DNA of 46,731 bases from Bacteroidia bacterium (GTDB taxonomy: Bacteria; Bacteroidota; Bacteroidia; SXHM01): NCBI GenBank assembly GCA_020054035.1, contig JAGVLY010000086.1:1-46731 (forward strand), read 5' to 3'. The notes below the pieces were generated by a model. The model worked only from the letters and a program-made list of their open reading frames with translations. It had not been told where the DNA came from and ran no database searches. A program made the translations under genes and the position numbers. Positions 1 through 46,731 of the stretch are shown piece after piece. Within the stretch, counting starts at the first letter, position 1; every line of letters begins with the position of its first letter.

Positions 1-881
1 ATTCCAACCATCACATTTTGCTTTCCTTTAAGCAAAGCTTCAACTGCTTCATAACCCAAACGCGTAGCAAGCAACCTGTCATTTGCTGTTGGATTTCCTC
101 CCCGCTGTAAATGGCCAAGCACCGAAATGCGTGTATCTAATTTATCAAACTTTGCTTTTACCTTCTCTGCAACTGCATAGGCTCCTCCTGCATCATCACC
201 TTCTGCAACTATTATTATATAGCTTGATTTTTTGCGCTTCCAGCCATTTTGTAAAAGTCTAATTAAGTCATCAATATAGGTCTTGGTTTCGGGGATAAGA
301 ATAGCTTCTGCTCCCACACCAATTCCGCTGTTAAGTGCTATTAGTCCCGCATCGCGGCCCATTACCTCAACAAAAAACAAACGGTCGTGCGACTCGGCTG
401 TATCGCGGATTTTATCTACTGCCTGAATAACGGTATTTACCGCAGTATCGTAACCAATGGTAAAATCAGAGCCTGCAAGGTCGTTATCAATTGTTCCGGG
501 CAAACCGACAAAAGGAATTTTACAAACGGAGTAAAATTCCAACGCTCCTTTAAATGTTCCGTCACCACCTATGGCAACTACCGCATCAATCTTATGTTTT
601 TTAAGTTGCGCAGCAGCTTCTTTCATTCCTTCTTTGGTCATAAAACGTTTGCTGCGGGCTGTTTTAAGAATGGTTCCTCCGCGCTGAATAATTCCGCTTA
701 CCGATGTTGCGTCCAGCGGAATAAACTCTCCTTTTATCATGCCGTCATAGCCATGCATGATGCCGAAAACTTTAACACCGTGATGCAAAGCAGTTCTGAC
801 AACTGCGCGGATAGCGGCATTCATGCCGGGAGAATCACCGCCCGAGGTGAAGAGGGCGATTATTTTAATGTTCGTTTTCAT
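1..881 (-). CDS. pfkA: ATP-dependent 6-phosphofructokinase (3' end runs off the window)
   Basis: Manual minus-strand translation from ATG at 881: MKTNIKIIALFTSGGDSPGMNAAIRAVVR...GGTILKTARS...IGGDGT...PGTIDND...EVMGRDAG...LGHLQRGG. Absent from the ORF track because there is no stop in the window. Confidence 0.97.
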   Translation of the reverse strand, partial: MKTNIKIIALFTSGGDSPGMNAAIRAVVRTALHHGVKVFGIMHGYDGMIKGEFIPLDATSVSGIIQRGGTILKTARSKRFMTKEGMKEAAAQLKKHKIDAVVAIGGDGTFKGALEFYSVCKIPFVGLPGTIDNDLAGSDFTIGYDTAVNTVIQAVDKIRDTAESHDRLFFVEVMGRDAGLIALNSGIGVGAEAILIPETKTYIDDLIRLLQNGWKRKKSSYIIIVAEGDDAGGAYAVAEKVKAKFDKLDTRISVLGHLQRGGNPTANDRLLATRLGYEAVEALLKGKQNVMVG

Positions 882-1039
882 AAAGTTTATTTTTTCTCCG
901 CTTCGCATTTATCGCAGCCGGGCTTGGCTTTGTGTGCAAATGTTTCTTTATAGATTTTTCGGCCGACAAAATAAACCGCGACTATAAAGAGTATTCCGAC
1001 TACAATTTCCTGTGCCATTTGATTACAAAATTAAACTTT

Positions 1040-1129
1040 TTAACCGCAAAGGGCGCAGAGAAAGCGCAAAGGGCACAAAGTGAATTCCCTTTGCGTTCTT
1101 TGCGAAAAACTTTGCGTTCTTTGCGGTAA
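1040..1129. repeat. Intergenic inverted-repeat element built from ~9-nt units (CGCAAAG / CTTTGCG)
   Basis: Left arm accgcaaag-ggcgcagag-aaagcgcaaag-ggcacaaag; right arm ctttgcgtt-ctttgcgaaaaa-ctttgcgtt-ctttgcggt. Confidence 0.85.
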
Positions 1130-1150
1130 ATTTGATGTTAGTTTTATTCA

Positions 1151-3127
1151 ATGAAATTCAACCGCAAAAAATATTCTGACGAAACGCTGCTGCAACTCTA
1201 CTATCAACTTCTTAAACCAAGGATGATAGAAGAAAAGATGCTGTTGTTGTTGCGCCAAGGCAAAATTTCAAAATGGTTTTCAGGCATGGGACAGGAAGCC
1301 ATTTCGGTAGGCACTGCTTTGGCAATGGACAAAGAAGAATTCATTCTGCCCATGCACCGCAACCTTGGAATTTTTACAGGAAGAGACATTCCGCTTTCGC
1401 GCTTGTTTGCACAGTTTCAGGGAAAAATGTCGGGTTTTACCAAAGGGCGCGACCGCTCGTTTCATTTTGGTGCAAAGGATTATAACATCGTGGGAATGAT
1501 CTCGCACCTTGGTCCGCAAATGGGCGTGGCAGACGGAATTGCGCTGGGAAATTTATTAAAGAAAAACAAAAAAGTAACCGCTGTTTTTACAGGTGATGGC
1601 GGTGCAAGCGAAGGCGATTTCCATGAATCAATTAATGTGGCCGCTGTTTGGGATTTGCCCGTGATCTTTATTATTGAAAATAATTACTGGGGACTTTCAA
1701 CTCCTTCTGCAGAGCAGTTTCGCTGCAAGCAGTTTATTGACAAAGCTATTGGCTACGGCATTGAAGGTGTGCAAGTGGACGGCAATAATATTCTTGAAGT
1801 TTACGATGCTGTTTTAACACTGCGCGAAAAAATTCAAAAGAAAAATCGCCCGTTTATTCTGGAGTGCATGACCTTCCGCATGCGCGGACACGAAGAGGCT
1901 TCGGGTACAAAATATTATCCGGAGGGAATACAAGAGGAATGGTCAAAACAAGATCCTTTGACTAATTATGAAAGCTATTTGCAGGAACAGAAAATTCTGG
2001 ATGAACAGCAAATTGCTGATTTCAGAAAACAACTAAAAGCAGAGATTGAAGAAGGTTTGAAAATTGCTTTTGACGAGCCTTTGATTAAGCCCGACACCGA
2101 AACAGAATATGCTGATCTGTTCAAAAAATCAGAAATAATAGTTGAACCTGCTTTAGGCAAAACAAGCACAATACGGTTGATTGATGCAATTTCATCAGGC
2201 TTAAAACAAGCCATGCAAAAGCATCCCAACCTTGTTTTGATGGGACAGGATATTGCCGAATACGGTGGTGTTTTTAAAGTTACAGATGGCTTTGTTACAG
2301 AATTTGGAAAAGAGCGCGTTCGCAATACTCCTCTTTGCGAATCGGCAATTATAGGTGCGGGGTTAGGCTTATCCATCAACGGTTACAAAGCAATGGTGGA
2401 AATGCAATTTGCAGATTTTGTTACTTGTGGTTTCAACCAGATTGTAAACAACCTTGCCAAATCGCATTGGCGCTGGGGACAAAACGCAGATGTGGTGGTG
2501 CGTATGCCCACCGGTGCGGGCGTTGCTGCCGGACCTTTTCACTCGCAAAGTAATGAGGCATGGTTCTTCCATGTTCCGGGTTTAAAAATTGTTTACCCCG
2601 CTTTTCCTGCGGATGCGAAAGGCCTGCTGACAGCGGCAATAGAAGACCCCAATCCTGTTTTATTTTTTGAGCACAAGGCTTTATACCGCAGCATTTCGGG
2701 TGAGGTGCCTGATGATTATTACACCACCGAAATAGGAAAAGCAAACCTTGTAAGGACAGGAACTGATGTAAGCATTATCACGTATGGCTATGGTGTGCAC
2801 TGGGCTTTGGAAACTCTGGATAAAAACCCAACGATAAAAGCAGACTTGCTTGACCTGAGAACGCTGTTGCCTTTTGACAAAGAAGCCATTCTTGAAACGG
2901 TGAAGAAAACAGGCAAAGTAATAATACTGCATGAAGACACACTGATGGGCGGAATTGGCGCAGAACTCAGCGCATTCATCAACGAGAACTGCTTTGAATA
3001 TTTAGATGCGCCTGTGGTGCGTTCAGCAAGTTTGGATACGCCTGTTCCCTTTGTATCAGAACTGGAACAGAACTTTTTACCGAAGACAAGGTTTGAAAAA
3101 CAGTTAATGGATTTGACTAATTATTAG
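1151..3127 (+). CDS. 2-oxoacid (probably branched-chain) dehydrogenase E1, fused alpha/beta subunits
   Basis: TPP-binding GDGGASEGDFHE...NN motif, RMRGHEE phosphorylation loop, beta-half motifs GQDIAEYGGVF, RVRNTPLCESAI, EMQFADF, GPFHSQ. Confidence 0.95.
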   Translation: MKFNRKKYSDETLLQLYYQLLKPRMIEEKMLLLLRQGKISKWFSGMGQEAISVGTALAMDKEEFILPMHRNLGIFTGRDIPLSRLFAQFQGKMSGFTKGRDRSFHFGAKDYNIVGMISHLGPQMGVADGIALGNLLKKNKKVTAVFTGDGGASEGDFHESINVAAVWDLPVIFIIENNYWGLSTPSAEQFRCKQFIDKAIGYGIEGVQVDGNNILEVYDAVLTLREKIQKKNRPFILECMTFRMRGHEEASGTKYYPEGIQEEWSKQDPLTNYESYLQEQKILDEQQIADFRKQLKAEIEEGLKIAFDEPLIKPDTETEYADLFKKSEIIVEPALGKTSTIRLIDAISSGLKQAMQKHPNLVLMGQDIAEYGGVFKVTDGFVTEFGKERVRNTPLCESAIIGAGLGLSINGYKAMVEMQFADFVTCGFNQIVNNLAKSHWRWGQNADVVVRMPTGAGVAAGPFHSQSNEAWFFHVPGLKIVYPAFPADAKGLLTAAIEDPNPVLFFEHKALYRSISGEVPDDYYTTEIGKANLVRTGTDVSIITYGYGVHWALETLDKNPTIKADLLDLRTLLPFDKEAILETVKKTGKVIILHEDTLMGGIGAELSAFINENCFEYLDAPVVRSASLDTPVPFVSELEQNFLPKTRFEKQLMDLTNY

Positions 3128-3134
3128 AAAATAA

Positions 3135-3203
3135 GCCACAGATTACACAGATTTACACAGATTTACACAGAAAAAATCAGTGAAAATCTGTGCAATCTGT
3201 GGC
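3135..3203. repeat. Intergenic inverted-repeat element built from 9-10-nt units (ACACAGATTT / AATCTGTG)
   Basis: gccacagatt-acacagattt-acacagattt-acacag ... aatcagtg-aaaatctgtg-caatctgtggc. Confidence 0.85.
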
Positions 3204-3210
3204 AAATAAA

Positions 3211-3834
3211 ATGAACATCACCCTCGAAAACACCGGCAAACGCTACAACCAGGAATGGATATTCCGCGGGGTGAATGATGAATTCAGATCCGGTGAGCAC
3301 GTTGTTTTATTAGGGGCAAACGGCTCGGGAAAATCAACCTTGCTGCAAACTATTCTGGGAAGCATTATGCCATCAGAAGGCAAGGTGATTTACAAACACG
3401 AAGGCAAAGAAATAGACATAGATAATGTCTTCCGCTATTTCTCTTTTGCCTCGCCTTACCTTGAATTGCCCGAAGAATTTACCCTCACCGAAACCCTGCA
3501 GTTTAACACCAACTTTAAACCGTTTTTAAAAAACCTTACAGCCAGTGAAGTGCTGGAAGCAACAGGCCTTACCAAATCTGCTAACAAGCAACTGAAATAT
3601 TTTTCTTCAGGCATGAAGCAGCGCGTAAAGCTGGCGCTGTGCATTTTCAGTGATACGCCTGTGGCTTTATTAGACGAGCCACTCAGCAACCTTGACAGCA
3701 GCGGAGTGGCATGGTACAAAAACTTAGTGAACGAGTACTCCGCCAACCGCCTCTTTATTGTTTGCTCCAACAAACAGGCTGATGAATATTTCTTTTGTAA
3801 AAAGGAATTGGTGATAGAGGATTATAAGAAGTAA
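3211..3834 (+). CDS. Stand-alone ABC ATP-binding protein (CcmA-like)
   Basis: Walker A GANGSGKST, signature FSSGMKQR, Walker B LLDEP. ATG 3211 preferred because the upstream GTG lies inside the repeat. Confidence 0.9.
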   Translation: MNITLENTGKRYNQEWIFRGVNDEFRSGEHVVLLGANGSGKSTLLQTILGSIMPSEGKVIYKHEGKEIDIDNVFRYFSFASPYLELPEEFTLTETLQFNTNFKPFLKNLTASEVLEATGLTKSANKQLKYFSSGMKQRVKLALCIFSDTPVALLDEPLSNLDSSGVAWYKNLVNEYSANRLFIVCSNKQADEYFFCKKELVIEDYKK

Positions 3835-4149
3835 TCACTTCTCTTTCTTTAATAACTCCAGTATTTTTTCAGGGTCTTGTCGGTTATCCCAAAATGCTGT
3901 AATGATAATTTGAGTGGATGTTATTTTATAAAAAATGCTGAAATGCCCCATTGCAGCAACCCTTGTTTCGGGGTATTCACTTTGTCGTGATGATTCAGGA
4001 TTTGTAAGAATTACTTTTATCCTGTCTTTTGTATTCTTTACAAGGCTCTCAGCATAAGTTGTTGAACCATTTCTTTTGGTCCAGTATTTAAGAATACTGC
4101 GCCTTTGACTAACTGCGGTTTCAGTCCAGACTACAGTTCTTTTAACCAT
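3835..4149 (-). CDS. Type II toxin, RelE/ParE superfamily
   Basis: 104 aa, N-terminal VVWTETA, C-terminal FSIFYKI...IIITAFWDNRQDP; start overlaps the end of the upstream small gene. Confidence 0.88.
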   Translation of the reverse strand: MVKRTVVWTETAVSQRRSILKYWTKRNGSTTYAESLVKNTKDRIKVILTNPESSRQSEYPETRVAAMGHFSIFYKITSTQIIITAFWDNRQDPEKILELLKKEK

Positions 4150-4373
4150 TTCAAATCGCTTTTATCCACTTCTTCCTGCGAAATAAGTTTGCCACTTTTT
4201 ATATCAGCATCGCTTAATTGCAGCATCAGCATTTGCGCTTTGGTTAATTTAACTTTTCCATTAACGTCTGCACTTTTTTCTACTAATTTATAAAGTGCGG
4301 TCAGGTAATCTTTATTGGTAATGGTAAGTAACTTATCTATAATATTGTTTCTGAGATGGTCTGTTGCTGCCAT
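4131..4373 (-). CDS. Putative cognate antitoxin (80 aa)
   Basis: MAATDHLRNNIIDKLL...SDADIKSGKLISQEEVDKSDLKWL. The DIxxGxxIS..E...WL tail is typical of antitoxins upstream of ParE/RelE. Start placed at 4373, downstream of the -7 box. Confidence 0.8.
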   Translation of the reverse strand: MAATDHLRNNIIDKLLTITNKDYLTALYKLVEKSADVNGKVKLTKAQMLMLQLSDADIKSGKLISQEEVDKSDLKWLKEL

Positions 4374-4392
4374 GTTTTTATATTTTGTGTTA

Positions 4393-4400
4393 CAAAGATA
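4393..4400 (-). promoter_or_regulatory. Bacteroidota -7 promoter box (TATCTTTG) for the TA operon
   Basis: Matches TAnnTTTG, 19 nt upstream of ATG 4373. Confidence 0.6.
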
Positions 4401-4431
4401 AGCCATTCTGAAAAATAATTCCAATTCAATT

Positions 4432-4536
4432 AGCGGAATTACAAATTCCTTTATGTTCCGAGCGGCATTGCAAATGCCGCTCAGCTTTGATGCCGTTCAC
4501 ACAAGATGGAAGAAAGGAACATTCCGCTCAGCGGGG
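4432..4536. repeat. REP-like hairpin cluster with core GAGCGGCATT-gca-AATGCCGCTC at 4460-4482
   Basis: Perfect 10-bp stem; related fragments agcggaattacaaattcc (4432) and attccgctcagcgggg (~4521). Confidence 0.65.
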
Positions 4537-4570
4537 GTTTTAGTTAATTGTTAGTTGTTAATCATTATTC

Positions 4571-4670
4571 GTCATTGCGAACCCCGTTTCCTGCGGGGTG
4601 AAGCAATCTTAAAATAAGGTGCAGTAATTAAATTGTGAGATTGCTTCGGGTGAAAACCCTCGCAATGACG
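4571..4670. repeat. Inverted REP pair (GTCATTGCGA...GAAGCAATCT / AGATTGCTTC...TCGCAATGAC)
   Basis: cgtcattgcgaaccccg...ggggtgaagcaatct and agattgcttcgggtgaaaaccctcgcaatgacg are mutually inverted, each with an internal hairpin. Confidence 0.85.
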
Positions 4671-5086
4671 GTTGTATACAGAGTTCCTTGTTCAGCTATC
4701 GGGCTTGCCTGTGCAGCAGAATACATTCTCTTTATAGTTTGTTCCGTTTCCTTATCAGCTATGCTGCGGCCTGCTATCGCAAATAGTTTACCTGCTACCG
4801 TCAGGTTTATTGTTTCCTTATTTATAGTCCTGCCTTTTTCAGTTAAGCGTTTTCCTCTTTTCGCTGCCGGCATACCTCTTTCCGCTATTCTGTTACCCTG
4901 TTCCGCTAATGCGCTACCCTGTCCCGCAATGCTCCTACCCTCTCCCGCTAAGCTCTTACCTTTTCCGCAAAGCATTGCGACACGGGGTTTTGCTGCATTT
5001 GGTTGAGGTACTACGTTTGCGGACTTAGGTAACATGTTGTTGTGGTTTGCGGGGGCAAAATTGAACCCCGGGGCGGGCATAGCCAA
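4628..5086 (-). CDS. Possible heptad-repeat protein (doubtful ORF across the 21-bp array)
   Basis: GKSLAGE GRSIAGQ GSALAEQ GNRIAER GMPAAKR GKRLTEK; the C-terminus runs into a REP and the opposite strand is also open. Confidence 0.25.
   Translation of the reverse strand: MAMPAPGFNFAPANHNNMLPKSANVVPQPNAAKPRVAMLCGKGKSLAGEGRSIAGQGSALAEQGNRIAERGMPAAKRGKRLTEKGRTINKETINLTVAGKLFAIAGRSIADKETEQTIKRMYSAAQASPIAEQGTLYTTVIARVFTRSNLTI
4683..4976. repeat. Degenerate 21-bp tandem array, ~14 units
   Basis: Ungapped 21-nt register, e.g. atacctctttccgctattctg / ttaccctgttccgctaatgcg / ctaccctgtcccgcaatgctc / ctaccctctcccgctaagctc / ttaccttttccgcaaagcatt. Confidence 0.8.
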
Positions 5087-5138
5087 ACCGGGTTTTGCGT
5101 ATTATTTAGGTTCAGGCGGGTATGTCGGTAACGGGTAT

Positions 5139-5214
5139 TGTCACGGTGAGCGTAGTCGAACCGCAATTATTAACAGCCGGTTTAATATGCCCTTCGACTA
5201 CGCTCAGGGTGACA
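5139..5214. repeat. Inverted REP pair (TGTCACxxTGAGCGTAGTCGAA / TTCGACTACGCTCAGGGTGACA)
   Basis: tgtcacggtgagcgtagtcgaaccg ... cccttcgactacgctcagggtgaca. Confidence 0.85.
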
Positions 5215-5331
5215 GGCGCACAAAATCCAACTCCAATAAAAACACAATTGAAAACTTTACTGTTTTTTTCTTATACTTGTAGTAAGCCGCTGCAAAACAG
5301 GGCTTATTATTTAAGTTCAGAGAGATAATTC

Positions 5332-5387
5332 ATTCGTGAAATCGTACTTCGCAAATCATAAATCGTACTTCGTAAATCGTAAATCGC
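5332..5387 (+). repeat. 7-nt tandem repeat (AAATCGT/ACTTCGT variants), 8 units, abutting a start codon
   Basis: attcgtg aaatcgt acttcgc aaatcat aaatcgt acttcgt aaatcgt aaatcgc a ATG. Confidence 0.85.
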
Positions 5388-5388
5388 A

Positions 5389-6981
5389 ATGACCTCCTCC
5401 GACCTCTTACATAAACTCATTCATTCGCTTAGCGCGGTTGAAAAACGGTATGTAAAGATTTTTCTGAAAGGCGATGATGATTTAAGCGGCAACACCTATT
5501 TGAACACCTTGTTTGCAGCATTGCTGAAACAGGAAAACTACAACGAGGCGGAGTTAAAAAACACAATCAGCGACCCGAAGCTGCGCAGAAATTTTGCGTT
5601 GTATAAAAACCTGTTACAGGAAAAAGTGCTGGATGCCCTTACCGCTTTTGACCGCCAAAGCACACCCGAACATAAAATTTACCGCAGGCTCGAAAATCAG
5701 CAAGCCCTGTGGCAGCGCGGACACCTGAACTTAGCCGAAAAAGAACTGGAAAAAGCGCAGAAAGATGCACAACTGCACGAACATTATTCGTTGCTGCTCG
5801 AAATTTTTAAACGCAAACGATTGACTATTCTTTCAGCATTTGATTCGCACACCGTTCAACGCCTGCAAAATAATATTGCCGCTGCACAAGAGGCACTGAA
5901 AAAGTTAGAGAACGAATCGGAATTCAATAACCTGTATGATTTGGCTTTTTCGGTAGGTAAAATAAAAGGACCGAATAAAATTGAGAACGATACCGATTTA
6001 GCACAAATTATTGCAAACCCGCTGTTGGGCGATGAAAAAAATACCATCACCTTTGATGCGAAACTGAAATTCTACGGAATATGGAGCAACTATTATTCTG
6101 CCAGCGGAAATGAAATCGGCAACCTGTATCACCGCAAAAAAATAATTGAAATCTGGAAACAGCATCCCGAAAAAATACAACAACTGAAATGGCGCTACCG
6201 TGTTTCGCTCGGCAACCTGGGGCTCGCATACCACCGCAACAGCTATTACCATGAGTTTGAAACCCTCCTCAGCGAGATGGAAGCCGTGGCAGGAAAAGGA
6301 AAAAACTATGACCCGCTTGCCTTTCGCACGCTCGAAAGCCTGCGCCAGATTTATTACGTGAGTACCGCACAGTTCAGCCGCCTGAGCGAATTGAAAAAAA
6401 GACTTGAAAACGGCATGGAGAACTACCGCGAAACGCTCGACATCGGTTTTTATATTACCACTTATTATAATCTATCTGTTGCAGAATTAATACAAGACAA
6501 TTATAGCGAAGCATTGAAATGGCTGAAAAAAATTACCGACCTGCCCCGCCACAACCTGCGTTTGGATATACAGCGATTTATACCCGCTTACCGCCTGATG
6601 ATTTTATACAGCCACAACAGCAGCCTGCTTGAATACGACCTGCGCAACGCACAGCGGTATTATGCCAAACATCCCGATAGCTATCGGGAGGGCTCGCTTG
6701 AAAGCCTTGTGCTGAAAAACATAAAGACCTTATACCTTTGCAACAGCCGCAACGAAAAGCAAACGCTACTCAATACCTTTAACCGTGATATGGAACAACT
6801 GCTTGCCCAACCCGGTAACAGCAACATGACGGGCATTGACGAAGTGTATTGCTGGGTAAAAGCACTGCTGCTGAATAAGCCCCTGCTGGAAGTGGCTACG
6901 CCTTATCTGCTGGCAAAAAATAAAAGTAAACAGGAGGTGGAAGGGATGTTGAGTGGGGTTGAAAAGGGAGGTAAGAAATAA
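5389..6981 (+). CDS. Cytoplasmic all-helical TPR-like hypothetical protein (530 aa)
   Basis: N-terminus LHKLIHSLSAVEKRYVK resembles a recurrent Bacteroidota hypothetical family (recalled, not searched). TPR-like segments SLGNLGLAYHR and TYYNLSVAELIQDNYSEALKWL; no signal peptide. Confidence 0.75.
   Translation: MTSSDLLHKLIHSLSAVEKRYVKIFLKGDDDLSGNTYLNTLFAALLKQENYNEAELKNTISDPKLRRNFALYKNLLQEKVLDALTAFDRQSTPEHKIYRRLENQQALWQRGHLNLAEKELEKAQKDAQLHEHYSLLLEIFKRKRLTILSAFDSHTVQRLQNNIAAAQEALKKLENESEFNNLYDLAFSVGKIKGPNKIENDTDLAQIIANPLLGDEKNTITFDAKLKFYGIWSNYYSASGNEIGNLYHRKKIIEIWKQHPEKIQQLKWRYRVSLGNLGLAYHRNSYYHEFETLLSEMEAVAGKGKNYDPLAFRTLESLRQIYYVSTAQFSRLSELKKRLENGMENYRETLDIGFYITTYYNLSVAELIQDNYSEALKWLKKITDLPRHNLRLDIQRFIPAYRLMILYSHNSSLLEYDLRNAQRYYAKHPDSYREGSLESLVLKNIKTLYLCNSRNEKQTLLNTFNRDMEQLLAQPGNSNMTGIDEVYCWVKALLLNKPLLEVATPYLLAKNKSKQEVEGMLSGVEKGGKK
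6672..6689. repeat. 18-bp perfect palindrome TCCCGATAGCTATCGGGA, in frame inside a CDS
   Basis: Self-complementary; identical copy at 26039-26056; encodes (H)PDSYR(E). Confidence 0.9.
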
Positions 6982-6983
6982 AA

Positions 6984-7475
6984 ATGAAAAAGATTGTAAC
7001 TGCTTTTATGTTATTGCTGGCTAATTATTCTTTTGCTCAAAAGAGTATTGATACAACTTCTGTTTTGAAAGCAATTAATGAGATTTCAAAAGAAATAGAG
7101 GATACTTTATTTGACGAAAATTCATATTATTATAGAGGTATGTATTATTATGGAATAGGTATGTATCATGAAGCGAAAAAAGATTTTGAAGAATTTATAC
7201 AAATCGGAAATATACGTGGGGGTATATTTATTAGCGGAGAAAAGCTTTATAATGTTTTATTATATATTGGTTGGATAGAGGGGTATTTTAAAGAGTCTGA
7301 AAAGGCAATCAAATATTATCAGGCAGCCTCAGAGATAGATAGTTTACAAAGCAAGCCATATTTTCAGCTAGGCCATGTTTATATGAATCGGGGCGATACT
7401 TTAAAAGCTTGTAGCTTTTTTAATAAAGCAAAGAAATTAGATAAGGATATAGAAATCCCAATAGATTGCAAATAA
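6984..7475 (+). CDS. Secreted TPR protein
   Basis: Sec signal MKKIVTAFMLLLANYSFAQ; TPRs YYYRGMYYYGIGMYHEAKKDFEE and PYFQLGHVYMNRGDTLKACSFFNKAKKL; visibly AT-rich. Confidence 0.8.
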   Translation: MKKIVTAFMLLLANYSFAQKSIDTTSVLKAINEISKEIEDTLFDENSYYYRGMYYYGIGMYHEAKKDFEEFIQIGNIRGGIFISGEKLYNVLLYIGWIEGYFKESEKAIKYYQAASEIDSLQSKPYFQLGHVYMNRGDTLKACSFFNKAKKLDKDIEIPIDCK

Positions 7476-7497
7476 TATAGCGTTCACTTGCCAACGC

Positions 7498-7556
7498 CAC
7501 CAACCCGCAACAACAAAAACCCTGATAGGTATCGGGGGAAATGAGGAAAGAAGATT
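7498..7556 (+). repeat. ~58-bp direct repeat, copy 1
   Basis: caccaacccgcaacaacaaaaaccctgataggtatcgggggaaatgaggaaagaagatt; differs from copy 2 by one substitution and one indel. Confidence 0.92.
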
Positions 7557-7559
7557 GAA

Positions 7560-7931
7560 ATGAAAAAACTCACATTTATAATATTATTAGCGATTTCACA
7601 TCCATCGTTTTCGCAATCACCATCAATTAACTTTAGTATTAGTGGAGATGTCGGCCTGTTCCGTTTTGACCCGGGCAGTTATGATAAAAAATATCCAAGC
7701 GAAGCATTAGAAAATGATGCTGATGGCATTGTGAGGATAGAACTCGCAATTGATTCGCTCTGTAATCTAATAGGATATAAAAATCTAAATCATATTGGCT
7801 ACGGATTAGATGAAGCAGGGCTTGAATTTATTTTAGCCCAGTATGAAAAGGCCAGAAAAGCTAAGCCCGATATAAAATGTGGGAATGGTGTATTGCATCA
7901 TGTTGTGACAGTTAATTTTAAACTTGAGTAA
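7560..7931 (+). CDS. Small secreted protein with a TonB C-terminal-like domain
   Basis: Sec signal ending SFSQ; KYPSEALENDADGIVRIELAID...IGYGLDEAG...VTVNFKLE fits the TonB_C pattern (YP..A....G.V...GYGLDE.A...V.F.L). Confidence 0.75.
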   Translation: MKKLTFIILLAISHPSFSQSPSINFSISGDVGLFRFDPGSYDKKYPSEALENDADGIVRIELAIDSLCNLIGYKNLNHIGYGLDEAGLEFILAQYEKARKAKPDIKCGNGVLHHVVTVNFKLE

Positions 7932-7978
7932 TTTATCTAAACCCTAACAAGCGGAAAGAAGGAAGGGATGAAAAACAT

Positions 7979-8036
7979 CACCAAACCGCAACAACAAAAC
8001 CCTGATAGGTATCGGGGGAAATGAGGAAAGAAGATT
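7979..8036 (+). repeat. ~58-bp direct repeat, copy 2 (abuts the HMG-CoA lyase stop codon)
   Basis: caccaaaccgcaacaacaaaaccctgataggtatcgggggaaatgaggaaagaagatt. Confidence 0.92.
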
Positions 8037-8883
8037 AAGCCGGAAACGTTTGCAAAGCCAGCAGCGAAGCTGCATCAAAAGCCTTTTTATTTATGCCTGT
8101 CTCCATCTTTTTCTCTTCAAAAAAACTCAGCAGATTTTCGGTAGGCATGTTGCCGGTTAATTTATCAGAGGCCATGGGGCAACCGCCAAAACCTTTGATG
8201 GCGCTGTCAAAACTGCGGCAGCCGCTGTTGTAGGCAGCCTCCACTTTTTCTTTCCATTTATCAGGAGTGGTGTGCAGGTGCGCACCAATTTCTAAATCCG
8301 GCAAGGCAGGAATAAGATTAGAAAACATGTAACTGATATTCTCCGGATTAGAGACACCGATGGTATCAGCCAATGAGAAATACTTAATACCTAATTGCGA
8401 AAGCTTTTGTGTCCAGCTGATAGCAATATCGCTGCTCCACTCATCACCGTAAGGGTTTCCGAAGGCCATGGAGATATACACCAACATTTTTTTATTGCGG
8501 TTGATGCAAATAGTTTGCACCTCCTCTACCCTTTTCAGGTTTTCTTCAATAGTAGAATTTCCGTTGCGCTGCTGAAATGTTTCGGAAATAGAAAACGGAA
8601 AACCGAGGTACGTGATTTCATCAAAAGCGGCAGCATCTTCCGCACCGCGCTTGTTAAGAATAATGGAAAGCAGCTTTGATTTTGTGCCTGTCATCTCCAG
8701 TTTACCAACCAATTCAGCCGTATCGCGCATTTGCGGAATGGCTTTGGGCGAAACAAAACTTCCGAAGTCAATGGTATCAAAACCCACTTTCAGCAGGGAG
8801 TTGATGTAAGCCGCTTTTTTTTCGGTGGGTATAAACTCGTGTATGCCTTGCATGGCATCACGCGGGCATTCGGTGATTTTCAT
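8035..8883 (-). CDS. Hydroxymethylglutaryl-CoA lyase
   Basis: ECPRDAMQ (DRE-TIM), SFVSPKAIPQMRD, LADTIG, HLH, GFGGCPMA, GNMPTE. Confidence 0.95.
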   Translation of the reverse strand: MKITECPRDAMQGIHEFIPTEKKAAYINSLLKVGFDTIDFGSFVSPKAIPQMRDTAELVGKLEMTGTKSKLLSIILNKRGAEDAAAFDEITYLGFPFSISETFQQRNGNSTIEENLKRVEEVQTICINRNKKMLVYISMAFGNPYGDEWSSDIAISWTQKLSQLGIKYFSLADTIGVSNPENISYMFSNLIPALPDLEIGAHLHTTPDKWKEKVEAAYNSGCRSFDSAIKGFGGCPMASDKLTGNMPTENLLSFFEEKKMETGINKKAFDAASLLALQTFPA

Positions 8884-8902
8884 AATTGCAAAAATACATT
8901 TT

Positions 8903-8979
8903 ATGCCACAAAGACACTAAGGCACAAAGCGTCACTAAATTTCTTTGTGTTTCTTAGTGGCTTTGTGCCTTAGTGGCAT
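8903..8979. repeat. Intergenic inverted-repeat element built from 8-nt units (CACAAAG/CACTAAG)
   Basis: atgccacaaag-acactaag-gcacaaag-cgtcactaa ... ctttgtgttt-cttagtgg-ctttgtgc-cttagtggcat. Confidence 0.85.
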
Positions 8980-8982
8980 TTA

Positions 8983-9582
8983 TTAAGCAGCAATCCTTTT
9001 TTCTTTAGCCTCGTTCATCATCTCCCTCAGATTAATAATTGCATAACGCATTCGTCCCAGTGCAGTGTTAATATTCACATTGGTCATTTCAGCAATTTCC
9101 TTGAAACTCATTTTGCCGTAGTGACGCATCAACACCACCTCTTTCTGTTCATCCTCAAGCCTGTCTATCATCGTACGGATTTCGTGTTCCATCTCACCAT
9201 CCATAATTTTTTCTTCCGCATTTTTTTCATCGTTTATCAGCAATCTGAAAACATCTACACTCTCCTCATCTTCATCAGCAGCATTATCCACAAACTGCAT
9301 TTTTTTGCCGTTACGAAAAAAATCCATGACCATGTTATGCGCAATACGCATAACCCAAGGAAGAAATTTACCTTCCTCTTTGTAGCTGCCTTTGTTCATG
9401 GTGTTAATCACTTTCAGAAAAACATCCTGGAAAATATCTTCAGCCACATTGCGCTGCTTAACTGTAAGCACTATGTAGGTGAAAATTTTGTTTTTGTGGC
9501 GTTTGAGCAGTTGCTCAAAGCAATTGTCGTTACCGTTAAGGTATCCGTTAATCAATTGCTCATCGGTTTGGTTGGATTGCAT
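8983..9582 (-). CDS. ECF sigma-70 factor
   Basis: Region 2 AEDIFQDVFLKV...FLPWVMRIAHN; region 4 MSFKEIAEMTNVNINTALGRMRYA. Confidence 0.95.
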   Translation of the reverse strand: MQSNQTDEQLINGYLNGNDNCFEQLLKRHKNKIFTYIVLTVKQRNVAEDIFQDVFLKVINTMNKGSYKEEGKFLPWVMRIAHNMVMDFFRNGKKMQFVDNAADEDEESVDVFRLLINDEKNAEEKIMDGEMEHEIRTMIDRLEDEQKEVVLMRHYGKMSFKEIAEMTNVNINTALGRMRYAIINLREMMNEAKEKRIAA

Positions 9583-9737
9583 AGTTCCTCCTTTTTTAGA
9601 ATTGTGTTAGAATTAAAAAGAGTAGAGGTTTGAACTATGGCAACAACGTATTTGGGTGAAGTAGAATTCGCTTATTTAAAAAGTAAACGTATAACCCAAA
9701 TTGTTTTCAGTTGTTTGATATGATGGGGACAAATGTA
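9580..9737 (-). promoter_or_regulatory. -7 box TACATTTG (9730-9737) and structured ~140-nt 5' leader with AAGGAGG SD
   Basis: Inverted pairs at 9580-9587/9632-9639 and 9650-9657/9694-9701; SD at 9587-9593. Confidence 0.55.
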
Positions 9738-9831
9738 AAACAAAATTTTATTCAAAATCAACAGACAGAATAAAATTCTTTAAAAATAGATTATTCACAC
9801 AGAAAACAGATGATTATTCTGTCGACACAAT

Positions 9832-11703
9832 CTACCATTTCATCAGCTTGTAGCTGCTGCTGAAGTTTTGGGTTGTTACATTCGTCAAATAAATTCCTGA
9901 AGAAAGGTTTTTAGGCGAGATCTTATACTCCAGAGAACCTGAAAATGATTCAGAAAAGATAATTCTTCCGGTTACATCAATCAATTCTGCTATTCCTGTT
10001 TGCGGAGAATTAAATCTCAATTCGGCACTACTGGAACCCTCTGCAAATCCAATACTGTTTATAAGCCTTACATCAGTATTGCCGGTATTATTTTCATGTA
10101 TTCCAATGCCGCAACCGCTAAAACCACGCTGATCAAGAAAATAAGATACTGTATAAACGTGCTGGGCGCTATTAAATGACTGGGCGCTTTGCAGAAGCAA
10201 ACAGGCTGCATCGTTCATAGTGATATTAGTTGCCAGATTATACATCGCTTCAATTAATATTTCATCGGCTGCCTCTCTTCCTATAGCATCCATAATTTGC
10301 ATCATGGTTGATGACCAAATCTCGGCATCTTTGTATAAATTGCTTTGTAAATCTTCGGGATAATGCTTGCTGCTTTCAACTACGCGACCATTCCAGAATT
10401 CATTGTGTCCGTCCCACGAAAAAATTTTCTCCCAGTTAAATGAGTTAATGGATTTAGAATACGAAGCTGCAAAATAATCTCCTATGGCTTCATCCAGTGC
10501 AGTTCGCTCTATGCCTTGATTAGTGCTCGGTGCAGCGGAATAAGAAATTGCATGGCCATATTCATGAATGATCACATCTGCATCTTCGGCATCATCTACT
10601 CCACCTTCACCAAAAGTTAAACGGGGACTGGGAGTTGATGAAAAGTTTGAATTATCAGCCCCGCCCATTCCATGTGCATCAACCAATATAGGGTAATCTA
10701 CAATATTATTAAACCCTAATGATTGAATATAATCATGATAAACATTAATATGGTAAAAAGCATTTACATCTTCAAAACCATCTTGTGAGCGCGTAAATTG
10801 AAAATCAGGGGTAAGACTTGTAACGGGAACAATATCAGGAATTGAATGATTATTAATCAAACAATACAGGCTTTCCAATTTAAACGTATCGTTTTCAAAC
10901 GCAACATCAATAGTAACCTGCTGGCGCTGCATATTCAACTGTGAAATATCTGCATCCGAAGCATCTTCATAAGGCGTTCCGTAAGTAACACCTGCTGTGG
11001 TAAGCGGATCGGGGTTAAACACTCTTGCAAGTGCAGGAGTATCTACATCATGAACTCTATTATTATTGAAATAATTATTCATGTCGCGTTCGTAAACAAT
11101 CATCTGTTCATCATTAATAACCAACTCAAAGAAATTACCTTTTTTATCCCACAGTTCAATACGTGAAGCTGGTATAAGTCTTGGTCCAAGATCAAAATAT
11201 AAATCCTCTATAAAGATCTTAACAATGTCGTTTTCTTCCTGATAAATTGATTTAATAATATCATAACAATCATCTGTATCCGGAAATTTTCCTGCCGGTG
11301 TTTCCACAATATGATAGGTATTATCAAACAGCGAAATAATGTTTCCGCTTTTATCTAAATTAATTTTTACTGTGCCGCGGTATATAGGTTTTCCTTGATA
11401 ATTCTGGCGATACAAATAATGAAAACCTGTTTTACTTTGTTTCCCTTCAAGGTATTCAACAGAAAAATCAGCGCCTCTTAAATTAGGAATAGCTGAAAGC
11501 AAATATTCTTTGACAAAAGCAGTATCAGTATTTTCAATTTTGCCGGAATTAAAAGAGGAAACAGCTTTACGCACATCAACCGGATGCGGTAATCGGCTTC
11601 CCATTCCGTCATTTATTTTTTGCCCGAAACTGAGAATCGGAAAAATTAGAACAATAAAAGCTATTAAGGCTGATACGAATTTACGATCGTTACTTTTTTG
11701 CAC
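9832..11703 (-). CDS. Secreted zinc metallopeptidase (M36/M4-like) with FTP-like propeptide and T9SS C-terminal domain
   Basis: Signal peptide; HYLYRQNYQGKPIY propeptide; DADVIIHEYGH...ALDEAIGD; CTD ...LSSGIYLTNV...YKLMKW. Confidence 0.85.
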   Translation of the reverse strand: MQKSNDRKFVSALIAFIVLIFPILSFGQKINDGMGSRLPHPVDVRKAVSSFNSGKIENTDTAFVKEYLLSAIPNLRGADFSVEYLEGKQSKTGFHYLYRQNYQGKPIYRGTVKINLDKSGNIISLFDNTYHIVETPAGKFPDTDDCYDIIKSIYQEENDIVKIFIEDLYFDLGPRLIPASRIELWDKKGNFFELVINDEQMIVYERDMNNYFNNNRVHDVDTPALARVFNPDPLTTAGVTYGTPYEDASDADISQLNMQRQQVTIDVAFENDTFKLESLYCLINNHSIPDIVPVTSLTPDFQFTRSQDGFEDVNAFYHINVYHDYIQSLGFNNIVDYPILVDAHGMGGADNSNFSSTPSPRLTFGEGGVDDAEDADVIIHEYGHAISYSAAPSTNQGIERTALDEAIGDYFAASYSKSINSFNWEKIFSWDGHNEFWNGRVVESSKHYPEDLQSNLYKDAEIWSSTMMQIMDAIGREAADEILIEAMYNLATNITMNDAACLLLQSAQSFNSAQHVYTVSYFLDQRGFSGCGIGIHENNTGNTDVRLINSIGFAEGSSSAELRFNSPQTGIAELIDVTGRIIFSESFSGSLEYKISPKNLSSGIYLTNVTTQNFSSSYKLMKW

Positions 11704-11715
11704 AAAAATGTTTTA

Positions 11716-13185
11716 TTATGGTTTTATTCCGCGAGTTCCATCTAACCAACCCTGCCAGTATTCAAATGCTTTCATAGGAACATCTAACTTGTTATCGTCA
11801 ATCATCTTTTGCACCTCATTACGGTTTTGCCTTTTCAATGTTACCTTATCAAGATTAGCAAAATGCAACATGGTAGCTGCTGCAATGGCAGAATTTATCT
11901 TCAGATTTTGCAGATTTACTTTGTCGTAGGTATCACTTTCGCAATGGTAATCTGAACAATAATTTGCGCCTTCCTGCATACCCACAAGATTGGGAACACC
12001 CTGCATCATAAAATCATAATTATCTGTGCCGACAATCGGAACATCTGCATTTTCAAAAGGACCAAGTGATGCAACACTTACCAATGCTTTTTTTGTTTCT
12101 GCATCCAACTCGGGACGGTTTCCTGTAAAGAAACCCGTAATTTTTCCGCTACCGATATCAATAGAAGCAATTACAATGTGTTTATTTAATTCCTTTTCAT
12201 GTTGCTGTGTATAAGCATAGGAACCACAAATACACTGCTCTTCGCCATTCCATAGTGCAAAGCGAATAGTACGCTTAGGTTTTATTCCAAGTAGGGTCAT
12301 TTGGCGGGCAATATCTATTACTAAAGAAACATTACAGCCATTGTCATTTGCTCCGGTTCCCATTCCCCAGGAGTCAAGGTGGGCACCAATCAACACAACT
12401 TCATCAGGCTTTTCACTGCCTTTTATTTCACCGATAACATTGTAAGAAGTGTATGAACCTCCTGTGGTCAATTCAATATTCAGATTGATATTCAACTTCC
12501 CACCTTTTTCAAGAATTCTTATACAGCGCGAGGCATCATCACGTGCCATTACAACAAGCGGAAGTGTATTATTATATCCGCGCGAAGCAAGATGACGAAA
12601 CAATAATTTTTTAGGGCGCGATGACATATAAACAACGCCTTTAACCTGTGCAGCCATTGCCCGTCCTTCTATTTCATGTGCATCATTATATTCTTTAAAT
12701 AGCCCACCCAGTTCGGTAAGTTCATCTGTTGTAACCAACACAAATTTGTCATTTACGTTATCTCCTGCTTTTTTAAAATCATCTTCTGTGCCGTAACCAA
12801 CTGAAACTAATTCAGCTTCCAAACCACTTGCATCTGTACCAATGGAAAAAGCCCGCGAAACTACACGCGGAGAAAAATTTGAAGCACCGGTAATTTTAGC
12901 GGTGCAACTTTTCTCATCCCAAAGCGAAGGCATTTGAAAGGCTTCTTTCTTTACCTCTACTCCTGCTTCTTTAAATTTCTTAATGCCCCACTCTATTGCT
13001 TTGGTGTTAGCTTCCGTTCCGGTTACGCGACCTCCAATTTTATCACAGAGCTCATGTAAATCATCCTGAATTTGAGTATGCCCCAACATTGCAGCAACAA
13101 GCCTTTCTGTTTCGCTGTTCTGAGCGTTTAAAATAATTGCGGGGAATAAAATAAGCGATAAAAAAAATGAAACGTGCTTTAGCAT
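11716..13185 (-). CDS. M28 family peptidase (carboxypeptidase Q-like) with PA domain
   Basis: IGAHLDSW, GANDNG, NGEEQ, GTDNYDF, YHCESD; signal peptide. Confidence 0.9.
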   Translation of the reverse strand: MLKHVSFFLSLILFPAIILNAQNSETERLVAAMLGHTQIQDDLHELCDKIGGRVTGTEANTKAIEWGIKKFKEAGVEVKKEAFQMPSLWDEKSCTAKITGASNFSPRVVSRAFSIGTDASGLEAELVSVGYGTEDDFKKAGDNVNDKFVLVTTDELTELGGLFKEYNDAHEIEGRAMAAQVKGVVYMSSRPKKLLFRHLASRGYNNTLPLVVMARDDASRCIRILEKGGKLNINLNIELTTGGSYTSYNVIGEIKGSEKPDEVVLIGAHLDSWGMGTGANDNGCNVSLVIDIARQMTLLGIKPKRTIRFALWNGEEQCICGSYAYTQQHEKELNKHIVIASIDIGSGKITGFFTGNRPELDAETKKALVSVASLGPFENADVPIVGTDNYDFMMQGVPNLVGMQEGANYCSDYHCESDTYDKVNLQNLKINSAIAAATMLHFANLDKVTLKRQNRNEVQKMIDDNKLDVPMKAFEYWQGWLDGTRGIKP

Positions 13186-14423
13186 TAGCGTTTTACAAGC
13201 ACTAAAATTTTATCATCCAACTGCACGATAGAATAATTGATTTTTTTTCTGCCGGCACTGGTTTCCATGTATACTTCAGCAGTTTTCTTACCATCATTCC
13301 ATTTACCTGAATGACAAATTTTATAGACCGATGAGTTTTTAGCTACAAGATCTTCGTCATATCCGTTATACATTTTAACAACGTAATTATAGCATAGCGA
13401 AAAATCGCCTTCTTCACCAAATTGTAGACTTGGAAAATCCTTGTATGCTGACAGGAATGTTGCTACGAATTTCAATGTATCAGTAGAACTAATGTTTGAT
13501 GAAGTTACATCACGATTCTCGAGATAATATTTTTTATTTACGTAACGCACATTCTTTTCTTCAGTTACTTTCTTTTGTTCAACCTCAACTACACCCGCAG
13601 CTTCTTTCTTCTCTGCTTTAACTGGCTGAACTAATTTCGCCTCAGCAACATTCTTTTTTTCAACTTCCACCACTGCAGCTTTAACTACTGCTTTTTCAGT
13701 TTTCACCGGCTGATTTACCTTTTCAGCTACTACATTCTTTTTTTCAGGCTCTTCTACAGTGTTCTGAGTTTTAGTTTCGGGTACTGTTTTAGCTACTGTT
13801 TCATTAGTAGTGCCTTTTATTTTTTTGCGAGCTTCCTCTTTCAAACGTTCAATCTCTGATTGGTCAGCTACATTCTGCTTAGGTGCTTCTTTTACAGGTT
13901 CTGTTTTAGTTACCACTGGTGGATTAACCTGAACCTGTTTTTGCTGAACTTCGGTTGCAATTACTTTTTCCTGCTTAGGTATTTCAGTCGGCTTTTGTTC
14001 TGTAACTAATTTAACCGGCTCTTTTTTCTCTGCAACAACCGGAGCCTTTTCGATCACCTTCTGTTCTGCTTTTTGCTCAACGGGCTTTACCACAACTACA
14101 TTTTCAGTTGCTTTTACAACCGTTTTTTCCTGAACAGATGTTGCCACCGCTTTCTCCTGCATCTTCTCACTTTCCGGTTGTTTATAATTGGTGGCAGTTG
14201 CTCCTGTGTTGCTAACCTTAGGCTGATCTTTCACCATTTCTTTGATAATGTCATCAACCTTATAAACAATGGTATCGCCCTTAGATGTTATGAAAATATT
14301 TTTCTTGCCCATGGCAATTTTTTCAAGATTTCCATTAACGAAAATTTCAAACTCCTGATTGGTTTGGGCGGAAACAGAATAACAGAATAACAGAACAAAT
14401 ATGGTAGTGGCGAATCTTAACAT
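13185..14423 (-). CDS. Secreted hypothetical protein with a long K/E/V/P-rich low-complexity linker
   Basis: Signal peptide ending VSAQ; ~230-aa charged linker; small beta-rich C-terminal domain; stop overlaps the next start (TAATG). Confidence 0.75.
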   Translation of the reverse strand: MLRFATTIFVLLFCYSVSAQTNQEFEIFVNGNLEKIAMGKKNIFITSKGDTIVYKVDDIIKEMVKDQPKVSNTGATATNYKQPESEKMQEKAVATSVQEKTVVKATENVVVVKPVEQKAEQKVIEKAPVVAEKKEPVKLVTEQKPTEIPKQEKVIATEVQQKQVQVNPPVVTKTEPVKEAPKQNVADQSEIERLKEEARKKIKGTTNETVAKTVPETKTQNTVEEPEKKNVVAEKVNQPVKTEKAVVKAAVVEVEKKNVAEAKLVQPVKAEKKEAAGVVEVEQKKVTEEKNVRYVNKKYYLENRDVTSSNISSTDTLKFVATFLSAYKDFPSLQFGEEGDFSLCYNYVVKMYNGYDEDLVAKNSSVYKICHSGKWNDGKKTAEVYMETSAGRKKINYSIVQLDDKILVLVKR

Positions 14424-14502
14424 TGCGATAGCTTTTACTTCAAAAAATACACAGCAAGTTTAGGAAAATATCTTTTAATCTGTTTTGTTTAAGTCAAATT
14501 AA

Positions 14503-14510
14503 TACTTTTG
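14503..14510 (+). promoter_or_regulatory. -7 promoter box TACTTTTG upstream of the riboswitch
   Basis: TAnnTTTG match with an upstream TTTG near 14483. Confidence 0.6.
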
Positions 14511-14520
14511 CCCCCAAGCG

Positions 14521-14711
14521 ATGGTTCTATGTGAAGATGTCAAATTCACAGGATTAAAATGGGAATCAGGTGTAAATCCTGAACAGTTCCCGCTGCTGTA
14601 AGTAGCTTCACCCTTTTCGGGTGAAGAAAATTTTTCGGAAATCTTTGCCACTGTTTTGCCTTAGGCGAGACGGGAAGGCTCCGAAAAAGAACGAGTCAGA
14701 AGACCTGCCAT
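14521..14711 (+). ncRNA. Cobalamin riboswitch
   Basis: TAAAATGGGAATCAGGTGTAAATCCTGAACAGTTCCCGCTGCTGTAA, GCCACTG, GGGAAGG and B12-box GAGTCAGAAGACCTGCC, upstream of a BtuB-like gene. Confidence 0.95.
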
Positions 14712-14779
14712 AGCCCGACAAAGGTTCACTACTTTCGGGTAAAGAGTAGTGAGCGGACTGAGTAAAATCAGTTTATCGT

Positions 14780-16735
14780 TTGTTTCAATTATTGATTCGC
14801 TTCTGCGTGTTTTATAGCAGAATTATTTTTTCAGTTGTATTGTGCATATTCTGCATCTGTCAGGCTTTTGCCCAAAAACTAAATCCCGACTCGGTTTATA
14901 AATTGCCTGAAGCAAAAGTGAATGAAAGCAGATTGAGTGATTTTAGCACCGGCTTAAGTGTTATTAAAATTGACCGCAAGAAAATTGAAGCCAGTCATTT
15001 GCTGAATTTGGCAGAAATCATCTCAGAAAACAGCGCGGTATTTTTAAAAACATACGGACAAGGAAGTCTTGCCACTATTAGTATTCGCGGTACAGGACCT
15101 GCTCATACAGGTTTGTTTTGGAATGGAATTAATATCAATCCGCCCAACTTAGGGCTTTCGGATTTTGCGCTTATTCCTTCTGCACTTATCAATAATGCTG
15201 AAATACAATCGGGCAGTTCTGCATCACTTTACGGAAGTGGTGTAATTGGCGGTGCTATTCATCTTAATTCACAACCTGATTTCAAGAAATCCATGAATGT
15301 TTCTGTTTCAGGATTAGCGGGAAGTTTTGGATTATATGAAGGTTCAGGCTCTGGCGTTTTCGCCAATAAAAAGTGGTATTCGCGGGTGGCCGGTTATTAC
15401 CGCGAATGCGAAAATAATTTCCCGTACAACAACACTGCAAAATTCGGAAACCCAAAAGAAAAGCTGGCCAGTGCTGACTATTTCAGCTATGGCGGAACAG
15501 CAGAAGTTCATCGTCTTTTAAAACGTAATTACATTGTTTCACTTCATGCATGGCACACTTATACACACCGCAACCTGCCGCCTTCCATGACCAGTAGCGA
15601 TAATGGCGAACAACAAAGCGACAGTTCGTTCCGCTTTTTGATGGAAGCCAAAAAACTCTTTACAAAATCAACACTAAAAACAAAAGTTGCTTGGCTAAAT
15701 GAATACCTGCGTTATGATAATGATACAGCTAAAGTTCACGAAAAAGTAAACACACAAGGCATTATCAACGAAGCAGAATTTGCAACGCAGGTATTCAAAA
15801 AAGCAAAACTGAACATCGGAATTAACTACACCTATTACTATGCCGACATTCTTCAATACAGCACCGCTAAAACGCGAAATCAGGCGGCAGCTTTCCTCTC
15901 GTTCCTCTACCCTTTTACCAAACTAAACTGGAAGGCAACCATTAATCTGAGGCAAGAAATAGTGGAAGGCTATACTGTTCCTTTTACACCTTCATTAGGA
16001 ATGGAAGGCAAAATATGGAAATCAATTTCGGCAAAGGCTAATTTTTCACGCAGCTATCGGGTTCCAACCATGAACGACCGCTTTTGGGTTCCGGGCGGAA
16101 ACCCTGACCTGAAGCCGGAAAGCGGCTGGAATGCAGAAGCAGGCATTTTTACTTCATTCAACGATTCCTCAAAATCAGTTACTCCAATTTTTTCAGCAAC
16201 GGTTTTCAGTTCATTAATTGACAACTGGATTTTATGGCAACCCTTACCAACTAATACCAACATCTGGACACCCGTAAACCTGCAAAAAGTATGGGCACGC
16301 GGATTTGAAAGCAACGCAGGTTTAAGGTTTAAGCAACGCACTATTGAAACAGGTATTAATGCATTTTATTCATACACAGTTTCAACTATTGTTGAAACTG
16401 TGTATGCATTGCAAGCCAGCATTGACAAACAATTAATTTATGTGCCGCAACACAACCTTAATGCTTCGGTTAATTTTAAATGGAAAAGCATTTTCTTTTC
16501 CTATACACAAACCTATACGGGCAAACGTTTTACTACATCAGACAATGCGGCCTTTCTGCCCGGCTTCACTATAGGAAATGCAGTGCTGAACTATGATTTA
16601 AAACTGAATAAAATTGGAATTGGTGTTGGATTTCGGGTAAATAATATCTGGAATACTACCTACCAAACACTTGCCTACCGAGCCATGCCGGGAAGGAATT
16701 TTACGATCTCACTGAATTTTAAATTTTCTAAATAA
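14780..16735 (+). CDS. btuB: TonB-dependent cobalamin receptor (start codon uncertain: TTG 14780 or GTG 14807)
   Basis: Plug LATISIRGTGPAHT...WNG, SASLYGSGVIGGAI; GNPDLKPE; C-terminal MPGRNFTISLNFKF; riboswitch context. Confidence 0.88.
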   Translation: MFQLLIRFCVFYSRIIFSVVLCIFCICQAFAQKLNPDSVYKLPEAKVNESRLSDFSTGLSVIKIDRKKIEASHLLNLAEIISENSAVFLKTYGQGSLATISIRGTGPAHTGLFWNGININPPNLGLSDFALIPSALINNAEIQSGSSASLYGSGVIGGAIHLNSQPDFKKSMNVSVSGLAGSFGLYEGSGSGVFANKKWYSRVAGYYRECENNFPYNNTAKFGNPKEKLASADYFSYGGTAEVHRLLKRNYIVSLHAWHTYTHRNLPPSMTSSDNGEQQSDSSFRFLMEAKKLFTKSTLKTKVAWLNEYLRYDNDTAKVHEKVNTQGIINEAEFATQVFKKAKLNIGINYTYYYADILQYSTAKTRNQAAAFLSFLYPFTKLNWKATINLRQEIVEGYTVPFTPSLGMEGKIWKSISAKANFSRSYRVPTMNDRFWVPGGNPDLKPESGWNAEAGIFTSFNDSSKSVTPIFSATVFSSLIDNWILWQPLPTNTNIWTPVNLQKVWARGFESNAGLRFKQRTIETGINAFYSYTVSTIVETVYALQASIDKQLIYVPQHNLNASVNFKWKSIFFSYTQTYTGKRFTTSDNAAFLPGFTIGNAVLNYDLKLNKIGIGVGFRVNNIWNTTYQTLAYRAMPGRNFTISLNFKFSK

Positions 16736-16814
16736 CAACTAATACTAACAATCAACTAGCGAAGCGATTTCTTTAATACCAATAAAAAACAAATAATAAC
16801 CATAAAAAAAAACC

Positions 16815-17858
16815 ATGAACAAAAAACTAATCTTACCATTTTTATTAATCGCTGCACTAAGTAGCTGCAAACCCGATGACGACAACAACACCCAAGGTGC
16901 TTACGAAACAGGCGTATTTATTACCAACGAAGGCCCTTTTGGAAGCGGAACAGGAACCGTTAGTTTCTACAACCGCACATCGGGCGAACTGAGTAACAAC
17001 ATTTTTGAAGTAGCAAACAACCGTCCGCTTGGTAATATTGTACACTCTATTGAGGTGCATAATGACAAGGCATACATTGTAGTAAACAACGCTGCAAAAG
17101 TAGAAGTAGTAAATGTTGCTGATTTTGTTTCTACAGGTGTAATTGAAAGCCTTGGAACTCCACGCTATTTTCTGGGTATTGACGAAAACACCGGCTACAT
17201 CAGCGATTGGTCTTCGGGAATAAAAGTAATTGACCTTGACAATAACACCATATCCACTACCATTGCCACAGGCGGACAAGGACCGGAACAAATGAAACTG
17301 ATAGGAAGCGAAGTATTTGTTGCCAACTCGGGTGGTTATGACAAAGACAGTACTGTTGCGGTTATCAACACTACAACGAATGCTGTTTCCGCAACGTTTA
17401 CACCCGGACATAACCCGAAAGCACTGGCACTGGATGCCAACGGTAAGCTGTGGATATTGTGTAACGGAATTTTAGACTGGGTAAATTCGGCAAACGATAC
17501 GCCCGGTAAATTAGTGCGTGTAAACCCTGCCACTAAAGCCATTGAACTTACCTTAACATTTGGCTCTGCCTCTGACCATCCGGCAGGATTGGTTACCAAC
17601 GAAGCAAAAACAAAATTGTATTACACCCTTAACGGAGGTGTGTATGAAGTGGGTATCAACGCAACAGCATTGCCGTCTTCGGCTTTAATTAACCGTAGCT
17701 TTTACAACATTGGTATTGACCCCGAAACAGATCACCTCTTCGGAACAGATGCAAAGGACTTTGTACAGAACGGTTATGTTTTCCGCTACTCGTTAAGCGG
17801 CAGCCTGGTTGATTCATTTCAGGTGGGAATTATACCCGGGAATTTTTCTTTCAATTAA
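16815..17858 (+). CDS. btuG: Surface lipoprotein beta-propeller, BtuG/YncE-like
   Basis: Lipobox LSSC followed by KPDDDN; VFITNEGPF, AYIVVNN, C-terminal VGIIPG; directly after btuB. Confidence 0.85.
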   Translation: MNKKLILPFLLIAALSSCKPDDDNNTQGAYETGVFITNEGPFGSGTGTVSFYNRTSGELSNNIFEVANNRPLGNIVHSIEVHNDKAYIVVNNAAKVEVVNVADFVSTGVIESLGTPRYFLGIDENTGYISDWSSGIKVIDLDNNTISTTIATGGQGPEQMKLIGSEVFVANSGGYDKDSTVAVINTTTNAVSATFTPGHNPKALALDANGKLWILCNGILDWVNSANDTPGKLVRVNPATKAIELTLTFGSASDHPAGLVTNEAKTKLYYTLNGGVYEVGINATALPSSALINRSFYNIGIDPETDHLFGTDAKDFVQNGYVFRYSLSGSLVDSFQVGIIPGNFSFN

Positions 17859-17877
17859 AAATATCTGAAACAAAGTA

Positions 17878-17916
17878 AGAAGCGGAAATACTTTGCAGTA
17901 TTTCCGCTTCTCTTTA
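17878..17916 (+). terminator. Probable intrinsic terminator after btuG
   Basis: 15-bp stem agaagcggaaatact-ttgc-agtatttccgcttct followed by cttta. Confidence 0.7.
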
Positions 17917-17942
17917 TATATTCGCCAATAAACTATTTTAAC

Positions 17943-18386
17943 ATGAAATACTTTGCCACAATTTTAACGCTTACTATCCTCATTACTTCCTGCACAAAGG
18001 AGAAAATAAAATCAGAATTAATACTTGGCGACTGGCAGATAAATGCACTAACCGTTGACCCTCCACAAGTAGTGAATAACATTATAATAACTAACCTGTA
18101 TGCACAAATGGAAGATTGCGACAAGGATAATACACTCAGCTTTTTTGACAACAAAACCTACAAAGCAGATGAGGGTGCCACCAATTGCGATTCGCTTGAC
18201 CCGCAAAACATTTCGGGCAATTGGATGTTTTTAAACAACGAAACTGAACTGCGTTTAATATACCAGAGCGATACTATTGTATATAACGTGATTGACCTTG
18301 ATGAAGAATTATTGAAAATGAATTATTCCCAGCGCGACAGCAATAACATCATGCATACACTTTCTGTAACATTTGAGCATTTATAA
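17943..18386 (+). CDS. Lipocalin-like lipoprotein
   Basis: Lipobox ITSC; LILGDW; DCDKDNTLSF...ADEGATNC...GNW. Confidence 0.75.
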   Translation: MKYFATILTLTILITSCTKEKIKSELILGDWQINALTVDPPQVVNNIIITNLYAQMEDCDKDNTLSFFDNKTYKADEGATNCDSLDPQNISGNWMFLNNETELRLIYQSDTIVYNVIDLDEELLKMNYSQRDSNNIMHTLSVTFEHL

Positions 18387-18389
18387 ATC

Positions 18390-19361
18390 ATGAGTGTTAT
18401 CCAAAGAGTGATTGACCGAATGAAACCGGGCGAAGATATCGGTCTTGACCATGTTGGCCAGAAAGGGAGACAGCGTTCCATCAATCCCGATGGCTCTTAT
18501 AATCTGGAACGCAAAACAGGAAGGCTGTTCGGAAACTTCTTTCTGTTCAACTGGCTTATCACTACTTCATGGACAAACTACTGGATTGCACTGGTGTGTT
18601 TTTATCTTTTCGACAATGTTGTTTTCGGAAGCCTGTATTATTGGTTAGGCTCTGAAAATCTTTACGGAATTGTAGGCACAACTGAGTTCGACAAATTCAT
18701 GAGTTGCTTCTTTTTCAGTTGCCAGACCTTTACCACTGTTGGCTATGGCGGGCTTCATCCTATTGGAAAAATAGCCAGCTCTATGGCTGCCATTGAAGCA
18801 TTTCTTGGCCTTATGGCCTTTGCAGTAGCAACAGGAACATTGTATGGTCGCTTCTCAAGACCAAAAGCACGGATAAAATACAGCCCCAACATTATTATTG
18901 CACCCTTCAAAGGAAAAACTGCCATGCAGTTTATAGTAGCCAACGAAATGAATACCGTTTACATGGGAATGGAAGCCAAAGTAAACATCAGTTGGCAGGA
19001 AGATGAAGGTAGCGGCAAAACAGTAAGACGCTTTCAGCAAGTAAAATTAGAGATTGATAAAATAACCATGTTCCCCACCAGCTGGACCATCAATCACCCC
19101 ATTGATGAGGAGAGTGCCTTATACGGGAAAACACAAAGTGATATACAAAAAATGGATCTGGAGATTTTTGTTTTGCTCAAAGGCTTTGACGATACCTTTT
19201 CACAAACTATTTACAGCCGCCAATCTTATACATCTGAGCAATTTGTGTGGGGCGCAAAATTCCGCAGACCTTTTGGTGTAAACGCTGCCGGAAAATTAGA
19301 AATGGATTTAACCAAAGTTGGCGAATACGACAAAGCAGATATTGTTCATCTGGTGAGTTAA
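18390..19361 (+). CDS. Inward-rectifier potassium channel (KirBac-like)
   Basis: Two TM helices around FFFSCQTFTTVGYG; GRFSRP; WTINHPIDEESALYG; cytoplasmic Kir domain. Confidence 0.93.
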   Translation: MSVIQRVIDRMKPGEDIGLDHVGQKGRQRSINPDGSYNLERKTGRLFGNFFLFNWLITTSWTNYWIALVCFYLFDNVVFGSLYYWLGSENLYGIVGTTEFDKFMSCFFFSCQTFTTVGYGGLHPIGKIASSMAAIEAFLGLMAFAVATGTLYGRFSRPKARIKYSPNIIIAPFKGKTAMQFIVANEMNTVYMGMEAKVNISWQEDEGSGKTVRRFQQVKLEIDKITMFPTSWTINHPIDEESALYGKTQSDIQKMDLEIFVLLKGFDDTFSQTIYSRQSYTSEQFVWGAKFRRPFGVNAAGKLEMDLTKVGEYDKADIVHLVS

Positions 19362-20044
19362 GCCTGCTTCTTCAAAAACTCCCGCTCCAATACATCCGAA
19401 CGGCTGATAATAGCCCGAAGCCAGTCAATTTTTATTTCTAATATTTCTTCATCTGACAGTTTCCAGTTCAGCTCTGACTGACGAAGTTTTAAATTGAGAT
19501 GGTGCATACAAATAGCTGCCGAAACCGAAATATTCAGACTTTCAGTAAAGCCAACCATTGGTATTTTCACAAACTCATCGGCATTTTGCAATGCAATATC
19601 CGATAAGCCGTCTATCTCGGTGCCGAACATTAAAGCAAACTTGGTATCAATTTTCAACTCTTCCAGCGGAACACTTTGATAATGGGGCGTTGTGGCAACA
19701 ATACGATAGCCTTTCTTCTTCAGGGTGTCTACACATTCCAGCGTGTTGTTAGCGTTCCAGTTGTATTTGTGCATGTTCAGCCATTTGGATGAACCCAACT
19801 CCACATCAGGATTTAGTTTGTACTTGTTTTTGTTCTCAATAATATGAACGTCCTGCACACCAAAACAATCGCAGGTTCTCAACACAGCACTGGCATTCTG
19901 CGACTGATAAATATCTTCCAATACAACCGTAAAATGGCGGGTGCGATTCACAATCACATCATTCAGGCGCTTATGCCTTTCATCGGTAATAAATTGGGCA
20001 AAATATTTATATAAATTCTCTTTTTCAGGAACAGTCATAATCAT
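19358..20044 (-). CDS. trmH: SpoU/TrmH family RNA 2'-O-methyltransferase
   Basis: NASAVLRTCDCFG, FGTEIDGLS, IPMVGFTESLNISVSAA. Start at 20044 or 20038, supported by a TACTTTTG box at 20054-20061. Confidence 0.9.
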   Translation of the reverse strand: MIMTVPEKENLYKYFAQFITDERHKRLNDVIVNRTRHFTVVLEDIYQSQNASAVLRTCDCFGVQDVHIIENKNKYKLNPDVELGSSKWLNMHKYNWNANNTLECVDTLKKKGYRIVATTPHYQSVPLEELKIDTKFALMFGTEIDGLSDIALQNADEFVKIPMVGFTESLNISVSAAICMHHLNLKLRQSELNWKLSDEEILEIKIDWLRAIISRSDVLEREFLKKQA

Positions 20045-20143
20045 TATTTGCAGCAAAAGTAAAAGAAGATAAATGTTCTTCGGTAAATATTTCTTAACTT
20101 TAACCAACTAATGCCGTAAAACATTCACCAAAACAGAAGTATT

Positions 20144-20776
20144 ATGGACAAAAAATTAATTTTCCGTACAGGATTTTCAGTATTGCTCTCTATCCTTTTT
20201 TTTACTGCAAGCGCTGCTATTCATGAAGTAATGGTTTCAAGCAACCAATTCAATCCAAACTCCTTAAATGTAAATGTTGGAGACACTGTACGTTTTATGT
20301 GGATGAATGGAAGTCATACCACTACATCAGTAAGTATCCCAGTAGGGGCAGCAACTTGGGACTCCCCTATGACCAGCAGCGTTTCGCAATTTGATTATAA
20401 AGTAACCGTTGCTGGAAGCTATGGCTATAAATGCACACCACATGCCTTAGGTGGTATGGTTGGGTCTTTTACCGCAAGCGGCACTACAGGCATTGACCTT
20501 GGTGATGTAATCAACTTAACTTCACTTTATCCTAATCCGTTCAGCAACGAACTCTTTATTGAGCAAGGAAACGAACAACCTGAATACACTCAGATTTCTA
20601 TTTCAGATATTTTAGGCAAACAAATAAAAAGCATCACGATTGAGAGTCTTTCTGTTGTATCAATTGGCAAAAGAAGAATTGATGTTGGTGAACTTCCGAA
20701 GGGAATTTACTTCGTAACGCTGAAAGGCAACGGAGCAAAAGCAAAGACTATCCGCTTAGTTAAGGAAGGTGTCTAA
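20144..20776 (+). CDS. Plastocyanin/azurin-like cupredoxin with T9SS C-terminal domain
   Basis: FNPNSLNVNVGDTV, H(TTTS), YKCTPHALGGM type-1 Cu ligands; YPNPF...ISDILGK...GIYFV...LVK CTD. Confidence 0.88.
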   Translation: MDKKLIFRTGFSVLLSILFFTASAAIHEVMVSSNQFNPNSLNVNVGDTVRFMWMNGSHTTTSVSIPVGAATWDSPMTSSVSQFDYKVTVAGSYGYKCTPHALGGMVGSFTASGTTGIDLGDVINLTSLYPNPFSNELFIEQGNEQPEYTQISISDILGKQIKSITIESLSVVSIGKRRIDVGELPKGIYFVTLKGNGAKAKTIRLVKEGV

Positions 20777-20791
20777 AAGCAGCCCCGTCTA

Positions 20792-21460
20792 TTATTTCTT
20801 CCAGCCCATCTTTTGGTGCTCTGCATCATTTGTATCAAACAAATGCGGGTAATATTCCTGTAATGAATTGATAAAAAGTTCGCGGGGAACATCAGCGAAC
20901 GTACCGAAATCATGAAGATATTCCATGAATTTTTTGCCACCCGCAAATTCGTGGAAAATAGAATCATTAATACCATCAAACTCCAGAGATGCCACTCCGA
21001 ATTTATCGCAGAGTGATCTATTGAATGCAGGCGTTGCTTTCACCCATTTTCCATTCAGAAATAATTCAGTGAAACCGTGGAAAACAAAAACATCGCTACG
21101 TAATAAATCAAGCAATTTCTGAGTAGATAAATGATTTTTAACATTTGCAAAACCAAGCCGTGCAGGAATACCAACTGCGCGTGCTGCTGCTGCAAGCAAT
21201 GTTGCTTTTTCACCGCAATATCCTGAACCTCTTTTCAAGGTTGCACTGCCCTTCATGGCCTCTGCGTTTAAGTCAACATGGTATGGATCATAGAGAAAAT
21301 TATCACGAACGGCATAATAAAGTTTTACTGCTTTTCCAATATCGGTAGTTGCGCCTTCCGTATGCTTTTTTGCAAAAGCAATTACATCGGGCGAATCACT
21401 GTCTATATAATAAGCCGGAGCTAAATAAATTGCTAAATCTTGTTTTTCTTTGGTTTCCAT
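20792..21460 (-). CDS. Transglutaminase-like superfamily protein
   Basis: GYCGEKA...ARAVGIPARLGFANVKNHL...HGFTELFLNGKWVKATPAF. Start METKEK at 21460, with a TATTTTTG box at 21469-21476. Confidence 0.88.
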   Translation of the reverse strand: METKEKQDLAIYLAPAYYIDSDSPDVIAFAKKHTEGATTDIGKAVKLYYAVRDNFLYDPYHVDLNAEAMKGSATLKRGSGYCGEKATLLAAAARAVGIPARLGFANVKNHLSTQKLLDLLRSDVFVFHGFTELFLNGKWVKATPAFNRSLCDKFGVASLEFDGINDSIFHEFAGGKKFMEYLHDFGTFADVPRELFINSLQEYYPHLFDTNDAEHQKMGWKK

Positions 21461-21497
21461 AATGGCTGCAAAAATACGGTATTTTAGCGCAGTAAAT

Positions 21498-22127
21498 ATG
21501 TTCACTCCATTCATCCATTCACTTGAACAGCGCCTGCAACAAACCCTGCCGGGAGCTGAAGCGCAGTTTAAAATGGCTTCACAGTTTAGGTTGCCGATTG
21601 ACATGGAACAGTTTGATTTGAGCAAAGCAAGAAAAGGTGCTGTTCTTATTCTGCTCTATCCTCATGGGGATAAAATCAACACAGTGCTGACACTTCGCCC
21701 ATCTTACGATGGCGTACACAGCGGACAGGTAAGTTTTCCGGGAGGCAAACTTGACCCCGAAGATGAAAGCCTTGCTGCTGCTGCCTTACGTGAAGCAGAA
21801 GAAGAAGTGGGATTAAACAGAAATGAAGTAACGCTTATCGGAAATCTGACCGATCTTTACATACCGCCCAGCAACTTTTTAGTCTCTCCGTTTGTGGGAA
21901 TAATGGATAAAAAACCTGTGCTGACAAAAAATGAACGCGAAGTGGAAAAGATAATTGAAGTGCCCATCACCTACTTCCTTGACGAAAGCATAAAAGGAAA
22001 AAAAATGATTACACCCCGCGAGTTTGTATCATTTGAAGCACCCTATTACGATGTGGAAGGCCACACCGTTTGGGGTGCAACAGCCATGATGCTGAGCGAA
22101 ATGATGGAGGTAATCAGACAATTATAA
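21498..22127 (+). CDS. NUDIX hydrolase, CoA pyrophosphatase (NudL/PCD1-like)
   Basis: LTLR...HSGQVSFPGG, ALREAEEEVGL, VWGATAMML; start MFTPF at 21498. Confidence 0.92.
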   Translation: MFTPFIHSLEQRLQQTLPGAEAQFKMASQFRLPIDMEQFDLSKARKGAVLILLYPHGDKINTVLTLRPSYDGVHSGQVSFPGGKLDPEDESLAAAALREAEEEVGLNRNEVTLIGNLTDLYIPPSNFLVSPFVGIMDKKPVLTKNEREVEKIIEVPITYFLDESIKGKKMITPREFVSFEAPYYDVEGHTVWGATAMMLSEMMEVIRQL

Positions 22128-23602
22128 TGGCTCACGCACTTTCTAAATCGTCTTTTATCCGTGGGATGCAGTGCATCAAATCACTTTACCTCTACAAGCA
22201 CAATTACAAACTGCGCGATGCAATAAGTCCTTCGCAGCAGGCGCTTTTCTCAAGAGGAATAAATGTGGGAAAAATTGCGCAGGATATTTTTCCGGGCGGT
22301 GTGGATGTTACTCCCGAAAGCGTTTTCAAGTATTCTGTATCAGTTGAGAAAACACGTAAACTAATTGAAGAAGGAATAGAAATTATTTACGAAGCCGCAT
22401 TCATTTTCAATGATGTGCTGGCTGCCGTTGACATTCTTGTAAAACGTGATGGGAAATGGTTTGCATACGAGGTAAAAAGTTCAACGCGCGTGAGCGATGT
22501 GTACCGCTTAGATGCTTCGCTGCAGTATTACGTGATTACTAATGCGGGAATTAATCTTGCAGATTTTTCTATTCTGCATCTTAACAATCAATATATAAGA
22601 AAAGGAAAGATAGAACCGGAGAATTTATTTACTGCTGTTTCACTGCTCAGCGAGTGCGAAAAAAATCAAACGATGATTGCTGACAAAGTGCGCGAACTGA
22701 AAGATGTTTCCTCGCTTTCTTCGGTGCCTGCTATTAAAATAGGTAAGCATTGTTTTGAGCCTTATGCCTGCGATTTCATGGGGCAATGCTGGAAAAATGT
22801 ACCGCAGAATTCGGTATTTGAACTGGCGGGTATGAGCAAAGAAAAACAGTTTGAGCTATTTGATAGCGGCATTGTGAAAATAAGTGATGTGCCACCCGAT
22901 TATTCACTGGAGAAAAATCAACGGATACAGGTAGATGCCACCAATTCAGGAAAAGAACTGATTGACAAAACAGCGATTGACAAGTTTCTCTTCAGGATCA
23001 ATTACTCGGTTTACTTCTTCGACATTGAAACGTTTATGCCTGCTGTGCCAATGTTTGATGGCACCAGCCCCTTTCAGCATATTCCTTTTCAGTATTCGTT
23101 GCATTATAAAAAAGCAAAAGATGCGCCTTTACAGCACATTGAGTTTTTAGCAGAATCAGGGCTTGACCCGCGCAAAGAATTTATCACCCATTTTCTGGAA
23201 AGCACAAAAGATGCTGTCTGCATATTAGTTTATAACCGCATGTTTGAAAGTTCGGTTATTGCAAGGCTGGGAAATGATTTCCTGGAACTGAAACCCGAAA
23301 TAGAAAAGCGTCTCGCGATTATGATAGATCTGATGGAGCCTTTTCAAAAACGGCATTATTATCATCCTTTGATGAAAGGTTCGCACTCCATAAAGAATGT
23401 ATTACCTGCGCTATTCCCTGATTTCAATCACAAGAATTTAGCAATCAGTGATGGCACCATGGCTATGGGTGCTTTTGAACAACTGCAAACCGAAACCGAT
23501 ATTTTTAAAATTGCTGAACTGCGCGACAACCTGCTAGAGTATTGCAAACTGGATACGTTGGCGATGGTGAAAATCTTTGAATTTCTGGAAAAGATTAATT
23601 AA
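22127..23602 (+). CDS. DUF2779-like protein: Cas4/RecB-like PD-(D/E)XK nuclease fused to an RNase H-fold DEDD exonuclease-like domain
   Basis: LSKS...QC, IYEAAF...VDIL...EVKSS, QYYV, CxxPYxCxFxxxC; FFDIET, VYNRMFE, YCKLD. ATG 22127 overlaps the NUDIX stop (TAATG). Confidence 0.82.
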   Translation: MAHALSKSSFIRGMQCIKSLYLYKHNYKLRDAISPSQQALFSRGINVGKIAQDIFPGGVDVTPESVFKYSVSVEKTRKLIEEGIEIIYEAAFIFNDVLAAVDILVKRDGKWFAYEVKSSTRVSDVYRLDASLQYYVITNAGINLADFSILHLNNQYIRKGKIEPENLFTAVSLLSECEKNQTMIADKVRELKDVSSLSSVPAIKIGKHCFEPYACDFMGQCWKNVPQNSVFELAGMSKEKQFELFDSGIVKISDVPPDYSLEKNQRIQVDATNSGKELIDKTAIDKFLFRINYSVYFFDIETFMPAVPMFDGTSPFQHIPFQYSLHYKKAKDAPLQHIEFLAESGLDPRKEFITHFLESTKDAVCILVYNRMFESSVIARLGNDFLELKPEIEKRLAIMIDLMEPFQKRHYYHPLMKGSHSIKNVLPALFPDFNHKNLAISDGTMAMGAFEQLQTETDIFKIAELRDNLLEYCKLDTLAMVKIFEFLEKIN

Positions 23603-23637
23603 CCACAGAGGCACAGAGAACATAGAAGTTCATTGAG
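23601..23637 (+). repeat. Single arm of an 8-9-mer repeat element (CACAGAG)
   Basis: aaccacagag-gcacagag-aacatagaag-ttcattgag between convergent stop codons. Confidence 0.6.
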
Positions 23638-23638
23638 G

Positions 23639-24202
23639 CTAAACACCCAGTGTTTTCAGCAGATAGCCGAGGAAGGAGATAAACATAAACACCATTCCAA
23701 GAATAATCAATCTGTTTACTGCCACTTCTTTATTACCTGTTTTGGCGGGTTGAAAATTCACCATCATAACAGAAAACAATTCAGATGCCCTTGAAGAAAA
23801 CGTTTTCTCTTCGCCTGTTAGCCTGTTCAGTTTATTGTTCAATAGGTAGGTCATGTAAAGACTTAATGCCAATAATATCGCAAGAAAAAAAGAGAACAAG
23901 GCAATTGATTTATTAACGTATTTTTCGTAACCTGAAGTGACGCTCAATCTGTTTATCGTCTCTTTCTGGCTTTTAAAAATAGCTTCATCCATGATTTTAA
24001 TAATGTGCAAATTTTCGATGTAGCTGCTGTTCTCCGTTGTGTTCAAACTGTCAATGTTTCTGCCATTTAATATGCGTTCGTTTTCTTTAACAAGCTGCTC
24101 TCTTTTATTTAGCATGTCGTAGGTTTCACCAATATCGGCTTGCACTGTGGCGAAACAGCTGAACAGAAAAAGAAATATAAAAAATCTCAACATCATTTTC
24201 AA
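23639..24202 (-). CDS. Hypothetical membrane protein
   Basis: Signal peptide, helical extracytoplasmic part, two hydrophobic segments. Confidence 0.7.
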   Translation of the reverse strand: MKMMLRFFIFLFLFSCFATVQADIGETYDMLNKREQLVKENERILNGRNIDSLNTTENSSYIENLHIIKIMDEAIFKSQKETINRLSVTSGYEKYVNKSIALFSFFLAILLALSLYMTYLLNNKLNRLTGEEKTFSSRASELFSVMMVNFQPAKTGNKEVAVNRLIILGMVFMFISFLGYLLKTLGV

Positions 24203-24220
24203 TAGAAGCCGCGAAAATAA

Positions 24221-26014
24221 TTATTTAATCACAACCGTTGTGTTGCCTTTTTCCATGCCATCTTCAGTAAGTGTACATAAGTAATTACCCGCTCTCTGCT
24301 TTGAAACATCAACTGTAAAACCGCTTGTGGTGATGTCTGTCTTTGTAAGAATTACTTTTCCCGAAATATCATACAACGTGAACACATAGTTTGCTCCCTG
24401 TTTAATTTCTGTGAACTGAATAGTTATAAGATTGGATGCCGGATTAGGATACACTTCCAGGCGATTGTACTTTTTTGTGCCTGCCGTTTCTTTTACTCCC
24501 GCCACAAAACCATCTTCAAAAGTCCAACAGTTGAAAACGGTGCCCTCGTTGTCAACAATGCACATACGCACTGAATCATTTCCGAATATTTCCACTCTTC
24601 CGAAACTGGTGTGGAAATTATTATTTCCTAATCCGCTGCCACCTTTGTTCCAGAGTGAATCCAGCACGGGTGGCTGACCTATTAGTGAGCCCACCGAGTC
24701 CATAACATGGTACAGTTTTATTTTACTTTCATCCACCCCCATAGCCGAAGAATTGAATTCAGGTATTCCTGAATTGGTGCCGTCATCCATTGCTGAGGTG
24801 TGTGTATCTCCCGAGAGCAAGATCACATTACGGATATTATTATTTCTGATAAAATGAATGAGTGTATCCTGATCGGCCGGAAAACCTGGCCAGCCATCGG
24901 CAAAGCCTGTTGCCATGGTCATGCCACTGCCACCGCTGCCGCCTATGTCTAAAGTGTTGCGCTGAAATCCAAGCCCCACATTTATCACACGTTTCAATGC
25001 TTTGTTAAACGTTGTTCCCGAGAGCAGGAACTTCCATTTTGCAGTAGAATTTTGCAATCCGTTCAGCAGCCATTGCATTTGTGTTGTACCCAGTATGGTG
25101 TGTCCGGGCAGAGGCGAAAATTCCCAGGGGAAACTTACATCGGTGCTGTCGTAATAAAAGGCTTCGTTGTTGGGCGAACGTGAGCTGCGGTTGTCGAGGA
25201 AAAAGAAATCGGCATTGCCCACCGTAAACTTATGATACAAACCCTGCGAAGTGTCAACCGCACTGTAGCCCGGAAAATAATCCAGCCAGCCGTTGATGGA
25301 GTTGATGCGCTCGTGCGCACCAAGCGGTGCATCAATCAAAACGGTTTCCAATCCGTTGGGGCCGGTGTAGGTAGCCTCCAATGATTGCGTGTTCATAGAA
25401 CTGTTGTTATCGGTATAGTCATGGTCGTCATACACGTATGCAAGAGGTATAGAACGCAGGATAGGAGCTATTCCCGGATAGGAATATTTAGCATGGTAAG
25501 ACGCTGTTACATAATCAAAGTCTTCAGAGAATTCATCGGCTGCATCGGGGTAAGTAAAATCACCCAACTGAATAAACAGATCAGGCTGCTGAGAAGCCAT
25601 AGCAGAAAAAAGCGGTGTCATATCACTACCTTTCATGCAGGAGCCAAATGCAAAGGAAAAATCTGTGGCCGCGCCTGGTTGCGGAAAGGTGGTGAACGAA
25701 GATACAACCGTATCCTGCTGCTGATTTACAAAATAGCGGCAGTAGTAAAGCGTATTAGGTTGAAGTCCGTTTACGGTAATAATAGCGCTGGTATCTTTTA
25801 ATGTTCTTAAGCTATCATTAAAGGAAATTGGGTTGCTGAAGCCGGCATCGGTATCTAATTGAACCTGCACATCGCCTGCCTGATTGCTGCGGATAAAAAT
25901 GCGCGCAGAAACATTGGTTACTGCACCGGCAACAGGGCCGAACAAGATATTCTGGGCGGAAGCAGTGAGAAGGTAAGAGAGTGAGAAAGTGAGAAAGAGA
26001 ATTGTTTTGTTCAT
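24221..26014 (-). CDS. phoD: PhoD-like alkaline phosphatase with T9SS C-terminal domain
   Basis: AFGSC, LGDFTYPD, DDHDY, LDNRSSR, DGWPGF, SGDTH; CTD YPNPA...YDISGK...GNYL. Confidence 0.88.
   Translation of the reverse strand: MNKTILFLTFSLSYLLTASAQNILFGPVAGAVTNVSARIFIRSNQAGDVQVQLDTDAGFSNPISFNDSLRTLKDTSAIITVNGLQPNTLYYCRYFVNQQQDTVVSSFTTFPQPGAATDFSFAFGSCMKGSDMTPLFSAMASQQPDLFIQLGDFTYPDAADEFSEDFDYVTASYHAKYSYPGIAPILRSIPLAYVYDDHDYTDNNSSMNTQSLEATYTGPNGLETVLIDAPLGAHERINSINGWLDYFPGYSAVDTSQGLYHKFTVGNADFFFLDNRSSRSPNNEAFYYDSTDVSFPWEFSPLPGHTILGTTQMQWLLNGLQNSTAKWKFLLSGTTFNKALKRVINVGLGFQRNTLDIGGSGGSGMTMATGFADGWPGFPADQDTLIHFIRNNNIRNVILLSGDTHTSAMDDGTNSGIPEFNSSAMGVDESKIKLYHVMDSVGSLIGQPPVLDSLWNKGGSGLGNNNFHTSFGRVEIFGNDSVRMCIVDNEGTVFNCWTFEDGFVAGVKETAGTKKYNRLEVYPNPASNLITIQFTEIKQGANYVFTLYDISGKVILTKTDITTSGFTVDVSKQRAGNYLCTLTEDGMEKGNTTVVIK
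25952..26014 (-). repeat. 63-nt inverted repeat, copy A (signal-peptide coding region of the phoD-like gene)
   Basis: 56/63 nt identical to 27751-27813 by manual alignment, with a 32-nt exact core CAATTCTCTTTCTCACTTTCTCACTCTCTTAC. Confidence 0.92.
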
Positions 26015-26030
26015 AGTTATTTTTGTGTTA

Positions 26031-26071
26031 GCCCTTCGTCCCGATAGCTATCGGGAATGCTCAGGGTGACA
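26031..26071. repeat. REP copy interrupted by the 18-bp palindrome (26039-26056)
   Basis: gcccttcg[tcccgatagctatcggga]atgctcagggtgaca versus gcccttcg[act]acgctcagggtgaca at 5189-5214. Confidence 0.88.
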
Positions 26072-26209
26072 TTTGCTATTTGGCTACTTGACTGTTTAAA
26101 CAGCAACGAAGGTAAAATTTTCCGTTTACGAAATAATAACAGCATATTCCTTGTAATTCAGGATATTATTGGCAAATTTGCAGGCATTCAAAAAATACCG
26201 TTTCCTTCC

Positions 26210-27706
26210 ATGAAGTTTTTTACCCGCTTAGCAGCTTTAGTGCTTTTGCTTTCAGGATCGTTTGTTGCCACCTCCCAGAACAATATGGGTGTAGGAACAC
26301 TGACACCTGATGTTACCGCAATACTTGACCTCACTTCCACCACCAAAGGTTTTCTGCCGCCACGCATGTCGCAGGTTGACAGAGATGCCATTGTAAACCC
26401 CGCTGACGGACTTATTGTTTACAACACCACCGACAGCGTTCTGGATTATTTTAACGGCACCTGCTGGCTGCCTGTTTATCTGGAAGATTGTAATGGTTGC
26501 TACTTCACCCTTTCTGCTTCTAGCAACGCTGGAACCATTGACCGCTTAATCAGCAACTCGGCACAAACGGCTTTAACCATTACCCAAACCAACGGCCTTC
26601 CTCAAAACATTGCACTTGCTCTTATCGGCACGCTACCTGCCGGAATTACCTATACCATAACACCTAACCCACTATCATCAAGCGGTGTGGTCTCCATTGT
26701 GTTTTATGCTTCGCCCTTTGCACCTGCGGGCACCTTCCCTATCGTCATATCGGCTATGTGCGGAACTACCACACAGAATTTTATTTATGCCCTTACCGTT
26801 GACCCTTGCTACTATGTAGCCGTATCCAATAGCGAAAGCGAATACGATGTTAGTGCCAACGTTTTTATTCAAAACCCAACAGCTCCGCAAAACCAGCCTA
26901 TCTGTGTGGCAGTGGAAGTAATGAACGGTGTTAGCATTACCAGCGATACCAATATTGTTCCTGCTTTTACAACGGGCAATCTTTTTCCGGGCTCACTGGT
27001 TTCGGTGGTTAACAACGGAACCATTATAGGCCGTGGCGGTAATGGTGGTGTGTCGTATGACCCTACTACCAACCCGCCAACAACAGGCGTGGGTGATAAC
27101 GGGGGCGATGCTATTTCACTGACCATTGATGCACAGATACAAAATAACGGCCTCATCTTTGGCGGTGGCGGTGGCGGAAGCGCTATGGCTTTTGACCTGA
27201 GTTATACCCTACCTCCTCCTGCTGATTTCATCACCTTCGGTCTCTTCATCGGTGCAGGCGGTGGCGGTGGCGCAGGTGTCAGCTATGGCGGAAATTCGCC
27301 TAACGGTGTTATCGGTCTTTCGGTCTACAATCCCGGGCAGGGCGGCACAGGCGGACAGCTTGGCCTTGGCGGTGCGGGCGGATACCTCAACTACCCTATT
27401 CCTATTAACGCAGGGCCGGCTACCATTACCCTTACCCCTATTGCCGATGCAGGTGATGGAGGCAACTACGGTTACCCGGGCGGACAAGGTAGTTTTGACC
27501 TCTACATCTCGGCCTACATTAACGTAAACATTCCCTTTGTAGGCAATGTGCAGATACCCGTAGTAACCAATCTAGCACTGCCTATTCCTATTCCTTATGC
27601 TATTCCGGCAGCAGCAGGATACGCTGTAAAACGCAACGGGTTTAACACCAGCATAGCTGATAATATGTACCAAACTTCGTTTATAAAAGGACAGGTGGGA
27701 AACTAA
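26210..27706 (+). CDS. Secreted fibre/adhesin-like protein with a C-terminal phage gp38-like polyglycine domain
   Basis: Signal MKFFTRLAALVLLLSGSFVATSQ; MGVGTLTP..AILDL.STTKGFLPPRM...GLIVYNTT N-terminal module; Ig-like middle; NNGTIIGRGGNGG...GGDAI...NNGLIFGGGGGG...AAGYAV. Confidence 0.72.
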   Translation: MKFFTRLAALVLLLSGSFVATSQNNMGVGTLTPDVTAILDLTSTTKGFLPPRMSQVDRDAIVNPADGLIVYNTTDSVLDYFNGTCWLPVYLEDCNGCYFTLSASSNAGTIDRLISNSAQTALTITQTNGLPQNIALALIGTLPAGITYTITPNPLSSSGVVSIVFYASPFAPAGTFPIVISAMCGTTTQNFIYALTVDPCYYVAVSNSESEYDVSANVFIQNPTAPQNQPICVAVEVMNGVSITSDTNIVPAFTTGNLFPGSLVSVVNNGTIIGRGGNGGVSYDPTTNPPTTGVGDNGGDAISLTIDAQIQNNGLIFGGGGGGSAMAFDLSYTLPPPADFITFGLFIGAGGGGGAGVSYGGNSPNGVIGLSVYNPGQGGTGGQLGLGGAGGYLNYPIPINAGPATITLTPIADAGDGGNYGYPGGQGSFDLYISAYINVNIPFVGNVQIPVVTNLALPIPIPYAIPAAAGYAVKRNGFNTSIADNMYQTSFIKGQVGN

Positions 27707-27730
27707 GTTGGCAGTGGCAGTTGGCAGTTT
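27706..27730 (+). repeat. Short 6-7-nt tandem repeat (AGTTGGC)
   Basis: agttggc-agtggc-agttggc-agttt. Confidence 0.55.
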
Positions 27731-27750
27731 AAACAGATAAAAATATAATC

Positions 27751-27813
27751 ATGAAAAAAGCAATTCTCTTTCTCACTTTCTCACTCTCTTACTTTCTCAC
27801 TTCTTTCGCGCAA
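27751..27813 (+). repeat. 63-nt inverted repeat, copy B (signal-peptide coding region of the DUF4412-like gene)
   Basis: Aligned ATG-to-ATG with copy A; built from TTTCTCAC-type 8-mers. Confidence 0.92.
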
Positions 27814-28347
27814 AGCACCTTTGAAGGAAAAATTGTTCTTCGCGCAGAGAACGGTGTTACAAAAGAAACATCCGACATTACTTGGTACATGAAAAACGGG
27901 CAGCACCTGCTGAACTATGTAAACACGGGCAGCGGTGTAAACAGCACCTACAGCCTGCTGAGCAAAGAAGGTAAACTGGAAATGATAAATGAGCGCGGAA
28001 GAGTAAACATTCCCGGCAACTCACTAAAAAAACAGGACTTTGATTTTACCACCTACAAGTTGCTGAACAAAGAAGGCAACAAAATGGTGAACGAATTTAT
28101 GTGTGTGAAATATACCATTGAAAGCGGCAATACTGTTGCCGAAGTATGGATGGCCGATGACGCGGATATTCACATCAAAGATTTCCCGGAAGTGATGCAA
28201 TCATCCTTGCTTACTGTTTGTGATAACCTGCACCAGGGCGGTATTCCAGTTCAACTTTTTGTTAAAGAAAAAACAGGCAAGCTGATGATGAGCCAAACTA
28301 TTACGTACATCATGCCCTGCAAGGTTGATGACGGGAAATTTAAATAA
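27751..28347 (+). CDS. Secreted DUF4412/GLPGLI-like protein
   Basis: Signal + AQSTFEGKIV; EGNKMVNEFMCVKY...EVWM...GIPV...VDDGKF fits the (K.I.GY.C.KY...W...G.P...F) pattern. Confidence 0.7.
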   Translation: MKKAILFLTFSLSYFLTSFAQSTFEGKIVLRAENGVTKETSDITWYMKNGQHLLNYVNTGSGVNSTYSLLSKEGKLEMINERGRVNIPGNSLKKQDFDFTTYKLLNKEGNKMVNEFMCVKYTIESGNTVAEVWMADDADIHIKDFPEVMQSSLLTVCDNLHQGGIPVQLFVKEKTGKLMMSQTITYIMPCKVDDGKFK

Positions 28348-28354
28348 GTAAAAA

Positions 28355-28942
28355 TTATCTTATCAGCACCTCTGTAGCACCCCATCCGTAGCGCTCATAC
28401 GATGCAGCGCGGTAGGTAATACCGCTATAAGTTTCAAGCAGGGTATGTATCTCCTCGCGCAGGCGGCCCTTGCCAACACCGTGTATAAACACAATCTTGT
28501 AATAATTATTGCGGATAGCATTGTCCAGTGCCTTGGTAAAATGGCGCAGCTGCACATCAATGATTTCGCCATTACTCATGCCACGGTGACTGGGCAACAG
28601 GTTTTCAATATGCAGGTCCACCTCGTCTTCAATGGGTGTCCGCGCCTTTGATACTTTCTTGGGTAGCGGCTTTTCTTTTTCACGGATTATTTTTTCAACA
28701 GGTATTTTTTTCACCTCGTTCAGAAAAACATCAGGGTCAATCTGAGGAATTTCAATCTTCTTAGGTTCTTCTTTCGGTTTTTCGTGCTGATTACTTTTGT
28801 GTACCAATTTGTCAACGGCATAAGGTATCTCAAGGCCATCGTCCATCCGCACAATGGCAATGGATTTACCCTTGAAAGCGCTGATACTGCCGCCTCCGGG
28901 TTCATTGAGAAAATTTACCTGGTCACCTATGTTGAATTTCAT
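28355..28942 (-). CDS. Smr/MutS2 C-terminal domain protein
   Basis: N-terminal FNIGDQVNFLNEPGGG; VDLHIE...IVFIHGVGKGRLREEI...YGWGATEV. Confidence 0.9.
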   Translation of the reverse strand: MKFNIGDQVNFLNEPGGGSISAFKGKSIAIVRMDDGLEIPYAVDKLVHKSNQHEKPKEEPKKIEIPQIDPDVFLNEVKKIPVEKIIREKEKPLPKKVSKARTPIEDEVDLHIENLLPSHRGMSNGEIIDVQLRHFTKALDNAIRNNYYKIVFIHGVGKGRLREEIHTLLETYSGITYRAASYERYGWGATEVLIR

Positions 28943-28953
28943 TTTGTGTTTTT

Positions 28954-29056
28954 AATGGCACACGGATAACACGGATGTAACGGATAAAAACAGATTTGAA
29001 ACAAATTTAAAAAGATCCGTGAAAACCAGTCCAATCTGTGTCATCCGTGTGCCATT
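28954..29056. repeat. Intergenic inverted-repeat element built from 9-10-nt units (ACACGGAT)
   Basis: aatggcacacggat-aacacggat-gtaacggat ... atccgtg...atctgtgtc-atccgtgtgccatt; 14-bp exact terminal inverted repeats. Confidence 0.88.
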
Positions 29057-29059
29057 GCT

Positions 29060-29986
29060 TCAATGTTTATTAAACGGATACACCCCAAACCCATGCACTC
29101 TGTTATATTCCAGTGCCGGAAAAGGAAACTTCACCACATCCAGTGCCGAGAAAATAGTCTTCAGCACTTTTGACTTCGTTCTGATTTTACTCAGTTGAAT
29201 GTCTAACGAAAAATAATACTGGCGGTAGCGTTCATACTGCGGAAGTGCCACACCATTGTGTTCCGTTGGATTGTAAGTGCCGCCCAGCATACCGTTGGCA
29301 CCGTAACCGAACGCCACATTCAGCCAGCGCGGAAAACGCGAGGTCTCGGGCAGGAACGAATGAATGTTGAACGACAACCATGCCGTATAGCTGTTGTAAT
29401 CTTTTATCAGCCGCTCAGGAACGTTACTGCCGAGTAAGTCCTTGCGGTACTGCCATCCGGGCGAATTCATAAAACCATAACGCAGAATAATGCGCTGCTC
29501 GTCCCATGCCAGCTCCTGCCCTATTGCCAGCATAGAGCCTCCGGTGTTTACCAATAAGTCGCCCCACGAAGCACCGTACTCAGCCGAAAAGCCATCAAAG
29601 ATTTCAATGGTAGTCATAAAAATAGTACCCATGCTTCCTCCAAGCCATATTGCCTTTTTACGTTCCAGTCCACTCCATCGAAACAAGTCAATACCGTATT
29701 TGCCTACATAATAAGAAGTGGTAAGGTGGCCCATTTTATCCATCTGCATCCACTCATCGTTATCATTAAAAAAGTGAAAGCCTGTAAGCGGGTAATCCTT
29801 ATACCACGCCACATACAGCCCTGCCATAGAAACGGCATAGAGCGAAGCACCGCCAATAAGCAAGCCGTTCAGGCGCTTTTTGTTCAGCGTTTTGGCAGGC
29901 ACAAAAAAGCCGGTACTGTCGTTTTGCGCATGAGCAAACACCAACGAGAAAGAGAGAACTAAAACAAGGCTCCATTTTTTTACCAC
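29060..29986 (-). CDS. DUF2279/YfiM-like outer-membrane or exported protein
   Basis: FHFFNDNDEWMQMDKMGH, EIFDGFSAEYGASWGDLLVN, KDYN, WLNVAFGYGA. Confidence 0.82.
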   Translation of the reverse strand: MVKKWSLVLVLSFSLVFAHAQNDSTGFFVPAKTLNKKRLNGLLIGGASLYAVSMAGLYVAWYKDYPLTGFHFFNDNDEWMQMDKMGHLTTSYYVGKYGIDLFRWSGLERKKAIWLGGSMGTIFMTTIEIFDGFSAEYGASWGDLLVNTGGSMLAIGQELAWDEQRIILRYGFMNSPGWQYRKDLLGSNVPERLIKDYNSYTAWLSFNIHSFLPETSRFPRWLNVAFGYGANGMLGGTYNPTEHNGVALPQYERYRQYYFSLDIQLSKIRTKSKVLKTIFSALDVVKFPFPALEYNRVHGFGVYPFNKH

Positions 29987-30002
29987 GAGCCAAAACTAAA
30001 AA

Positions 30003-32387
30003 TTATAGTTCAATGATTATTCCTATGGAAGGAATGAGTGTACCTGTGGTATTCGGGATTTGTTTGGTTTGATAACGTGTAGGGTCGTTCGGGTCAGTAG
30101 CAATACTACCGTCAGTATTGCGCACCACATCAATGCGCGGTTGTAATTTTGCCTTAAAGTTGTAGGCATTCTGAATGTCTAAGTAAATGTTGAGTGCCCA
30201 TTTTTTAAAGAAATACTTTTTATCAACGCGCATATCTAATTGATGAACCGAAGTCTGGCGCTGCGAATTCAGTTGCGTGTAATCAAATACACCTTGCTTG
30301 TTAATGTCCCACACATTTTTCAAAGCGGTGGTCTGCACATCGTAAGGCGTATAAGGCGTACCACCCAGAAAACGCCACTTCACTCCTATCTCCCAGTTGC
30401 GTTTAAACTTTTTGCCGCCTGTTAATGCAACAATGTGTTGGTTGTCCCATGCCGAAGGAATTAAATCACCGTTGCGGTTTTCAAACTCACTGCGCACAAA
30501 GGTGTAGGCAACAATTCCATAGAAACCTTTGAACAGCTTTTGCTGCGCAAGAAACTCAATACCGTAGCTTCTTCCGTTGGAAGTAGAAGTAACACCCTCA
30601 TTTCCTATCACTCCGAAATCTGCACCCAGATTGGCAAGTGAAATAGAATCTTTAAGCAGGAAAGGATAGTTTTTGTAGGTTTTGTAGAAGCCTTCAATAG
30701 TGATTTTGGCATTGCTTTTTGAGTTGTATTCAAAGCCTGCTACCACATGGTCAGACATAATGTAAGTAACATTGTTGGTCTTGTTCACCAGTTCATTGTT
30801 ATTGTTTCTGAAACCAAGAACAGTATAAGCCGGTAACTGATAATACCTGCCCGTATTAAAGTTAATGCTGAAGCGTTCACTTATGCTGTATGCTGCCGAA
30901 AAGCGTGGCGAAAGCTGTTTCAACGGATTGCTCATATCATCAGAATAACTGTTGCCGTCTGTTCTAATACCAAAGGAAAGCGACAAACGCTCGCTGAATA
31001 ATTTCTTGCTCAGTTGTGCAAACACTCCGTATTTATGGAAGTTGAGAGCCGAACTGAAATCCTTGATGGCAGTTGTTCCGTCAGGCAATGAAAATTTGCT
31101 ATAGGTGCTGTTGCTGTATTTTGCAAACTCGTAACCCGCGCCATAGTTAAGACGGAAACCGTTTTTGAAGTAATTGTTTTCAAAGCGCAGTTTATTTTCA
31201 ATCTCCTGCGAGTTGTATTTCAGCAGCAGGTTGCTGTCTGCACTTTCGTCATTGCCCTTATATTTGGTGGCAGTGTTGCTCAGCATATTGCGACTTACCA
31301 CCAACTGCGAATAACCATTCTCACGAAAGTTTTTCCAGTTGGCACCAATGGTATAGTTCCATTGTTCGCTTACCGGAATAATTTCCAGTATATAGCGCTG
31401 CTCCTCGGTTTCGCTGGCCTCTTTGTTCAGCACAAAATCATCAATAGCACCGAGACCAATAATGTTGATTTCGTTCTTATCGTTTACCTTTATTTTATAC
31501 TTCAGCTGAAAATCGTTGTACGTAGGCAGAAAGGGCAGCGCTAATGCTTTGAATAAAAACTGCAGATACGAACGCCTTGCCGAAAACATAAACGACTGCT
31601 TTTTAGAAATCGGACCTTCTACTGTCAATCCAAAATCAGAAGAGCCTAAGGTAAAGTTACCGCCAATTCTGTCGGTACGCGGGTCTTTCTGGCGAAACTC
31701 AAAAACCGAACTCATGGTGTTTCCGCGCGAAGCCGGAAAAGCACCGGAGTAAAAATCAACTTCACGGATAAAATTTACGTTGATCATTCCCACCGGCCCA
31801 CCCGATGAACCCTGCGTGGCAAAGTGATTGATGTTAGGCACTTCAATACCGTCTAAATAAAAACGGTTCTCGTTGGGGGCACCGCCACGAATAATAATAT
31901 CGTTACGGAACGATACGCCAGAAGCCACACCGGGCAGCGACTGTATAACCTTTGAAATATCGCGGTTACCACCGGGATTGCGCTCTATTTCCGAAACACC
32001 AATGGTGCGCAGCGAAAGCGGACTCTCATCCGTTTTCTTGAAGGGTGAAACGGTAATCTTCACTTCTTCCAGCGTTTTCACATCCTCTTCCAGAGCAAGG
32101 TCAATCACTGCGGGCTTGTTGTTAAAAACCTGAATTTCAAGAACAGACTTTTTCTTAAAACCAACAATGAAAACCTCTATATTGTATAAATCAGGTTTTA
32201 GGTTTTCAATGCTGTAGTTCCCTTCAATATCTGACAAAACAACAGTTCCAGTTCCTTGAATTACAACGTTAGCAAACGGAACGGGCTCGTTGTTTTTAGC
32301 GTTAAACACACGCCCTTTTATAATCCCTGTCTGGCTGAATACAGAGAATGTTGAAAACAGAAAAGCAATGAGGATAAGTTTCTTCAT
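30003..32387 (-). CDS. TonB-dependent receptor with N-terminal carboxypeptidase-regulatory-like domain
   Basis: Start MKKLILIAFL at 32387; IKGRV...EPVPFANV; plug IIRGGAPNENRFYLDGIEVPNINHF; barrel ending PSIGIIIEL. Confidence 0.92.
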   Translation of the reverse strand: MKKLILIAFLFSTFSVFSQTGIIKGRVFNAKNNEPVPFANVVIQGTGTVVLSDIEGNYSIENLKPDLYNIEVFIVGFKKKSVLEIQVFNNKPAVIDLALEEDVKTLEEVKITVSPFKKTDESPLSLRTIGVSEIERNPGGNRDISKVIQSLPGVASGVSFRNDIIIRGGAPNENRFYLDGIEVPNINHFATQGSSGGPVGMINVNFIREVDFYSGAFPASRGNTMSSVFEFRQKDPRTDRIGGNFTLGSSDFGLTVEGPISKKQSFMFSARRSYLQFLFKALALPFLPTYNDFQLKYKIKVNDKNEINIIGLGAIDDFVLNKEASETEEQRYILEIIPVSEQWNYTIGANWKNFRENGYSQLVVSRNMLSNTATKYKGNDESADSNLLLKYNSQEIENKLRFENNYFKNGFRLNYGAGYEFAKYSNSTYSKFSLPDGTTAIKDFSSALNFHKYGVFAQLSKKLFSERLSLSFGIRTDGNSYSDDMSNPLKQLSPRFSAAYSISERFSINFNTGRYYQLPAYTVLGFRNNNNELVNKTNNVTYIMSDHVVAGFEYNSKSNAKITIEGFYKTYKNYPFLLKDSISLANLGADFGVIGNEGVTSTSNGRSYGIEFLAQQKLFKGFYGIVAYTFVRSEFENRNGDLIPSAWDNQHIVALTGGKKFKRNWEIGVKWRFLGGTPYTPYDVQTTALKNVWDINKQGVFDYTQLNSQRQTSVHQLDMRVDKKYFFKKWALNIYLDIQNAYNFKAKLQPRIDVVRNTDGSIATDPNDPTRYQTKQIPNTTGTLIPSIGIIIEL

Positions 32388-32485
32388 ACGGTTTTGGGTT
32401 TGCAACATAACAACAAAGAAAACAAAATGTTTTCGGCATAAAAACAAATCCATTTGTGTATAGCTTTGCCACAAAATAGTAACCC

Positions 32486-32773
32486 ATGGCAACACAGAAA
32501 AAATGCCCCGAATGTGGACAATGGACCACATGGCATCATAAGCTTACCGACACCTGCGAACATTGCGGCCACCTGTTGGACAAGCGCACCATCAGCGATT
32601 TAGAGTATTTTGAAAAACAGCAGAAGCAGAATGACGAAAACTCATTTTCTGTTCCCAAGCCGGGCGATAATTTTCTGATGCTGGCGGCACGCAGAACCGT
32701 ATGGATAGCCAATGTTATTTACATGGCAACGGTTTCTTTTTTTCTCTGGCTATTTACCACGCTTGCAGGATGA
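32486..32773 (+). CDS. Small zinc-ribbon membrane protein
   Basis: CPECG...CEHCG plus a C-terminal TM helix; TAGCTTTG box at 32461-32468. Confidence 0.75.
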   Translation: MATQKKCPECGQWTTWHHKLTDTCEHCGHLLDKRTISDLEYFEKQQKQNDENSFSVPKPGDNFLMLAARRTVWIANVIYMATVSFFLWLFTTLAG

Positions 32774-33183
32774 AAAAGTTATTACTAAACCCGTTGTTCC
32801 TATCCTGTGCGGCTTTGTCGGGCATCAATAAACTAATTGAGCTGGCAGGATATTACATTCCGTACATCCATGCCTACATGGATGATTTCTTTTGCATGAT
32901 CGTCATGCTTACTCCTGCATTATTTATACAACGGAAATATGTTTTCAATAACGGGGAATATGTTTTCAGCAAGTGGCATACGATTATAGCAGTTGCCTAT
33001 TGCTCCATTGTTTTTGAACTGATTCTCCCTCTGCAATCCAATCAGCACACAGCCGACTTATTTGATTTTGTGGCGTATTCAGCAGGCGGAATAGTGTTCC
33101 ACCTGTTCATCAATAAACCTCAGATGATACCAAGCGTTTCGCGTGCAGAACGCAATATCTCCAGCGCTTCATCTTTGGTGTGA
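32770..33183 (+). CDS. Small multi-pass membrane protein
   Basis: ATGA overlap with the previous stop; YMDDFFC...FELILP...TADLFDFVAYSAG; 3' end overlaps the convergent PGM gene. Confidence 0.72.
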   Translation: MKKLLLNPLFLSCAALSGINKLIELAGYYIPYIHAYMDDFFCMIVMLTPALFIQRKYVFNNGEYVFSKWHTIIAVAYCSIVFELILPLQSNQHTADLFDFVAYSAGGIVFHLFINKPQMIPSVSRAERNISSASSLV

Positions 33184-34529
33184 GACTCAGCATACGTGCG
33201 TAAAACCGGCTCCGTTCCCGAAGGACGAATCATCAACCACTCGCTGTCATTGAAATAATATTTAAAGCCGTCAAGCGTTTCCACTCGCTCTACTTTATAC
33301 TTACCGAATGCTGAATATTTATTGCTTTTGCAATCCGCAATAATTTGTTGCTTCAGTGCTTCAGGAATGGATAAGTCAACACGCTCAAAAGCAAATGATC
33401 CGGTGATGGAATAAATCTCGTCAATCAGTTCACGCAGTGTTTTGCCGGTTTTTACCATTGCTTCAAAAATCAACATGCCGTTCCAGATGCCATCGCGTTC
33501 GGGAATATGTCCTTTTACAGCAATACCACCACTTTCCTCACCGCCCACCAGCACATCTTCTTTCAGCATAATGCCGCAAATATGTTTAAAACCGATTTTC
33601 ACAATCTCCAGTTCCAGTCCGTAATGTCTGCACAATGCCCCAATCTTTACAGACGAAGAAAAACCGGTGCAAACCTTGCCCGTCATGCCTTTGTACTTAT
33701 GTAAATAATGAATGAGCAAGAGTAGAATGTGATGCGAATCCACAAAATTTCCTTCTCCATCATACAAACCAATTCTGTCAGCATCGCCATCCGTTACTAA
33801 TCCACAATGAATATTACCCGATTGTTTGAGCAACAATGAAAACTCCTGCAGATTGCGGTGTATCGGTTCAGGAGGAATACCACCAAACAACGGATCTTCT
33901 TCGCAATGCAATAAAGTAATATCAGGCAACAGGCGTTTTATAACATTCTGTCCCGATCCATACATGGCATCGTATGCCAGATTGAATTTGGAGTTCTGTA
34001 TTGCTTTAATGTTGAAGTTCCTTTCAAGTGTTTCGCAATACAGTGTTTCTAAAGCAACATATTCTACTAATCCTTTGTTCACAAGTGCATCAAGACTTAT
34101 ACTTTCCAAATCAATTGTATTTTTTTCAGGAATATACTTCTCCACTTCAGCAAAATCTTCTTCTAACAAGGGGCCACCATAACCACCTTTCAACTTAAAG
34201 CCATTGTAAGCAGGGGGATTATGGCTTGCAGTAATAATTACTCCTGCACCTGCATTGTATTTCAAAGCTCCCAACGAAACCATTGGCGTAGAAACAAAAC
34301 CTTTGGAGAGAAATACCTTGATGCCGTTTGAAGCCATCACCTTTGCAGTGGTTTCGGCAAACAACTCGCCTGCAAAGCGGCAATCATGTCCGATAACAAC
34401 AACTTTGTTTTTATCAGTTGCTATTATCCACGCTGCGGTTGCCTGCGCCACACGTGCCACATTTTCAACCGTAAATTCTTTGGCAATAATGGCACGCCAG
34501 CCATCGGTTCCGAATTTTATGTCTCTCAT
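33120..34529 (-). CDS. Phosphoglucomutase/phosphomannomutase
   Basis: FGTDGWR, TASHNP, DGDADR, GEESGG, RPSGTEP. Confidence 0.96.
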   Translation of the reverse strand: MRDIKFGTDGWRAIIAKEFTVENVARVAQATAAWIIATDKNKVVVIGHDCRFAGELFAETTAKVMASNGIKVFLSKGFVSTPMVSLGALKYNAGAGVIITASHNPPAYNGFKLKGGYGGPLLEEDFAEVEKYIPEKNTIDLESISLDALVNKGLVEYVALETLYCETLERNFNIKAIQNSKFNLAYDAMYGSGQNVIKRLLPDITLLHCEEDPLFGGIPPEPIHRNLQEFSLLLKQSGNIHCGLVTDGDADRIGLYDGEGNFVDSHHILLLLIHYLHKYKGMTGKVCTGFSSSVKIGALCRHYGLELEIVKIGFKHICGIMLKEDVLVGGEESGGIAVKGHIPERDGIWNGMLIFEAMVKTGKTLRELIDEIYSITGSFAFERVDLSIPEALKQQIIADCKSNKYSAFGKYKVERVETLDGFKYYFNDSEWLMIRPSGTEPVLRTYAESHTKDEALEILRSARETLGII

Positions 34530-34595
34530 ACTGTTTGCTATTTGACTGCAAAATAAAACATCTATGGCAGATTATTTAAATAATTTTGGCAGCGC

Positions 34596-35837
34596 ATGAA
34601 AACCCAAGTCCTTTACCTCTCTTATGATGGCATGACCGACCCGCTCGGGCAGTCGCAGGTATTGCCTTACCTGGCAGGACTTACAAAAGCAGGTTATTCC
34701 ATTACATTAGTCAGCTTTGAGAAAAAAGACAAGTTTGAGGCAACAGGTAAAGCCACAGGCGAACAAATAAAAGCATTGGGGATTGACTGGCAACCGCTTT
34801 CTTATACACCCAAACCACCTGTGCTGTCAACCCTTTGGGATGTTTACCAATTAAGGAAGAAAGCAGAGAAACTTCACAAGCAGAGAAACTTTAAAATAGT
34901 TCATTGCCGCAGCTACATTACTTCTTTAGTTGGAGAATTTCTAAAAAAGAAATACGGCATCAAATTCATTTTTGATATGCGTGCTTTCTTTGCCGATGAG
35001 CGAGTGAATGGAGGATTATGGAACAGGAGCAACCCTATTTTCAACCGTGTATATCTGTATTTCAAAAAGAAAGAGCAGGATTTTCTGGAACATGCCGACC
35101 ACACCATTAGCCTCACCGAAGCCGGAAAAGAAATCATCCACTCCTGGAAACACCTGAAAAATCAGCCAGTACCGGTGGAAGTCATTCCCTGCTGTGCCGA
35201 CTTGCAGCATTTTTCACGAGCCGGCATTCAGCAGAACGAATTATCAAAATACAGAACAGAACTAGGAATTGCAGAAAATGATTTTGTGGTTTCTTACCTC
35301 GGTTCTGTCGGCACTTGGTACCTGCCGGATGAAATGCTGAGTTTCTTTAAACGATTGTTACTGAAAAAGCCGGAAGCAAAATTCCTCTTCATCACAGGCG
35401 ACAATCCATCTGAAATACTTAACAGAGCCGAGAAACTGAATATGCCGAAGGATCGATTCATTATACGCAAAGCCTCACGCAAAGAAGTTCCTTACTTTAT
35501 TCTGCTGAACAAATTCTCTTTATTTTTCATTCAACCATTGTTTTCTAAAAAAGGCTCCTCCCCTACCAAACATGGTGAAATTCTGGGAATGGGAATTCCT
35601 GTTATCTGTAACTCAGGCGTTGGTGATGTTGATCGCATAGTGCGCGATACGCAATCAGGATTACTGGTTGAAAAGTTTGATGATGCAGAGTACGACAAGG
35701 TTATTTCACACCTTGATTCGCTCTTACAAACTCCACCCGAAAAACTCCGTGCTGCTGCTGAAAAGTATTACTCGCTGGAAGAAGGAGTAATGAAGTATTT
35801 GGCAGTTTACAATTCCCTCTCCCTTGGAGAGGGTTAG
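34596..35837 (+). CDS. GT4 family glycosyltransferase
   Basis: LYLSYDGMTDPLGQSQVLPYL, VHCRSY, SSPTKHGEILGMGIPVI; TAATTTTG box at 34581-34588. Confidence 0.9.
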   Translation: MKTQVLYLSYDGMTDPLGQSQVLPYLAGLTKAGYSITLVSFEKKDKFEATGKATGEQIKALGIDWQPLSYTPKPPVLSTLWDVYQLRKKAEKLHKQRNFKIVHCRSYITSLVGEFLKKKYGIKFIFDMRAFFADERVNGGLWNRSNPIFNRVYLYFKKKEQDFLEHADHTISLTEAGKEIIHSWKHLKNQPVPVEVIPCCADLQHFSRAGIQQNELSKYRTELGIAENDFVVSYLGSVGTWYLPDEMLSFFKRLLLKKPEAKFLFITGDNPSEILNRAEKLNMPKDRFIIRKASRKEVPYFILLNKFSLFFIQPLFSKKGSSPTKHGEILGMGIPVICNSGVGDVDRIVRDTQSGLLVEKFDDAEYDKVISHLDSLLQTPPEKLRAAAEKYYSLEEGVMKYLAVYNSLSLGEG

Positions 35838-35839
35838 GC
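35813..35839. repeat. REP-like hairpin CCCTCTCC-ctt-GGAGAGGG overlapping the GT stop codon
   Basis: ttccctctcccttggagagggttagg between convergent genes. Confidence 0.65.
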
Positions 35840-35840
35840 T

Positions 35841-36314
35841 TTACTCATTATGATACTTCTCATTCCTGAGAATAGTAAACGCCCTGTAAAGCTGTTCTGC
35901 AAAAATCAATCGTATCAATTGATGAGAAAACGTCATTTTAGAAAGCGATAATTTTGAGTTAGCACGCTCATACATTTTCTCCGAAAAGCCAAAAGCTCCA
36001 CCAACTACAAATACAAGATTTTTAACTCCGCTATTCATGCGTTTTTGCAGAAATGCAGAAAACTCAACGGAAGAATATTCTGCTCCCTTTTCATCCAGCA
36101 AAACAATAAAATCTGAAGGTTGAGTTTTGGCGATAATATTTTCAGCCTCTTTATTCTTGAGCTCTGCAACCTCTAATTTTGCTGCGTTTTTAGGGGGAGC
36201 GATTACCAGCATTTCAAAATCGGTGTAATGCTTCAGTCGGGCAAAAAATTCAAGAGAACCTGCCTCTACAAATTTCATAGTTGTTTGCCCTACAACTAGC
36301 AGCTTTATCTTCAT
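35841..36314 (-). CDS. rlmH: 23S rRNA (pseudouridine1915-N3)-methyltransferase
   Basis: LLDEKG, FVVGGAFGF, SLSKMTFSHQLIRL...EQLYRAFTIL...YH. Confidence 0.96.
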   Translation of the reverse strand: MKIKLLVVGQTTMKFVEAGSLEFFARLKHYTDFEMLVIAPPKNAAKLEVAELKNKEAENIIAKTQPSDFIVLLDEKGAEYSSVEFSAFLQKRMNSGVKNLVFVVGGAFGFSEKMYERANSKLSLSKMTFSHQLIRLIFAEQLYRAFTILRNEKYHNE

Positions 36315-36331
36315 GTGTTCCGGATTTTGAG

Positions 36332-36354
36332 CAAAGATAAATTAACTACATTTG
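36332..36354. promoter_or_regulatory. Back-to-back -7 boxes: TATCTTTG (-, 36332-36339) and TACATTTG (+, 36347-36354)
   Basis: Two TAnnTTTG matches in the divergent gap between rlmH and the DUF4783-like gene. Confidence 0.6.
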
Positions 36355-36417
36355 CCTTTGCCTGAAAAAATTCATTTGGCTTGGTTTTTGAATTAACAGG
36401 AAACACAAATTATAAAA

Positions 36418-36813
36418 ATGAAAAAAGTTATTGTTTTAGTTGCATTATTGTTCACCGTTTCTGTTTATGCAGTAGTGTTTCCGGGCGTTGCCGAAAATAT
36501 TGCAGCGGCCATAAAACTGGGTAACTCAAAAGAGCTTGCCAAATATTTTGCTCCGAATGTTGAATTGGTAATTGGGGATAAATCAGGAACCTACAGCAAA
36601 GCACAGGCTGAGATGATGGTGAAAGATTTTTTTGCAAAAAATGCGGTGAAGGACTACAAAGTAATGCATCAGGGTACTTCGCAAGACAATTCACTTTATA
36701 CGATTGGAGACCTTACTACTGCTACCAAATCTTACAGAACCTATTACCTACTGCGCAAAAACGGTGACAGTTATTTAATTCATCAATTGCGTTTTGAAGA
36801 CCAGGACGAATAA
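36418..36813 (+). CDS. DUF4783-like exported protein
   Basis: AIKLGNSKELAKYF..NVEL...YSKAQAEMMVKDFF...HQG; located just upstream of nadC. Confidence 0.85.
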   Translation: MKKVIVLVALLFTVSVYAVVFPGVAENIAAAIKLGNSKELAKYFAPNVELVIGDKSGTYSKAQAEMMVKDFFAKNAVKDYKVMHQGTSQDNSLYTIGDLTTATKSYRTYYLLRKNGDSYLIHQLRFEDQDE

Positions 36814-36828
36814 ATTTCTCTTACGGAA

Positions 36829-37665
36829 ATGACTATTGACCAGATTATCGCCTCTGCTTTTGCTGAAGATATAGGAGATGGTGACCACACCTCTTTAGCC
36901 TGCATTGACAGTAATAAAACAGGAAAAGCAAAACTGTTAGTCAAAGAAAAAGGAATAATTGCCGGTGTTGATCTGGCAAAACAAATCTTTGAGTTCGCTG
37001 ATAAAAATCTTGATGTTCAGGTTTTCATAAATGACGGAACAGTAATAAATCCCGGAGACATTGTGCTGGAAGTTTCAGGCTCTGAACTTTCCATTCTCAG
37101 AAGCGAGCGCCTTGTTTTGAATTTTATGCAGCGTATGAGCGGAATTGCAACTGCAACACACAACTTAAATCAACTCATCAAACACACCAACGCAAAACTT
37201 TTAGACACACGCAAAACAACTCCGCTGTTACGCGAAATAGAAAAGATGGCGGTGAAAATCGGTGGTGGTGAAAATCATCGCTTCGGTTTGTACGACATGA
37301 TTTTGCTGAAAGACAACCACATTGATTTTTGCGGAGGAATAACAAAAGCCATTGAAAAAACACATCAGTATTTAAGAGAAAAAAATCTAAATCTGAATAT
37401 TGAAGTGGAAACCCGCACACTTGATGATGTAAGAGAAATACTTTCAGTTGGTGGCATTCAGCGTATCATGCTCGACAACTTCACAACCGAGAAACTTAAA
37501 GAAGCAGTTGAACTGATTAAAGACAAATTTGAAACAGAAGCATCGGGGGGTATCAACGAATTAAATATCCGCGCTTATGCCGAAACGGGAGTTAATTATA
37601 TTTCGGTTGGCGCATTAACGCATCATATCAAAAGTCTGGATTTAAGTTTAAAAGCAGTGAAATAA
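36829..37665 (+). CDS. nadC: Nicotinate-nucleotide pyrophosphorylase (carboxylating)
   Basis: EDIGDGDHT, DTRKTTP, HRFGLYD..L.KDNH, IMLDN, EASGGI, ISVGALTH. Confidence 0.97.
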   Translation: MTIDQIIASAFAEDIGDGDHTSLACIDSNKTGKAKLLVKEKGIIAGVDLAKQIFEFADKNLDVQVFINDGTVINPGDIVLEVSGSELSILRSERLVLNFMQRMSGIATATHNLNQLIKHTNAKLLDTRKTTPLLREIEKMAVKIGGGENHRFGLYDMILLKDNHIDFCGGITKAIEKTHQYLREKNLNLNIEVETRTLDDVREILSVGGIQRIMLDNFTTEKLKEAVELIKDKFETEASGGINELNIRAYAETGVNYISVGALTHHIKSLDLSLKAVK

Positions 37666-37680
37666 ACAGTACAAAACAAG

Positions 37681-38628
37681 ATGTTAAAAAAGCTACAACA
37701 TAAGTTTCTTAATTGGCTGCCTGTTGTAACTTTTTTAAACCTTACAAAGAAAATTATTCTGCCGGGCTTTGACGGAATTCCGATTTACAATGCCGCAGAT
37801 TTTTTCATCCACGGATTACGAAAAGGCTCGCTTCAAACACGTGCTTCAGCTCTGTCTTTCGATTTCTTTCTTGCCATTTTTCCTGCTGTAATTTTCATTT
37901 TCACACTTATTGCTTATATACCTGTTGATGGTTTTCAGGATCAGCTAATGATTTTACTTAGCGATTTAATGCCTAAAGATGCTTATGAAGCCACGCGCAC
38001 AACGTTGGAAGACATTATTAAACAGCAGCGTTCAGGGCTTTTGTCCATCGGATTTATTGTTGCCCTTTACTTCTCAACCAACGGTGTGCATGCTATGATG
38101 GATGCCTTTAATAAAACCTACCACACGGTTGAAACCCGCCCACCTGTGGTTCAACGCCTTTATTCCATTATGATCACGATTATACTTTCGGTACTAACGT
38201 TCATAGCCATTCTGTTAATTATTTTTGGTGAAAAAACATTAAACTTCTTTGAAGCAAGGGGTTTTATAAAACAAGCATTCACTTATTACCTGCTAATTTC
38301 AAGTCAATGGATAGTGATTGTTGCCCTGATATTTTTTGCTATTTCTTTTCTCTATTATTTCGGTCCGTCACGCAAAACGCGTTACCGCTTTTTCTCGGTT
38401 GGTTCAACAGTAGCAACCTTTTTAATTATTATTACTTCGCTTGGCTTCTCCGTTTTTGTAAACAATTTCAGCCAGTATAATAAACTCTATGGCTCTATTG
38501 GCGCCTTAGTTGTTGTTCTGCTATGGATACGTTTCAACTCCATGATTTTGTTGATTGGCTTTGAACTGAATGCTAGTATTCATAATGCAAAGCATTCAAA
38601 TGAAGAAAATCTCCCTAAGTCAAGCTGA
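37681..38628 (+). CDS. YihY/BrkB family membrane protein
   Basis: RASALSF.FFLAIFP, YNKLYGSIGALVV.LLW, ILLIGFELNA. Confidence 0.92.
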   Translation: MLKKLQHKFLNWLPVVTFLNLTKKIILPGFDGIPIYNAADFFIHGLRKGSLQTRASALSFDFFLAIFPAVIFIFTLIAYIPVDGFQDQLMILLSDLMPKDAYEATRTTLEDIIKQQRSGLLSIGFIVALYFSTNGVHAMMDAFNKTYHTVETRPPVVQRLYSIMITIILSVLTFIAILLIIFGEKTLNFFEARGFIKQAFTYYLLISSQWIVIVALIFFAISFLYYFGPSRKTRYRFFSVGSTVATFLIIITSLGFSVFVNNFSQYNKLYGSIGALVVVLLWIRFNSMILLIGFELNASIHNAKHSNEENLPKSS

Positions 38629-38665
38629 ATGTATTTTTTAACTTGCGCCCTCAAAGAATAAATTC

Positions 38666-41600
38666 ATGCAAAAACACATACTCTATATTCTGTTTTTTCT
38701 GTCTGCATTTTCAGGCTTTGCCCAAAAATACGACCCGCTCAATAAGCCCAACACATACCGCAATAAAGACAATCCAAACTACTGGAAAAACAAAATACCT
38801 TTTCCGGGCTATTGGCAGCAGGATGTGTATTACAACATCAAAGCTGAACTTGATGAGAAGTCGCATGTAATTGACGGATTTGAAGAACTGACCTATTGGA
38901 ACAATTCGCCCGACACGCTCTCGTATGTATTCTTTCACCTTTACCAAAATGCTTTTGTAAAAGGTTCGTACAACGAAAATGTAAACCTTAACAATGGGGC
39001 GAAACCCTACTTTGGAGTTTATGAAAGCATGGGGCTGGGAACTCTGGTTGAAATGATTGAAACCAATGGAAAGGAGCTGAAATCTGAATTAGACAACACT
39101 ATTTTAAAAGTATATCTGAATGAACCGCTTAAGCCCGGGCAAAACATCACCTTCAACATCAAATTCAAAACATTTTTCGATTCAGGAAGCCTGAGACGCA
39201 GAATGAAAACTTTCAACGCTTACGGCTACAAACATTTTGACGGAGTGCACTGGTATCCGCGCATTTCTGTGTATGACCGTAAGTTTGGATGGGACACCGA
39301 CCAACATCTAGGTAAAGAATTTTACGGTGATTTTGGAGGATTTGATGTGGAACTGACACTCGCAAATAACTATGTAGTTGAAGCCACAGGGAATTTACTC
39401 AACCGTGATGAAGTTCTTCCCCCAGAACTCCGCAAGAAATTAGACATCACAAATTTTAAGGACAAACCATGGGATGAAAAGCCTTCCGTAATCACGCCCT
39501 ACGACAGCACGCTGAAAAAAACATGGAAATACCATGCAGAAAATGTTCATGACTTTGCCTTTACAGCCGACCCAACTTACCGTATCGGTGAGTATGAGTG
39601 GAATGGTGTTACTTGCATTGCAGTAGTTCAGGAATCTCACGCATCGCGTTGGCAAACTGCGGCTGAATATGCAGCTAAATGTATTCAGATTTATTCTGAA
39701 GATATCGGCATGTATGTCTATCACAAAATGGTGGTAGCTGATGCCCGCGATGGCATGGAATATCCCATGCTTACACTGGATGGCGGACAGGAGCCAGACT
39801 TTCGCGGTTTATTTGCCCACGAGATAGGGCACAATTGGTTTTTCGGGCAAGTGGGAAGTAATGAAACCTATCGTGCAGCATTGGATGAAGGGTTTACACA
39901 ATTTCTTACAGCTTGGGCCTTGCGAAAAACAGATGGTGATTTTGAAATAAAGAATCAACCAAAATCAAAATACATCAGGCGGTTTAAAAAACCAGAAGAA
40001 GTGCTAAATAGCAATGTTTACAATGGTTATATGTTTGATGCGGTGAAAGGTGAGGACAAACCATTAAATACACATTCAGATTATTTTGAAGGCGCTCTTG
40101 GTCATGGTGGCGGCTACAGGCATGTATATTACAAAACTGCCACGATGTTATATAACTTGCAATACGTGTTGGGCGATGAACTTTTTCTGAAAGCGATGCA
40201 GCACTATTTCAGTCAGTGGAAAATTGCGCATCCATACATGGAAGATTTTCGCAACTCCATTATTCAATACACCAAAGTTGATTTAAACTGGTTCTTTGAC
40301 CAATGGCTTGAAACCACTAAAAATATTGACTACGCAATAAAATGTATAAAGAAGGGAGAGAAAGAGAATGAATACATCATCACCTTTGAACGCACAGGCA
40401 AAATGCAGATGCCCATTGACTTTCAGGTATTATCAAAAGACAGTGTTGTTCAGAATTTTCACATACCTAATAACTGGTTTATCAAAGAAACCGATGCTAC
40501 TGTTTTACCAAAATGGCTGGGGTGGGAAAAGTTAAATCCTACCTACGAAGCGCGTGTTATTGTTCCTGAAGGCATAAAAGATATTGTGATTGACCCGAGC
40601 AAACGACTTGCAGATGTGAACATGCTTGACAACAGCAAAAAATTACCTGTTGATTTTGCTTTCGACTCACAGGTTTACAATACACCCGACTGGAGAAGCT
40701 ATGAAGTAAAAGCCCGTCCCGACTTGTGGTATAATGCTTATGATGGTGTAAAAATCGGCATTCATGTGAATGGAAACCATATGAATTACCGCCACATTTT
40801 TGGAGCAACAGTCTGGTTTAACACCGGACTTGGTCAGGCAAAATTTGACTCCACTGTTGCGCTGAACGGATTTGATGTCTTGTCATTTATTTTAAACTAC
40901 AAAACCAGTTTAGACAAGATTGGAAAGAACGCGTGGTTTAACCTACAAGCAAAGGCATTAGATGGAATGTATGGGTTAAATTTCGGGATAGAAAAATGGG
41001 ATAAACTGATGAAGAACCTTTTTTATTTTCAATTTAAAACCATGCTTCGTCCTGACCAAAGCGACAAAGCATACCTGATGTATCCAAATGAATGGGGAAT
41101 TGGAAAACTCAACAACACCTTTGCTTTCGGCATAAAACGGAACTTCAGCTACAGCAATGGTGGTGGGAACATGAACCTTGAAATGAAAGCACCAGCTCCG
41201 GGAAGTGCATACAGCTTCACCAAAGTTTCGCTAAACGTGGTAAACAAATTTTCGGTGAGTAAATTTGGATTCAACACCCGCTTCTTTGCACAATACGGCA
41301 CAGGCAGAAGAGTTGCACCGGAATCTGCGTTATATCTGGCAGGTGCAAATCCTGAAGAAATGATTGACAATAAATACACCCGTTCGCGCGGCTTTATTCC
41401 ATATGAATGGGCGGGAAATTATGGAGAAACCACTAACCATTTTCAACAAGGCGGTGGGTTAAATCTTCGTGGCTATGCAGGTTATTTAGTTCCTTACCTC
41501 AAGAACAATGGTGAACTTGTTATGACTTACCGCAGAACCTCAGGCGCGGCTGTAAACCTTGAAATTGAGTTCGACCGCTTTCTAAAAATCCGCCCGAAAC

Positions 41601-41872
41601 TTATTATGAACACCATACAAATTAAAACCTATCTCTTTGCCGATGCAGGAATTATTAACTCCAACCAACAAGGCAACAAGCTGCATTTTGCCGATTTCAG
41701 GATGGATGCCGGTGTTGGCACGGCTCTTGTAATCAAAAAGTGGGGCGCTCTTCAAATGGCAAAACCACTTACTATACGATTTGATATGCCCTTCTTCTTA
41801 AATCATACACCTGCAGTTGAACCGGACTATTTTAAATTCCGATGGGTAGTGGGTATTAACAGAGCTTTTTAA
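38666..41872 (+). CDS. M1 family aminopeptidase with a C-terminal predicted outer-membrane beta-barrel
   Basis: YWQQDVYY, GMEYPM, HEIGH-x18-E (LDEG), VYYK; last ~400 aa amphipathic beta strands ending WVVGINRAF. Confidence 0.88.
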   Translation: MQKHILYILFFLSAFSGFAQKYDPLNKPNTYRNKDNPNYWKNKIPFPGYWQQDVYYNIKAELDEKSHVIDGFEELTYWNNSPDTLSYVFFHLYQNAFVKGSYNENVNLNNGAKPYFGVYESMGLGTLVEMIETNGKELKSELDNTILKVYLNEPLKPGQNITFNIKFKTFFDSGSLRRRMKTFNAYGYKHFDGVHWYPRISVYDRKFGWDTDQHLGKEFYGDFGGFDVELTLANNYVVEATGNLLNRDEVLPPELRKKLDITNFKDKPWDEKPSVITPYDSTLKKTWKYHAENVHDFAFTADPTYRIGEYEWNGVTCIAVVQESHASRWQTAAEYAAKCIQIYSEDIGMYVYHKMVVADARDGMEYPMLTLDGGQEPDFRGLFAHEIGHNWFFGQVGSNETYRAALDEGFTQFLTAWALRKTDGDFEIKNQPKSKYIRRFKKPEEVLNSNVYNGYMFDAVKGEDKPLNTHSDYFEGALGHGGGYRHVYYKTATMLYNLQYVLGDELFLKAMQHYFSQWKIAHPYMEDFRNSIIQYTKVDLNWFFDQWLETTKNIDYAIKCIKKGEKENEYIITFERTGKMQMPIDFQVLSKDSVVQNFHIPNNWFIKETDATVLPKWLGWEKLNPTYEARVIVPEGIKDIVIDPSKRLADVNMLDNSKKLPVDFAFDSQVYNTPDWRSYEVKARPDLWYNAYDGVKIGIHVNGNHMNYRHIFGATVWFNTGLGQAKFDSTVALNGFDVLSFILNYKTSLDKIGKNAWFNLQAKALDGMYGLNFGIEKWDKLMKNLFYFQFKTMLRPDQSDKAYLMYPNEWGIGKLNNTFAFGIKRNFSYSNGGGNMNLEMKAPAPGSAYSFTKVSLNVVNKFSVSKFGFNTRFFAQYGTGRRVAPESALYLAGANPEEMIDNKYTRSRGFIPYEWAGNYGETTNHFQQGGGLNLRGYAGYLVPYLKNNGELVMTYRRTSGAAVNLEIEFDRFLKIRPKLIMNTIQIKTYLFADAGIINSNQQGNKLHFADFRMDAGVGTALVIKKWGALQMAKPLTIRFDMPFFLNHTPAVEPDYFKFRWVVGINRAF

Positions 41873-41951
41873 ATTTGCAAACCAGTAACTAATAACAAAC
41901 AAAAAACAAATGAACTTCTCTCACGAATTCCTTAATTTTAAAATTAACACT

Positions 41952-42380
41952 ATGAGTAAACAACTCAGCATCTTAATCATTCTTTTAATCAGTGCGGCAA
42001 CTGTGTCGGCACAATCCATTGTAGGTAAATGGAAAACCATTGACGATGAAACAGGCAAACCAAAATCGGTAGTAGAGATTTTTGAAAAGAACGGAAAGGT
42101 TTACGGAAAAATCATCAAGCTATTCCGTGATCCGGGTGAAGAACAGGATCCTGTTTGCGACAAATGCGAAGACGACCGCAAGGGAAAAAAAGTTATCGGT
42201 TTGGAAATAATCCGTGATATGGAGAAAGATGGCAGCGAGTGGGAAGACGGAACAATTATGGATCCTAAGAAAGGAACTATTTATGATTGTAAACTATGGT
42301 TGGAAGGCGGAAATCTGAAAGTACGTGGCTATGTTTTGTTTATTTACAGAACACAGACCTGGTTGCCATATAAAGAATAG
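41952..42380 (+). CDS. DUF2147 family exported protein
   Basis: Start MSKQL at 41952; GKWKTIDDETG..KS.VEI, CDKC, GTIMDPKKG..Y.C, LKVRGY...RTQTW. Confidence 0.9.
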   Translation: MSKQLSILIILLISAATVSAQSIVGKWKTIDDETGKPKSVVEIFEKNGKVYGKIIKLFRDPGEEQDPVCDKCEDDRKGKKVIGLEIIRDMEKDGSEWEDGTIMDPKKGTIYDCKLWLEGGNLKVRGYVLFIYRTQTWLPYKE

Positions 42381-42381
42381 T

Positions 42382-42469
42382 AATGGCACACGGATGACAC
42401 GGATTGGACAGATTTTCACTGATAAAAATCTGTGTTAACCCGTTAAATCCTTGTCATCAGTGGTCTATT
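42382..42469. repeat. Intergenic inverted-repeat element of the same family as 28954-29056
   Basis: aatggcacacggatgacacggattggacagattttcactgat closely matches the reverse complement of the right arm of the 28954-29056 element. Confidence 0.85.
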
Positions 42470-42470
42470 T

Positions 42471-43961
42471 CTAAAAACCCAATTTCTTTTTTATGTCTGA
42501 AATGTGTTTCAAGTGAAACAACTCCGGTACAATTTTCAGGTAATACACACCTGTTAAATAAAGCAGCGAAACCAAAACTGACATTGCAACAATTTCCAGA
42601 GTAGCGCTACCTAAATCAATGTTTACAAACCATAGTAAACCACAGCCACAGATAAGTATAAACGTTTTCAATGAGCTGACATCAAACGGCTGAAGCCCTA
42701 TCTTTTTCCAGATAAAAAAGAACTTTAAAAAGTTATAGGAAATGCTTGACAAGGCAGTTGCAAAAGCTGCGCCTTCCAATCCCCATAGCGGAATAAAAAT
42801 GCTGTAATTAATATATGAAATTACGGTAAGAAACACCAACATTCCCAAACCATAGCGGTAATACTTAGAGTTATAAAGAATAGGATTATTTACGCTGGTT
42901 GCCATGTTAAACAAGGCACCGAAGGTTACAATGTAAACAACTGTTTCGCCCTGCCAGAAACCCTTTTCTTTGGGCAGCAGCCAAAGCAATTTGTGAATGT
43001 TAAGATTTACACCTAAAAACAATAAGCCACCTGCCAGAAACAAATATTTTGATGCACGATAATAGATGTGCTTCACTTCGTCAATACGGTTGTGTGTAAA
43101 GGCATCTGAAATTTTTGCGGCCGCGATTTTTTCCAATGCGTGCAAGGGCATTTCAATTACAGCGGGTATAATTGCCACCGTAGCGTAAACCCCTGCCAGT
43201 GCAAGCGGTACATACATTCCTATCAGTGCAATATCTAAATTCTTCAAGCCAAGCGAAGCCAATGCTGCAAACGAAAAACTTCCTGAATAAATCAGGATTT
43301 CTTTCACCTTGGCATTGTTGAATTTGTGACGATCAATAGCTGCAAACGGTTTATCAATAATGAAAATATAAACCAACATGATCAGAAAAATCAAGCCGAA
43401 GCAGAGCACATATAACAACACAAAAAAATTGATGTCAATCCAACCCATGTAATAGATGGAGATGGCTACAACGGGAAATAGCTTGGTTGTTATCTCGGTA
43501 AGAAAAGCCGGAAATGATGATTTAAAAAGCGAGGCGCTGTAAATACTGAACACCGAAATAAAAGCCAGAAAAAACGAAAACGGAAAAACATAATCAAAGA
43601 ATTCGCTGATAAGTGGTGATTTAACGGAATAGGCATCAACTATTGTACTGCGGAAAACAAAAACAAGCAGGGCTGCAACAATAAAACCTGCAACAACATA
43701 CAGACTCATGAAACTAAAAAATCCGTGGTGCCGTTTTTCGTTGTTACGAAACTGAGGGAAAAATTTATAAACCGCATTTCCCATGCCCATAGGCACAAGG
43801 GATGAAATAAGAATGGAAAGCGAGTAAAGTGTACGAATAAGTCCTATTTCCTCGGGTTTCAGAAGGTAGGGCTGAACCACAAGAACACTTGCAAAACCTA
43901 TAACTGTTGCAATGTTCAGAATGGCTGTATTTTGCAGTCCCTGCTTTTTTATTTCGCCCAA
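42471..43961 (-). CDS. Polysaccharide flippase (Wzx/MATE-like)
   Basis: About 14 hydrophobic segments; G.IKKQG N-terminus; IPLWGLEGAAFATA; TTG start; TATCTTTG box at 43979-43986. Confidence 0.88.
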   Translation of the reverse strand: MGEIKKQGLQNTAILNIATVIGFASVLVVQPYLLKPEEIGLIRTLYSLSILISSLVPMGMGNAVYKFFPQFRNNEKRHHGFFSFMSLYVVAGFIVAALLVFVFRSTIVDAYSVKSPLISEFFDYVFPFSFFLAFISVFSIYSASLFKSSFPAFLTEITTKLFPVVAISIYYMGWIDINFFVLLYVLCFGLIFLIMLVYIFIIDKPFAAIDRHKFNNAKVKEILIYSGSFSFAALASLGLKNLDIALIGMYVPLALAGVYATVAIIPAVIEMPLHALEKIAAAKISDAFTHNRIDEVKHIYYRASKYLFLAGGLLFLGVNLNIHKLLWLLPKEKGFWQGETVVYIVTFGALFNMATSVNNPILYNSKYYRYGLGMLVFLTVISYINYSIFIPLWGLEGAAFATALSSISYNFLKFFFIWKKIGLQPFDVSSLKTFILICGCGLLWFVNIDLGSATLEIVAMSVLVSLLYLTGVYYLKIVPELFHLKHISDIKKKLGF

Positions 43962-44067
43962 TGTGCTTTTATTTTCGACAAAGATAGGATGTAGAAAACA
44001 TTTAATCTATCTTTAATTATGATTTGCGAAATTCGCACGGATTTTACAAACCACTATCAAACCAACA

Positions 44068-44754
44068 ATGAGAATTTTAGTTATTGAAGACGAGCCAAAA
44101 GCAGCAGCTTTTTTAAAGCAGGGATTGGAAGAACAGCACCATCAGGTTGATGTTGCTTATGACGGACAAATGGGCAAACGGCTTGCACTGAAAGGTGAAC
44201 ACGACATTATTATTCTTGACATCATTATTCCTTACATCAACGGTTTGGAGCTTGCAAAAGAAATACGCAAAACTTCTAATGTTCCTATTCTGATGCTTAC
44301 TGCATTGGGTAGCACTGCCGATAAAGTAACTGGCTTTGACATGGGTGCCGATGATTACCTTGTAAAACCATTTGAATTTGCTGAACTTGTGGCACGTGTA
44401 AATGCGCTGGGAAAACGCAAAAATAATATGATGCAGCCTACTAATAAATTAGTGGTTGGTGATTTGGAATTAAACCTTGATGACAAAACCGTTTCGCGCG
44501 GAGGAAAAAAAATAAGTCTTACTACCAAGGAATATCAGTTGCTGGAATACTTAATAAGAAACAAAGGACGCGTTGTTACCCGTCAGGATATTGCCAAAGC
44601 GGTTTGGGATGTACAGTTTGACACCGGCACCAATGTTATTGACGTTTATGTGAATTTTTTGCGCAAAAAAATTGACAAAGATTTCGCCACCAAATTTATT
44701 CACACGCAAATAGGCATGGGTTATATTTTCCGCGAACCTGATGCAAATACGTAA
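44068..44754 (+). CDS. OmpR-family response regulator (CusR/ArlR-like)
   Basis: ILVIEDE, ILDIIIP, GADDYLVKPF, winged helix TNVIDVYVNFLRKKID. Confidence 0.95.
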   Translation: MRILVIEDEPKAAAFLKQGLEEQHHQVDVAYDGQMGKRLALKGEHDIIILDIIIPYINGLELAKEIRKTSNVPILMLTALGSTADKVTGFDMGADDYLVKPFEFAELVARVNALGKRKNNMMQPTNKLVVGDLELNLDDKTVSRGGKKISLTTKEYQLLEYLIRNKGRVVTRQDIAKAVWDVQFDTGTNVIDVYVNFLRKKIDKDFATKFIHTQIGMGYIFREPDANT

Positions 44755-46108
44755 TAAACTTACTTATCAGTTTGTAGGCATTGTTGCATCAGTTCTCTTA
44801 CTTGCAACGCTCACTATATTTGTACTGTTTGCAGAATTCCGCGAACGAGATTTTTATCTCAGGCTGAACGAGAAAGCAGTTGCTACCGCAAAATTATTGG
44901 TAGATGAAAACGATGTAGATGCTGCTTTGCTTAAACTGATCGATAAAAACCTGCGCGGGGTTTTGCCACAGGAGAAAGTTATCATTTTCGATTCGTCAGG
45001 TAAAGAGATTTACAACACTGATGATGAGAAAATAATAATAGTATCAAACGAGCTACTTACCGAAATCAGATTGCAAAACGAAGTACATCTAAAGCAAAAT
45101 GAATTTGAAATGCTGGGCTTAAATTATACGTACAACAACAATAAATACATTATTGTAGCAGCCGCAGTTGACATTTACGGATTGCGAAAACTCAAATTTC
45201 TGAGCATAGTATTGGTAATTGTTTTTGTTATAAGCATTGCGGCTGTTTATTTCAGCGGCTGGATTTATTCGGGACGTGCGCTGCAACCTATTTCAAAAGT
45301 TGTAAGTGAAGTGGACAGGATTTCGGTAAACAACCTAAATGCCCGTGTTGATGAAGGGAACGGGCAGGATGAAATTGCACAGCTTGCCAAAACATTTAAC
45401 AAAATGCTGGAACGTATAGAGGCTGCTTTTAATGCGCAACGCTCGTTTGTGGGTAATGCTTCGCATGAGTTGCGCAATCCACTTTCAGTACTGCGCGGAC
45501 AGTTGGAAGTAGCGCTGCTTAAAGACCGCAAAACAGAAGATTATAAAAAAACAATGGAGTCGCTGCTGGAAGATATTAATCACCTTACCATTATTTCAAA
45601 TAGGCTGCTCTCGTTGGCGCAGGTTAGCGGTGTGGGATTGATTGATCCTAAAAACGAAATTCGTATCGATGATTTATTGCTGGAGGTACGTAGCGAATTG
45701 ATTGAAAGCATTCCGGAATACACGGTTAACGTTTCATTTGAATCTGTGCTGGAAAATGAAGACAGCTTGCTGTTTTATGGCAATGAGCGTTTACTGAAAA
45801 TTGCATTTTTTAACCTTATGGAAAACGCCTGCAAATACTCACCCGACCATAGTTGCTTAGTAGATATAGGTGCCGAAGGAAAAAACATCGTTATCCATTT
45901 CAGCGACAAAGGTGTGGGTATTCCTGCCGAGGATCTGAAAAATATTTTTGAGCCTTTTTACCGCGCCAAAAATGTGCTGGATCGCAAGGGGCATGGCATA
46001 GGCTTATCGCTGGTTGATAAAATTGTGAAGCTGCACAGTGGCTCTATTGAAGTAGATTCAACAGAAAAACGCGGAAGTGTTTTTACGGTGAAACTGCCCG
46101 TGGGGTAG
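44741..46108 (+). CDS. HAMP-domain sensor histidine kinase
   Basis: Two TMs, HAMP, ASHELRNP, NLMENACKY, DKGVGI, GHGIGL. Confidence 0.95.
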   Translation: MQIRNKLTYQFVGIVASVLLLATLTIFVLFAEFRERDFYLRLNEKAVATAKLLVDENDVDAALLKLIDKNLRGVLPQEKVIIFDSSGKEIYNTDDEKIIIVSNELLTEIRLQNEVHLKQNEFEMLGLNYTYNNNKYIIVAAAVDIYGLRKLKFLSIVLVIVFVISIAAVYFSGWIYSGRALQPISKVVSEVDRISVNNLNARVDEGNGQDEIAQLAKTFNKMLERIEAAFNAQRSFVGNASHELRNPLSVLRGQLEVALLKDRKTEDYKKTMESLLEDINHLTIISNRLLSLAQVSGVGLIDPKNEIRIDDLLLEVRSELIESIPEYTVNVSFESVLENEDSLLFYGNERLLKIAFFNLMENACKYSPDHSCLVDIGAEGKNIVIHFSDKGVGIPAEDLKNIFEPFYRAKNVLDRKGHGIGLSLVDKIVKLHSGSIEVDSTEKRGSVFTVKLPVG

Positions 46109-46141
46109 TTTTGAAATTTAGCCTACTTTTGGCGGCAGAAA

Positions 46142-46731
46142 ATGGAAAAGAAAGACATAGAAGGTTTTTACAACAACTTTTCTGAGGAATATACCAAGCT
46201 TGGTTTAAACCGCAGACACCGATTAATTCTTAAAAAATTAATTGCTGCAGGCTTGCAGAAAAACCATCGCGTGCTGGAAATTGGCTGCGGGGTTGGGCAG
46301 GTTACGGGTCTTATGGCCGATTACCTGAACAAAGGCATGATAGTGGCCTGCGATATAAGCCCCGAAGGAATTGAACTGGCGAAAAAGATACACAGCAACA
46401 GAGGCAACATTCAGTTTATGGTTTCGGACATGGTGAATTTCAAACACGATGTTACATTTGACTTTGTGGTGCTGCCCGATGTGATTGAACACATACCGGT
46501 TGAGCATCACAAAAATCTTTTCCGTGTCATCAAAGAAAACATCAGCATAGACGGCACTGTTGCCATCAACACTCCTACTCCATTTTACCAAGAATGGCTG
46601 CATAAAAAACATCCCGAAGGTTTGCAGATTATTGACCAGCCTATTTATACCAACGACTTGCTGAACAGCGTTTATCCCAACGGTTTTTACCTTGAACGCT
46701 TGGAGAATTATTGCATCCGCCACAAAGAGGC
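46142..46731 (+). CDS. Class I SAM-dependent methyltransferase (runs off the window)
   Basis: Manual translation MEKKDIEGFYN...VLEIGCGVG...ACDIS...FDFVVLPDVIEHI; TACTTTTG box at 46124-46131. Confidence 0.9.
   Translation, partial: MEKKDIEGFYNNFSEEYTKLGLNRRHRLILKKLIAAGLQKNHRVLEIGCGVGQVTGLMADYLNKGMIVACDISPEGIELAKKIHSNRGNIQFMVSDMVNFKHDVTFDFVVLPDVIEHIPVEHHKNLFRVIKENISIDGTVAINTPTPFYQEWLHKKHPEGLQIIDQPIYTNDLLNSVYPNGFYLERLENYCIRHKE

Follow-up and report, generated by a model that had tools for sequence, protein, structure and literature searches.

A probable miniature hairpin repeat of 18 bases, found in protein genes and nested in other repeats of Bacteroidota

The window, i.e. the whole stretch of DNA that was analysed, comprises 46,731 nucleotides from a Bacteroidia bacterium. 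It carries an 18-bp perfect palindrome, TCCCGATAGCTATCGGGA, to which no strand is assigned, at two places: at 6672..6689, in frame within a gene for a 530-aa protein (5389..6981, + strand), and at 26039..26056, where a host REP carries it nested in its apex. A search of the window found both matches to be exact, as the earlier note on this DNA had reported, and no further match at up to three mismatches; none of 100 shuffled sequences reached two matches. The palindrome consists of a 7-bp stem, TCCCGAT/ATCGGGA, and a 4-nt loop, usually AGCT, and is predicted to fold as a 7-bp hairpin of -5.9 kcal/mol as DNA (z = -3.6). Two of its three reading frames are open and encode PDSYR and PIAIG, as had been stated, and each of these is used in real genes; the third hits TAG. 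Counting across the incomplete genome of 1.87 Mb gave four exact copies, seven within one mismatch and 14 within two to three, so that the 18-mer is strongly over-represented. Some of its copies are intergenic or lie 3' of stop codons.

At the second site, the sequence gcccttcg is followed by the 18-mer and then by atgctcagggtgaca, and the whole forms a composite repeat (26031..26071, + strand) in the intergenic space that separates a PhoD-like/T9SS gene from its divergently oriented neighbour. The empty host REP, gcccttcg-act-acgctcagggtgaca, was read from the sequence at 5189..5214 (+ strand) and has 35 copies genome-wide, and its inverted partner, likewise read directly at 5139..5164 (- strand), has the stem CGGT/ACCG and not CCCT/AGGG. 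The core of the host REP, GAGCGTAGTCGA, is the commonest 12-mer of the genome, with 42 copies. A permissive pattern search for sequences other than the 18-mer that fill the host REP returned chance pairs for the most part. In the filled form the 18-mer indeed replaces 'act', with one additional substitution (acg to atg). To speak of empty and filled alleles, as the earlier note did, is nevertheless the wrong term, for these are paralogous repeat copies and not two states of one locus. Nesting inside repeats is common, as had been suggested for REPs, but the insertion at 26039 was not necessarily a separate event, as the composite is found throughout the genus. The REP-nested copies, including that at 26039, may equally well derive from one old nesting, after which the composite REP spread as a unit by means of whatever moves the host REP; we regard the chances of this as even. 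The identical junction TTCG-(18-mer)-ACGCTCA in all eight genomes of the genus (1-13 copies each, 13 of them in G003) and in none of the 33 other relatives argues for such a spread, whereas the host arms vary (CCC/GGG versus GGT/ACC stems, and a CTCG...CGCTCG variant), one copy (C49:12536) occupies a displaced site within the host REP, and unrelated hosts are hit at the same apex trinucleotide. This alternative concerns the nested copies only and is compatible with the mobile hairpin that we propose below as the main explanation.

The copy at 6672 lies in a gene whose 530-aa product belongs to no significant Pfam family, TPR_10 being a sub-threshold hit only. In the frame of ORF 5389-6981, the site reads caT CCC GAT AGC TAT CGG GAg, i.e. 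H-P-D-S-Y-R-E, which bears out the claim that the palindrome is in frame and encodes PDSYR. Alignment at HPDSYREG revealed that all five homologues (33-83% identity) lack 3-4 aa exactly at the palindrome, and the net gain at the DNA level is +9 nt relative to L175 and +12 nt relative to L002. Contigs from the sequencing runs X1, X3 and X5 (92-93% identity) carry the insert with no gap, one of them with two substitutions within it; having a depth of 2-4, they show the presence of the insert in relatives and are uninformative on empty alleles or habitat. Eleven runs were examined, each covering a small share of the window, X2 yielded no contig, and the low-depth contigs obtained from the others displayed no new insertion event and no single locus polymorphic for empty and filled states.

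Two further genes of the same genome carry in-frame insertions of this kind. In an SGNH hydrolase (C32:1700), the gain is +15 nt and the insert reads IPIAIG; five amino acids are missing at this point from 13 of the 14 aligned homologues and from all five orthologues of the genus, and the fourteenth homologue, P0007, has a decayed copy of the insert, IPVATG. An AlphaFold model of the hydrolase places insert residues 91-98 mostly in coil between a helix (84-89) and a strand (99-103), with residue 97 scored as a bridge, and the local pLDDT of the insert is 65, against 78 and 85 on its two sides. In a protein with a T9SS tail (C22:9034), the gain is again +15 nt and the insert reads IPDSYRV, of which the 86% identical G003 orthologue lacks five amino acids. 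The comparison of three genes with their homologues thus supports, at the level of sequence, the suggestion that the element may add peptides to proteins. Neither of the outcomes that the earlier note named as refuting its reading, homologues with no indel and an 18-mer that is not over-represented, was observed. That it keeps the frame, its length being a multiple of three, holds in so far as the inserts are in frame; the net gain, however, is +9 to +15 nt and not +18, because at least three target bases are replaced. The exact edges of the inserts in coding DNA are uncertain because the nearest empty relatives are only 82-91% identical in protein, and comparison with the empty homologues reveals no target duplication. 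Across the phylum, 8 of 122 copies lie in long open frames. Candidate insertions were also observed in RNase HII-, AroA-, GlnRS- and serine-dehydratase-like genes elsewhere.

Several features of these sites would also suit a process without a dedicated enzyme, namely template switching or short-patch gene conversion, in which, during replication or repair, a nascent strand that has stalled at a hairpin apex would pair with another copy through a few bases of microhomology, use it as template and switch back. The target loses bases instead of having them duplicated, and the size of the net gain is not constant (+9, +12, +15). CCCGA or CCCGG is present beforehand at the empty site of two of the three coding insertions, which fits microhomology-primed copying; the G003 counterpart of the T9SS-tail gene has an equal-length stretch of 24 nt overwritten by the host REP, which resembles a conversion patch; and no transposase is linked to the 18-mer. 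We consider this explanation unlikely, in view of the target preference and the distribution described below.

The earlier note had also listed degenerate versions of the palindrome at 7520..7537 and 8000..8017. Both exist and have the sequence ccctgataggtatcgggg (no strand assigned), with four differences from the 18-mer, but they are not independent of each other. They share one direct repeat of 58-59 nt (7498-7556 and 7979-8036), which flanks a TonB_C-like ORF, and therefore represent one duplicated block and not two insertions.

Where the host could be recognised, the sites point to a common target. In all nine copies with a recognised consensus of the host repeat or tRNA fragment, the apex AAC, AGT, GTT, AACT or AGTT was replaced and these bases were lost, with no target duplication at any of the nine. 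The target consensus, which the earlier note had proposed to derive, is apparently an AACT/AGTT hairpin apex, of which 3-4 nt are replaced where the host repeat is recognisable. Besides REPs, the hosts of nested copies are unrelated repeats, with the copy at the centre, and fragments of tRNA genes. The flanks are biased too: of 174 sites, 13 have T at position -1 and 7 have A at +1, compared with 194 and 205, respectively, of 679 controls, and the flank class G|T plus A|C accounts for 58 of the sites and 75 of the controls. Flanks able to pair with a duplex energy of -8 kcal/mol or lower occur at 33 of 148 sites, compared with partner shuffles that average 14.1 and never exceed 24, and with 7.7% of control positions; this energy-based test is clearer than one based on perfect runs, where the signal is modest (stems of at least 6 in 9 of 148 sites, 1.2 expected). 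About three quarters of the copies are outside any obvious larger hairpin, and heptamer periodicity of the flanks is weak (6 of 130 sites, 3 of 252 controls).

Within one mismatch, the 18-mer is present in 15 of 41 related genomes, reaching 85 copies in G012, and is absent from the other 26; these 15 include all eight of the genus, in which the exact sequence is always found, and across the class its occurrence is patchy. A control pattern, the element read backwards, gave no match in any of the 41 genomes. A search of one genome per species yielded at least 127 stretches with the exact 18-mer. Among the matches listed, 124 of 127 loci bear the title of a Bacteroidota taxon, and both isolates and a complete chromosome are represented. 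Viral contigs contribute 52 stretches. One viral record, G041, with Mu-like portal, Mu F, terminase, capsid and holin genes, has six copies in 11 kb, which sit in intergenic heptamer arrays. The one-mismatch variants listed differ in the loop only, i.e. in the central 4 nt, in 36 of 40 cases, and the 32 variants listed for G012 fall into sub-families (AGCC/GGCT 13, AGAT/ATCT 8, AACT/AGTT 7, AGCA/TGCT 3, AGGT 1), which indicates that whole units are copied. A universal replication error such as template switching can hardly account for such patchiness within one class, where 26 of 41 genomes have none and one has 85, and the marked preference for certain flanks and apices, together with the density of copies in the phage, suggests an active, host-specific agent. 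It is very improbable that the 18-mer is a functional site kept by selection, be it the operator of a dimeric DNA-binding protein or a hairpin that terminates or stabilises RNA, with incidental copies in genes. Its 7-bp half-sites are indeed conserved around a variable centre, as in many operators, and there are intergenic copies and copies 3' of stop codons. Against this stand lineage-specific insertions within coding sequences, copies central in unrelated repeats and also in tRNA-gene fragments and phage heptamer arrays, positions that are not conserved between genomes, and copies that decay after insertion (P0007; run X1).

We propose that Bacteroidota carry a miniature hairpin repeat with no gene of its own, of which the 18-mer is one copy, and that this repeat is copied without target duplication and prefers hairpin apices; we put the probability of this at roughly 0.6. 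New copies would be made from existing ones and placed in DNA, with the apex of other hairpins as the preferred landing site, where 3-4 bases of an AACT/AGTT-type loop would be replaced. Within genes, survival would be confined to events that leave the frame intact and fall in tolerant loops, with some 3-5 residues added (PDSYR or PIAIG); once inserted, a copy would be inherited vertically and decay like ordinary sequence. The copying would be the work of a trans-acting protein whose substrate is single-stranded hairpin DNA, and for which a Y1/HUH-type enzyme is the nearest model. A bolder version, which we offer tentatively and hold to be rather doubtful, is that the 18-nt hairpin by itself makes up the whole mobile unit, which may be the smallest mobile DNA on record, and that a putative enzyme swaps an AACT/AGTT-type single-strand apex trinucleotide for a copy of the element, phages being its carriers through the phylum and small loops its additions to proteins.

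Searches for RAYT genes, DUF559 genes and nucleases between copies found no mobilising gene for the 18-mer. Y1_Tnp (RAYT/IS200-like) genes are present in 35 of the 41 relatives, in all 15 with the element and in 20 of the 26 without it, and a link with RAYT was rejected as this presence is not discriminating and those RAYT-like genes that were examined have repeats of other families at their flanks. The repeat flanking the genome's own RAYT-like gene (C24:4280-4624) differs from the 18-mer; another RAYT gene (G016:C120) is flanked by a further family and has one 18-mer 180 bp downstream, nested in a third repeat; and seven further RAYT loci hold no copy. A link with DUF559 was likewise rejected, such genes being present in 11 of the 15 genomes that have the element and in 14 of the 26 that lack it, and none of 12 DUF559 loci holding a copy. 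The nuclease gene flanked by copies that the earlier note had envisaged was not found. The ORF lists (without Pfam) of three pairs of G012 copies 2-5 kb apart contain no recognisable nuclease, three closer pairs, at distances of 50-152 bp, lie between genes and within other repeats, and the ORF between 7520 and 8000, considered as a candidate, was rejected as TonB_C-like. Of the tiny insertion element spread in trans that had been postulated, insertion is supported, while 'in trans' is an inference.

Among known systems, the small dispersed repeats (SDR) of Nostocaceae cyanobacteria, reportedly described by Elhai and colleagues in 2008 (Genome Res 18:1484), are said to be gene-less and 21-27 nt long. 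Some reportedly have a palindrome at their centre; they occur inside each other and next to heptamer repeats, and their mobility was deduced from comparison of related sequences. By this definition, the 18-mer is alike in being very short, gene-less, dispersed and nested, and in the comparative nature of the evidence for its insertion. Compared by description only, it differs in being shorter (18 nt), a perfect palindrome, present in phage genomes, from another phylum and probably of another sequence, as well as inserted in frame in three genes, as verified by homologues; its association with heptamers, weak overall, is striking in the phage G041. Rickettsia palindromic elements (RPE) are about 100-150 bp long and belong to an obligate intracellular alphaproteobacterium. 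They reportedly (Ogata and colleagues, 2000) lie in frame in protein genes and are translated as an extra surface peptide. The 18-mer likewise appears in frame in protein genes, but with its 18 bp and 3-5 added residues it does not match the RPE in size. MITEs, derivatives of DDE transposons with TIRs and target-site duplication, differ in that the sites of the 18-mer lose bases.

The literature on REP/REPIN sequences with RAYT (TnpA-REP, Y1 HUH) describes hairpin-forming dispersed repeats with sub-families (PMC3116915, PMC3733652, PMC3479197, PMC3337134), and PMC3733652 defines the REP tag as a conserved tetranucleotide, GTAG or CGTC, located where the hairpin begins. The 18-mer is similarly a short dispersed hairpin with many copies, sub-families and no target duplication, RAYT-like genes occur in every genome that has it, and a single-strand hairpin mechanism is plausible. 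Unlike a REP, TCCCGATAGCTATCGGGA lacks both of these tetranucleotides and has no conserved flanking sequence; unlike the inverted doublets of REPINs, it is solo in the 14 genome copies and at 148 sites phylum-wide; and its unit is half the usual REP size, has copies also within genes and does not flank the RAYT-like genes examined. For IS200/IS605 elements and the gene-less PATEs, PMC6006769 and PMC4853749 describe recognition of single-strand hairpins and a short specific target without duplication; in IS200/IS605 there are sub-terminal hairpins and guide sequences, and target bases are not deleted. The 18-mer would share hairpin recognition, the short specific single-strand target and the lack of duplication, but an 18-nt unit is too small for sub-terminal hairpins plus guide sequences, and it deletes target bases. 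No literature containing the 14-mer core of the element was found, and that found on Bacteroidetes REP/REPIN/RAYT and on hairpin-loop insertion held nothing on the 18-mer.

The apparent AACT/AGTT apex target eases the design of a trap assay. In annotations of Bacteroidota, the 18-mer also accounts for some of the falsely called short ORFs and unusual peptide words, such as PDSYR, PIAIG and VTLSVVEG. It is a concrete source of small indels in proteins, with three in one incomplete genome. If an 18-base hairpin is indeed copied into new sites, it would mark a lower size limit for mobile DNA and would point to a joining activity specific for hairpin apices in a large bacterial phylum.

As the earlier note had reported, the window holds two exact copies of the 18-bp perfect palindrome TCCCGATAGCTATCGGGA, one at 6672-6689 and the other at 26039-26056; no further match at three or fewer mismatches is present there, none being expected by chance. 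The palindrome forms a hairpin of 7 bp with a loop of 4 nt (folding energy as DNA -5.9 kcal/mol; z = -3.6). The genome of the window (1.87 Mb in 126 contigs, 68% complete, 40.7% G+C) contains four exact copies, seven at one mismatch or fewer and 14 at two to three mismatches or fewer, and a control pattern, the 18-mer read backwards, is absent from all 41 related genomes; the 18-mer is thus over-represented, as anticipated. We propose that it is a gene-less element copied in trans, a reading to which we assign a probability of about 0.6. The degenerate copies previously noted at 7520 and 8000 do exist, but they differ from it at 4 of 18 positions and, as they share a 58-59-nt direct repeat around a TonB_C-like ORF, represent a single duplicated block. 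This direct repeat (7498-7556 and 7979-8036, with one substitution and one indel) brackets the 123-aa ORF at 7560-7931, an arrangement suggestive of duplication of an intergenic block or of insertion of a small cassette.

The copy at 6672-6689 lies in the frame of a 530-aa ORF (5389-6981) with no significant Pfam family, where it reads H-PDSYR-E. All five homologues (83, 66, 65, 65 and 33% identity) are shorter by 3-4 residues at precisely HPDSYRE, an indel of the kind that the insertion hypothesis called for. At the DNA level, aaa ca-(18-mer)-g ggc in the window corresponds to aaa caa cca ccc ggc in the homologous locus L002 (net +12 nt) and to aaa gaa aac aag ccc ggc in L175, an 86% identical metagenome contig (net gain of 9 nt in the window). 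As all outgroups are short, the gain is placed in the lineage of the window. Contigs from three other sequencing runs, at 92-93% identity and a depth of only 3-4, are gap-free across the site, with the 18-mer intact in two and carrying two substitutions in one; the insert, kept at this identity and absent from L175, was therefore gained after the split from the lineage of L175 and has been inherited since.

Three genes of this genome are longer than their homologues at the 18-mer, in agreement with the proposal that it can add peptides to proteins, and both predicted words, PDSYR and PIAIG, occur in the frames of genes. In an SGNH/GDSL hydrolase (contig C32) the sequence is YRKS-IPIAIGTN-F. 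Here 13 of 14 aligned homologues (58-91% identity) have YRxSKP(D/E)F, and the remaining one (87% identity) has IPVATG, a decayed copy of the insert; all five orthologues from the genus have the short form. The empty site, tcg a-aac-cagac ttt (net +15 nt), is compatible with replacement of AAC by the 18-mer. In the AlphaFold model the insert falls in a mostly coil segment, with a helix before it and, after it, the strand that leads to the GxND block. In a protein with a T9SS tail (C22), IPDSYRV (ACCCGATAGCTATCGGGT) faces a 5-residue gap in an 86% identical orthologue from the related genome G003 (net +15 nt). Another protein (C79) has two further, diverged copies within its T9SS tail. Across the phylum, of the 122 exact copies whose flanks are complete, 8 are in a frame that stays open for at least 90 codons to either side, four reading PIAIG and four PDSYR; the candidate host genes, assigned by reading the peptides, resemble those for RNase HII, AroA, GlnRS, serine dehydratase and a response regulator. 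The G003 orthologue of the C22 gene (G003:C19, L183) itself carries in frame, as codons for VTLSVVEG, a copy of the abundant REP that hosts the second 18-mer of the window (GTCACCCTGAGCGTAGTCGAAGGG). It stands for an equal-length, unrelated 24-nt stretch of the C22 gene (8 of 24 bases shared), and is a same-length overwrite, not an insertion.

The copy at 26039-26056 lies between divergent genes, within a copy of the commonest repeat of the genome. Here gcccttcg-(18-mer)-atgctcagggtgaca can be set against the empty cccttcg-act-acgctcagggtgaca at 5190-5214, so that empty and filled REP forms exist as described, but "alleles" is the wrong word: the junction TTCG-(18-mer)-ACGCTCA, at three or fewer mismatches, recurs in all eight genomes of the genus (3, 1, 2, 13, 1, 2, 1 and 1 copies) and is missing from the 33 other relatives, and the filled form is therefore a recurrent composite. 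Its origin is either a single ancient nesting, later spread along with the host REP, or recurrent insertion at the same apex, and the 26039 copy by itself is no evidence of recent insertion. The genome has 35 empty host REPs (TTCG-ACTA-CGCTCA form) and three filled ones; in a fourth host-REP copy (C49) the 18-mer is at a shifted position. The window has two inverted host-REP copies 24 nt apart (5139-5214), with the stem CGGT/ACCG in the first and CCCT/AGGG in the second. The 12-nt loop GAGCGTAGTCGA is the conserved part of this REP, with 42 copies against approximately 23-25 of the full unit; the stem thus seems to covary around this loop. An ORF at 26057-27706, with its ATG within the composite repeat, weakly matches the phage tail-fibre adhesin Gp38 (E = 3.8e-10); the true start of this ORF probably lies beyond the repeat. 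At least six other abundant short repeat families are present in the genome, e.g. CGTCATTGCGAG, CTGAAACAAGTTCAG, GCCACAGATTACACAGAT, CCCTCTCCAAAGGAGAGGG, CTAAGTGCCTATACCAAT and TGCGCCTTTGCGAG, and several of them host the 18-mer in other genomes.

Nesting inside other repeats, a further claim of the earlier note, is seen well beyond 26039, as many copies interrupt the centre of another repeat, a tRNA-gene fragment or a simple palindrome. Flanks able to form a duplex of -8 kcal/mol or lower were found at 33 of 148 sites, compared with a mean of 14.1 (maximum 24) in partner shuffles and 7.7% of control positions; about three quarters of copies are without such a context. A target consensus does emerge: in all nine cases where a script recognised the empty host consensus, 3-4 bases of an AACT/AGTT apex have given way to the element (AAC and AGT three times each; GTT, AACT and AGTT once each), with no base duplicated in any of them. 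By eye, C13 and C81 of the window's genome, the tandem units of L027 and the locus L159 obey the same rule, and one hairpin host with an AACT apex is of the type GCTGAAC-TTGTTTCAGC. The tRNA-like hosts are partial duplicates adjoining intact tRNA genes, not functional tRNAs; those at L027:1480-1687 (G026:C24), L122, L159, L072 and L129 are 5' halves, or halves split at the anticodon loop, and bear the 18-mer in the D-loop or anticodon loop, the G026 fragment forming a 74-bp tandem array of at least three units at a contig end. The immediate flanks have no conserved sequence, yet are non-random: T directly 5' of the element occurs at 13 of 174 sites versus 194 of 679 control positions, A directly 3' at 7 of 174 versus 205 of 679, and the flank class G-T with its mirror A-C at 58 of 174 versus 75 of 679.

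Variation is concentrated in the loop, 36 of 40 listed one-mismatch variants differing solely in the central four bases (22% expected if uniform). For the related genome G012, 49 of 85 copies were listed (17 exact, 32 with one mismatch), and every difference among these 32 is central, with loop classes, both orientations merged, of AGCC/GGCT (13), AGAT/ATCT (8), AACT/AGTT (7), AGCA/TGCT (3) and AGGT (1). Because asymmetric loops recur many times, these variants show that whole 18-nt units are copied from pre-existing copies and do not arise by fold-back of one arm.

The 18-mer is present at one mismatch or fewer in 15 of the 41 related genomes, including all eight of the genus (7-34 copies each) and seven of 33 from other families (85, 10, 5, 3, 2, 1 and 1 copies). 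In a search of one genome for each prokaryotic species, at least 127 stretches match exactly; among the matches listed, 124 of 127 loci carry titles of Bacteroidota taxa, from Flavobacteriales, Chitinophagales, Sphingobacteriales, Cytophagales and Bacteroidales, isolates and one complete chromosome included. Flavobacterium, Lacibacter, Algoriphagus, Aequorivita and Mucilaginibacter species are among these isolates. Of the other three loci, one is titled "uncultured bacterium", one is a "metagenome" chromosome and one belongs to a bin labelled Variovorax, and the 18-mer may also occur beyond the Bacteroidota. It also occurs in 52 stretches of viral contigs. One of these (G041), encoding Mu-like portal, Mu F, terminase, capsid and holin proteins, has six copies within its first 11 kb, sited in intergenic heptamer arrays, and some are nested in partial copies of themselves.

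The nearest mechanistic model for the copying of the 18-mer is single-strand hairpin transposition of the HUH/Y1 type, which it resembles in hairpin recognition, a short specific target and the absence of duplication. The main rival, enzyme-independent template switching or short-patch conversion, would accommodate the variable number of replaced bases and the presence of CCCGA/CCCGG at two empty sites, but sits poorly with an abundance that is patchy and host-specific and with the pronounced preference for certain targets, and we consider it rather unlikely. A role as a binding site is very improbable, as it leaves the lineage-specific coding insertions and their later decay unexplained.

For the gene-less element that we favour, no mobilising gene was identified among the Y1_Tnp, DUF559 and copy-pair ORFs examined. 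Y1_Tnp (RAYT/IS200-like) genes are present in 35 of the 41 relatives, namely in all 15 that have the element and in 20 of the 26 that lack it; the RAYT-like gene of the window's genome and that of G016:C120 have other repeat families at their sides, and the 18-mer is absent from seven further RAYT loci. At C24:4050-4800 of the window's genome, a RAYT-like gene (Y1_Tnp, 84 bits) has a different repeat (ctacaaacaggtcgctcctacggagc type) on both sides, a classical REP-RAYT arrangement unrelated to the 18-mer. The nuclease gene flanked by copies that had been envisaged was not recognisable between the G012 copy pairs, in an ORF list read without Pfam. A link to DUF559 endonucleases was rejected, as their genes are found in 11 of the 15 genomes that have the element and in 14 of the 26 that lack it, with copies at none of 12 DUF559 loci. 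An acetyl-CoA synthetase gene of the window's genome (C120, L201:523-2931) carries an in-frame DUF559 (Vsr-like endonuclease) domain in mid-enzyme (match at L201:1501-1812), bracketed by PNPSPRGKG and LSPFGGAGGG, peptide words of the kind that other hairpin repeats encode, and in relatives several DUF559 matches lie inside open frames of 700-1900 aa.

REP/REPIN-RAYT systems are among the closest described relatives in kind, but the 18-mer does not belong to them, because it lacks their GTAG/CGTC tag, their doublets and their adjacency to RAYT genes. The small dispersed repeats of Nostocaceae, reported by Elhai et al. (2008), are also among the closest, and Rickettsia palindromic elements are close in the in-frame aspect. 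No description of the element in Bacteroidota, its 14-mer core included, was found in the openly available full-text literature. What is distinctive in the 18-mer is that it is unusually small, phylum-wide and phage-carried, and has a definable apex target.
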